A DNA stretch of 64,000 nucleotides, from the NCBI GenBank assembly GCA_964016885.1, contig OZ024741.1, forward strand, positions 64,108,001 through 64,172,000. Reading direction: 5' to 3'. Positions within the stretch are counted from its first letter, which is position 1; every line of letters starts with the position of its first letter. The DNA comes from Eledone cirrhosa. Taxonomy: Eukaryota. The translations under genes were made by a program, and so were the position numbers. Below the pieces are notes generated by a model. That model was given only the letters and a program-made list of their open reading frames with translations, was not told the origin of the DNA and ran no database searches. Below are positions 1 to 64,000 of this stretch, piece by piece.

Positions 1-645
1 TAGCTTCAGCCCTGCTACCTCCTTTGTGTATAGGTGTTACTGTTGCTTCTTTCGGTAGCTCTGGAAATATGCCGGTTTCTTACGACTTTTGAAATACGTA
101 GCATCTTTAATGAACTGGCGAGTCCGTTTTTGCAGTTTTTTTAACAGTATGGCTTGGAGACCGTCTGATCCCGGTTCTGGGTTTGAATTCAGATCATTAA
201 TTGCTGCAGCTATATAATCTTCCATAATATCTTTAATTTCTATATGTGTCTCTGCAGTTGAATTCTGTGGATCAACGAATTCGTCTGGATTATACACTAT
301 TTTGTTAATTAAACGTTGACACAAGGATTCACAAAATTGTGTTGGATTGCTAGTTTACGGTTCATTTTGTTCCATTAGAGGACAAATCTGGTTGTGAGTA
401 TATTTTTGTTTAGCAAAGTGGAAAAAAGAACTCCGCTGCTCGGCGTTTCTTTTGCAAAATTTCTTTTTCATAAAATGTGTTTATGTCCAGTTCAATTATC
501 TTTATTTTCAATGATCTTTATTTTAACTCATTAGTATCCGTCTATTTCGAACAAATTCCTGTGGAAATAAGCAGGTTTATATGGGACATGCTTTTGACAG
601 ATCTTGATTACCTTTGCGTACAGAATCGTTATTCCCTCGCTAAAG

Positions 646-675
646 CTGAGGTTGCCAATACCAGCGAAACCAGTC
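646..675 (+). ncRNA. Degenerate minimal hammerhead-ribozyme-like motif (Penelope-like element type)
   Basis: CTGAGGTTGCC-AATACC-AGCGAAACCAGTC resembles CTGANGA-stemII-GAAACCGGTC of PLE minimal hammerheads, but the core and stems carry several substitutions. Confidence 0.25.
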
Positions 676-744
676 ATAGACTTGATTGATGGTGAGAGCT
701 AGAATGTGTGTTGTTTATTTCTTTTACCAGACACACATGCACGT

Positions 745-870
745 TCATATATCTATGTGTACATATACATATGTACATGTATATTAGTGTGGATATGTAT
801 ATATATATATATTTATTTAATGTATATATATTCATGTGTGGGGGGGGGGGGTACATATACATATTTATTT
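745..870. repeat. Compound (TA)/(TG) microsatellite with a poly-G run
   Basis: Directly visible TA/TG dinucleotide runs and a G run at about 840-851. Confidence 0.85.
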
Positions 871-949
871 ATTATGGCTAAGTGGTGAGCCTTGTTACTC
901 TGGAGTTTTATCTTTGCACTCACAGTATCATCAGATAAGACTCAATAAC

Positions 950-2370
950 AGAGACAAGATACATTATAATTAGAAGAAGACTCAAGGGAATAAGTGTTTT
1001 TGAATGGATGTGTAAGGAAGAAAAGACGGGAATTATGAAAAGAGAAATGTGAAGAAAAAGGAAATAAAGACAGAACTAAGAGAAATGAGGAGGGCATGGA
1101 TATTGTGTATGCAATGATGATGATGATGAGGTTGATGATAGAAATTAGTAAGATTTACAAAAGGGTCTAGTTTCAGGTGATAAGGATAATGAATGGAATA
1201 TAAGTTGGTGGAGAGAATAAAATGATTACTGAAAAATATCATTACTTGAGAAAACAGTGGGTGTGGTATGTAGATGATGATGATGATGATGATGATGATA
1301 GAGCTGCAGTAGGAATTAATAAAGAAACAATAGAATGCTAATGCAATTTTTATTGTGGTAGAAGATGGAGTGAATCAAATGAAACGGTTCAGTAGATTTC
1401 TGCTTGTGGGAGGGTGCTGGTGGTGATGATGATGGTGGTGAAAATAACTTTGATGTGTAGGTGCGTGTATAAAGTATTTAGTAGATAATTGTTTCTACTT
1501 TTGGCACAAGACCAGCAATTACCCAGTGTATTACTGGTACTTTATTTTATCGACCCCGTAAGGATGAAAGGCAAAGTTAACCTCGGCGGGATTTGAACTC
1601 AGAATGGCAAGGGCCATAACTCAATGCGTCAAAGCATGGTGTCCGACCCTCTACCGATACTGCCAAGTTTTACATTTGTAAACAGTGGGGAATGAGGATG
1701 ATAATGATGTAGAGGATATAAAATAAAGAAGAGAAAAGAGGGTGTGGAAAGAAAAGACGAAAAGACAAAAAGAAGTAAGAAGTAAAAGAAAGAACAGAAA
1801 AAGAAAAAGAAATCAAAATTGGCATAATATATACGGTGATAGTGATGATGATGAAGAAAGGTAGTGAAATTAGTGACATAAGCAAAAGGGGTAGTTTGGG
1901 TCATGATGAATAGAAAACAAATATGTGGGTAGATGAGTATCTGTCAATTGGTGGAGGTGGATAATTGAATTACTTGAGAAGACAAAGGGTATGGTGTATG
2001 CGATGATGGTGATGATAAAGTTGAAATTAGGGAAATTATAGTGATAATATGATGGATTGATAATGATGATGGTAGTGGCTTGATCAAGTGAAATATGAAA
2101 ATATGAACATATCATATAATATAAGAAATATATTGTACATTAGTACTACTACTTATACCCATGATAGGCAATAATACTGGAGTACTGAACTAAAGATTAT
2201 TTGGAAATGGTGGGAAGTAGGAAAAGAAGGAATTAGGGATTAAGAAAATATGCAATGATGGAAATATGGGAATAATGATGAAAGTGGAGCAATGAGGAAA
2301 ATGGAGAAATGAAAAAGTAAAACGAAATAATGATAAAATAAGGAAATAATTAAAATAAAATCAGAAGGTA
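950..2370. repeat. Purine-rich low-complexity region with (GAT)n tracts
   Basis: Strong A/G skew on the + strand; (GAT)n at about 1114-1140 and 1272-1298. Confidence 0.6.
1491..1665 (-). mobile_element. tRNA-derived SINE (octopus OK/OR-like family)
   Basis: The minus strand has an A-box-like TGGCAGTATCGG and a B-box GAGTTCAAATCC, followed by GCCGAGGTTAACTTTGCCTTTCATCCTTACGGGGTCGATAAAATAAAGTACCAG, a body I recall from cephalopod SINEs. The family name is from memory and was not checked. Confidence 0.75.
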
Positions 2371-2377
2371 AAGTTCG

Positions 2378-2510
2378 GTGTGTGTGCGTGTGTGTGTATA
2401 TATATGTATGTGTGTGTGCGTGCGTGTGTGTGTGTGTGTATGTGTGTGTATGTGTGTGTGTGTGTGTGTTTGTGTGTGTGCGTGCGTGCGCGTGTGTGTG
2501 TATGTGTGTG
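2378..2510. repeat. (TG)n compound microsatellite
   Basis: Directly visible. Confidence 0.95.
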
Positions 2511-3801
2511 TCCCTAAGTGGCTGAATTATGACAAGGGCAGAGGTGGCGTCGCTCGTAAACAACTGATATAGATTGTCAATACAATACATCCTACTTCTC
2601 TGAGTGTTTGTAGGGAGGGGAGAAGTAGGTAATATTTATTTTGACCTATAAGACAGTAAATATAGAAAAAATTAATCTGTATTATATGTATATTAAATAA
2701 GCATACTAAATCCGCTGTCGTACTCATTATATTCTATTTCTTCAGTGATGTTTCACTGGTTTTTCAGTTAAATCTATCTTATACAAACTTAAAACTTTGT
2801 GGTGTTCTGTTCGAGATATCAGTGTCAAGTTCACTTTGGGAAATCATGTAAGGTTACATGCGGAAGCAAACGATAATTGTTCTTCATTTGCCAAAGGCTG
2901 AATTTTGATCAGATATTCAAATACATTAATGATTTTAGACGCGTAAGTTCTTTGCCTGACGGAAAATTTTGTCACTTTATTGCGATCTTTTGCAAACATT
3001 TCTATCACTATGTTTTTAAAAAATTCTCAACCACTAATTGGCTTATAAATAAAATTAGCTTGGTAATGGATTTGTCATGCTCTGAAAGATTTTCCTATAT
3101 TTCAAATATTCTTCAATACTAAGACTTCATAGTAAAAGTCTGTTTCTCCAGATCAGGGTATTTTTTTTTTTTACTTAGTTTTGAAGACATGAAAATATGC
3201 CATGAATGAATTAATATATCACGTGTCCTACACTAATAGTTTCAGCAATCGGAAACTTGAAACGATTCAGATCTCATCTTACAATAAAATTTACATACTC
3301 TACATTAGGTATTGAGTACTTGGTTTCCTGGGAGGAAATTGGCACGCTAATATAAGGGTTCCCTCCCTTTCTGAATACCATGTGCGTTATTTGGCTTCGG
3401 GGCCCTTCTATACTGTGGAACTAAATACTCGTTGATAAAGCTTTCCTCGTTCCTCTCTTCTCTATAAGTCTTATAAATCTTTTATGTGGGCTGATAGTGA
3501 TCGGATTAAGGAATTGCAGAAACCCAAGAAGCTAGATTTAACATCATTCTAGCGGGTACGGGTAAGTTTTACATTCATTTAATTTATTAATTTATTGATA
3601 TTTTATTTGAGTGACCCGAATCTTCCTGGTCGTTTATTTTCGGCTGCATGGGTGATTTTAGGCATCACCTCTATGTGTTGGTATTTTAACGATAGTTATA
3701 GCTCTGATTTTTCCGAATTATTGAGCCCTCTGTCACATATATCGGATATTGTTTATCGTGATTTCGTGGGCTGATATTCCGATTCTCGATTATTCTACTA
3801 A

Positions 3802-3822
3802 ATATATATATATATATATATA
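3802..3822. repeat. (TA)n microsatellite
   Basis: Directly visible. Confidence 0.9.
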
Positions 3823-3883
3823 ATGACGGTGATGAATTTGTTTTGCAAGGATTTTGATATGAAATCGTCGAAACATATATTAT

Positions 3884-3998
3884 TATACTTGGGGAGGGTC
3901 ATATTGTTATAATAGTATTGCCAGAAATAATAACAGAACACACTCACTGTTTGGTTGGTTTTCGCTTCTGCATCTTTTAACTCTCCATAGTTAATTTA
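3884..3998 (-). repeat. Left (unexpanded) arm of a ~115-bp inverted repeat containing a single CCAACCAAA seed
   Basis: The reverse complement of 3951-3998 matches 4166-4213 (3 mismatches in 48 bp). The reverse complement of 3884-3950 matches 52901-52967 (5 mismatches in 67 bp). Confidence 0.95.
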
Positions 3999-6029
3999 TT
4001 TGGCAATCAATGTTTATCATTGACTGACCAACGGTTAAAAATACAGATATAAATATATATAGTCTAACAAAGTTCTTTCGTTGCACATCTGCAACATCAT
4101 CAGTGGTACTATAATCATGTTTCCTCCTAGTGTGTTGTATGGTAATGTTCACGCCATATTTATTTTAAATTAACTATGGAGATATAAAAGATGCAGAAGC
4201 GAAATCCAACCAAACCAACCAAACCAACCAAACCAACCATACCAACCAAACTAAACACACCAACCATACCAGCCACACCAACCACACCAACCATACCAAC
4301 CAAACCAACGATACCAACCAAGCCAACAATAACAACCACACCAACCACACCAACCATACCAACCAAACCAACCATACCAACCTAACCAACCACACCAACC
4401 ACACCAACCATACCAACCAAACAAACCATACCAACCATACCAACCAAACCAACCACACCAACCACAGCAACAATACCAACCAAACCAACTACATCCAAAC
4501 CAACCAACCACATCAACCATACCAACCAAACCAACCAAACCAACCAAACCAACCACACCAATCATACCAACCAAACCAACTACACCAACCATACCAACCA
4601 AACCAACCAAACCAACAAAACCATCCAAACCAACCAAACCTACCACACCAACCGTACGAACCAAACCAACCATACAAAGCTAACCAACCATACCAACCAA
4701 ACCAACCACACCAACCGTACCAACCAAACCAACCACACCAACCATACCAACCATACCAACCAAACCAACCACACCAACCATACCAACCATACCAACCAAG
4801 CCAACAACACCAACCACAACAACCAAACCAACCAAACCAACCACACCAACCATACCAACCATACCAACCATACCAACCATACCAACCAAAGCAACCACAC
4901 CAACCACAGCAACCATACCAACCAAACCAACCATACCAACTAAACCAACCACACCAACCACACCAACCAAACCAACCAAACCAACCACACCAAACACATC
5001 AACCATACCAACCAAACCAACCATACCAACCAAACCAAAGAAACCAACCACACCAACCATACCAACCAAACCAACCATACCAACCAAAGCAACCACACCA
5101 ACCACAGCAACCATACCAACCAAACCAACCATACCAACTAAACCAACCACACCAACCACACCAACCAAACCAACCAAACCAACCACACCAACCACATCAA
5201 CCATACCAACCAAACCAACCATACCAACCAAACCAAAGAAACCAACCACACCAACCAAGCCAACAACACCAACCACAACAACCAAACCAACCAAACCAAC
5301 CACACCAACCACACCAACCACACCAACCATGCCAACCATACCAACCATACCAACCACATCAACCATACCAACCAAACCAACCATACCAACCAAATCAAAG
5401 AAACCAACCACACCAACCGAACCAACCACACCAACCATACCAACCAAACCAACCATACCAACCAAACCAAAGAAACCAACCACACCAACCAAAACAACCA
5501 CACCAACCATACCAACCAAACCAACCATACCAACCAAACCAAAGAAACCAACCACACCAACCAAACCAACCACACCAACCATAACAACCACACCAACCAC
5601 ACCAACCATACTAACCAAACCAACCACACCAACCACACCAACCAAACCAACCAAACCAACCACACCAACCATACCAACCATACCAACCATACCAACCAAA
5701 CCAACCACACTAACCATACCAACCAAACCAACAACACCAACCACACCAACCGAACCAACGAAACCAACCACACCAACCATACCAACCATACCAACCATAC
5801 CAACCACACCAACCACAACAACCATACCAACCATACCAACCAAACCAACCAGACCAACCATACCAACCATACCAACCAAACCAACCAAACCAACCACACC
5901 AACCACACCAACCGTACCAACCAAACCAACCATACCAACCAAACCCCCCACACCAACCACACCAACGATACCAACCAGACCAACCATACCAACCACACCA
6001 ACCACACCAACCAAACCAACCATACTAAC

Positions 6030-9000
6030 CAAACTAACCACACCAACCATACCAAATATACCAACCACACCAACCACACTAACCAAACAAACCATACCAA
6101 CCATACCAACCATACCAACCACACCAACCGTACCAACCAAACCAACCACAACAACCATACCAACCATACCAACCAAACCAACCACACCAACCATACCAAC
6201 CATACCAACCAAACCAACCAGACCAACCATACCAACCATACCAACCAAACCAACCAAACCAACCACACCAACCACACCAACCATACCAACCACACCAACC
6301 ATACCAACCAAACCAACCACACCAACCATAACAACCATACCAACCACACCAACCACACTAACCATACCAACCAAACCAACCATACCAACCAAACCAACCA
6401 CACCAACCATAACAACCATACCAACCACACCAACCACACTAACCATACCAACCAAAACAACCATACCAACCATACCAACCAGACCAACCACACCAACCGT
6501 ACCAACCAAACCAACCACAACAAATATACCAACCATACCAACCAAACCAACCACACCCACCATACCAACCATACCAACCAAACCAACCAGACCAACCATA
6601 CCAACCATACCAACCAAACCAACCAAACCAACCACACCAACCACACCAACCATACCAACCAAACCAACCATACCAACCAAACCACCCACACCAACCACAC
6701 CAACGATACCAACCAAACCAACCATACCAACCACACCAACCACACCAACCAAACCAACCAAACCAAACAAACAAAAAAAACCAACCATACCAACCAAACT
6801 AAACACACCAACCATACCAACCATACCAACCACACCAACCACGCCAACCATACCAACCAAACCAACCATACCAACCAAACCAACCACACTAACCACGCCA
6901 ACCACACCAAACATACAAACCAAACCAACCAAACCAACCAAACCAACCACACCAACCACACCAACCATACCAACCAAACCAACCATACCAACCATACCAC
7001 CCAAACCAACCACACCAACCACACCAACCATACCAACCAAACCAACCATACCAACCAAACCAACCAAACCAACCACACCAACCACACCAACCATACCAAC
7101 CAAGCCAACCATACCAACCACACCAACCACACCAACCAAACCAACCAAACCAAACAAACAAACCAAACCAACCATACCAACCAAACTAAACACACCAACC
7201 ATACCAACCATACCAACCACACCAACCACGCCAACCATACCAACCAAACCAACCATACCAACCAAACCAACCACACTAACCACGCCAACCACACCAAACA
7301 TACAAACCAAACCAACCAAACCAACCAAACCAACCACACCAACCACACCAACCATACCAACCAAACCAACCATACCAACCATACCACCCAAACCAACCAC
7401 ACCAACCACACCAACCATACCAACCAAACCAACCATACCAACCAAACCAACCAAACCAACCACACCAACCACACCAACCATACCAACCAAGCCAACCATA
7501 CCAACCACACCAACCACACCAACCAAACCAACCAAACCAAACAAACAAACCAAACCAACCATACCAACCAAACTAAACACACCAACCATACCAACCATAC
7601 CAACCACACCAACCACGCCAAACATACCAACCAAACCAACCATACCAACCAAACCAACCACACCAACCACGCCAACCACACCAAACATACAAACCAAACC
7701 AACCAAACCAACCAAACCAACCACACCAACCACACCAACCATACCAACCAAACCAACCATAACAACCATACCACCCAAACCAACCACACCAACCACAGCA
7801 ACCATACCAACCAAACCAACCATACCAACTAAACCAACCACACCAACCACATCAACCAAACCAACCACACCAACCACACCAACCATACCAACCATACCAA
7901 CCAAACCAACCATACCAACCAAACCAACCAAACCAACCACACCAACCACACCAACCATACCAACCAAACCAACCATACCAACCAAACAAAAGAAACCAAC
8001 CACACCAACCATACCAACCATACCAACCATACCAACCAAACCAAACAAAACAACCACACCAACCATGCCAACCATACCAACCAAACCAACCAAACCAACA
8101 ACACCAACCACATCAACCATACCAACCAAACCAACCATACCAACCAAACCAAAGAAACCAACCACACCAACCGTACCAACCATACCAACCAAACCAAACA
8201 AACCAACCACACCAACCATGCCAACCATACCAACCATACCAACCAAACTAACCACACCAACCATACCAACCACGCCAACAACACCAACCATACCAGCCAA
8301 ACCAACCATACCAACCAAACCAACAACACCAATCATACCAACCAAACCAACCACACCAACCACACCAACCAAACCAACCATACCAACCATAAAAACCAAA
8401 CCAACCATACCAACCAAACCAAACACAACAACCAAACCAACCATAACAACCATACCAACCAAACCAACTAGACCAACCAAACCAACCACACCAACCACAC
8501 CAACCATACCAACTAAACCAACCAAACCAACCAAACCAACCAAACCAACCAAACCAACCATACAAACCAAACTAAACACACCAACCATACCAACCACACC
8601 AACCACACCAACCATACCAACCAAACCAACGAAACCAACCAAACCAACCACACCAACCATACCAACCAAACCAACGAAACCAACCAAACCAACCATACCA
8701 ACCACACCAACCACACCAACCATACCAACCAAACCAACGAAACCAACGAAACCAACCACACCAACCATACCAACCAAACCAACCATACCAACCACACCAA
8801 CCATACCAACCAAACCAACCACACCAACCACAGCAACCATACGAACCAAACCAACCATACCAACTAAACCAACCACACCAACCACACCAACCATACCAAC
8901 CAAACCAAACATACCAACCAAACCAACCAAACCAACCACGCCAACCATACCAACCAAACCAACCATACCAACCAAACCAACCACACCAACCACGCCAACC

Positions 9001-12000
9001 ACACCAAACATACAAACCAAACCAACCAAACCAACCAAACCAACCACACCAACCACACCAACCATACCAACCAAACCAACCATACCAACCATACCACCCA
9101 AACCAACCACACCAACCACAGCAACCATACCAACCAAACCAACCATACCAACTAAACCAACCACACCAACCACACCAACCATACCAACCAAACCAACCAT
9201 ACCAACCAAACCAACCAAACCAACCACACCAACCACACCAACCATACCAACCAAACCAACCATACCAACCAAACCAAAGAAACCAACCACACCAACCATA
9301 CCAACCATACCAACCAAACCAAACAAAACAACCACACCAACCATGCCAACCATACCAACCAAACCAACCAAACCAACCACACCAACCATACCAACCATAC
9401 CAACCAAACCAAACAAACCAACCACACCAACCATGCCAACCATACCAACCATGCCAACCATACCAACCAAACCAAAGAAACCAACCACACCAACCATACC
9501 AACCATACCAACCAAACCAAACAAACCAACCACACCAACCATACCAACCAAACCAACCATACCAACCATGCCAACCATACCAACCATACTAACCAAACCA
9601 ACCAAACCAACCACGCCAACAACACCAACCATACCAGCCAAACCAACCATACCAACCAAACCAACAACACCAACCACACCAACCATACCAACCAAACCAA
9701 CCACACCAACCACACCAACCAGACCAACCAAACCAACCATACCAACCAGACCAACCACACCAACCAGACCAACCAAACCAACCACACCAACCACACCAAC
9801 CACAACAAACACACCAACAGTACCAACCGAACCAACCACACCAACCATACCAACCATACCAACCGTACCAACCGAACCAACCAAACCAACCACACCAACC
9901 ACACCAACCATACCAACTAAACCAACCAAACCAACGAAACCAACCACACCAACCACACCAACCACACCAACCACACCAACCACACCAACCACACCAACCA
10001 TACCAACCACACCAAACAAACCAACCATACCAACCATACCAACCAAACCAACTATACCAACCATACCAACCACACCAACCAAACCAACCATACCAACCAA
10101 ACCAAACAAACCAACCATACCAACCATACCAACCAAACCAACTATACTAACCAAACCAACCACACCAACCATACCAACCATACCAACCACACCAACCACA
10201 CTAACCACTCCAACCAAACCAACCATACCAACCATACCAACCAAACCAACCACACCAACCATACCAACCATACCAACCAAACCAACCACACCAACCATAC
10301 CAACCAAGCCAACCATACCAACCAAACCAACCACACCAACCATACCAACCATACCAACCAGACCAACCATACTAACCATACCAACCACACCAACCATACC
10401 AACCATACCAACCAGACCAACCACACTGACCACACCAACCAAACCAACCATACCAACCATACCAACCAGACCAACCACACCAACCGTACCAACCAAACCA
10501 ACCACACCAAACATACCAACCAAACCAACCACACCAACCATACCAACCATACCAACCAAACCAACCAGACCAACCATACCAACCATACCAACCAAACCAA
10601 CCTAACCAACCACACCAACCACACCAACCGTACCAACCAAACCAACCACAACAAACATACCAACCATACCAACCAAACCAACCACAGCAACCAAACCAAC
10701 CATACCAACCATACTAACCAAACCAACCACACCAACCATACCAACCATACCAACCACACCAACCACACTAACCATACCAACCAAACCAACCATACCAACC
10801 ATACCAACCATACCAACCAGACCAAACACACCAACCGTACCAACCAAACCAACCACACCAAACATACCAACCAAACCAACCACACCAATCATACCAACCA
10901 TACCAACCAAACCAACCAGACCAACCATACCAACCATACCAACCAAACCAACCAAACCAACCACACCAACCACACCAACCATACCAACCAAACCAACCAC
11001 ACCAACCATACCAACCATACCAACCAAACCAACCATACCAACCAAACCAACCATACCAACCAAACCAACCACAACAACCATACCAACCAAACCAACCAAA
11101 CCAACCAAACCAACAAAACCACCCACACCAACCACACCAACGATACCAACCAAACCAACCACACCAACCATACCAACCATACCAACCACACCAACCACAC
11201 CAACCAAACCAACCAAACCAAACAAACCAACCACACCAACCATACCAACCACACCAACCATACCAACCATACCAACCAAACCAACCACACCAACCACACC
11301 AACCAAACCAACCAAACCAAACAAACCAACCACACTAACCATACCAACCATACCAACCTCACCAACCAAACCAACTATACCAACCACACCAACCATACCA
11401 ACCATACCAACCACACCAACCACACCAACCAAACCAACCAAACCAACCACACCAACCATACCAACCACACCAACCATACCAACCATACCAACCATACCAA
11501 CCAAACCAACCACACCAACCACACCAACCAAACTATCCAAACCAACCATACCAACATAAACAAATCACACCAACCATACCAACCATACCAAGCAAACCAA
11601 CCACACCAACCAAACCAACCATACCAACCAAACCAACCACACCAACAATACTAACCAAACCAACCACACCAACCATACCAACCAAACCAACCACACCAAC
11701 CAGACCAACCATACCAACCAAACCAACCAAACCAACCTCACCAACCATACCAACAAAACCAACCAAACCAACCAAACCAACCATACCAACCAAACCAACC
11801 ACACCAACCAAACCAACCACACCAACCATACCAACCAAACCAACCACACCAACCATACCAACCAAACCAACAACACCAACAATACCAACCAGACCAACCA
11901 TACCAACCAAACTAACCACACCAACCATACCAACCATACCAACCACACCAACCACACTAACCAAACAAACCATACCAACCATACCAACCATACCAACCAC

Positions 12001-15000
12001 ACCAACCGTACCAACCAAACCAACCACAACAACCATACCAACCATACCAACCAAACCAACCACACCAACCATACCAACCATACCAACCAAATCAACCAGA
12101 CCAACCATACCAACCATACCAACCAAACCAACCAAACCAACCACACCAACCACACCAACCATACCAACCAAACCAACCATACCAACCAAACCAACCACAC
12201 CAACCATAACAACCATACCAACCACACCAACCACACTAACCATACCAACCAAACCAACCATACCAACCATACCAACCAGACCAACCACACCAACCGTACC
12301 AACCAAACCAACCACAACAAATATACCAACCATACCAACCAAACCAACCACACCCACCATACCAACCATACCAACCAAACCAACCAGACCAACCATACCA
12401 ACCATACCAACCAAACCAACCAAACCAACCACACCAACCACACCAACCATACCAACCAAACCAACCATACCAACCAAACCACCCACACCAACCACACCAA
12501 CGATACCAACCAAACCAACCATACCAACCACACCAACCACACCAACCAAACCAACCAAACCAAACAAACAAAAAAAACCAACCATACCAACCAAACTAAA
12601 CACACCAACCATACCAACCATACCAACCACACCAACCACGCCAACCATACCAACCAAACCAACCATACCAACCAAACCAACCACACTAACCACGCCAACC
12701 ACACCAAACATACAAACCAAACCAACCAAACCAACCAAACCGACCACACCAACCACACCAACCATACCAACCAAACCAACCATACCAACCATACCACCCA
12801 AACCAACCACACCAACCACACCAACCATACCAACCAAACCAACCATACCAACCAAACCAACCAAACCAACCACACCAACCACACCAACCATACCAACCAA
12901 GCCAACCATACCAACCACACCAACCACACCAACCAAACCAACCAAACCAAACAAACAAACCAAACCAACCATACCAACCAAACTAAACACACCAACCATA
13001 CCAACCATACCAACCACACCAACCACGCCAACCATACCAACCAAACCAACCATACCAACCAAACCAACCACACCAACCACGCCAACCATACCAAACATAC
13101 AAACCAAACCAACCAAACCAACCAAACCAACCACACCAACCACACCAACCATACCAACCAAACCAACCATAACAACCATACCACCCAAACCAACCACACC
13201 AACCACAGCAACCATACCAACCAAACCAACCATACCAACTAAACCAACCACACCAACCACATCAACCAAACCAACCACACCAACCACACCAACCATACCA
13301 ACCATACCAACCAAACCAACCATACCAACCAAACCAACCAAACCAACCACACCAACCACACCAACCATACCAACCAAACCAACCATACCAACCAAACAAA
13401 AGAAACCAACCACACCAACCATACCAACCATACCAACCAAACCAAACAAAACAACCACACCAACCATGCCAACCATACCAACCAAACCAACCAAACCAAC
13501 AACACCAACCACATCAACCATACCAACCAAACCAACCATACCAACCAAACCAAAGAAACCAACCACACCAACCGTACCAACCATACCAACCAAACCAAAC
13601 AAACCAACCACACCAACCATGCCAACCATACCAACCATACCAACCAAACTAACCACACCAACCATACCAACCACGCCAACAACACCAACCATACCAGCCA
13701 AACCAACCATACCAACCAAACCAACAACACCAATCATACCAACCAAACCAACCACACCAACCACACCAACCAAACCAACCATACCAACCATAAAAACCAA
13801 ACCAACCATACCAACCAAACCAAACACAACAACCAAACCAACCATAACAACCATACCAACCAAACCAACTAGACCAACCAAACCAACCACACCAACCACA
13901 CCAACCATACCAACTAAACCAACCAAACCAACCAAACCAACCAAACCAACCAAACCAACCATACAAACCAAACTAAACACACCAACCATACCAACCACAC
14001 CAACCACACCAACCATACCAACCAAACCAACAAAACCAACCAAACCAACCACACCAACCATACCAACCAAACCAACGAAACCAACCAAACCAACCATACC
14101 AACCACACCAACCACACCAACCATACCAACCAAACCAACGAAACCAACGAAACCAACCACACCAACCATACCAACCAAACCAACCATACCAACCACACCA
14201 ACCATACCAACCAAACCAACCACACCAACCACAGCAACCATACGAACCAAACCAACCATACCAACTAAACCAACCACACCAACCACACCAACCATACCAA
14301 CCAAACCAAACATACCAACCAAACCAACCACACCAACCACGCCAACCACACCAAACATACAAACCAAACCAACCAAACCAACCAAACCAACCACACCAAC
14401 CACACCAACCATACCAACCAAACCAACCATACCAACCATACCACCCAAACCAACCACACCAACCACAGCAACCATACCAACCAAACCAACCATACCAACT
14501 AAACCAACCACACCAACCACACCAACCATACCAACCAAACCAACCATACCAACCAAACCAACCAAACCAACCACACCAACCACACCAACCATACCAACCA
14601 AACCAACCATACCAACCAAACCAAAGAAACCAACCACACCAACCATACCAACCATACCAACCAAACCAAACAAAACAACCACACCAACCATGCCAACCAT
14701 ACCAACCAAACCAACCAAACCAACCACACCAACCATTCCAACCATACCAACCAAACCAAACAAACCAACCACACCAACCATGCCAACCATACCAACCATG
14801 CCAACCATACCAACCAAACCAAAGAAACCAACCACACCAACCATACCAACCATACCAACCAAACCAAACAAACCAACCACACCAACCATACCAACCATGC
14901 CAACCATACCAACCATACTAACCAAACCAACCAAACCAACCACGCCAACAACACCAACCATACCAGCCAAACCAACCATACCAACCAAACCAACAACACC

Positions 15001-17210
15001 AACCATACCAACCAAACCAACCACACCAACCAGACCAACCAAACCAACCATACCAACCAGACCAACCACACCAACCAAACCAACCAAACCAACCACACCA
15101 ACCACACCAACCACAACAAACACACCAACCGTACCAACCGAACCAACCACACCAACCATACCAACCATACCAACCGTACCAACCGAACCAACCAAACCAA
15201 CCACACCAACCACACCAACCATACCAACTAAACCAACCAAACCAACGAAACCAACCACACCAACCACACCAACCACACCAACCACACCAACCACACCAAC
15301 CACACCAACCATACCAACCACACCAAACAAACCAACCATACCAACCATACCAACCAAACCAACTATACCAACCATACCAACCACACCAACCAAACCAACC
15401 ATACCAACCAAACCAAACAAACCAACCATACCAACCATACCAACCAAACCAACTATACTAACCAAACCAACCACACCAACCATACCAACCATACCAACCA
15501 CACCAACCACACTAACCACTCCAACCAAACCAACCATACCAACCATACCAACCAAACCAACCACACCAACCATACCAACCATACCAACCACACCAACCAC
15601 ACTAACCACACCAACCAAACCAACCATACCAACCATACCAACCAAACCAACCACACCAACCATACCAACCAAACCAACCAGACCAACCATATCGACCATA
15701 CCAACCAAACCAACCAAACCAACCACACCAACCACACCAACCATACCAACCAAGCCAACCATACCAACCAAACCAACCACACCAACCAAACCAACCATAC
15801 CAACCATACTAACCATACCAACCACACCAACCATACCAACCATACCAACCAGACCAACCACACTGACCACACCAACCAAACCAACCATACCAACCATACC
15901 AACCAGACCAACCACACCAACCGTACCAACCAAACCAACCACACCAAACATACCAACCAAACCAACCACACCAACCATACCAACCATACCAACCAAACCA
16001 ACCAGACCAACCATACCAACCATACCAACCAAACCAACCTAACCAACCACACCAACCACACCAACCGTACCAACCAAACCAACCACAACAAACATACCAA
16101 CCATACCAACCAAACCAACCACACCAACCAAACCAACCATACCAACCATACTAACCAAACCAACCACACCAACCATACCAACCATACCAACCACACCAAC
16201 CACACTAACCACACCAACCAAACCAACCATACCAACCATACCAACCATACCAACCAGACCAAACACACCAACCGTACCAACCAAACCAACCACACCAAAC
16301 ATACCAACCAAACCAACCACACCAATCATACCAACCATACCAACCAAACCAACCAGACCAACCATACCAACCATACCAACCAAACCAACCAAACCAACCA
16401 AACCAACCACACCAACCATACCAACCATACCAACCGAACCAACCATACCAACCAAACCAACCATACCAACCAAACCAACCACAACAACCATACCAACCAA
16501 ACCAACCAAACCAACCAAACCAACAAAACCACCCACACCAACCACACCAACGATACCAACCAAACCAACTATACCAACCACACCAACCATACCAACCATA
16601 CCAACCACACCAACCACACCAACCAAACCAACCACACCAACCATACCAACCAAACCAACTATACCAACCACACCAACCATACCAACCATACCAACCACAC
16701 CAACCACACCAACCAAACCAACCAAACCAACCACACCAACCATACCAACCACACCAACCATACCAACCATACCAACCATACCAACCAAACCAACCACACC
16801 AACCACACCAACCAAACTATCCAAACCAACCATACCAACATAAACAAATCACACCAACCATACCAACCATAACAACCATACCAACCATACCAAGCAAACC
16901 AACCACACCAACCAAACCAACCATAGCAACCAAACCAACCACACTAACAATACCAACCAAACCAACCACACCAACCATACCAACCAAACCAACCACACCA
17001 ACCAGACCAACCATACCAACCAAACCAACCAAACCAACCTCACCAACCATACCAACAAAACCAACCAAACCAACCAAACCAACCATACCAACCAAACCAA
17101 CCACACCAACCAAACCAACCACACCAACCATACCAACCAAACCAACCACACCAACCATACCAACCAAACCAACAACACCAACAATACCAACCAGACCAAC
17201 CATACCAACC
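6030..17210 (+). repeat. Higher-order tandem duplication within the array (about 6030-11908 vs 11909-17210)
   Basis: Shared rare markers recur at offsets of about 5.3-5.9 kb: TAA variant at 10603/16040 and irregular block AACTATCC...CATAAACAAATCAC at 11531/16815. Near-identical ORF-track translations occur at offsets 5797, 5410 and 5401. Confidence 0.9.
6720..7800 (+). repeat. 387-bp (43-monomer) higher-order repeat, about 3 copies
   Basis: Identical ORF-track peptides 6889..7161 and 7276..7548; the AAACCAAACAAACAA marker is at about 6760, 7147 and 7534. Confidence 0.9.
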
Positions 17211-20200
17211 ATACCAACCAAAGCAACCACACCAACCACAGCAACCATACCAACCAAACCAACCACATCAACCACACCAACCATAACAACCAAACCAAAT
17301 ATAGCATCCAAACCAACCACACCAACCACACCAACCATACCAACTAAACCAACCAAACCAACAAAACCAACCACACCAACCACACCAACCACAACAACCA
17401 TACCAACCAAACCAACCACACCAACCACACCAACCATACCAACCATACCAACCATACCAACCATACCAACCAAAGCAACCACACCAACCACACCAACCAT
17501 AACAACCAAACCAACTATAGCATCCAAACCAACCATACCAAACATACCAACCACACCAACCATACCAACCATACCAACCATACCAACGAAACCAACCACA
17601 CCAACCACACCTACCACACCAACCACACCAACCATACCAACCATACCAACCACACCAACCAAACCAACCAAGCCAACCACACCAAACACATCAACCATAC
17701 CAACCAAACCAAAGAAACCAACCACACCAACTGTACCAACCATACCAACCAAACCAACCACACCAACCATACCAACCAAACCAACCACACCAACCATACC
17801 AACCAAACCAACCACACCAACCATAACAACCACACCAACCACACCAACCATACCAACCGTACCAACCAAACCAACCAAACCAACCACACCAACCACACCA
17901 ACCATACCAACCAAACCAACCATACCAACCAAACCAACTATAGCATCCAAACCAACCACACCAACCACACCAAACATACCAACTAAACCAACCAAACCAA
18001 CGAAACCAACCACACCAACCACACCAACCACAACAACCATACCAACCAAACCAACCATACCAACCAAACCAACCACACCAACCACACCAACCATACCAAC
18101 CATACCAACCATACCAACCATACCAACCAAACCAACCACACCAACCACACCAAATATACCAACTAAACCAACCAAACCAACGAAACCAACCACACCAACC
18201 ACACCAACCACATCAAACACACCAACCATACCAACCATACCAACCATACCAACCAAACCAACCATACCAACCATACCAACCAAACCAACCACACCAACCA
18301 TACCAACCAAACCAACCACACCAACCATACCAACCAAACCAACCACACCAACCATACCAACCAGACCAACCATACCAACCAAACCAACCAAACCAACCAC
18401 ACCAATCATACCAACAAAACCAACCAAACCAACCAAACCAACCATACCAACCAAACCAACCACACCAACCAAACCAACCACACCAACCATACCAACCAAA
18501 CCAACCACACCAACAATACCAACCAGACCAACCAAACCAACCACTCCAACCATACCAACAAAACCAACCAAACAAACCAAACCAACCATACCAACCAAAC
18601 CAACCACACCAACCAAACCAACCACACCAACCATAACAACCAAACCAACTATAGCATCCAAACCAACCACACCAACCATACCAACTAAACCAACCAAACC
18701 AACAAAACCAACCACACCAACCACACCAACCAAACCAACCAAACCAACCATACCAACCATACCAACAAAACCAACCAAACCAACCAAACCAACCATACCA
18801 ACCAAACCAACCACACCAACCATACCAACCAAACCAACCACACCAACCATACCAACCAGACCAACCATACCAACCAAACCAACCAAACCAACCACACCAA
18901 CCATACCAACAAAACCAACCAAACCAACCAAACCAACCATACCAACCAAACCAACCACACCAACCAAACCAACCACACCAACCATACCAACCAAACCAAC
19001 CACACCAACAATACCAACCAGACCAACCAAACCAACCACTCCAACCATACCAACAAAACCAACAAAACCAACCAAACAAACCAAACCAACCATACCAACC
19101 AAACCAACCACACCAACCAAACCAACCACACCAACCATAACAACCAAACCAACTATAGCATCCAAACCAACCACACCAACCATACCAACTAAACCAACCA
19201 AACCAACGAAACCAACCACACCAACCACACCAACCACACCAAACATACCAACTAAACCATACAAACCAACGAAACCAACCACACCAACCACACCAACCAC
19301 AACAACCATACCAACCAAACCAACCATACCAACCAAACCAACCACACCAACCACACCAACCATACCAACCATACCAACCATACCAACCATACCAAACAAA
19401 CCAACCACACCATCCACACCAAATATACCAACTAAACCAACCAAACCAACAAAACCAACCACACCAACCACACCAACCACACCAACCACACCAACCATAC
19501 CAACCATACCAACCATACCAACCATACCAACCAAAGCAACCACACCAACCACAGCAACCATACCAACCAAACCAACCATACCAACTAAACCAACCACACC
19601 AACCACACCAACCAAACCAACCAAACCAACCACACCAAACACATCAAACATACCAACCAAACCAACCATACCAACCAAACCAAAGAAACCAACCACACCA
19701 ACCATGCCAACCATACCAACCATACCAACCAAACCAACCACACCAACCATACCAACCAAACCAACCACACCAAACATACCAACCAAACCAACCACACCAA
19801 CCATAACAACCATACCAACCATACCAACCAAACCAACCACACCAACCATACCAACCAAACCAACCACACCAAACATACCAACCATACCAACCACACCAAC
19901 CACACCAACCACACCAACCACACCAACCATACTAACCAAACCAACCACACCAACCACACCAACCAAACCAACCAAACCAACCACACCAACCATACCAACC
20001 ATACCAACCATACCAACCAAACCAACCACACTAACCATACCAACCAAACCAACAACACCAACCACACCAACCAAACCAAACAAACCAACCACACCAACCA
20101 TACCAACCATACCAACCATACCAACCACACCAACCACACCAACCACACCAACCAAACCAACCACACCAACCACACCAACCATACCAACCACACCAACCAA

Positions 20201-22129
20201 ACCAACCATACCAACCACACCAACCATACCAACCATACCAACCATACCAACCAAACCAACGCACCAACCATACCAACCATACCAACCAAACCAATCACAC
20301 CAACCGCACCAACCAAACTATCCAAACCAACCATACCAACATAAACAAATCACACCAACCATACCAACCATACCAAGCAAACCAACCACACCAACCAAAC
20401 CAACCATACTAACCAAACCAACCACACCAACCATACCAACCAAACCAACCAAACCAACCATACCAACCAAACCAACCACACCAACCATACCAACCATACC
20501 AACCAAACCAACCACACCAACCATACCAACCATACCAACCACACCAACCATACCAACCATACCAACCACACCAACCATACCAACCAAACCAACCACACCA
20601 ACCATACCAACCAAACCAACCACACCAACCATACCAACCAAACCAACCACACCAACCATACCAACCAAACCAACCAGACCAACCATACCAACCAAACCAA
20701 CCACACCAACCATACCAACAAAACCAACCAAACCAACCAAACCAACCATACCAACCAAACCAACCACACCAACCAAACCAACCATACCAACCAGACCAAC
20801 CACACGAACCATACCAACCAAACCAACCACACCAACCATACCAACCATACCAGCCACACCAACCACACCAAACATACCAACTAAACCAACGATACCAACC
20901 AAACCAACCACACCAACCACGCCAACCACACCAACCATACCAACCAAACCAAAGAAACCAACCACACCAACCATACCAACCATACCAACCATACCAATCA
21001 TACCAACCAAACCAACCACACCAAACATACCAACCAAACCAACCACACCAACCATACCAACCAAACCAACCAAACCAACCATACCAACCAAACCAACCAC
21101 ACCAACCATACCAACCATACCAACCAAACCAACCACACCAACCATACCAACCACACCAACCATACCAACCATACCAACCACACCAACCATACCAACCATA
21201 CCAACCACACCAACCATACCAACCAAACCAACCACACCAACCATACCAACCAGACCAACCATACCAACCAAACCAACCACACCAACCATACCAACAAAAC
21301 CAACCAAACCAACCAAACCAACCATACCAACCAAACCAACCACACCAACCAAACCAACCATACCAACCAGACCAACCACACGAACCATACCAACCAAACC
21401 AACCACACCAACCATACCAACCATACCAGCCACACCAACCACACCAAACATACCAACTAAACCAACGATACCAACCAAACCAACCACACCAACCACGCCA
21501 ACCACACCAACCATACCAACCAAACCAAAGAAACCAACCACACCAACCATACCAACCATACCAACCATACCAACCATACCAACCAAACCAACCAAACCAA
21601 CCACGCCAACCACACCAACCATACCAACCAGACCAACCACACGAACCATACCAACCAAACCAACCACACCAACCATACCAACCATACCAGCCACACCAAC
21701 CACACCAAACATACCAACTAAACCAACGATACCAACCAAACCAACCACACCAACCACGCCAACCACACCAACCATACCAACCAAACCAAAGAAACCAACC
21801 ACACCAACCATACCAACCACACCAACCATACCAACCATACCAACCAAACCAACCAAACCAACCACGCCAACCACACCAACCATACCAACCAAACCAAAGA
21901 AACCAAACACGCCAACCATACCAACCATACCAACCATACCAATCATACCAACCAAACCAACCACACCAAACATACCAACCAAACTAACCACACCAACCAT
22001 ACCAACCACACCAACCACACCAACCATAACAACCAAACCAACCACACCAACCTCACCAATCAGGCCAACCAAACCAACCACACCAACCATACCAACCAAA
22101 CCAACCATACCAACCATACCAACCACACC

Positions 22130-25100
22130 AACCATACCAACCAAACCAAAGAAACCAACCACACCAACCATACCAACCATACCAACCAAACCAACCAAAC
22201 CAACCACGCCAACCACACCAACCATACCAACCAAACCAAAGAAACCAAACACGCCAACCATACCAACCATACCAACCATACCAATCATACCAACCAAACC
22301 AACCACACCAAACATACCAACCAAACTAACCACACCAACCATACCAACCACACCAACCACACCAACCATAACAACCAAACCAACCACACCAACCATACCA
22401 ACCAAACCAACCATACCAACCATACCAACCACACCAACCATACCAACCAAACCAACCATACCAACCATACCAACCAAACCAACCATACCAACCAAACCAA
22501 CCACACCAACCATACCAACCAAACCAACCATACCAACCAAACCAACAACACCAACCACACCAACCAAACCAACCAAACCAACCACACCAACCATACCAAC
22601 CATACCAACCATACCAACCACACCAACCACACCAACCATACCAACCAAACCAACCACACCAACCATACCAAGCATACCAACCACACCAACCACATTAACC
22701 ATACCAACCAAACCAACCACACCAACCATACCAACCATACCAACCAAACCAACCACACCAACCATACCAACCATACCAACCAAACCAACCAAACCAACCA
22801 CACCAACCAAACCAACCATACCAACCAAACCAACCAAACCAACCATACCAACCAAACCAACCACACCAACCATACCAAACATACCAACCACACCAACCAC
22901 AATAACCATACCAACCAAACCAACCACACCAACCCCACCAACCACAACAAACACACCAACCGTACCAACCAAACCAACCATACCAACCATACCAACCAAA
23001 CCAACCATACCAACTAAACCAACCACACCAACCACACCAACTATACCAACCAAACCAACCAAACCAACGATACCAACGATACCAACCAAACCAACCACAC
23101 CAACCACACCAACCACAACCAACCATACCAACCAACCCAACCATACCAACCAACCACACCAACCACACCAACCATACCAACCAAACCAACCATACCAACC
23201 ATACCAACTAAACCAACCACACCAACCACACCAACCATACCAACCAAACCAAACATACCAACCAAACCAACCAAACCAACCACACCAAACATACCAACCA
23301 TACCAACCAAACCAACCATACCAAATATACCAACCACACCAACCACAATAACGATACCAACCAAACCAACAACACCAACCACAACAACCAAACCAACCAA
23401 ACCAACCACACCAACCATACCAACCATACCAACCATACCAACCACACCAACCACAACAACCATACCAACCAAACCAACCACACCAACCATACCAACCATA
23501 CCAACCATACCAACCACACCAACCACAACAACCATACCAACCAAACCAACCATACCAAACAAACCAACCAAACCAACCATACCAAATATACCAACCACAC
23601 CAACCACAATAACCATACCAACCAAACCAACCATACCAACCATACCAACCAGACCAACCACACCAACCGTACCAACCAAACCAACCACACCAACCACACC
23701 AACTATAGCATCCAAACCAACTGAACCAACCATACCAACCAAACCAACCAAACCAACCATACCAAACATACCAACCACACCAACCACAACAACCATACCA
23801 ACCAAACCAACCATAACAACCAAACCAACCACACCAACCACACCAACCATACCAACCACAGCAACCATACCAACCAAACCAACCAAACCAACCAAACCAA
23901 CGAAACCAACCACACCAACCAAACCAACCACACCAACCACAACAACCATACCAACCAAACCAACCATACCAACCACACCAACCATACCAACCATACCAAC
24001 CAAACCAACCACACCAACCACACCAACCATACCAACCATACCAACCATACCAACCATACCAACCAAACCAACCACACCAACCACACCAAATATACCAACT
24101 AAACCAACCAAACAAACGAAACCATCCACACCAACCACACCAACCACACCAACCACACCAACCATACCAACCATACCAACCATACCAACCATACCAACCA
24201 AAGCAACCTCACCAACCACAGCAACCATACCAACCAAACCAACCATACCAACTAAACCAACCACACCAACCACACCAACCAAACCAACCACACCAACCAC
24301 ATCAACCATACCAACTAAACCAACCATACCAACCAATAAAAGAAACCAACCACACCAACCATACCAACCAAACCAACCACACCAAACATACCAACCAAAC
24401 CAACCACACCAACCATAACAACCACACCAACCACACCAACCATACCAACCACACCAACCACACCAACCATACTAACCAAACCAACCACACCAACCACACC
24501 AACCACACCAACCACACCAACCACATTAACCATACCAAGCAAACCAACCACACTAACCATACCAACCAAACAAACCACACCAACCAAACCAACCAAACCA
24601 ACCACAACAACCATACCAACCATACCAACCATACCAACCACACCAACCACACCAACCATACCAACCAAACCAACCACACCAACCATACCAACCATACCAA
24701 CCACACCAACCAAACCAACCATACCAACCAAACCAACCAAACCAACCATACTAACCAAACTAACCACACCAACCATAACAACCATACCAACCATACCAAC
24801 CATACCAACCATACCAACCACACCAACCACACCAACCATACCAACCAAACCAACCACACCAACCATACCAACCACACCAACCATACCAACCAAACAAACC
24901 ACACCAACCAAACCAACCAAACCAACCACAACAACCATACCAACCATACCAACCATACCAACCACACCAACCACACCAACCATACCAACCAAACCAACCA
25001 CACCAACCATACCAACCATACCAACCACACCAACCAAACCAACCATACCAACCAAACCAACCAAACCAACCATACTAACCAAACTAACCACACCAACCAT

Positions 25101-28100
25101 AACAACCATACCAACCATACCAACCATACCAACCATAACAACCATACCAACCATACCAACCATACCAACCATACCAACCAAACCAACCATACCAACCACA
25201 CCAACCAGACCAACCACACCAACCGTACCAACCAAACCAACCACAACAACCATACCAACCATACCAACCAAACCAACCACACCAACCATACCAACCATAC
25301 CAACCAAACCAACCAGACCAACCATACCAACCATACCAACCATACCAACCAAACCAACCAAACCAACCACACCAACCACACCAACCATACCAACCAAACC
25401 AACCATACAAACCAAACCAACCACACCAACCAAACCAACCATACCAACCAAACCAACCAAACCAACCATACTAACCAAACCAACCGCACCAACCATAACA
25501 ACCATACCAACCACACCAACCACACTAACCATACCAACCAAAACAACCATACCAACCATACCAACCAAACCAAAGAAACCAACCACACCAACCATACCAA
25601 CCATACCAACCAAACCAACCAAACCAACCACGCCAACCACACCAACCATACCAACCAAACCAAAGAAACCAAACACGCCAACCATACCAACCATACCAAC
25701 CATACCAATCATACCAACCAAACCAACCACACCAAACATACCAACCAAACTAACCACACCAACCATACCAACCACACCAACCACACCAACCATAACAACC
25801 AAACCAACCACACCAACCATACCAACCAAACCAACCATACCAACCATACCAACCACACCAACCATACCAACCAAACCAACCATACCAACCATACCAACCA
25901 AACCAACCATACCAACCAAACCAACCACACCAACCATACCAACCAAACCAACCATACCAACCAAACCAACAACACCAACCACACCAACCAAACCAACCAA
26001 ACCAACCACACCAACCATACCAACCATACCAACCATACCAACCACACCAACCACACCAACCATACCAACCAAACCAACCACACCAACCATACCAAGCATA
26101 CCAACCACACCAACCACATTAACCATACCAACCAAACCAACCACACCAACCATACCAACCATACCAACCAAACCAACCACACCAACCATACCAACCATAC
26201 CAACCAAACCAACCAAACCAACCACACCAACCAAACCAACCATACCAACCAAACCAACCAAACCAACCATACCAACCAAACCAACCACACCAACCATACC
26301 AAACATACCAACCACACCAACCACAATAACCATACCAACCAAACCAACCACACCAACCCCACCAACCACAACAAACACACCAACCGTACCAACCAAACCA
26401 ACCATACCAACCATACCAACCAAACCAACCATACCAACTAAACCAACCACACCAACCACACCAACTATACCAACCAAACCAACCAAACCAACGATACCAA
26501 CGATACCAACCAAACCAACCACACCAACCACACCAACCACAACCAACCATACCAACCAACCCAACCATACCAACCAACCACACCAACCACACCAACCATA
26601 CCAACCAAACCAACCATACCAACCATACCAACTAAACCAACCACACCAACCACACCAACCATACCAACCAAACCAAACATACCAACCAAACCAACCAAAC
26701 CAACCACACCAAACATACCAACCATACCAACCAAACCAACCATACCAAATATACCAACCACACCAACCACAATAACGATACCAACCAAACCAACAACACC
26801 AACCACAACAACCAAACCAACCAAACCAACCACACCAACCATACCAACCATACCAACCATACCAACCACACCAACCACAACAACCATACCAACCAAACCA
26901 ACCACACCAACCATACCAACCATACCAACCATACCAACCACACCAACCACAACAACCATACCAACCAAACCAACCATACCAAACAAACCAACCAAACCAA
27001 CCATACCAAATATACCAACCACACCAACCACAATAACCATACCAACCAAACCAACCATACCAACCATACCAACCAGACCAACCACACCAACCGTACCAAC
27101 CAAACCAACCACACCAACCACACCAACTATAGCATCCAAACCAACTGAACCAACCATACCAACCAAACCAACCAAACCAACCATACCAAACATACCAACC
27201 ACACCAACCACAACAACCATACCAACCAAACCAACCATAACAACCAAACCAACCACACCAACCACACCAACCATACCAACCACAGCAACCATACCAACCA
27301 AACCAACCAAACCAACCAAACCAACGAAACCAACCACACCAACCAAACCAACCACACCAACCACAACAACCATACCAACCAAACCAACCATACCAACCAC
27401 ACCAACCATACCAACCATACCAACCAAACCAACCACACCAACCACACCAACCATACCAACCATACCAACCATACCAACCATACCAACCAAACCAACCACA
27501 CCAACCACACCAAATATACCAACTAAACCAACCAAACAAACGAAACCATCCACACCAACCACACCAACCACACCAACCACACCAACCATACCAACCATAC
27601 CAACCATACCAACCATACCAACCAAAGCAACCTCACCAACCACAGCAACCATACCAACCAAACCAACCATACCAACTAAACCAACCACACCAACCACACC
27701 AACCAAACCAACCACACCAACCACATCAACCATACCAACTAAACCAACCATACCAACCAATAAAAGAAACCAACCACACCAACCATACCAACCAAACCAA
27801 CCACACCAAACATACCAACCAAACCAACCACACCAACCATAACAACCACACCAACCACACCAACCATACCAACCACACCAACCACACCAACCATACTAAC
27901 CAAACCAACCACACCAACCACACCAACCACACCAACCACACCAACCACATTAACCATACCAAGCAAACCAACCACACTAACCATACCAACCAAACAAACC
28001 ACACCAACCAAACCAACCAAACCAACCACAACAACCATACCAACCATACCAACCATACCAACCACACCAACCACACCAACCATACCAACCAAACCAACCA

Positions 28101-28985
28101 CACCAACCATACCAACCATACCAACCACACCAACCAAACCAACCATACCAACCAAACCAACCAAACCAACCATACTAACCAAACTAACCACACCAACCAT
28201 AACAACCATACCAACCATACCAACCATACCAACCATACCAACCACACCAACCACACCAACCATACCAACCAAACCAACCACACCAACCATACCAACCACA
28301 CCAACCATACCAACCAAACAAACCACACCAACCAAACCAACCAAACCAACCACAACAACCATACCAACCATACCAACCATACCAACCACACCAACCACAC
28401 CAACCATACCAACCAAACCAACCACACCAACCATACCAACCATACCAACCACACCAACCAAACCAACCATACCAACCAAACCAACCAAACCAACCATACT
28501 AACCAAACTAACCACACCAACCATAACAACCATACCAACCATACCAACCATACCAACCATAACAACCATACCAACCATACCAACCATACCAACCATACCA
28601 ACCAAACCAACCATACCAACCACACCAACCAGACCAACCACACCAACCGTACCAACCAAACCAACCACAACAACCATACCAACCATACCAACCAAACCAA
28701 CCACACCAACCATACCAACCATACCAACCAAACCAACCAGACCAACCATACCAACCATACCAACCATACCAACCAAACCAACCAAACCAACCACACCAAC
28801 CACACCAACCATACCAACCAAACCAACCATACAAACCAAACCAACCACACCAACCAAACCAACCATACCAACCAAACCAACCAAACCAACCATACTAACC
28901 AAACCAACCGCACCAACCATAACAACCATACCAACCACACCAACCACACTAACCATACCAACCAAAACAACCATACCAACCATAC
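22130..28985 (+). repeat. Near-perfect 3424-bp tandem duplication within the array
   Basis: Several ORF-track peptides are identical at offset 3424 (22285/25709, 23041/26465, 25084/28508), including indel irregularities at about 23115/26539 and 24331/27755. Confidence 0.92.
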
Positions 28986-31900
28986 CAACCAGACCAACCA
29001 CACCAACCGTACCAACCAAACCAACCACAACAAACATACCAACCATACCAACCAAACCAACCACACCCACCATACCAACCATACCAACCAAACCAACCAG
29101 ACCAACCATACCAACCATACCAACCAAACCAACCAAACCAACCACACCAACCACACCAACGATACCAACCAAACCAACCATACCAACCAAACCACCCACA
29201 TCAACCACACCAACGATACCAACCAAACCAACCATACCAACCACACCAACCACACCAACCAAACCAATCAAACCAAACAAACAAACCAAACCAACCATAC
29301 CAACCAAACTAAACACACCAACCATACCAACCATACCAACCACACCAACCACGCCAACCATACCAACCAAACCAACGATACCAACCAAACCAACCACACC
29401 AACCACGCCAACCACACCGAACACAGCAACCATACCAACCAAACCAACCATACCAATCAAACTAAACACACCAACCATACCAACCACACCAACCACACCA
29501 ACCATACCAACCAAACCAACCATACCAACCATACCACCCAAACCAACCACACCGAACACAGCAACCATACCAACCAAACCAACCATACCAACTAAACAAA
29601 CCACACCAACCACACCAACCATACCAACCAAACCAACCATACCAACCAAACCAACCAAACCAACCACACCAACCACACCAACCATACCAACCATACCAAC
29701 CAGACCAACCACACCAACCGTACCAACCAAACCAACCACAACAACCATACCAACCATACCAACCAAACCAACCACACCAACCATACCAACCATACCAACC
29801 AAACCAACCAGACCAACCATACCAACCATACCAACCAAACCAACCAAACCAACCACACCAACCACACCAACCATACCAAGCAAACCAACCATACCAACCA
29901 AACCAACCACACCAACCAAACCAACCATACCAACCAAACCAACCAAACCAACCATACTAACCAAACCAACCACACCAACCATAACAACCATACCAACCAC
30001 ACCAACCACACTAACCATACCAACCAAACCAACCATACCAACCATACCAACCAGACCAACCACACCAACCGTACCAACCAAACCAACCAGACCAACCATA
30101 CCAACCATACCAACCAAACCAACCACACCAACCATACCATCCAAACTAACCACACCAACCATACCAACCACGCCAACAACACCAACCATACCAACCAAAC
30201 CAACCACACCAACCACACCAACGATACCAATCAAACCAACCATACCAACCAAACGACCCACACCAACCACACCAACGATACCAACCAAACCAACCATACC
30301 AACCACACCAACCACACCAACCAAACCAACCAAACCAACCACACCAACCAAACCAACCAAACCAACCACACCAACCACACCAACCATACCAACCATACCA
30401 ACCAGACCAACCACACCAACCGTACCAACCAAACCAACCACAACAACCATACCAACCATACCAACCAAACCAACCACACCAACCATACCAACCATACCAA
30501 CCAAACCAACCAGACCAACCATACCAACCATACCAACCAAACCAACCAAACCAACCACACCAACCACACCAACCATACCAACCAAACCAACCACACAAAA
30601 CAAACCAACCATACCAACCAAACCAACCAAACCAACCATACCAACCATACCACCCAAACCAACCACACCGAACACAGCAACCATACCAACCAAACCAACC
30701 ATACCAACTAAACAAACCACACCAACCACACCAACCATACCAACCAAACCAACCATACCAACCAAACCAACCAAACCAACCACACCAACCATACCAACCA
30801 AACCAACCATACCAACCAAACCAACCATACCAACCAAACCAACCATACCAACTAAACAAACCACACCAACCACACCAACCACACCAACCATACCAACCAA
30901 TCCAACCAAACCAACCAAACCAACCATACCAACCACACCAACCATACCAACCAAACCAAACAAACCAACCACACCAACCATACCAACCATACCAACCAAA
31001 CCAAACAAACCAACCACACCAACCATGCCAACCATACCAACCATACCAACCAAACCAACCACACCAACCATACCATCCAAACTAACCACACCAACCATAC
31101 CAACCACGCCAACAACACCAACCATACCAACCAAACCAACCACACCAACCACACCGACCATACCAACCAAACCAACCATACCAACCAGACCAACTACACC
31201 AACCGTACCATCCAAACTAACCACACCAACCATACCAACCACGCCAACAACACCAACCATACCAACCAAACCAACCACACCAACCACACCAACCATACCA
31301 ACCATACCAACCAAACCAACCACACCAACCATACCATCCAAACTAACCACACCAACCATACCAACCACGCCAACAACACCAACCATACCAACCAAACCAA
31401 CCACACCAACCACACCAACCATACCAACCATACCAACCAAACCAACCACACCAACCATACCATCCAAACTAACCACACCAACCATACCAACCACGCCAAC
31501 AACACCAACCATACCAACCAAACCAACCACACCAACCACACCAACCATACCAACCAAACCAACCATACCAACCAAACCAACCACACCAACCATACCATCC
31601 AAACTAACCACACCAATCATACCAACCAAACCAACCACACCAACCACACCAACCATACCAACCAAACCAACCACACCAACCATACCAACCATACCAACGA
31701 AACCAACCACACCAACCATACCAACCATACCAACCAAACCAACCACACCAACCATACCAACCACACCAACCACACCAACCATACCAACCATACCAACCAG
31801 ACCAACCACACCAACCGTACCAACCATACGAACCAAACCAACCACACCAACCACACCAACCATACCAACCACACCAACCACACCAACCACACCAATCATA

Positions 31901-34900
31901 CCAACCACACCAACCATACCAACCACACCAACCAAACCAACCAAACCAACCAAACCAACCAAACCAACCATACCAACCATACCAACCATACCAACCAGAC
32001 CAACCACACCAACCGTACCAACCATACCAACCAAACCAACCACACCAACCAAACCAACCACACCAACCACACCAACCACCCTAACCATACCAACCACACC
32101 AACCATACCAACCACACCAACCAAACCAACCAAACCAACCAAGCCAACCAAACCAACCATACCAACCATACCAACCAAACCAACCACACCAACCACACCA
32201 ACCACACCAACCACACCAACCAAACCAACCACACCAACCATACCAACCAAACCAACCAAACCAACCAAACCAACCAAACCAACCATACCAACCAAACCAA
32301 CCACACCAACCACACCATCCACACCAACCACACCAACCAAACCAACCACACCAACCACACCAACTAAACCAACCAAACCAACCAAACCAACCACACCAAC
32401 CACACCAACCACACCAACCACACCAACCATACCAACCAGACCAACCACACCAACCGTACCAACCATACCAACCAAACCAACCATACCAACCATACCAACC
32501 ACACCAACCATACCAACCATACCAACCAAACCAACCACACCAACCACACCAACCATACCAACCAAACCAACCACACCAACCATACCAACAAAACCAACCA
32601 CACCAACCATACCAACAAAACCAACCAAACCAACCACACCAACCATACCAACCAAACCAACCACACAAAACCATACCAACCAAACCAACCACACCAACCA
32701 CACCAACCATACCAACCAAACCAACCACACCAACCATACCAACAAAACCAACCAAACCAACCACATCAACCATAACAACCAAACCAACTATAGCATCCAA
32801 ACCAACCACACCAACCACACCAAACATACCAACTAAACCAACCAAACCAACGAAACCAACCTCACCAACCAAACCAACCACACCAGCCACAACAACCATA
32901 CCAACCAAACCAACCATACCAACCACACCAACCATACCAACCATACCAACCATACCAACCATACCAACCAAACCAACCACACCAACCACACCAACCATAC
33001 CAACCACACCAACCATACCAACCATACCAACCAAACCAACCACACCAACCATACCAACCACACCAACCACACCAACCATACTAACCAAACCAACCACACC
33101 AACCACACCAACCACACCAACCACACCAACCACATTAACCATACCAACCAAACCAACCACACTAACCATACCAACCAAACCAACCACACCAACCAAACCA
33201 ACCAAACCAACCACACCAACCAAACCAACCACACCAACCAAACCAACCAAACCAACCACACCAACCATACCAACCATACCAACCATACCAACCACACCAA
33301 ACACATCAACCATACCAACCAAACCAAAGAAACCAACCACACCAACCATACCAACCATACCAACCATACCAACCACACCAACCACACCAACCATACCAAC
33401 CAAACCAACCACACTAACCATACCAACCAAACCAACCACACCAACCAAACCAACCAAACCAACCACACCAACCATACCAACCACACCAACCATACCAACC
33501 ACACCAACCATACCAACCATACCAACCATACCAACCACACCAAACACATCAACCATACCAACCAAACCAAAGAAACCAACCACACCAACCATACCAACCA
33601 TACCAACCATACCAACCACACCAACCACACCAACCATACCAACCACACCAACCATACCAACCATACCAACCATACCAACCACACCAACCACACCAACCAT
33701 ACCAACCATACCAACCATACCAACCACACCAACCACACCAACCATACCAACCATACCAACCATACCAACCAAACCAACCACACCAACCATACCAACCAAA
33801 CCAACCACACCAACCATACCAACCAAACCAACCACACTAACCATACCAACCACACCAACCATACCAACCATACCAACCATACCAACCACACCAACCACAC
33901 CAACCATACCAACCACACCAACCATACCAACCACACCAACCATACCAACCATACCAACCATACCAACCACACCAACCACACCAACCATACCAACCACACC
34001 AACCATACCAACCACACCAACCATACCAACCACACCAACCATACCAACCACACCAACCATACCAACCACACCAACCATACCAACCACACTAACCATACCA
34101 ACCACACCAACCATACCAACCATACCAACCATACCAACCACACCAACCATACCAACCACACCAACCACACCAACCATACCAACCACACCAACCATACCAA
34201 CCATACCAACCATACCAACCACACCAACCACACCAACCATACCAACCAAACCAACCACACCAACCACACCAACCACACCAACCATACCAACCAAACCAAC
34301 CACACCAACCACATTAACCATACCAACCAAACCAACCACACTAACCATACCAACCAAACCAACCACACCAACCAAACCAACCAAACCAACCACACCAACC
34401 ATACCAACCATACCAACCATACCAACCACACCAACCACACCAACCATACCAACCATACCAACCATACCAACCACACCAACCACACCAACCATACCAACCA
34501 TACCAACCATACCAACCAAACCAACCACACCAACCATACCAACCAAACCAACCACACCAACCATACCAACCAAACCAACCACACCAACCATACCAACCAA
34601 ACCAACCACACCAACCACACCAACCATACCAACAAAACCAACCAAACCAACCACACCAACCATACCAACCAAACCAACCACACAAAACCATACCAACCAA
34701 ACCAACCACACCAACCATACCAACCACACCAACCACACCAACCATACCAACCATACCAACCATACCAACCAAACCAACCACACCAACCATACCAACCAAA
34801 CCAACCACACCAACCATACCAACCAAACCAACCACACCAACCATACCAACCAAACCAACCACACCAACCACACCAACCATACCAACAAAACCAACCAAAC

Positions 34901-37900
34901 CAACCACACCAACCATACCAACCAAACCAACCACACAAAACCATACCAACCATACCAACCAAACCAACCACACAAAACCATACCAACCAAACCAACCACA
35001 CCAACCACACCAACCATACCAACCAAACCAACCACACCAACCATACCAACAAAACCAACCAAACCAACCACACCAACCATAACAACCAAACCAACTATAG
35101 CATCCAAACCAACCACACCAACCACACCAAACATACCAACTAAACCAACCAAACCAACGAAACCAACCACACCAACCAAACCAACCACACCAACCACAAC
35201 AACCATACCAACCAAACCAACCATACCAACCACACCAACCATACCAACCATACCAACCATACCAACCATACCAACCAAACCAACCACACCAACCACACCA
35301 ACCATACCAACCATACCAACCATACCAACCATACCAACCAAAGCAACCTCACCAACCACACCAAATATACCAACTAAAACAACCAAACAAACGAAACCAA
35401 CCACACCAACCACACCAACCACACCAACCACACCAACCATACCAACCATACCAACCATACCAACCATACCAACCAAAGCAACCTCACCAACCACAGCAAC
35501 CATACCAACCAAACCAACCATACCAACTAAACCAACCACACCAACCACACCAACCAAACCAACCACACCAACCATACCAACCAAACCAACCATACCAACC
35601 AAACCAACCATACCAACCAAACCAACCATACCAACCAAACCAACCATACCAACCAAACCAAAGAAACCAACCACACCAACCATACCAACCAAACCAACCA
35701 CACCAAACATACCAACCAAACCAACCACACCAACCATAACAACCACACCAACCACACCAACCATACCAACCACACCAGCCACACCAACCATACTAACCAA
35801 ACCAACCACACCAACCACACCAACCACACCAACCACATTAACCATACCAACCAAACCAACCACACTAACCACACCAACCAAACCAACCACACCAACCAAA
35901 CCAACCAAACCAACCACACCAACCATATCAACCATACCAACCATACCAACCATACCAACCACACCAACCACACCAACCATACCAACCAAACCAACCACAC
36001 CAGCCACACCAACCATGCCAACCATACCAACCACACCAACCGTACCAACCATACCAACCAAACCAACCACACTAACCACACCAACCAAACCAACCACACA
36101 AACCAAACCAACCAAACCAAACACACCAACCATATCAACCACACCAACCACACCAACCATACCAACCAAACCAACCATACCAACCATACCAACCACACCA
36201 ACCACACCAACCATACCAACCAAACCAACCACACCAGCCACACCAACCATGCCAACCATACCAACCAAACCAACCATACCAACCGTACCAACCACACCAA
36301 CCAAACCAACCACACCAACCACACGAACCATACCAACCAAACCAACCACACCAACCATACCAACCAAACCAACCACACCAACCATACCAACCAAACCAAC
36401 CACACCAACCACACCAACCATACCAACCAAACCAACCACACCAACCATACCAACCAAACCAACCACACCAACCACACCAACCATACCAACCAGACCAACC
36501 ACACCAACTGTACCAACCATACCAACCAAACCAACCATACCAACCGTACCAACCACACCAACCACACCAACCATACCAACCAAACCAACCACACCAACCA
36601 TACCAACAAAACCAACCAAACCAACCACACCAACCATAACAACCAAACCAACTATAGCATCCAAACCAACCACACCAACCACACCAAACATACCAACTAA
36701 ACCAACCAAACCAACCATACCAACCAAACCAACCAAACCAACCACACCAACCACATCAACCATACCAACCAAACCAACCATACCAACCAAACCAAAGAAA
36801 CCAACCACACCAACCATACCAACCAAACCAACCACACCAACCATACCAACCACACCAACCACACCAACCAAACCAACCACACCAACCACAACAACCATAC
36901 CAACCAAACCAACCATACCAACCACACCAACCATACCAACCATACCAACCATACCAACCATACCAACCAAACCAACCACACCAACCACACCAAACATACC
37001 AACCAAACCAACCATACCAACCAAACCAAAGAAACCAACCACACCAACCATACCAACCAAACCAACCACACCAAACATACCAACCAAACCAACCACACCA
37101 ACCAAACCAACCACACCAACCACAACAACCATACCAACCAAACCAACCATACCAACCACACCAACCATACCAACCATACCAACCATACCAACCATACCAA
37201 CTAAACCAACCACACCAACCACACCAACCAAACCAACCACACCAACCACATCAACCATACCAACCAAACCAACCATACCAACCAAACCAAAGAAACCAAC
37301 CACACCAACCATACCAACCAAACCAACCACACCAAACATACCAACCAAACCAACCACACGAACCATAACAACCACACCAACCACACCAACCATACCAACC
37401 ACACCAACCACACCAACCATACTAACCAAACCAACCACACCAACCACACCAACCACACCAACCACACTAACCACATTAACCATACCAACCAAACCAACCA
37501 CACTAACCATACCAACCAAACCAACCACACCAACCAAACCAACCAAACCAACCACACCAACCATACCAACCATACCAACCATACCAACCACACCAACCAC
37601 ACCAACCATACCAACCAAACCAACCACACCAACCATACCAACCATACCAACCACACCAACCAAACCAACCATACCAACCAAACCAACCAAACCAACCATA
37701 CTAACCAAACTAACCACACCAACCATAACAACCATACCAACCATACCAACCATACCAACCATACCAACCACACCAACCACACTAACCAAACCAACCATAC
37801 CAACCATACCAACCAGACCAACCACACCAACCGTACCAACCAAACCAACCACAACAACCATACCAACCATACCAACCAAACCAACCACACCAACCATACC

Positions 37901-39754
37901 AACCATACCAACCAAACCAACCAGACCAACCATACCAACCATACCAACCATACCAACCAAACCAACCAAACCAACCACACCAACCACACCAACCATACCA
38001 ACCAAACCAACCATACCAACCAAACCAACCACACCAACCAAACCAACCATACCAACCAAACCAACCAAACCAACCACACCAACCACATCAACCATACCAA
38101 CCAAACCAACCATACAACCAAACCAAAGAAACCAACCACACCAACCATACCAACCAAACCAACCACACCAAACATACCAACCAAACCAACCACACCAACC
38201 ATAACAACCACACCAACCACACCAACCATACCAACCACACCAACCACACCAACCATACTAACCAAACCAACCACACCAACCACACCAACTACACCAACCA
38301 CACCAACCACATTAACCATACCAACCAAACCAACCACACTAACCATACCAACCAAACCAACCACACCAACCAAACCAACCAAACCAACCACACCAACCAC
38401 ACCAACCATACCAACCAAACCAACCACACCAACCACACCAACCATACCAACCACACCAACCATACCAACCAAACCAACCAAACCAACCACACCAACCACA
38501 CCAACCACACCAACCAAACCAACCACACCAACCACACCAACCGTACCAACCAAACCAACCAAACCAACCACACCAACCATACCAACCAAACCAACCAAAC
38601 CAACCAAACCACCAAACCAACCAAACCAACCAAACCAACCACACCAACCACACCAACCACACCAACCAAACCAACCACACCAACCACACCAACCATACCA
38701 ACCAAACCAACCACACCAACCACACCAACCATACCAACCAAACCAACCAAACCAACCACACCAACCATACCAACCAAACCAACCAAACCAACCAAACAAC
38801 CAAACCAACCAAACCAACCACACCAACCACACCAACCAAACCAACCAAACCAACCAAACCAACCAAACCAACCAAACCAACCAAACCCACCACACCAACC
38901 ACACCAACCAAACCAACCAAGCCAACCAAACCAACCAAACCAACCAAACCAACCAAACCAACCAAACCAACCACACCAACCACACCAACCACACCAACCA
39001 CACCAACCAAACCAACCACACCAACCACACCAACCATACCAACCAAACCAACCAAACCAACCACACCAACCATACCAACCAAACCAACCAAACCAACCAA
39101 ACCACCAAACCAACCAAACCAACCAAACCAACCAAACCAACCATACCAACCACACCATACATACCAACCAAACCAACCAAACCAACCACACCAACCACAC
39201 CAACCACACCAACCAAACCAACCACACCAACCACACCAACCATACCAACCCCAACCACACCAACCATACCAACCAAACCAACCAAACCAACCAAACCACC
39301 ACACCAACCAAACCAACCAAACCAACCATACCAACCACACCAACCACACCAACCAAACCAACCAAACCAACCACACCAACCAAACCAACCAAACCCACCA
39401 CACCAACCACACCAACCAAACCAACCAAACCAACCAAACCAACCAAACCAACCAAACCAACCACACCAACCACACCAACCAAAGCAACCAAACCAACCAA
39501 ACCAACCACACCAACCACACCAACCACACCAGCCATACCAACCACACCAACCATACCAACCAAACCAACCAAACCAACCACACCAACCACACCAACCACA
39601 CCAACCAAACCAACCACACCAACCACACCAACCATACCAACCAAACCAACCAAACCAACCACACCAACCATACCAACCAAACCAACCAAACCAACCAAAC
39701 CACCAAACCAACCAAACCAACCACACCAACCACACCAACCAAACCAACCAAACC

Positions 39755-42700
39755 AACCAAACCAACCACAACAACCATACCCACCAAACCAACCAAACCA
39801 ACCATACCAACCAATCCAACCACACCAACCACACCAACCATACCAACCAATCCAACCACACCAACCACACCAACCATACCAACCAAACCAACCACACCAA
39901 CCATACCAACCACACCAACCACACCAACCATACCAACAACACCAACCACACCAACCATACCCACCAAACCAACCAAACCAACCAAACCAACCACACCAAC
40001 CATACCAATCAAACCAACCACACCAACCATATCAACCACACCAACCACACCAACCATACCCACCAAACCAACCAAACCAACCACACCAACCATACCAACC
40101 ACACCAACCACACCAACCATACCAACAACACCAACCACACCAACCATACCCACCAAACCAACGAAACCAACCAAACCCACCACACCAACCATACCAACCA
40201 AACCAACCACACCAACCATACCAACCACACCAACCACACCAACCATACCCACCAAACCAACCAAACCAACCACACCAACCACACCAACCACACCAACAAC
40301 ACCAACAACACCAACCACACCAACCATACCCACCAAACCAACCAAACCAACCACACCAACCATACCAACCACACCAACCACACCAACCATACCAACCAAA
40401 CAAACCATACCAACCAAACAAACCATACCAACCAATCCAACCACACCAACAACACCAACCACACCAACCATACCCACCAAACCAACCAAACCAACCACAC
40501 CAACCATACCAACCACACCAACCACACCAACCATACCAACCAAACAAACCATACCAACCATACCAACCAAACCAACCAAACCAACCACACCAACCATACC
40601 CACCAAACCAACCAAACCAACCATACCAACCAATCCAACCACACCAACCACACCAACCAAACCAACCAAACCAAACAAACAATCCAAACCAACCATACCA
40701 ACCAAACTAAACACACCAACCATACCTACCATACCAACCACACCAACCACGCCAACCATACCAACCAAACCAACGATACCAACCAAACCAACCACACCAA
40801 CCACGCCAACCACACCAACCATACCAACCATACCAACCACACCAACCAGACCAACCACACCAACCACACCAACCATACCAACCAAACCAACCATACCAAC
40901 CATACCACCCAAACCAACCACACCAAACACAGCAACCATACCAACCAAACCAACCATACCAACTAAACAAACCACACCAACCACACCAACCATACCAACC
41001 AAACCAACCATACCAACCAAACCAACCAAACCAACCACACCAACCACACCAACCATACCAACCAATCCAACCAAACCAACCAAACCAACCATACCAACCA
41101 CACCAACCACACCAACCATACCAACCATACCAACCAAACCAAACAAACCAACCACACCAACCATGCCAACCATACCAACCATACCAACCAAACCAACCAC
41201 ACCAACCATACCATCCAAACTAACCACACCAACCATACCAACCACGCCAACAACACCAACCATACCAACCAAACCAACCACACCAACCACACCAACCATA
41301 CCAACCAAACCAACCATACCAACCAGACCAACTACACCAACCGTACCAACCAAACCAACCACACCAACCATACCAACCATACCAACCAAACCAACCACAC
41401 CAACCATACCAACCATACCAACCAAACCAACCACACCAACCATACCAACCACACCAACCACACCAACCATACCAACCATACCAACCAGACCAACCACACC
41501 AACCGTACCAACCACACCAACCAAACCAACCACACCAACCACACCAACCATACCAACCACACCAACCATACCAACCACACCAACCAAACCAACCAAACCA
41601 ACCAAACCAACCAAACCAACCATACCAACCATACCAACCATACCAACCAGACCAACCACACCAACCGTACCAACCATACCAACCAAACCAACCACACCAA
41701 CCACCCTAACCATACCAACCACACCAACCATACCAACCACACCAACCAAACCAACCAAACCAACCAAACCAACCAAACCAACAATACCAACCATACCAAC
41801 CAAACCAACCACACCAACCACACCAACCACACCAACCACACCAACCAAACCAACCACACCAACCATACCAACCAAACCAACCAAACAAACCAAACCAACC
41901 AAACCAACCATACCAACCAAACCAACCACACCAACCACACCAACCACACCAACCATACCAACCAAACCAACCACACCAACCAAACCAACCAAACCAACCA
42001 AACCAACCAAACCAACCATACCAACCACACCAACCACACCAACCACACCAACCATACCAACCAAACCAACCACACCAACCAAACCAACCAAACCAACCAA
42101 ACCAACCAAACCAACCAAACCAACCAAACCAACCAAACCAACCAAACCAACCATACCAACCACACCAACTACACCAACCACACCAACCACACCAACCCAC
42201 CAACCATACCAACCAAACCAACCAAACCAACCACACCAACCACACCAACCACACCAACCACACCAACCATACCAACCAAACCAACCAAACCAACCACACC
42301 AACCACACCAACCACACCAACCACACCAACCAAACCAACCATACCAACCACACCAACCACACCAACCAAACCAACCAAACCAACCAAACCAACCACACCA
42401 ACCACACCAACCACACCAACCAACCAACCAAACCAACCAAACCAACCAAACCAACCAAACCAACCACACCAACCAAACCAACCATACCAACCACACCAAC
42501 CACACCAACCAAACCAACCAAACCAACCAAACCAACCAAACCAACCACACCAACCACACCAACCATACCAACCACACCAACCACACCAACCAAACCAACC
42601 ACACCAACCACACCAACCATACCACCAAACCAACCAAACCAACCACACCAACCATACCAACCAAACCAACCAAACCAACCAAACCACCACACCAACCACA

Positions 42701-45700
42701 CCAACCACACCAACCACACCAACCAAACCAACCAAACCAACCATACCAACCACACCAACCACACCAACCAAACCAACCAAACCAACCAAACCAACCACAC
42801 CAACCAAACCAACCAAACCAACCACACCAACCACACCAACCAAACCAACCAAACCAACCAAACCAACCAAACCAACCACACCAACCACACCAACCAAACC
42901 AACCAAACCAACCAAACCAACCACACCAACCACACCAACAACACCAACCATACCAACCACACCAACCATACCAACCAAACCAACCAAACCAACCACACCA
43001 ACCACACCAACCACACCAACCAAACCAACCACACCAACCACACCAACCATACCAACCAAACCAACCAAACCAACCACACGAACCATACCAACCAAACCAA
43101 CCAAACCTACCAAACCACCAAACCAACCAAACCAACCACACCAACCACACCAACCAAACCAACCAAACCAACCAAACCACCACACCAACCACACCAACCA
43201 CACCAACCACAACAGCCATAGCCACCAAACCAACCAAACCAACCAAACCAACCAAACCACCACACCAACCACACCAACCACACCAACCAAACCAACCAAA
43301 CCAACCACAACAACCATACCCACCAAACCAACCAAACCAACCATACCAACCAAACCAACCAAACCACCACACCAACCACACCAACCACACCAACCAAACC
43401 AACCAAACCAACCACAACAACCATACCCACCAAACCAACCAAACCAACCATACCAACCAATCCAACCACACCAACCACACCAACCATACCAACAACACCA
43501 ACCACACCAACCATACCCACCAAACCAACCAAACCAACCAAACCAACCACACCAACCATACCAACCAAACCAACCACACCAACCATACCAACCACACCAA
43601 CCACACCAACCATACCCAACAAACCAACCAAACCAACCACACCAACCATACAAACCACACCAACCACACCAACCATACCAACAACACCAACCACACCAAC
43701 CATACCCACCAAACCAACCAAACCAACCACACCAACCACACCAACAACACCAACCACACCAACCATACCAACCAAACCAACCAAACCAACCACACCAACC
43801 ATACCAACCACACCAACCACAACAACCACACCAACCATACCAACCAAACAAACCATACCAACCATACCAACCAAACCAACCAAACCAACCACACCAACCA
43901 TACCCACCAAACCAACCAAACCAACCATACCAACCAATCCAACCACACCAACCACACCAACCAAACCAACCAAACCAAACAAACAAACCAAACCAACCAT
44001 ACCAACCAAACTAAACACACCAACCATACCAACCATACCAACCACACCAACCACGCCAACCATACCAACAAAACCAACGATACCAACCAAACCAACCACA
44101 CCAACCACGCCAACCACACCAAACATACAAACCAAACCAACCATACCAACCAAACTAAACACACCAACCATACCAACCATAGCAACCACACCAACCAGAC
44201 CAACCACACCAACCACACCAACCATACCAACCAAACCAACCATACCAACCATACCACCCAAACCAACCACACCGAACACAGCAACCATACCAATCAAACC
44301 AACCATACCAACTAAACAAACCACACCAACCACACCAACCATACCAACCAAACCAACCATACCAACCAAACCAACCAAACCAACCACACCAACCACACCA
44401 ACCATACCAACCAATCCAACCAAACCAACCAAACCAACCATACCAACCACACCAACCACACCAACCATACCAACCATACCAACCAAACCAAACAAACCAA
44501 CCACACCAACCATGCCAACCATACCAACCATACCAACCAAACCAACCACACCAACCAAACCAACCACAACAACCATACCCACCAAACCAACCAAACCAAC
44601 CATACCAACCAATCCAACCACACCAACCACACCAACCATACCAACCAATCCAACCACACCAACCACACCAACCATACCAACCAAACCAACCACACCAACC
44701 ATACCAACCACACCAACCACACCAACCATACCAACAACACCAACCACACCAACCATACCCACCAAACCAACCAAACCAACCAAACCAACCACACCAACCA
44801 TACCAATCAAACCAACCACACCAACCATATCAACCACACCAACCACACCAACCATACCCACCAAACCAACCAAACCAACCACACCAACCATACCAACCAC
44901 ACCAACCACACCAACCATACCAACAACACCAACCACACCAACCATACCCACCAAACCAACGAAACCAACCAAACCCACCACACCAACCATACCAACCAAA
45001 CCAACCACACCAACCATACCAACCACACCAACCACACCAACCATACCCACCAAACCAACCAAACCAACCACACCAACCACACCAACCACACCAACAACAC
45101 CAACAACACCAACCACACCAACCATACCCACCAAACCAACCAAACCAACCACACCAACCATACCAACCACACCAACCACACCAACCATACCAACCAAACA
45201 AACCATACCAACCAAACAAACCATACCAACCAATCCAACCACACCAACAACACCAACCACACCAACCATACCCACCAAACCAACCAAACCAACCACACCA
45301 ACCATACCAACCACACCAACCACACCAACCATACCAACCAAACAAACCATACCAACCATACCAACCAAACCAACCAAACCAACCACACCAACCATACCCA
45401 CCAAACCAACCAAACCAACCATACCAACCAATCCAACCACACCAACCACACCAACCAAACCAACCAAACCAAACAAACAATCCAAACCAACCATACCAAC
45501 CAAACTAAACACACCAACCATACCTACCATACCAACCACACCAACCACGCCAACCATACCAACCAAACCAACGATACCAACCAAACCAACCACACCAACC
45601 ACGCCAACCACACCAACCATACCAACCATACCAACCACACCAACCAGACCAACCACACCAACCACACCAACCATACCAACCAAACCAACCATACCAACCA

Positions 45701-48700
45701 TACCACCCAAACCAACCACACCAAACACAGCAACCATACCAACCAAACCAACCATACCAACTAAACAAACCACACCAACCACACCAACCATACCAACCAA
45801 ACCAACCATACCAACCAAACCAACCAAACCAACCACACCAACCACACCAACCATACCAACCAATCCAACCAAACCAACCAAACCAACCATACCAACCACA
45901 CCAACCACACCAACCATACCAACCATACCAACCAAACCAAACAAACCAACCACACCAACCATGCCAACCATACCAACCATACCAACCAAACCAACCACAC
46001 CAACCATACCATCCAAACTAACCACACCAACCATACCAACCACGCCAACAACACCAACCATACCAACCAAACCAACCACACCAACCACACCAACCATACC
46101 AACCAAACCAACCATACCAACCAGACCAACTACACCAACCGTACCAACCAAACCAACCACACCAACCATACCAACCATACCAACCAAACCAACCACACCA
46201 ACCATACCAACCATACCAACCAAACCAACCACACCAACCATACCAACCACACCAACCACACCAACCATACCAACCATACCAACCAGACCAACCACACCAA
46301 CCGTACCAACCACACCAACCAAACCAACCACACCAACCACACCAACCATACCAACCACACCACCATACCAACCACACCAACCAAACCAACCAAACCAACC
46401 AAACCAACCAAACCAACCATACCAACCATACCAACCATACCAACCAGACCAACCACACCAACCGTACCAACCATACCAACCAAACCAACCACACCAACCA
46501 CCCTAACCATACCAACCACACCAACCATACCAACCACACCAACCAAACCAACCAAACCAACCAAACCAACCAAACCAACAATACCAACCATACCAACCAA
46601 ACCAACCACACCAACCACACCAACCACACCAACCACACCAACCAAACCAACCACACCAACCATACCAACCAACCAACCAAACAAACCAAACCAACCAAAC
46701 CAACCATACCAACCAAACCAACCACACCAACCACACCAACCACACCAACCATACCAACCAAACCACCACACCAACCAAACCAACCAAACAACCAAACCAA
46801 CCAACCAAACCAACCATACCAACCACACCAACCACACCAACCACACCAACCATACCAACCAAACCAACCACACCAACCAAACCAACCAAACCAACCAAAC
46901 CAACCAAACCAACCAAACCAACCAAACCAACCAAACCAACCAAACCAACCATACCAACCACACCAACTACACCAACCACACCAACCACACCAACCCACCA
47001 ACCATACCAACCAAACCAACCAAACCAACCACACCAACCACACCAACCACACCAACCACACCAACCATACCAACCAAACCAACCAAACCAACCACACCAA
47101 CCACACCAACCACACCAACCACACCAACCAAACCAACCATACCAACCACACCAACCACACCAACCAAACCAACCAAACCAACCAAACCAACCACACCAAC
47201 CACACCAACCACACCAACCAAACCAACCAAACCAACCAAACCAACCAAACCAACCAAACCAACCACACCAACCAAACCAACCATACCAACCACACCAACC
47301 ACACCAACCAAACCAACCAAACCAACCAAACCAACCAAACCAACCACACCAACCACACCAACCATACCAACCACACCAACCACACCAACCAAACCAACCA
47401 CACCAACCACACCAACCATACCACCAAACCAACCAAACCAACCACACCAACCATACCAACCAAACCAACCAAACCAACCAAACCACCACACCAACCACAC
47501 CAACCACACCAACCACACCAACCAAACCAACCAAACCAACCATACCAACCACACCAACCACACCAACCAAACCAACCAAACCAACCAAACCAACCACACC
47601 AACCAAACCAACCAAACCAACCACACCAACCACACCAACCAAACCAACCAAACCAACCAAACCAACCAAACCAACCACACCAACCACACCAACCAAACCA
47701 ACCAAACCAACCAAACCAACCACACCAACCACACCAACAACACCAACCATACCAACCACACCAACCATACCAACCAAACCAACCAAACCAACCACACCAA
47801 CCACACCAACCACACCAACCAAACCAACCACACCAACCACACCAACCATACCAACCAAACCAACCAAACCAACCACACGAACCATACCAACCAAACCAAC
47901 CAAACCAACCAAACCACCAAACCAACCAAACCAACCACACCAACCACACCAACCAAACCAACCAAACCAACCAAACCACCACACCAACCACACCAACCAC
48001 ACCAACCACAACAGCCATAGCCACCAAACCAACCAAACCAACCAAACCAACCAAACCACCACACCAACCACACCAACCACACCAACCAAACCAACCAAAC
48101 CAACCACAACAACCATACCCACCAAACCAACCAAACCAACCATACCAACCAAACCAACCAAACCACCACACCAACCACACCAACCACACCAACCAAACCA
48201 ACCAAACCAACCACAACAACCATACCCACCAAACCAACCAAACCAACCATACCAACCAATCCAACCACACCAACCACACCAACCATACCAACAACACCAA
48301 CCACACCAACCATACCCACCAAACCAACCAAACCAACCAAACCAACCACACCAACCATACCAACCAAACCAACCACACCAACCATACCAACCACACCAAC
48401 CACACCAACCATACCCAACAAACCAACCAAACCAACCACACCAACCATACAAACCACACCAACCACACCAACCATACCAACAACACCAACCACACCAACC
48501 ATACCCACCAAACCAACCAAACCAACCACACCAACCACACCAACAACACCAACCACACCAACCATACCAACCAAACCAACCAAACCAACCACACCAACCA
48601 TACCAACCACACCAACGACACCAACCATACCAACCAAGCAAACCATACCAACCATACCAACCATACCCACCAAACCAACCAAACCAACCACACAAACCAT

Positions 48701-48870
48701 ACCAACCACAACAACCACACCAACCATACCAACCAAACCAACCAAACCAACCATACCAACCAATCCAACCACACCAACCACACCAACCAAACCAACCAAA
48801 CCAAACAAACAAACCAAACCAACCATACCAACCAAACTAAACACACCAACCATACCAACCATACCAACCA
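39755..48870 (+). repeat. About 4798-bp tandem duplication within the array
   Basis: Identical ORF-track peptides at offset 4798 (40009/44807, 40707/45505, 40963/45761). The second copy has additional 1-bp indels around 46360-46800. Confidence 0.88.
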
Positions 48871-51800
48871 CACCAACCAAACCAACCAAACCAACCAAAC
48901 CAACCATACCAACCAAACCAACCACACCAACCACACCAACCACACCAACCAAACCAACCATACCAACTAAACAAACCACACCAACCACACCAACCATACC
49001 AACCAAACCAACCATACCAACCAAACCAACCAAACCAACCACACCAACCACACCAACCATACCAACCAATCCAACCAAACCAAACAAACCAACCATACCA
49101 ACCACACCAACCACACCAACCATACCAACCATACCAACCAAACCAAACAAACCAACCACACCAACCATGCCAACCATACCAACCATACCAACCAAACCAA
49201 CCACACCAACCATACCATCCAAACTAACCACACCAACCATACCAACCACGCCAACAACACCAACCATACCAACCAAACCAACCACACCAACCACACCAAC
49301 CATACCAACCAAACCAACCATACCAACCAGACCAACTACACTAACCATACCAACCATACCAACCAAACCAACCACACCAACCATACCAACCATACCAACC
49401 AAACCAACCACACCAACCATACCAACCATACCAACCAAACCAACCACACCAACCATACCAACCACACCAACCAAACAAACCAAACCAACCAAACCAACCA
49501 AACCAACCATACCAACCATACCAACCATACCAACCAGACCAACCACACCAACCGTACCAACCATACCAACCAAACCAACCACACCAACCAAACTAACCAT
49601 ACCAACCACACCAACCAAACCAACCAAACCAACCAAACCAACCAAACCAACCATACCAACCATACCAACCAAACCAACCACACCAACCACACCAACCACA
49701 CCAACCACACCAACCAAACCAACCACACCAACCACACCAACCATACCAACCACACCAACCACACCAACCAAACCAACCAAACCAACCAAACCAACCATAC
49801 CAACCATACCAACCAAACCAACCACACCAACCACACCAACCACACCAACCACACCAACCAAACCAACCACACCAACCACAACAACCATACCAACCACACC
49901 AACCATACCAACCAAACCAACCAAACCAACCAAACCAACCAAACCAACCACACCAACCATACCAACCATACCAACCAAACCAACCATACCAACCAAACCA
50001 ACCACACCAACCATACCAACCACACCAACCAAACAAACCAAACCAACCAAACCAACCAAACCAACCATACCAACCATACCAACCATACCAACCAGACCAA
50101 CCACACCAACCGTACCAACCATACCAACCAAACCAACCACACCAACCAAACCAACCACACCAACCACACCAACCACCCTAACCATACCAACCACACCAAC
50201 CAAACCAACCAAACCAACCAAACCAACCAAACCAACCATACCAACCATACCAACCAAACCAACCACACCAACCACACCAACCACACCAACCACACCAACC
50301 AAACCAACCACACCAACCATACCAACCAAACCAACCAAACCAACCAAACCAACCAAACCAACCACACCAACCATACCAACCATACCAACCAAACCAACCA
50401 CACCAACCACACCAACCACACCAACCAAACCAACCACACCAACCATACCAACCAAACCAACCAAACCAACCAAACCAACCAAACCAACCACACCAACCAT
50501 ACCAACCACACCAACCAAACCAACCATACCAACCAAACCAACCACACCAACCATACCAACCATACCAACCATACCAACCACACCAACCATACCAACCATA
50601 CCAACCAAACCAACCATACCAACCAAACCAACCAAACCAACCAAACCAACCACACCAACCACACCAACCACACCAACCATACCAACCATACCAACCAAAC
50701 CAACCATACCAACCAAACCAACCAAACCAACCAAACCAACCACACCAACCATACCAACCAAACCAACTACACCAACCATACCAACCATACCAACCATACC
50801 AACCATACCAACCAAACCAACCAAACCACCACACCAACCACACCAACCAAACCAACCACACCAACCACACCAACCATACCAACCAAACCACCACACCCAC
50901 CATACCAACCATACCAACCACTCCAACCACACCAACCATACCAACCATACCAACCAAACCAACCACACCAACCACACCAACCACACCAACCACACCAACC
51001 AAATCAACCAAACCAACCAAACCAACCATACCAACCACACCAACCACACCAACCACACCAACCACACCAACCACACCAACCACACCAACCACACCAACCA
51101 TACCATCCAAACCAACCACACCAACCAAACCAACCAAACCAACCAAACCAACCAAACCAACCAAACCAACCAAACCAACCAAACCAAGCAAACCAACCAA
51201 ACCAACCATACCAACCACACCAATCACACCAACCACACCAACCACACCAACCACACCAACCATACCAACCAAACCAACCAAACCAACCACACCAACCACA
51301 CCAACCACACCAACCACACCAACCATACCAACCAAACCAACCAAACCAACCACACCAACCACACCAACCACACCAACCACACCAACCACACCAACCACAC
51401 CAACCACACCAACCAAACCAACCAAACCAACCAAACCAACCAAACCAACCATACCAACCACACCAACCACACCAACCATACCAACCAAACCAACCAAACC
51501 AACCAAACCAACCAAACCAACCAAACCAACCATACCAACCACACCAACCACACCAACCAAACCAACCAAACCAACCAAACCAACCACACCAACCACACCA
51601 ACCACACCAACCATACCAACCACACCAACCATACCAACCAAACCAACCAAACCAACCAAACCAACCAAACCAACCACACCAACCACACCAACCAAACCAA
51701 CCAAACCAACCAAACCAACCACACCAACCACACCAACCACACCAACCAAACCAACCAAACCAACCAAACCACCACACCAACCACACCAACCACACCAACC

Positions 51801-52964
51801 AAACCAACCAAACCAACCACAACAACCATACCCACCAAACCAATCAAACCAACCATACCAACCACACCAACCATACCAACAACACCAACCACACCAACCA
51901 TACCCACCAAACCAACCAAATCAACCAAACCAACCACACCAACCATACCAACCAAACCAACCACACCAACCATACCAACCACACCAACCACACCAACCAT
52001 ACCCACCAAACCAACCAAACCAACCACACCAACCATACCAACCACACCAACCACACCAACCATACCAACAACACCAACCACACCAACCATACCCACCAAA
52101 CCAATCAAACCAACCAAACCCACCACACCAACCATACCAACCAAACCAACCACACCAACCATACCAACCACACCAACCACACCAACCATACCTACCAAAC
52201 CAACCAAACCAACCACACCAACCACACCAACAACACCAACCACACCAACCATACCCACCAAACCAACCAAACCAACCGCCGCAACCATACCAACCACACC
52301 AACCACACCAACCATACCAACCAAACAAACCATACCAACCATACCAACCACACCAACCACACCAACCATACCAACCAAACCAACCACACCAACCATACCA
52401 ACCAAACCAACCACACCAACCATACCAACCACACCAACCACACCGACCATACCCACCAAACCAACCAAACCAACCAATCCAACCACACCAACAACACCAA
52501 CCAAACCAACCATACCCACCAAACCAACCAAACCAACCACACCAACCATACCAACCACACCAACCACACCAACCATACCAACCAAACAAACCATACCAAC
52601 CATACCAACCAAACCAACCAAACCAACCACACCAACCATACCCACCAAACCAACCAAACCAACCATACCAACCAATCCAACCACACCAACCATACCAACC
52701 AAACCAACCAAACCAACCACACCAACCACACCAACCACACCAACCAAACCAACCATACCCACCAAACCAACCAAACCAACCATACCAACCAATCCAACCA
52801 CACCAACCATACCAACCAAACCAACCAATCCAACCACACCAACCACACCAACCATACCAACCAAACCAACCAATCCAACCATACCAACCACACCAACCAA
52901 ACAGTGAGTGTGTTCTGTTATTATTTCTGGCAATATAATCATAACAATATGACCCTTCCTAAGT

Positions 52965-53042
52965 ATATATATATATAACATAAATATATATATACATACA
53001 AATGTGTTTATATATATGAATATATATGTACGTATATATCTA

Positions 53043-53103
<61 letters not shown>
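52965..53103. repeat. (TA)n/(TG)n microsatellite cluster
   Basis: Directly visible; it abuts the right TIR end. Confidence 0.9.
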
Positions 53104-53107
<4 letters not shown>

Positions 53108-53295
53108 TGTCAGGTTGCTATTGAGTGCTACTGGTAACATGTAATCCAGTACAACCTGTCGCATTATCGGGTCGTCGGAGTCTAAACCGGCAACCCCACC
53201 AAGTTTACTTGGTGAGGAGGGTGATTTTGGACACCCTGCAAGACAAAAAAAAACAAAACCTGACAAAGGGCGGAAGGACTCATACGATTCAACGG
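53108..53295 (+). mobile_element. 5' fragment of a non-autonomous RTE-related element (family B head)
   Basis: Alignable by eye to the reverse complement of 55640-55819; both copies begin at TGTCAGGT. Confidence 0.75.
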
Positions 53296-53373
53296 TCATA
53301 CAAAAATGTATAAATATGTCTATACATATGTATATGTATATATGTGTATGCATGTGTGCATGTGCATGTATAT

Positions 53374-53685
53374 GCGCGGGGAAATAGAAATAGTTGGGCT
53401 GGATACCCGATCGCGCAGTTAAACCATTGGGAGTAAAGGACCCTAGCCTTCGTCAGGACATTCTTCTAGGAGAAGGCAACTCAGGAAACTGGGATAAGTC
53501 CGACATAAAACCTGCCGTTCAGTAGTTACCGATGATGTTGAGCTTTTCTTCCTTTAGGGTTATAGCAACTTTCGCTCAGTGCACAGTCTTTCCTCACTTT
53601 AAAAAACATCTTCACGCACAGGCATTGCACAATGGCATTAATTAATAATTATTAATAATGTTATATCGTGCAATGGCCATACTCA
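53374..53685 (+). mobile_element. Short non-autonomous RTE-related retroelement, family A, copy 1
   Basis: Matches the reverse complements of 63010-63315 and 54862-55100. Contains CTAGGAGAAGGCAACTC, similar to the RTE 5'UTR motif CTAGGAGAAGGAAAACTC. Confidence 0.8.
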
Positions 53686-53919
53686 ATATAAATATAAAAA
53701 GGGAAGCATATTATGTAAGTGAAATTTGGTTGCTATTTCTAACAGAAGGTGTGACCGTAATATCCTTGATAATCTGTTGTGTTTATATCCTTTCTGCTCC
53801 TGCTGTTGTTGTTGCCTTCAATTTAAACCCAGGCCAACTATGAGGTAAAGGAAACTTATTATCAAAGGCATTCCAGTCGTGACTATCCCATATTTCATGC
53901 CAATGGTATATCTAACAAA

Positions 53920-53956
53920 CCTTAACGTTCCGGACCCTAGCCCTTCATCAGAAAAT
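53920..53956 (-). ncRNA. Minimal hammerhead-ribozyme-like motif with one core substitution
   Basis: Minus strand TTTT-CTGATGA-A-GGGC-TAGG-GTCC-GGAACGTTA-AGG: CUGAUGA core, 4-bp stem II and palindromic AACGTT as in PLE hammerheads, but GAAA is changed to GGAA. Confidence 0.4.
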
Positions 53957-54861
53957 TGAATGAGAAATTTGTTACATATAATGTACAGTAGAGAAGGTAT
54001 ATAAATTTATATGGATTACATAGCAAACCATTGATTCAAGATATTCCTACATATAGATATAGAGATAGTGATATCCGAACGAGTATCCTCCACCTCCAAC
54101 TAACTTACACCCTGCCTCTGGGCCCCGGCTGACAGTATCATTCTTACTTTCTTAAGATGCTAGGTTGATATTTCAGAGCCTTGAACAACCACGAATAGGC
54201 TTCTCTCAATTAGTTTTATTACACAACAGGAAAATTAAATTATCATTTAGAGAGCTTCATTATCTATCTATCTGTTTCTTCTCTCTTTCTCTCTCACTCA
54301 CCCCCCCCCCCCTCTCTCTATTCAGTTATTCTTAATCTTCTTTTTTCTCTCCTCTTTATATATATATTTGCTATGTGTTATTCAGTGAATTCTTCGTTCA
54401 TGTTGATGATTGCTTCTTGCTTTAGTGTTTAAAAGTACAATATTTCGAGTCTAAAAAACGTTATCATTCGTCAAAGTCGAAATTTAGTTTTTTGGTTCAA
54501 AATATTAAATATTAATGGCAGTCCTCTTCCCTCCCTGTGATAATAAATATTTAGAATAACTACAATCACATGAATACATTAAATTTTAAAATAATAAATT
54601 ACTTTCAATTAAATGTAGGCAATCAGCAGCTGGTCTGTGAATGCTGTTTCGTTCAGAAATTGTTGTATCCAGGCAATTAAGAATGTAGTTGATGCTGGGC
54701 TTCATAAAGTACGCAAAACAAATGTAATCGTATATAAAGTCTAAAGCTCACAATGACTACGACCCTCTTGAAAATCATGGAACATACATACATACATACA
54801 CACATACACGTTCATACATACGTATATACATAAATACATAGACATATACATACATAGATAT

Positions 54862-55100
54862 GATGGCTGCCCCCTCGTTATCGAGTATGGCCATTGCACG
54901 ATATACCATTATTAATTAATTCTATCGTGCAATGCCTGTGCGTGAAGATATTTTTCAAAGTGAGGAAAGGATGTGCACTGAGCCAAACCCACTCTCTGAG
55001 CGACAGTAGCTATAACCCGAAAGGAAGAAAAGATCAACATCATCGGTAACTACTGAGCCGCATGTTTTATATCGGAGTTATCCCAGTTTCCTGAGTTGCC
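54862..55100 (-). mobile_element. Family A element, copy 2 (5'-truncated, intact 3' tail)
   Basis: Homologous to 53374-53685 and 63010-63315. Ends in CTCGATAACGAGGGGGCAGCCATC next to an (ATGT)n tract. Confidence 0.8.
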
Positions 55101-55210
55101 ATACATACATACATACATACATACATACATACATACATACATACATACATACATACACATACACACACATATACACATACATACATAGACATACAAATAT
55201 ATACATATAT
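55100..55210. repeat. (CATA)n microsatellite
   Basis: Directly visible. Confidence 0.95.
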
Positions 55211-55819
55211 GGTGGCTGCCAACTCGTTTTCGAGTACGGCCACTATTTTATATCCATGTAGGAGAACCCCTACCGATGTGCTGAACGAGCGTGACTTTTT
55301 AGTCCAGCCAGCGACTTGAAAACTCTGGTACAAACACTACACTTGTGACAATTACTGACACATAGTGCTGGGCCCATGGTACCATGTGATGACAAGTGCA
55401 GAGAGATCTCCAGATATAAAGCAATGCCTGTGCCGTGAAGCTTTTATAGTGAGCAAAGGCACTGCACAAAGCCAGTCCCACTCTCTTAACCAAGATGATA
55501 TTTACCAAAAAGAAGAACAAGTCAACATCATTGGATACCATCAGAGTTGCAGGTGTTATATCAGAGTTTTCCTTCTCCTAGAATTCTGCCTTGACAAAGG
55601 CTAAGGGGTCATCTCTTCCGGTGATTTTGGATGGCTATTGAGTCTTAAGAGCTCCCTTGCCCTTTGACAGGTTTTGTTTTTAGTCCTGCAGGATGTCCAA
55701 AGTCACCCCCCTCACCAAGAAACCTTGGTGGGGTTGCCAGTTTAGTCGCCAACGACCCGACCATGAGACAGGTTGTACTGGGATACATGTTACCAGTAGC
55801 ACCAACTGGTGACCTGACA
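55211..55819 (-). mobile_element. Non-autonomous bipartite RTE-derived element, family B, apparently full length (about 610 bp)
   Basis: The minus strand carries the RTE-type 5'UTR motif CTAGGAGAAGGAAAACTCTGA, a C2H2 remnant ([24 protein letters not shown]) and the 3' tail ACGAGTTGGCAGCCACCAT shared with the RTE LINE at 58343. Confidence 0.8.
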
Positions 55820-55821
55820 TA

Positions 55822-55912
55822 ACATACATACATACATACATACATACATACATACATACATACATACATACATACATACATACATACATACATACATACA
55901 TACATACATACA
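55822..55912. repeat. (CATA)n microsatellite
   Basis: Directly visible. Confidence 0.95.
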
Positions 55913-55917
55913 TGCAT

Positions 55918-56225
55918 GGTGGCTGCCAACTCGTTTTCGAGTACGGCCGCTACTTTACATCCATGTAGGAGAACCCCTACCGATGGGCTGAACGAATGTG
56001 ACTTTTTAGTCCGGCCAGCGACTTGAAAACTCTGGTACAAACACTACACTTGTGACAATTATTGACACATAGTGCTGGGCCCATGGTACCATGTGACGAC
56101 AAGTGCTGAGAGATCTCCAGATATAAAGCAATGCCTGTGCCGTTAAGCTTTTATAGTGATGGTATCCAATGATGTTGACTTGTTCTTCTTTTTGGTAAAT
56201 ATCATCTTGGTTAAGAGAGTGGGAC
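55918..56225 (-). mobile_element. Family B element, copy 2, 5'-truncated with a 5' inversion
   Basis: 55918-56159 is a direct copy of about 55211-55452, and 56157-56225 is the reverse complement of 55475-55543. Confidence 0.85.
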
Positions 56226-56262
56226 ATACATACATACATACATACATACATACATACATACA

Positions 56263-56290
<28 letters not shown>
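56226..56290. repeat. (CATA)n microsatellite
   Basis: Directly visible. Confidence 0.95.
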
Positions 56291-56293
<3 letters not shown>

Positions 56294-58169
56294 TATTAAG
56301 GCTTTACAGTTAGCTAAAGTCCCACAACCATTGGTAGCTGCTGTTGAACGCCTGACCAAGAACTGGTACACCAATTTGATCCTTAGAGGTGAGAAGGAGC
56401 AGGTTAAGACTGATAAGATACATAACCAGAAGGGCATCTTTCAGGGTGATAGCTTGTCAGTGCTACTCTTCGTTCTCTCACTGAATCCACTATCTTACCT
56501 ACTCAGGAAACAAGGTGGACAAAGAAGTGGGCCCAGAAATATCTCCCATCTTTTATTTGTTGATGACCTGAAGTTGTATGGGCCAAATATCAATGACATC
56601 AAGAAACAATTGGACCTCATTACACAATTTTCAACCGACATCAAAATGAAATTTGGTGAGTCCAAGTGTGCATATTTGGCAGTAAAACGTGGAAGAGATG
56701 TGCCCTCTTCTAGAAATCTAGAGATGAACGGCCTGACAATACAACCTCTGCAGTCAGGTGACAACTACAGATATCTTGGACAGGATGAGAATATCAGATA
56801 TGATGGACCCATAAATAAGGAGAGAACCAGAACTGAATACCTCAGAAGAGTAAAGAAAATATGGTCATCAGAACTGTCAGCATACAACAAATACATTGCC
56901 CACAATACTTATGCTGTGCCAATTCTAACGCCAACATTTGGCCTACTGAACTGGTCATTGCAAGAACTAAGTGAGATGGATGTTAGAACTCGAAAACTTC
57001 TCAGTGTTACTGGGAACTTTAACATCAATGGTGATGTGGATAGGCTATACTTCTCACGCAAGGAAGGTGACCGGGGTTTAAAATCAATATTAACAACATA
57101 TGAGACCCGGATAGTAACACTGAAGCAACACCTTCAACAGAGGAAAAAGGTTGGCAACCATCTTGCCCAGGTTTATGAGCATGAAAAAAGAAATATCATT
57201 AGAATAGCGACTGATCTGGAGGAGAGATATGGAATAAAGCCTGATATAAATCTCTCACCCAGAGAAATCGGAAGATCCTATTCAATGTTCAAACAAGATA
57301 AAAAAATTGACCAATTTACAGAAAAAGTTGTGCATGGATACTTGAGGCGTAAAACACAGACCATAGAGGGGATAAACCACTCAAAAAGCCTGGCATGGAG
57401 TTCCGACAAGTTTATGACATCACACCTTGAGGTATATCTCTATGCAATACAGGAACAAGAACTCCCTACCAAATATCTGCTGCACAAAAGAGGAGGGCTA
57501 GCAGCTGACAATAAATGTAGGCTATGTAAAACAAAGATCGAGGATGTAAGCCACATTGTTGCCAGCTGCGAAAGAATGTCATCTCGCTACTACCTCCCCA
57601 TGAGACACGATGGGATAGCTAGAACCATCTGGAACGCACTTCGGAAAACAAAATTAACAACAAACGAGGAAGAATATATTGAGACAGATGGCACTAAGGA
57701 ATACTGGTGGAACCTGAAAATAAAAACTGCCACCAAATTAAAGCACAACCGGCCTGATATTGTAGTTTGGGACCACACATTGAAAACGTGTTCTGTTGTG
57801 GAGATCAGCTGCCCACTTGATGTAAACGTTGTCAGAAAAATACAGGAGAAGGAGGACATCTACGGACCATTGATGAGGAGTTTACAAATCCAGTATCCAA
57901 GATACACCTTTGGCTTCATAACCATCATTATTGGTGCTACGGGTTATATACCAACCCGCTTGGACCAAAGTATGACTGAACTTGGATTTGCGGACAAAAA
58001 GCGCAGCTCCCTAATTCATAGTCTACAAATGGCTGCGATAGCTGGCACCTTCAACATTTGCAAAACATTCTTGCGATTCAAGGGATGACAATTTCTTTTC
58101 TTTTACAACCTTGCCACCAGGAAGGTGGCCGGTCAAAAAAATATACTCGAAATTAAGAGAAAGAGAAAA
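56291..58169 (+). mobile_element. 5'-truncated non-LTR retrotransposon with restriction-like endonuclease (R4/Dong-like)
   Basis: RT motifs GIFQGDSLS and [15 protein letters not shown] knuckle CRLC-x8-HIVASC, RHD, and the RLE motif RPDIVVWD...VVEISCP. Short 3'UTR; (CATA)n on both sides. Confidence 0.92.
56292..58088 (+). CDS. RT (C-terminal half) + CCHC + RLE polyprotein fragment, uninterrupted frame but lacking the N-terminus
   Basis: ORF-track 56331..58088 (585 aa). The frame is open upstream to 56292 ([11 protein letters not shown]), where it abuts the microsatellite, so the listed start is not a true start. Confidence 0.85.
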
Positions 58170-58255
58170 CATACATACATACATGCATACATACATACAT
58201 ACATACATACATACATACATACATACATACATACATACATACATACATAGACACT

Positions 58256-58342
<87 letters not shown>
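58170..58342. repeat. (CATA)n followed by (TA)n microsatellite between two tail-to-tail LINEs
   Basis: Directly visible. Confidence 0.95.
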
Positions 58343-58344
<2 letters not shown>

Positions 58345-58392
58345 GATGGCTGCAAACTCGTGTTCCTGCATTGCCATCGCCTGATAAAATGC

Positions 58393-58670
58393 TCAAAAAT
58401 GTATGGCGCGAATGTGGCTCTTTAAACCAGCCAAAGACTTGCACCGTCTGGCACATGTATGGGAACTGTAGGTTCCTCCGGCACTTTCCATTGTTTTGTT
58501 CCGGCTGTGAGTTCTCATATGTCTTTTGAGACCTCCCACACTAGCAAATTCCTTGCAACATTCCTTACACCTTTTCAGATCATAATCTATGTGAGGTCTA
58601 CTGATATGACTTTGCTCGTGTCTTGTCAAACCAGCTTTACTCATGCAGACTCGACCACAATACTGGCAAA
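58393..58670 (-). pseudogene. C-terminal C2H2 zinc-finger segment of the RTE ORF
   Basis: [42 protein letters not shown] and a degenerate [22 protein letters not shown]. Confidence 0.8.
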
Positions 58671-58696
58671 CCAGATGATGTTCAACAGCAGGCAGT

Positions 58697-60162
58697 TCAG
58701 AACAGTCTCCTTTCCTTCCTTTTCAGTGTAAGACGTTCTCTCCGACGAGTTTCAAAGAGTTCACTACCTGACTTGATCAAACGTCTCCACTTCACTCGCT
58801 CCTCAACCATTGTCCTCCTGCATATGTCTCGCCGACCCCAGAGTTGCCTTTCTAGCTTTCCGAAAGCATCACTTGCTTTCCTAATCCTAAGTGAGATTTC
58901 ACTGTCAAGGTTGCCGTATCGATTGTCAGTGCTTCCCAGGTAGACAAACTGATCAACCACTCCAAGTCGTTTACCATACACATATATATTTGGTTCAGTG
59001 TACTGCTTACCAGGGGCAGGTTGGTACATGACGACGGTTTTCTTGAGACTGACAGTCAATCCTAGGGCAGTGCAAGCGTCAGAAAATGCATTCAAAATGT
59101 GCTGCATATCACTCTCTGTGTGCGCTACAAGATCGCAATCATCTGCATACAAGAGGTCTCTTATGATTGATGTAAATATTTTTGTCTTTGCAGCAAATCG
59201 CCTGATGTTAATATGCTGCATGGGGTTCGATATCGGATGTAAACACCATGCTCGCAATTCCTGAATGCAATACAGAAAACCATTGCAAAGTATATAGCAA
59301 ACAGGGTCGGTGCTGGAATATGCCCCTGTTTCACTCCATTTTTTACTGAGATAAGCTCCAACATGTTACCTCCGACATTAACCCAAGCCTTTATGTCGTC
59401 ATGGAAAGACCTAACTAAAACAAGGAACTTATCAGGGCAACCAAGTTTCTGGAGAACCTTCCATAATGCATCTCTGTTAACAGTATCGAAAGCTTTTGTC
59501 AGATCGACAAAAACCTGATACAGATCCAAACCTTGTTCCGTGCACTTCTCCTGGAGCTGTCTAGCTGAGAAGATCATATCAGTAGTGCCGCGTCCAGCAC
59601 GAAAACCAGATTGACTTTCAGGAAGAACACAATCTGCAATGTGTGTCAGCAGACAGTCCAGAAGCACCCTACATAAAACTTTCCCTACGACAGAAAGCAA
59701 TGATATACCTCTGTAGTTCCCACAATCATTCCTGTTACCCTTTCCCTTGTACAAGACCACCATTACTGCATCTCTCCAGTCCTCAGGTACGGATTCATTA
59801 GCCCATAGCCTGCCAAACAAAGAGTGAAGATGTTGCAGGAGTCTCTCACCACCATATTGTAGGAGCTCAGCATGTATGCCATCCATACCTGGAGACTTTC
59901 CACTGTTCAGCTTCGAGATAGCCACTGTAACCTCCACAAGCGTCGGAGGTTCTGCGAGAGCTACTCTCACAGGGCTTTCTGGAATGAGATTGAGTAAATC
60001 TTCACTGACGACAGACGGCTGATTCAAAAGATCATCAAAGTGCTCTCGCCACCTTCGTAGAATTCCTTGTGAGTCACGAAAAAGTTCTTTTCCATCCTTG
60101 CTGCGAAGCGGTGTCACCAGAGAAGAAGACGGTCCATAAACCTCACGCAAGAGACTGTACAA
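58697..60162 (-). pseudogene. Reverse-transcriptase domain of the RTE LINE (frameshifted)
   Basis: ORF-track pieces 59161..60162 and 58697..59257 carry consecutive RT motifs in different frames. Confidence 0.9.
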
Positions 60163-60219
60163 CAGCTTTGTGTTATTGGAATCTGACGCAGTTTCTATCT
60201 CACCAGCCTTCTCATTCCA

Positions 60220-61350
60220 CTACTGATCCTTCATCTGAGAAAGATTCCGCCTAACACGTGATTTTACATCCTTGAGTTCCTCATGCAACGTATTCCTCTC
60301 CTGTGGTTTTGCCGTCAAGTAGCGTGACAGAGCACGCCTCTTATCAGCCAACAAGTCTTCTATATGTACATCATTCTCATTAAACCAGTCCTGATGTTTT
60401 CTCTGCACCAATCCCAGAACACGCCTGCCTACATCATAAACCGACTTTTTAAGGGTCGGCCAATCCTCACCAAGATCTGCAGCCTGCATCTCTTCTTCCA
60501 ATGTCCTCTTCACATTTTTATCCTTAAGACGAGCAGCATTCAATCTTTTGGGCAGGGCAACACCAGGAGCCCGGATTTTACGTTTAGTGATTAGTTTCAC
60601 TTTTGCGCGTACCAGGCGGTGGTCCGTCCAGCACTCAGCTCCACGAAGAGCACGAACACACTGCACATCCTGTCTGTCACGCATCCTGACTAGGACATAG
60701 TCCAAAAGATGCCATTCCTTAGATGCAGGATGCATCCATGTGGTCTTGAATTTGTTCTTTTGTTGGAACATGGTGTTGGTAACACACAGATCCAGCTCCT
60801 CACACATCTGCAGCAGGAGCATACCATTGTTGTTACACTTTCCCACCCCATGCCTTTCGATTACATTCCATGTGTTAAAATCCCTACCCACTCTAGCATT
60901 AAAGTCACCAAGCACGATGACTTTGTCTGTCTGAGGGATATTTCTTAAAACACCTTTCAAAGCATGGTAAAAGGACACTTTTTCTTCATCGACAGAATTC
61001 ATAGTTGGAGCATACACACTCACCAGCGTCGCATATCTTCCTTTGTTCAGAGGAATTCTCATGGACATAAGACGCTCACTAATCCCTACTGGAAATTCTT
61101 CTAATTTATTCACAAGAACAGTCTTAACAGCAAATCCTGCCCCAGTCTCTCTTCTGGTTCCTTCATCTCTTCTTTTCCAGAAGAATGTATATTCTCCACA
61201 AAATTCTGTAAGATGACCATCTCCAGCTAACCTCGTCTCAGATAAAGCCACGATGTCAAGACCGTAACGTCGAAGCTCCTTTGCAACAAGAGCGGTCCTT
61301 CGTTCAGGACGCTCCAAGGAATCCCTGTCAAGCAGCGTCCGTACGTTTCA
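60220..61350 (-). pseudogene. Apurinic-like endonuclease (APE) domain of the RTE LINE
   Basis: ORF-track 60220..61317. The upstream W of WNVRTL and a downstream W codon appear to have become stops. Confidence 0.9.
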
Positions 61351-61520
61351 GCAGCGCAGACTAAATGCCTTGTTTGGCTCTATTACAATGGCACGATGAC
61401 GAGCGGGCTCAGGCTGTGATAACCTGGGGCCCCTGCCCTTATTGCCAATTATCTTTTTTGTTCCAGAACCTAAATTGCCAATTATCTCTTTTATATTGTT
61501 CTGGAACATCATTGAATAGG

Positions 61521-61577
61521 AAAAAAAAAAAAAAAAAAGTAATAATAATAGTAACAACAATAATAATAATATTAATT
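61521..61577. repeat. Poly-A and (TAA/CAA)n tract
   Basis: Directly visible. Confidence 0.8.
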
Positions 61578-61724
61578 ACGTCGACTGTTACAACTTGTCA
61601 ACGCTAGCAGATCATTTTGCATTGCTGTGTGTGCGTGTGTGTTAAATAACCATATTTACCACCTTGCCCTGACAGTCAATCTACATATGTAGACGAGGTG
61701 TTTTGAGTACACTGTCACATTTAA

Positions 61725-63008
61725 AGAAAAAAAATGAAGGAATTGATAAGATCTGAATACATTCGGAGAGTAAGGAACGTATTAAAGTCACATCTGAACA
61801 GTAGGAATGCCATAAGTGCAGTAAATTCCCGAGCTGTGTCTATTATTAGGTACAGTGCGGGAATTCTGAGATGGAATGTTGCTGAACAAAAAGAAATGGA
61901 TAGGAAGACTAGGAAGCTATTGACTATCTACAATATGTTCCACAAGAGGAGTGATGTCGATAGACTCTACTTAAGGAGATCTGAAGGTGGAAGAGGTCTT
62001 ATCAGCATAGAGGACTGTGTTCAGATGGAGAAAAACAACCTACACAAATACGTGACTGATAGTAAGGAGTCAATGCTCAGAATTGTACTGAAGGAGAGGA
62101 CAATAGACCAGGGGATGTCCAAGGAGGAAATAACAATAAGGAGAAAGAGCAGCCTTCATGAAAAATCCCTTCAAAGTACCTTCTTTGAGAAAACTGAATT
62201 CAGAGATCCACAGACATGGAACTGGTTGAAAAGAGGAGACCTTAAAAATGCTACAGAAGGAATGCTAATGGCTGCGCAAGAGCAGGCCCTCAAAATGAAG
62301 TGGTTGAAACACCATATTTACAAGGAGGAGGCTAGCCCACTGTGCAGGATCTGTGGAGAGAGAGGAGACTGTGGCTCACATTGTATCCGAGTGTAAACAC
62401 CTAGCCCAGGCTCACTATAAAGGCTGGAGACATGATGTGATGGGCAGGGTGATCCACTGGCACCTATGCAAAGTAAACAATTTACTACATTCTGAGAAGT
62501 GGTATGAGCATAAGCCAGAGTCGGTGATAGAAAACGATCAGGTGAAGGTGATGTGGGATTTTAGGATACAGACGGACAAGAAACTGGAACACAATAGACC
62601 TGACCTGGTGGTTTTGGACAAGGAAAAAAGATCGTGCCTGATTGTGGATGTGGCCTGCCCATTCGACACGAGAGTGCAAGAGAACGAGAGGGAGAAAATT
62701 AACCGATACCAAGACTTAAAGTGGGAGGTAAAAAGGATTTGGAACTGCCATGAAGTCAAAGTGGTCCCGATTGTCATAGGCGCACTAGGTACTATCTCAA
62801 AAGGTTTCCAGGGATGGTTAAAGAAAATTATCCCCGCCATGCTTTTTGAAACGCTTCAAAAGGCATGCTTGCTGGGAACAGCAAGGACCCTCCGATACGT
62901 CCTGAATATCTGTGGCTGCAGATAGTGGCTTGATATTCATTTCAAACTTTCCAGTTAACTAACATCAATGACTGAGACTCAAAGAACAATAATAATAATA
63001 ATAATAAT
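61725..63008 (+). mobile_element. Second 5'-truncated R4/Dong-like RLE non-LTR retrotransposon with a (TAA)n end
   Basis: Motifs DVDRLYLRRSEGGRGL, AAQEQAL, CRIC..HIVSEC, RHD and RPDLVVLD...IVDVACP. Frameshift in a GA run at about 62355; ends in (TAA)n at 62988-63008. Confidence 0.9.
61734..62925 (+). pseudogene. Post-RT/CCHC/RLE coding remnant of an R4/Dong-like element
   Basis: ORF-track 61734..62396 and 62353..62925 join across one frameshift and are homologous to the C-terminal part of 56331..58088. Confidence 0.88.
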
Positions 63009-63009
63009 A

Positions 63010-63315
63010 CACTATTAATAATTATTAATATTAATGCAATCGTGCAATGCCTGTGCGTGACGAATATTTTTAAAATGAGAAAAGACTGTACACTGAGCCA
63101 ATCCCACTCTCTGAGCGACAGTAGCTATAACCCGAAAAGAAGAAAAGGTCAACATCATCGGTAACTACTGAGCCGCAGGTTTTATGTCGGAGTTAACCCA
63201 GTTTCCTGAGATGCCTTCTCCTAGAAGAATGCCCTGACAAGGGCTAGGGGTTCTTCGCTCCCAGTGGTTTAACTCAGCGATCGGGCATCCAGCCCGATTA
63301 TTTCTGTCCCCGCGC
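63010..63315 (-). mobile_element. Family A element, copy 3
   Basis: The reverse complement aligns with 53374-53660; both start at GCGCGGGG. Confidence 0.8.
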
Positions 63316-63349
63316 AAAAAAAAAAAAAATCACTTATTGACACTTATAC

Positions 63350-63467
63350 GTACGACATACACACACGCGCACACACACAAATACATACGCGCGCACACAC
63401 ACGCATACATACGCGCGCACACAGCAATACTCATACATACAAACAAACACACACACGCTACTCACTT

Positions 63468-63518
<51 letters not shown>
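63350..63518. repeat. (CA)/(CG)/(TA) compound microsatellite
   Basis: Directly visible. Confidence 0.9.
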
Positions 63519-63522
<4 letters not shown>

Positions 63523-63771
63523 TAAACGGAATAGAAAATGCTGACAAATTGTTCACAGTTGAAAAATGGTTTAAATAGGAATAAACAGCACGGACACTCT
63601 ATCTCAAAATTATTTTTGAAAAGCATTTAGAAATGCGCAACCGGTAAAAACTTAAAAACTTAAAACCACAACTGAATACTAACCCATACAATCACTAATA
63701 CTCTTTTATTCCTAATTAAACCATTTTTCAACTGTGAACAATTTGTCAGCATTTTCTATTCCGTTTACCAA
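63519..63771. mobile_element. MITE, 253 bp, 67-bp TIRs, TA-flanked
   Basis: 63519-63585 (TTGGTAAACGGAATAGAAAATGCTGAC...) is the reverse complement of 63705-63771 with 1 mismatch; TA on both sides. Confidence 0.85.
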
Positions 63772-63929
63772 TATAGAATAACTTGTGTGTTACACCTCTA
63801 TTCTTTTAACTATATATATATATATTACCGTCATTACTGATACAAGATTACAAGAGTATGTCAACTGTCGACTTTCAAGAGTTCGTATAGTTGAAGCCGT
63901 TCGTGTTACAGTTCGGTATTATTATAATT

Positions 63930-63976
63930 GCTTTACAGCATAGAGCTATGGCTCTCCACGCTCTGAGCTCAAATCC
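63930..63976 (+). mobile_element. Fragment of the tRNA-SINE head (same family as 1491-1665)
   Basis: GCTTTACAGCATAGAGCTATGGCTCTCCACGCTCTGAGCTCAAATCC resembles the minus strand of about 1599-1645 and is cut at the B-box by (CATA)n. Confidence 0.5.
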
Positions 63977-64000
63977 ACATACATACATACATACATACAT

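Follow-up and report, generated by a model that had tools for sequence, protein, structure and literature searches.

A 48.7-kb satellite at a single-unit seed in a Penelope-like element of Eledone cirrhosa, probably grown after insertion

Within the window, the 64,000-bp stretch of Eledone cirrhosa DNA analysed here, a satellite of 5,412 nine-base units takes the place of a single unit in the end of a Penelope-like element (PLE). With a probability of roughly 0.8, we consider that the array grew at this one-unit seed after the element had inserted, and that the first step was probably a slip between short AAAC repeats. The route from a unique word to a satellite cannot usually be traced, since its starting state no longer exists, and the likely birth of a satellite is rarely on record next to unexpanded relatives, as is apparent here. 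Here the starting state survives in the opposite arm of the insertion and in 15,480 family copies, the first step is apparently rare, judging from its single locus, and a founding trimer and later block duplications are legible at the same place.

The array and its one-unit counterpart

The features of the locus are as follows, in window positions.

3803-3822, no strand: (TA)10 microsatellite, left of the insertion target
3823-4167, minus strand: left arm, 5'-truncated 3' end (pLTR) of the Penelope-like element
3950-3958, minus strand: single seed CCAACCAAA
4076-4103, minus strand: hammerhead-core-like motif (CTGATGA, one extra T, 6-bp stem, GAAA)
4166-4205, plus strand: right arm, 5' part, starting at the inversion junction
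4206-52901, plus strand: non-coding array, 5,412 units CCAACCA(A/C/T)A
6367-16393, plus strand: older block duplication, offsets 5.3-5.8 kb, six pieces
22128-28975, plus strand: perfect tandem duplication, 3,424 bases, 0 mismatches
39753-48611, plus strand: block duplication, offset 4,798 (39753-43812 and 44551-48611)
52902-52967, plus strand: right arm, 3' part, ending in the TA target
52964-53104, no strand: (TA)-rich microsatellite, right of the insertion target

The array (48.7 kb; 5,411.8 copies according to TRF) cuts in two a sequence whose one-unit form stands inverted at 3884-3998. The reverse complement of 3884-3998 differs from 4166-4205 at 3 of 40 positions and from 52902-52967 at 5 of 66, i.e., at 8 of the 106 flank bases, and a BLAST comparison of arm with arm gives 113 of 125 identical positions at an E value of 3e-46, so that the likeness of the arms is not due to chance. 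The opposite arm holds one CCAACCAAA where the array has 5,412 units, the first three and the last of which are of the AAA variant. An earlier note on this DNA had described the split copy, about 5,400 units and the seed variant at both array ends, and all of these are borne out. The inverted match reported there is likewise real, but the left arm does not start at 3884 and reaches 3823, about 60 bases further; 3823-3883 is an additional 3' extension that the right arm lacks. The left arm is 91% identical over 371 columns to positions 1501-1870 of family copy L009. Two bases (TA, 4166-4167) are common to both arms at the inversion junction, and a rare T, present in 1 of 46 other aligned copies, is also common to both. 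The first in-frame ATG of the element ORF is at 52949 (MTLPKY), in the 3' part of the right arm. The flanking TA noted earlier is part of a (TA)n microsatellite on each side and does not stand out as a 2-bp duplication; because (TA)n runs lie at both ends, any target-site duplication would be hidden. Neither the window nor 40 kb of neighbouring DNA contains an N, and a search of these 40 kb for a telomeric double repeat found none. The array is passive, non-coding DNA, with 68-99 stops in each of its six frames, 44 units with indels and 46 register shifts.

The host element

The host of the array is the end of a C-terminal EN+ Penelope-like element and not the MITE/TIR element of the earlier note, as the family encodes RT and GIY-YIG. 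Family copies run upstream of the flank into ORFs with these motifs, and the inverted arms are therefore a Penelope-like pLTR pair. Copy L092 contains a YVDD RT motif, VVY...YIGET and R...EASE...LNRKNEW; in Pfam, its RVT_1 match (E 1e-4) is under the cut-off and there is no GIY-YIG match, and its look-alikes in the Atlas at 0.97 are HTH_animal/RVT_1/GIY-YIG clusters. The L092 pLTR is only 75% identical to the window arm; copies L009, L010, L012 and L019 are closer and have the same domains. Compared by eye with PMC8557442, the L092 linker CTNRKCIIC and the CTKGTC ... H ... H that follows agree with Neptune/Nematis traits, and going by the descriptions in that paper they exclude Hydra and Penelope/Poseidon.

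Partial pLTR tandems, inverted 5'-truncated copies and one-sided tails are all present in the family, and at one locus (G000:C1:14.38-14.40 Mb) 4,147-bp tandem units are accompanied by an inverted truncated copy. The tail-out pair layout has been described for PLEs (PMC8557442), and 11 of 13 tail-out loci have one long-tailed and one short arm, like the window, a proportion that is no frequency since these loci were picked as close pairs. The putative hammerhead core and stem II with the extra base at 4076-4103 fit the minimal-hammerhead traits of PLEs (PMC4209133), while stems I and III are weak by eye; an Rfam search of 3700-4300 gave nine matches, all far under the gathering scores and none of them a hammerhead. 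In its exact 21-mer context the seed occurs 15,480 times genome-wide, which makes the flank part of a high-copy mobile family, in keeping with the mobile element suggested in the earlier note. The host element itself is a dead fragment. A MITE with TIRs of its own was considered and rejected: most best matches span one arm (query 1-284) and continue into RT/GIY-YIG, and arm lengths are not constant between copies. Penelope-type inverted pLTR pairs can be mistaken for MITEs.

Order and variation within the array

Position 8 of the unit is A, C or T in equal thirds. Successive units take 2,631 steps in the direction A>C, C>T, T>A and 837 in reverse, compared with about 1,700-1,800 in each direction after shuffling (five shuffles), and the bias is present in 11 of 11 bins of the array, which points to a founding 27-bp trimer. 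Eleven duplicated blocks hold 48% of the units. The perfect 3,424-bp duplication is either very recent or an assembly artefact; the copies at 39753-43812 and 44551-48611 differ by 3 mismatches and 7 gap positions, and the pieces within 6367-16393 have 96-99% unit identity, with a 387-bp repeat nested inside. With position 8 excluded, mean variation is 2.8% (4.1% at C, 1.5% at A), which is not above the per-arm share implied by the 8/106 difference of the arms. C>A changes are mildly in excess in the array (95 of 215 inferred origins versus 13 of 50 in family copies, p 0.025), which could reflect oxidative damage or templated change.

Uniqueness in the assembly

A four-unit pattern matches 2,217 times in the 3-Gb assembly and 2,217 times within the window, so that the genome-wide array mapping proposed earlier finds no further four-unit match in the rest of the 3.0 Gb. 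For three units, 2,896 of 2,900 matches lie within the window; five patterns did not yield the positions of the other four, and the positions of 13 forward and 36 reverse two-unit matches were likewise not found. A 9-bp duplication at the seed is absent from all 9 right-junction and all 10 left-junction matches outside the window, counts that lend no support to the mobile satellite-generating system raised in the earlier note. Thirteen family copies have a 5-bp insertion at the seed, each with three GG tracts and no array. With no other array and no other 9-bp duplication, a mobile satellite generator is not indicated, and birth in situ becomes likely. A literature search, with subscription papers outside its coverage, listed no paper that treats this array and none that describes thrombin-aptamer polymers in a genome.

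Proposed birth of the satellite

In situ amplification, one of the mechanisms offered earlier, is the best reading, there being no other array of the CCAACCAHA unit in the assembly. The route would begin with the layout seen at the locus, a tail-out pair of inverted, 5'-truncated pLTRs from a C-terminal-nuclease Penelope-like element, inserted in (TA)n and each carrying the seed. In the right arm, slippage at AAAC microhomology would have doubled the 9-mer in a rare, rate-limiting step; this 4-mer occurs twice, 9 bases apart, in the sense context of the seed, GAAAACCAACCAAACAG. At an early stage, when there were still very few units, two changes may have occurred at position 8 and the 27-bp A-C-T trimer may have been amplified, as the unit order suggests, and amplification of the trimer would explain the equal thirds without selection. 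The observed scrambling of the trimer is probably due to single-unit slips, and the observed blocks of 0.4-5.8 kb may have been added by unequal exchange or break-induced copying.

Several points weigh against this reading. No family copy was found with 2 to several 9-bp units, and the doubling step therefore rests on a single event. Four bases of microhomology are fewer than the 5-10 that PMC6947457 gives in summarising the Haber-Louis model, and base 4205 is a T, which breaks the left AAAC copy. The four three-unit matches outside the window and the unplaced two-unit matches also count against it, as do the array junctions, neither of which was confirmed in the public reads checked.

G-quadruplex stalling and other explanations

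That runaway growth of the array, once born in situ, to 48.7 kb was driven by G-quadruplex replication stalling is a doubtful, minority idea because GG tracts are not spared in the array. The idea includes a threshold, in which the minus strand would have two GG tracts in the seed, three after a 5-bp slip, and four only with a 9-bp duplication. The sequence fits, as far as the stalling proposed in the earlier note is concerned: 2,025 non-overlapping GGTTGG-TNT-GGTTGG words occupy 30,375 of the 48,696 array bases on the minus strand, with 944 non-overlapping exact GGTTGGTGTGGTTGG and, counted separately, 923 TAT and 887 TTT words. The thrombin aptamer has the sequence GGTTGGTGTGGTTGG and folds as a chair of two quartets (PMC2553573), and the TAT, TTT and TCT loop variants have also been studied as quadruplexes, TCT with the lowest melting range (PMC13204723). 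The array 15-mers are identical to these published in vitro quadruplexes, the likeness of the polymer being one of sequence. Also in favour, the G variant, which matches the TCT loop, is rare (74 of 5,368 units), position 8, which is free to vary, is the centre of the 3-base loop, and the 13 three-tract family copies all stayed array-free, although these controls may partly share descent and are set against a single array.

The driver role is nevertheless unproven. GG-tract positions vary above loop positions (4.1% versus 1.5%, a ratio of 2.7, the G/C versus A/T ratio in family copies being 1.6), GG-breaking variants do not lag in copies per inferred origin (882/215 versus 322/96), and selection for intact GG tracts was not seen in the array. 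TAT is no more stable than the TTT of the seed (PMC13204723). The proposal that both derived variants form more stable quadruplexes than the seed was accordingly rejected, TAT lying below TTT. In yeast, instability driven by G4 in minisatellites of the CEB1/CEB25 type goes together with loops that are very short and with high thermal stability (PMC5491262), whereas the loops here have 2-3 bases and this fold melts near 45-60 C, the published melting ranges being 44-58 C (PMC13204723). ViennaRNA with the G4 option predicted no quadruplex at the one array end tried. Should the threshold hold, it would mean that even weak folds of two quartets are able to found large arrays, and the more than 15,000 family copies would serve as built-in controls.

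It is improbable that a telomerase-related element RT stuttered on the seed at insertion and made the first units, with recombination later. The RTs of PLEs form the sister group of telomerase RT (PMC8557442), the inversion junction is only 40 bases from the array start, and TE-derived repeats may begin during retrotransposition (PMC3389668). However, no other 9-bp duplication occurs among at least 15,480 arms from the same enzyme family, and reiterative copying would make all units alike instead of producing an A-C-T cycle. Stutter and slippage are indistinguishable as regards the first step alone; the bulk consists of the A-C-T trimer and kilobase duplications, so the repeat-adding RT of the earlier note cannot explain it.

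No more probable is a ready-made array copied into the seed from elsewhere by homology-directed break repair. Units of seed type stand at both array ends, and a CAA/CAC-rich array at G000:C1:324.61 Mb has two-unit CCAACCACA words, but its periods are 58/73 bp, its unit is different and the flank is absent at the end read. A sequencing run of another organism contains 9-mer-like contigs without the flank of the array (21 contigs, all 8 listed being placed on 4202-4232), so that the element is not needed for such a motif to arise. A donor is absent, in that the four-unit pattern matches nowhere else in 3.0 Gb, and divergence in the array is not above that of the host arms.

Misassembly, in which an unrelated array was joined to two family copies, is very improbable. 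It would be favoured by the high-copy repeats on both flanks, the 100% identity of the 3,424-bp duplication and the lack of read coverage of the unique left flank. The junctions are nonetheless in exact register within one element, with no base lost or gained, the rare variant is common to both arms, the window and its 40 kb of neighbours have no N, and indels recur along with the duplicated blocks. Among 23 public runs listed, none contained half of the words (best 0.44). In four public runs compared with 2560-4232, a comparison in which small shares count as no evidence, the unique left flank had no coverage, for which a filter may be the cause; the element family was at high depth in three, and in run X1 a contig loops within array units.

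An array-spreading MITE family (suggested by the TA context and inverted arms), a mobile generator and a giant Pro-Thr-X coding exon (suggested by the plus-frame PTK/PTT/PTI and a donor-like GTGAGT after the array) are refuted for this assembly, since the family encodes RT and GIY-YIG, no other member carries an array, every frame has stops, the register shifts 46 times and GTGAGT is found in every family copy.

Comparison with known systems

The closest known counterparts of the Eledone array are minisatellites that arose within retroelements of mouse and human. The retroelement-born arrays of mouse are shorter than that of Eledone and able to form quadruplexes. Examples given in PMC6947457 are mouse Ms6-hm in MaLR and (GGCAGA)n from SINE B1, and human (CGGGAGGC)n from Alu; there, as here, a short G-rich unit grew in situ from a high-copy retroelement word, and unexpanded family members represent the ancestral state. 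The Eledone array differs in its host, which is the pLTR of a Penelope-like element, and in being confined to a single locus out of at least 15,480 arms instead of making up a repeat family. It has 48.7 kb, trimer order and kilobase blocks, and the opposite arm of its insertion retains the seed. The models of Haber-Louis and Taylor-Breden, as given in PMC3389668 and PMC6947457, place minisatellite birth at short direct repeats; a short direct repeat likewise brackets the unit here, with recombinational growth later, but the repeat has 4 bases, the unit only 9, and the final size is that of a satellite.

Neptune/Nematis-type PLEs (PMC8557442) share with the host family the RT, the CX2-5CxxC linker, GIY-YIG with CCHH, a pLTR with a putative hammerhead-like core, (TA)n targets, and tandem and inverted truncated copies. 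They differ from the window in that one arm here holds a 48.7-kb array, and the clade likeness comes from motifs, not phylogeny. According to bioRxiv 10.64898/2026.07.22.740005, PLE-derived non-LTR retrozymes also form local tandem DNA from PLE terminal sequence, with the ribozyme-bearing terminal sequence as the unit, in contrast to the ribozyme-free 9-mer. The thrombin-binding aptamer d(GGTTGGTGTGGTTGG) (PMC2553573, PMC13204723) is identical to sequence on the minus strand of the array, which unlike the aptamer is a natural genomic polymer of duplex DNA, compared here by its letters; the resemblance is coincidental in origin.

The expanded array and its single-unit counterpart

In the window (G000:C2:64,108,001–64,172,000 of an assembly of 3.0 Gb), the array and the two arms of the inverted pair of end repeats (pLTRs) of a Penelope-like element (PLE) are placed as follows.

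4206–52901, plus strand: tandem array of the 9-bp unit CCAACCA[A/C/T]A
3823–4167, minus strand: left arm
4166–4205 and 52902–52967, plus strand: right arm, split by the array

The array comprises 5,412 units by alignment (5,411.8 by TRF). The earlier note described it as splitting an arm whose inverse keeps one unit, and this observation is real: the reverse complement of 3884–3998 has a single unit (the seed) where the right arm carries the array, and 8 of the 106 flank bases differ between the two. The array is non-coding, as each frame holds 68–99 stop codons and there are 46 register shifts.

The same note raised the possibility of a mobile satellite-making family. All 2,217 genome matches to a four-unit pattern lie in the window, as do 2,896 of the 2,900 three-unit matches and 3,473 of the 3,602 two-unit matches. 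Among the 129 two-unit matches outside, 79 fall in a different CAA/CAC-rich array on contig C1 and one is isolated; positions are not pinned for the other 49, nor for the four outside three-unit matches. Junction searches returned 10 right and 11 left matches, with a 9-bp duplication in the window only. Of the other 19, 13 have a 5-bp insertion at the seed and one a 2-bp insertion, all of these unexpanded; among the last five, three show a substitution variant, one is a chance join and one a deletion. Such a family is therefore excluded for this assembly, within the reach of exact-match patterns. The CAA/CAC-rich array on C1 (L094:930–8001, a genome stretch at G000:C1:324.61 Mb) measures 7 kb or more and has periods of 58, 73 and 131 bp; it embeds two-unit CCAACCACA words, and no PLE flank was found at its left end.

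The best public sequencing runs contain 0.36–0.44 of the sampled words, and reads compared with 2560–4232 reveal the family in three of four runs. Run X1 gave one contig looping within array units, and run X4, from another organism, 21 contigs on 2560–4232 with depth in the last bin only. The unique flank within 2560–4232 is without coverage in the four runs, and the reads leave the assembly unconfirmed. The array nevertheless meets the arm in exact register on either side, and the two arms share a rare variant that 1 of 46 other aligned copies has; both points argue for the assembled arrangement.

The host element

The window flank is the end of a PLE. A genome search with 3884–4205 gave 1,854 candidates, and among the 40 that were scored, most span only query positions 1–284, at 91–95%; the 21-mer that includes the seed has 15,480 exact matches in the genome (7,673 + 7,807). 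Upstream DNA of longer family copies (fetched stretches L007, L009, L010, L012 and L019) codes for the thumb region of an RT, a Cys linker and a nuclease of the GIY-YIG type. A related subfamily at C1:14.38–14.40 Mb, with a pLTR 75% identical, consists of 4,147-bp tandem units and an inverted truncated copy. Its protein contains YVDD, CTNRKCIIC, VVY...YIGET and CCHH-type residues; the Pfam RVT_1 match is weak and below cut-off, and Atlas neighbours at 0.97 carry HTH_animal, RVT_1 and GIY-YIG. By features given in PMC8557442, the host is a PLE with a C-terminal nuclease, predicted to be of Neptune/Nematis type. For PLEs, the same source describes copies that are inverted and 5'-truncated, a tail on one side and (TA)n as the target.

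The C1:14.38–14.40 Mb copy (L091–L092) is young, with a long Asn-rich N-terminal stretch in each 4,147-bp unit. An identical frame break separates two open frames of 559 and 675 codons in each unit, so the break was copied along with the tandem. One further feature lies in the left arm.

4076–4103: hammerhead-like core with an extra base, resembling PLE motifs

An extra base in the hammerhead motif has been noted for PLEs (PMC4209133); Rfam called no hammerhead at this core.

Among the first 100 listed seed places, a by-eye count gave about 18 minus-then-plus pairs less than 5 kb apart vs 3 in the opposite order. Of 13 tail-out pairs mapped, which are chosen loci and no sample of frequency, 11 combine one long-tailed and one short arm. 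The window has the same layout, with a tailed left arm and a right arm without tail; the arms have 2 bases in common at the inversion point, with (TA)n on either side. Another high-copy repeat (3340–3800) adjoins the left (TA)n and has deep coverage in three runs. At 4180–4205 and 52902–52949 the seed has a TATAAAAG word on one side and the first ATG of the element on the other, adjoining CAGTGAGT; judged from the sequence, the array would move a possible core promoter away from the start of the ORF.

The family has a second route to tandem DNA: at L093:1054–2672 (G000:C1:34.853–34.855 Mb) a 313-bp unit stands in tandem in five near-identical copies, and in each of them two truncated pLTR pieces form an inverted pair, accompanied by (TA)n.

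Construction of the array

At unit position 8, the 5,368 ungapped units have A in 1,751, C in 1,783, T in 1,760 and G in 74. Their order is biased, A>C, C>T or T>A steps numbering 2,631 vs 837 in reverse; the bias is present in all 11 bins, and forward and reverse steps are near equal in five shuffles. Such a bias is what a founding 27-bp A-C-T trimer, followed by single-unit gains and losses, would leave. Eleven duplicated blocks, whose offsets range from 387 bp up to 8 kb, cover 48% of the units, including a perfect 3,424-bp tandem copy and a 4.06-kb copy with 3 base differences and 7 gap positions. Non-canonical units are somewhat rarer rightwards (10–23% towards the right end vs 21–28% on the left). 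Variation outside position 8 averages 2.8%, in line with the 3–5 changes per arm, which roughly suggests an array no older than its host.

In the seed context GAAAACCAACCAAACAG, AAAC recurs at a 9-base distance. This is the kind of short direct repeat on which slippage acts in minisatellite-birth models as summarised in PMC3389668 and PMC6947457, although those models call for 5–10 bases and AAAC is shorter.

Growth driven by G-quadruplex folding appears unlikely. The minus strand reads (TDTGGTTGG)n, and words of the type of the thrombin aptamer GGTTGGTGTGGTTGG, an antiparallel chair (PMC2553573), cover 30,375 of the 48,696 array bases; a single seed offers two GG tracts, compared with three in the 5-bp slips and four after a 9-bp slip. 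However, the GG positions of the array vary more, not less, and GG-breaking variants were amplified as much as others. Aptamer variants with TAT, TTT or TCT melt at 44–56 C vs 52–58 C for the aptamer (ranges in cosolutes), TAT being no more stable than TTT (PMC13204723). In yeast, G4-dependent instability followed shorter loops and higher stability (PMC5491262), and no such fold was predicted by ViennaRNA for the single array piece tried.

Comparison with known systems

It is well known that tandem repeats can arise within retroelements: such repeats make up 23% of human minisatellites and satellites (PMC3389668), and mouse Ms6-hm and B1- and Alu-derived repeats are further examples (PMC6947457). 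Tandem retrozymes are likewise known to derive from the terminal sequences of PLEs (bioRxiv 10.64898/2026.07.22.740005). The present case is new in its route, which starts from a 9-mer inside a pLTR, and in its scale; in having a sister arm and thousands of unexpanded copies as controls; in a trimer history that can still be read; and in a sequence that forms an aptamer polymer. Within partial coverage of the literature, no report of this array was found.

Other elements in and near the window

56199–58088 and 61725–62925, plus strand: two non-LTR elements, truncated at the 5' end, that carry RT and a C-terminal restriction-like nuclease
58697–61347, minus strand: broken LINE whose frames encode AP endonuclease and RT
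L118:7836–9340, L120:1–1200 and L120:390–2490 (fetched stretches), minus-strand frames: Penelope-like fragments, at most 20 kb either side of the window

From their motifs, we take the non-LTR elements to be R4/Dong-like and the LINE to be RTE-like. The element at 56199–58088 is flanked by (ACAT)n, and one of the Penelope-like fragments belongs to the family of the window arms.

Follow-up and report, generated by a model that had tools for sequence, protein, structure and literature searches.

We interpret the 48.7-kb tandem array in the window (the whole stretch of 64,000 nucleotides of Eledone cirrhosa DNA that was analysed) as a non-coding 9-bp minisatellite or satellite that occupies the single CCAACCAAA(C) site within one arm of a MITE-like dispersed repeat of high copy number, and assign this reading a probability of roughly 0.78. 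Judged from its sequence, the array appears to be only incidentally capable of G-quadruplex (G4) formation. A new finding at the locus is an inverted, unexpanded copy of both array flanks, which lies upstream of the array and is 91-94% identical to them. The locus is composed of the following features.

3330-4205: high-copy dispersed repeat DNA hosting the array (one or several abutting elements), recognised by the pile-up of reads and contigs
3803-3822: (TA)n run bordering the inverted pair on its left outer side
3875-3998, minus strand: inverted paralog of the left and right array flanks, which here enclose a single repeat unit in place of the array, representing the unexpanded (empty) site
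3949-3958, minus strand: the one seed unit of the unexpanded copy, CCAACCAAAC
3999-4165: 167-bp spacer between the inverted arms, beginning with a small imperfect hairpin at about 3999-4031
4166-4205, plus strand: left array flank, forming the inner part of the pair's second arm
4206-52901: tandem 9-bp array of 5,415 units CCAACCA[C/T/A]A, with the G-rich strand on the minus strand and CCAACCAAA as both the first and the last unit
52902-52976, plus strand: right array flank, the outer part of the second arm, with a donor-like GTGAGT at 52904-52909
52964-53104: (TA)n run on the right outer side of the pair, inside which the right arm ends

TRF reported one array (4206-52899, period 9, 5,411.8 copies, 87% matches), and profile alignment resolved the 5,415 units, of which 5,370 are free of indels. 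A short unit repeated head to tail over such a length, which is taken from the assembly, places the array among the minisatellites and satellites. Its strand skew is extreme, 114 distinct full units are present, the median length of an unbroken run of consensus units is 3, and divergence from the consensus declines from 3.8% per site at the left to 1.6-2.4% at the right. Beyond the array come 11 kb of DNA rich in microsatellites and LINEs, and the array has unique and LINE DNA to either side, so that it is interstitial and without a telomeric overhang. A telomeric repeat array was ruled out on account of these 11 kb and of a unit that varies three ways, unlike the uniform unit made by telomerase.

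The empty site lies 200 bp upstream of the array, and its minus strand matches 4166-4215 at 94% over 50 bp and 52892-52976 at 90.6% over 85 bp. In this copy the inverted arms span about 125 bp around the spacer (z -8.8), an arrangement that two head-to-head copies or a local inversion could also produce, and both outer sides of the pair run into (TA)n, making a TA target duplication unreadable. The host repeat was matched by 8,877 X1 contigs and 262,480 X22 reads of organism A, almost all on 3330-4225 and next to none on 2530-3327, with the provisos that depth is not copy number and that organism A may differ from the species of the window, as the unique flank 2530-3327 is almost uncovered by both sets. 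Eighteen reads (3 starts) pass from 4210 directly into sequence resembling the right flank and are thus family copies without the array. No ORF of note, no tRNA and no Rfam match at the gathering score were found in the host repeat, and a tRNA-derived SINE was ruled out by the lack of a tRNA; the seven Rfam matches on 1-4400 are all microRNA models on AT/GT microsatellites and lie far below the gathering score. The repeat hence combines the high copy number (taken from the organism A runs) and the absence of coding capacity that are typical of MITEs.

Similar associations are known from other molluscs. The DTC84 MITE of Donax trunculus (PMC3879986) and the Cg_HINE Helentrons of Crassostrea gigas (PMC7492417) are likewise described as high-copy dispersed elements with a tandem array, inverted repeats and nearby microsatellites, and the same two sources report ordered repeat variants and tie mobile elements to the birth of satellites. 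In those elements, however, the repeats make up a regular module in the centre (with up to five cores in DTC84), whereas the host element described here normally has one 9-bp unit in its arm and in a single copy has 5,415. HINE/pearl elements are marked by sub-terminal repeats, a 3' stem-loop and a target duplication, while the likeness of the present element lies in its high copy number, tandem array, inverted arms, adjoining (TA)n runs and ordered repeat variants.

The first-pass annotation had described the minus strand of the array as a natural polymer of TBA, an aptamer that binds thrombin, since CCAACC-ACA-CCAACC is the reverse complement of the aptamer 15-mer, and this identity is exact.

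4278-4292, minus strand: first of 1,271 exact TBA/HD1 15-mers (sequence match), reading CCAACCACACCAACC on the plus strand

The exact 15-mer occurs 1,271 times on the minus strand if overlaps are allowed and 944 times without overlap. The versions with TAT and TTT loops are also as common as suggested (overlapping CCAACC-xxx-CCAACC: ACA 1,271, ATA 1,163, AAA 1,127 and AGA 64), and 2,025 of 2,705 possible non-overlapping GGTTGG-TNT-GGTTGG 15-mers (75%) are intact. Because 50 unit-shuffled arrays gave an equal TBA count (1,274 +/- 12), the thousand matches are a single coincidence, namely that a doubled 9-bp unit spells TBA, which tandem amplification has multiplied. The array matches TBA/HD1 and its TAT, TTT and TCT variants (those of PMC13204723), but here the match is one register of a tandem repeat in double-stranded genomic DNA, with no sign of selection on the tetrads. 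An exact TBA reverse complement is also present in 67 of 158 unrelated short-repeat loci. Thrombin is a vertebrate protein, and its binding has no bearing on the array.

The proposal that the array folds into G4 beads stands for isolated oligonucleotides but less well for the array itself. The TGT, TAT, TTT and TCT 15-mers are reported to form unimolecular chair-type quadruplexes in 100 mM KCl, the latter three each less stable than TGT (PMC13204723), and from unit counts combined with these published stabilities two thirds of the units carry destabilising loops. G4Hunter gave the array a mean of 0.87, with 0.6% of 25-nt windows reaching 1.2, the threshold that its authors regard as a good compromise (PMC4770238), and no motif of four GGG runs was found in the array. 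A literature search found no published account of the folding of TBA-unit multimers with a 3-nt linker, no open-access report of TBA as a natural satellite, and no report of the present repeat in octopods; words beginning with 'satellite' occur 0 times in the main text of PMC13282606, whose supplements could list the repeat.

Other long arrays have a G-rich strand that can fold unit by unit, for instance the (TTAGG)n telomere of Bombyx mori, for which a chair-type quadruplex is described (PMC2647293), and the human minisatellites CEB1 and CEB25 (PMC3486850). The present array shares GG runs with (TTAGG)n (G4Hunter 0.87 and 0.8, respectively) but differs from these systems in being interstitial, in being weaker than GGG-run repeats and in giving no sign of G4-dependent instability.

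The substitution pattern bears on whether the fold is preserved. The same annotation had placed the high-frequency polymorphism at the middle base of the central loop, and position 8 indeed carries C, T and A at nearly equal frequency (C 1,785, T 1,760, A 1,751 and G 74 among 5,370 units). The GG-TT-GG half-sites, in contrast, are not specially invariant: among the eight 'fixed' positions, the four occupied by G vary most (201, 204, 214 and 262 non-consensus units at C1, C2, C5 and C6 against 65, 66, 78 and 112 at A3, A4, A7 and A9; n = 5,370 each). Selection on G4 structure also failed the per-position test that the first-pass annotation had itself named as decisive against it, in which tetrad G positions changed 2.7 times as often as loop T positions after duplicates were collapsed (417 and 154 events); five clustering settings gave 409-462 tetrad and 157-171 loop events, and the loosest 334 and 137. 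G4-breaking changes were amplified as much as loop changes (2.13 and 2.09 copies per event; Mann-Whitney p 0.38). The ratio of C>A/T to A>C/G events (340:109, or 3.1) exceeds the 1.6 expected at equilibrium from a flank GC of 0.387, and therefore there is no deficit of change at G sites, although this correction takes the flank GC to be at equilibrium and weak selection on G could be masked if the true bias from GC to AT were stronger. The tetrad guanines are thus not conserved relative to the loops. The rarity of the AGA unit (74 copies, about 35 events) matches that of neighbouring A>G changes, so that selection against the weakest loop (TCT) is not needed and was ruled out.

The best account of the variation at position 8 is that a higher-order unit carried old variants, which were copied along with it. 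Neighbouring variants follow a C>T>A cycle at 3:1 (C>T 898, T>A 957 and A>C 794 against T>C 280, A>T 356 and C>A 205), and this direction holds in each of the nine full 600-unit blocks. Simulations of a scrambled (CTA)n ancestor gave forward, reverse and same fractions of 0.49, 0.15 and 0.36, compared with 0.50, 0.17 and 0.34 observed, and also reproduced the thirds. Independent mutation of position 8 from a pure seed was ruled out (asymmetry at most 0.023 in 120 simulation runs), as were two founder mutations in such a seed, with which none of 300 runs (a few with undefined values) reached near-equal thirds. A strict present-day 27-bp period was ruled out as well, the lag-3 autocorrelation being 0.318 against a baseline of 0.324. 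The lag-2 autocorrelation comes out too high in the trimer simulations (0.29-0.36 against 0.25 observed); only a single-unit model matched it, while missing the other fractions, and therefore the founding unit and the event sizes are not pinned down.

Block copying is evident too. Thirteen duplicated segments with lags of 0.4-8 kb cover 50% of the units and, together with the cyclic variant order, constitute a higher-order structure built by block duplication. Two of them are the following.

22128-28984: recent tandem duplication within the array with a 3,424-bp lag and 382 of 382 units identical, a real or an assembly duplication
39753-48611: tandem duplication within the array with a 4,798-bp lag and 99% unit identity, including shared 1-bp deletions

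We suggest that an ordered higher-order unit with C, T and A variants, in the simplest case a 27-bp trimer, was amplified first. This unit would either have arisen on the spot or have been copied in from a different array by way of the 10-bp match to the seed. Slippage over one or a few units may then have scrambled and lengthened the array, together with unequal exchange or break-induced copying of blocks 0.4-8 kb long, the right part of which is probably younger or was homogenised more recently.

Among the alternatives, an unselected array in which transient two-tetrad folds on the G-rich strand stalled polymerases during replication or repair, and so promoted growth and rearrangement, seems unlikely but survives best. 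It has a precedent in the G4-dependent instability of CEB1 in yeast (PMC3486850) and agrees with the extreme strand skew, and the commonest change, C>A, which reads as G>T on the G-rich strand and makes up 202 of 571 events (C>T has 138), would fit oxidative damage at exposed GG steps. However, G4-breaking variants are not under-amplified, the same source gives CEB25 as free of G4-dependent rearrangements, indicating that G4 capacity alone is insufficient, and slippage with unequal exchange suffices. Moreover, the CCAACCAHA unit reaches at most 23 copies in all 158 other loci, although short contigs may cut arrays there. These loci (L001-L158), short (CCAACCAHA)n repeats from bacteria, giant viruses and metagenome contigs, have the unit in common with the array but consist of 5-23 nearly homogeneous units, often within ORFs; none of the 158 combines all three position-8 variants, and none resembles the array flanks.

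A second alternative, which we also hold to be rather improbable, is that an older cyclic C/T/A satellite family common to more than one species seeds new sites through the 10-bp match on thousands of dispersed-element copies, with copying and growth promoted by transient TBA-like quadruplexes. X4, from organism B, contains 0.22 of the sampled array words while none of its contigs match the flank, which points to a possible mixed C/T/A array of similar type under a second organism label. The left-junction motif had 0 matches in metagenome contigs. Shares of 0.05-0.13 of the sampled array words were seen in X5-X20 (six more organism labels, marine metagenomes, and five runs known or guessed to be RNA) and were not counted as evidence of expression, habitat or distribution. 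X6 has five weak contigs on the array flank.

That the array is, or once was, a mucin-like exon (Pro-Thr-Thr/Ile/Lys on the plus strand, Val/Met/Leu-Val-Gly on the minus strand) with frameshifts from assembly error or decay is doubtful in the extreme. The two frames have few in-phase stops (6 in PTx and 4 in xVG, against 51-174 in the other four), yet few one-step stops are on offer in them and 3 stop events compare with 3.7 expected. Synonymous changes in the Pro-Thr-x frame show a mild excess driven by C6 (193 against 168.5 expected; omega-like ratio 0.82, p 0.024), but changes at A sites show no real contrast (79-91 at synonymous positions, 68-81 elsewhere). The GTGAGT directly after the last unit is dispersed-repeat sequence that recurs in the unexpanded copy (3942-3947, minus strand), and the peptide read-through is identical on the array-bearing and empty copies. 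Elsewhere the CCAACCAHA unit does sit in long ORFs with PT, QP or TN repeats (46 of 158 loci by the rule applied, 102 being unclear), and the trimer may have originated in a coding repeat at some other locus; a 400-aa PTx query gave 90 compositional protein matches, none named as cephalopod, in a weak comparison restricted to lengths of 701-2,000 with 7,998 candidates scored. In-frame stops occur at 4185 and 4383, and all but one of the 45 indels shift the reading frame. These 44 frameshifts, most of them common to duplicated blocks (29 of the 45 indels group by shared context into 11 clusters, compared with 0.12% of random pairs), argue against an exon. An open frame between splice acceptor and donor, as in a PTS exon, is lacking in the array, given its frameshifts and six in-phase stops. 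The W-L-V frame on the minus strand, in which position 8 is synonymous, was ruled out by 108 in-phase stops. The array is thus non-coding, near-neutral and tolerant of frameshifts, as satellite DNA is.

It is highly improbable that selection maintains the array as a polymer of TBA-like beads serving as a chromatin or protein platform. Three quarters of the beads are intact, the three common 15-mers all fold as oligonucleotides (PMC13204723) and the commonest polymorphism lies outside the tetrads, but the excess and equal amplification of G changes, the short consensus runs, the destabilising loops and the low G4Hunter mean all speak against it. So does the stacking energy of the 15-bp duplex, about -21 kcal/mol. 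Duplex energy is reported to dominate G4 folding (PMC8136832).

Equally remote is the idea that the array is largely a product of the assembly, which would have over-expanded it or joined it together from several loci: the duplication with the 3,424-bp lag is 100% identical and the best sequencing run has just 0.37 of the sampled array words, but most of the array is internally diverged (1.6-3.8% per site), and its ends precisely join the two halves of one element, unlike a chimeric join.

The significance for G4 biology is small, since foldable tandem arrays with GG runs are already known and conservation of the fold is absent here, and scans should expect a low-complexity SELEX aptamer to turn up in simple repeats. 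The value of the locus lies in a clean record of satellite birth, in which the unexpanded twin of the exact site adjoins the array and a directional variant order runs throughout, and the approximately 570 distinct substitution events record a local mutation spectrum with an unusual excess of C>A. If seeding via the dispersed element, or growth driven by quadruplex folding, were true, the array would offer a testable natural model for the role of weak two-tetrad G4s in repeat expansion. With seeding, the element would supply genome-wide landing pads for one G4-capable satellite, and the locus would be its before-and-after record.

A single tandem array with a period of 9 bp occupies 4206-52899 (TRF; 5,411.8 copies, 87% matches), and cyclic profile alignment resolves 4206-52901 into 5,415 units, 5,370 of them without an indel, with the consensus CCAACCA[C/T/A]A. 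The match of its G-rich minus strand to the thrombin-binding aptamer (TBA), pointed out in the first-pass annotation, is real: the TBA 15-mer stands in reverse complement at 4278-4292 (CCAACCACACCAACC) and occurs 1,271 times in the array (944 non-overlapping), together with 1,163 TAT, 1,127 TTT and 64 TCT forms of the central loop. Intact beads (two GGTTGG half-sites around a TNT loop) fill 2,025 of the 2,705 possible non-overlapping positions. The TBA count is no extra evidence, because unit-shuffled arrays yield the same number (1,274 +/- 12 in 50 shuffles). Only the spelling of TBA by a dimer of the unit is coincidental, and such a coincidence is frequent. When metagenome, viral and prokaryote collections were scanned for exact runs of five half-sites in a row, at least 121 metagenome, 9 viral and 28 prokaryote loci were recovered, and the exact TBA complement is present in 67 of the 158 loci listed, whose arrays comprise 5-23 units. 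Some contigs hold several separate short arrays (L002, L006, L007, L019, L026, L033, L051, L055, L063-L065, L069, L122 and L128-L130); in such metagenome and viral contigs many arrays lie inside long ORFs as QP/PT/TN repeats, which may point to a lineage prone to such repeats. The open-access literature yielded no description of TBA as a natural satellite and none of this 9-bp repeat.

Non-consensus bases occur at the tetrad-G sites of the minus strand in 201 (C1), 204 (C2), 214 (C5) and 262 (C6) of the 5,370 units, and at the loop-T sites in 65 (A3), 66 (A4), 78 (A7) and 112 (A9). When variants with common flanking units were collapsed to one event, correcting for duplication, six settings gave tetrad/loop events of 443/162, 334/137, 417/154, 462/168, 409/157 and 457/171. 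The tetrad positions are therefore the least conserved, with more non-consensus units and events than the loop positions in every setting. A GC-to-AT bias by itself raises change at C, and the contrast was therefore subjected to two further checks. The ratio of C>A/T to A>C/G events is 340:109 (3.1) vs 1.6 expected with the flanks (GC 0.387) at equilibrium, an assumption that may fail. Copies per event, a measure independent of mutation rates, are equal for G4-breaking and loop changes (2.13 vs 2.09, p = 0.38). On the first-pass annotation's own sequence criterion, that tetrad positions change as freely as loop positions once duplication is corrected for, its proposal of largely invariant half-sites and selection on structure is refuted. 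TCT loops are rare, with 74 units from about 35 events, which matches the frequency of A>G changes at neighbouring sites. C>A exceeds C>T in the array (452 vs 286 raw; 202 vs 138 events, of 571 in all), which is unusual for neutral nuclear DNA and could come from damage to exposed GG steps or from mis-registered copying. The array does not pass the test of a G4 array under selection, and its resemblance to the aptamer is coincidental, with no functional support.

As isolated molecules, the TGT, TAT, TCT and TTT 15-mers are described as unfolding unimolecularly from chair-type quadruplexes in 100 mM KCl, the last three substitutions destabilising the TBA fold, with Tm across cosolutes of 52.4-58.3, 46.1-53.4, 43.6-51.7 and 47.7-55.7 °C, respectively (PMC13204723). 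Because of these published values, single-stranded beads seem plausible at marine temperatures. The duplex competitor is estimated to contribute a stacking energy of about -21 kcal/mol for each 15 bp, and G4 folding is reported to be dominated by duplex energy (PMC8136832). The mean G4Hunter score of the array is 0.87, with 0.6% of windows reaching the threshold of 1.2 (PMC4770238), and the array contains no motif of four GGG runs; TBA itself scores only 1.13, so G4Hunter under-rates this type of fold. Transient folding in replication or repair may be possible.

The bases at position 8 occur in thirds (C 1,785, T 1,760 and A 1,751) and in a definite order: the steps C>T, T>A and A>C number 898, 957 and 794, the reverse steps 280, 356 and 205, and the cyclic direction C>T>A is kept in nine of nine full 600-unit blocks. 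Independent mutation of position 8 is rejected by a simulated asymmetry of at most 0.023 (120 runs) vs 0.33 observed, and growth from a uniform seed carrying two founder mutations by near-equal thirds in 0 of 300 simulated runs. A strict present-day 27-bp period also fails (lag-3 autocorrelation 0.318 vs a baseline of 0.324). When a (CTA)n ancestor was disrupted by a mixture of duplications and deletions, short as well as long, forward, reverse and same-base steps came to 0.49/0.15/0.36 vs 0.50/0.17/0.34 observed and the thirds were retained; lag 2 was overshot (0.30 vs 0.25 observed). We infer that the three variants go back to two old changes within an ordered higher-order unit, later amplified as a block, and the position-8 variants would then not be thousands of tolerated loop mutations.

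One peptide appears twice in stop-to-stop translations, at 3798-3995 on the minus strand and on the plus strand, where the array interrupts it. In inverted alignment, 3949-3998 matches 4166-4215 (94% over 50 bp) and 3875-3959 matches 52892-52976 (90.6% over 85 bp), with a 167-bp spacer between the arms. The upstream copy has a single CCAACCAAAC at the place of the array in the downstream copy, and the first and last array units are CCAACCAAA. Since the inverted copy has both array flanks with one unit between, 3875-3998 is the empty, unexpanded site of the array. Four sequencing runs were aligned to 2530-4225. Those of organism A, which need not be the species of the window, matched with 8,877 contigs (X1) and 262,480 reads (X22), nearly all on 3330-4225 at percent identities from under 90 to 99+, and almost none on 2530-3327; X4 (organism B) gave 0 contigs and a further run, X6, gave 5. 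The pile-up therefore marks the flank as a high-copy dispersed repeat in organism A, depth not being copy number. Eighteen X22 reads (3 starts) run from 4210 into right-flank-like sequence, as expected of array-less family copies. At both outer sides of the inverted pair (TA)n is reached. We call the host repeat MITE-like, a label that falls short of MITE or HINE, with family-wide terminal repeats and a target duplication only putative; no tRNA or Rfam family accounts for its sequence. A second fold-back at 63515-63775 (71-bp arms 99% complementary, 119-bp spacer, (TA)n at both outer sides) has the same plan as the host and is unrelated in sequence (BLAST).

Half of the units lie in 13 long duplicated segments, with lags of 0.4-8 kb:
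lag 3,424 bp, 382 of 382 units identical
lag 4,798 bp, 99% identical
lag about 5.3-5.8 kb, 96-99% identical

Divergence from the consensus per site is 3.8% at the left end and 1.6-2.4% at the right, and the two inverted arms differ by 6-9%. Because array divergence (1.6-3.8%) is below that of the arms, these values fit growth of the array after the arms separated. The ordered trimer would either have arisen at the locus or been copied in; near both array ends the variants mix after only a few units. X4 contains 0.22 of the sampled array words and none of its contigs lies on the flank, a zero that filtering may explain. Only about 1% of the array query words could come from homogeneous repeats, vs 10% of distinct words (23% by position) from mixed consensus words, and organism B therefore seems to hold a mixed array as well, whereas all three variants together occur in 0 of the 158 loci listed by the five-half-site scan. 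This is a lead towards an older family common to both, and not a result. Deletions of 1 bp (8-bp units) are almost confined to 38100-51800 and 1-bp insertions are confined to 4494-34974; at the level of the assembly, these indels look propagated, many with a common context.

A coding origin of the trimer at another locus is still conceivable; the reading of the array as a present-day mucin-like exon is rejected. Stops in unit phase are few (6 in the Pro-Thr-x frame and 4 in the minus-strand Val/Met/Leu-Val-Gly frame, vs 51-174 in other frames); however, stop events number 3 vs 3.7 expected, the omega-like ratio of 0.82 (p = 0.024) stems from C6, 44 of 45 indels shift the frame, and the donor-like GTGAGT that follows the last unit belongs to the dispersed repeat and is also present in the empty copy. 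Moreover, 29 indels fall in 11 clusters of near-identical context (0.12% for random pairs) and were therefore copied by duplication. The protein search returned compositional matches only (90 of 7,998 candidates).

Downstream of the array are LINE remnants with RVT_1, zf-RVT, Exo_endo_phos and C2H2 fingers (Pfam matches in 4 of 7 frames), among other repeats:
56301-58088, plus strand, 5'-truncated non-LTR retrotransposon with an intact 595-aa frame (RVT_1, zf-RVT and, by eye, a C-terminal nuclease-like region)
58393-61347, minus strand, LINE in pieces, with endonuclease, reverse transcriptase and a C-terminal C2H2 zinc-finger frame, stops and frameshifts
61725-62925, plus strand, 3' fragment of a non-LTR element like that at 56301, frameshifted, ending in (AAT)n, no Pfam match
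53021-53688, 54879-55452, 55421-56225 and 63009-63316, both orientations, dispersed repeat copies (one or two kinds) by (ACAT)n runs, 69-100% alike
55475-55543 and 56157-56225, perfect 69-bp inverted pair

We take the LINE at 58393-61347 to be RTE-like, and the repeat at about 1545-1610 is presumably an octopus SINE. For the frame at 56301-58085, an Argonauta hians protein has the top identity among 120 relatives listed (66% over 49%). Taken with the (ACAT)n runs and the presumed SINE, this makes the genome of an octopod the likely source. A protein-like 105-aa stop-to-stop frame at 37-354 (minus strand), without a Pfam match, may be what is left of a retroelement or of a host exon. The LINE-rich neighbourhood fits the repeat content described for the Octopus vulgaris genome, with 66% repeats and active RTE and Dong-R4 LINEs (PMC13282606).

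The array belongs to the satellite class. It behaves like the satellites that originate in or move with non-autonomous elements of molluscs, such as DTC84 (PMC3879986) and Cg_HINE (PMC7492417), and it is G4-capable, as are Bombyx (TTAGG)n (PMC2647293) and CEB1 (PMC3486850). With its empty twin and its ordered variants, it is a neat and new case of an already known process.
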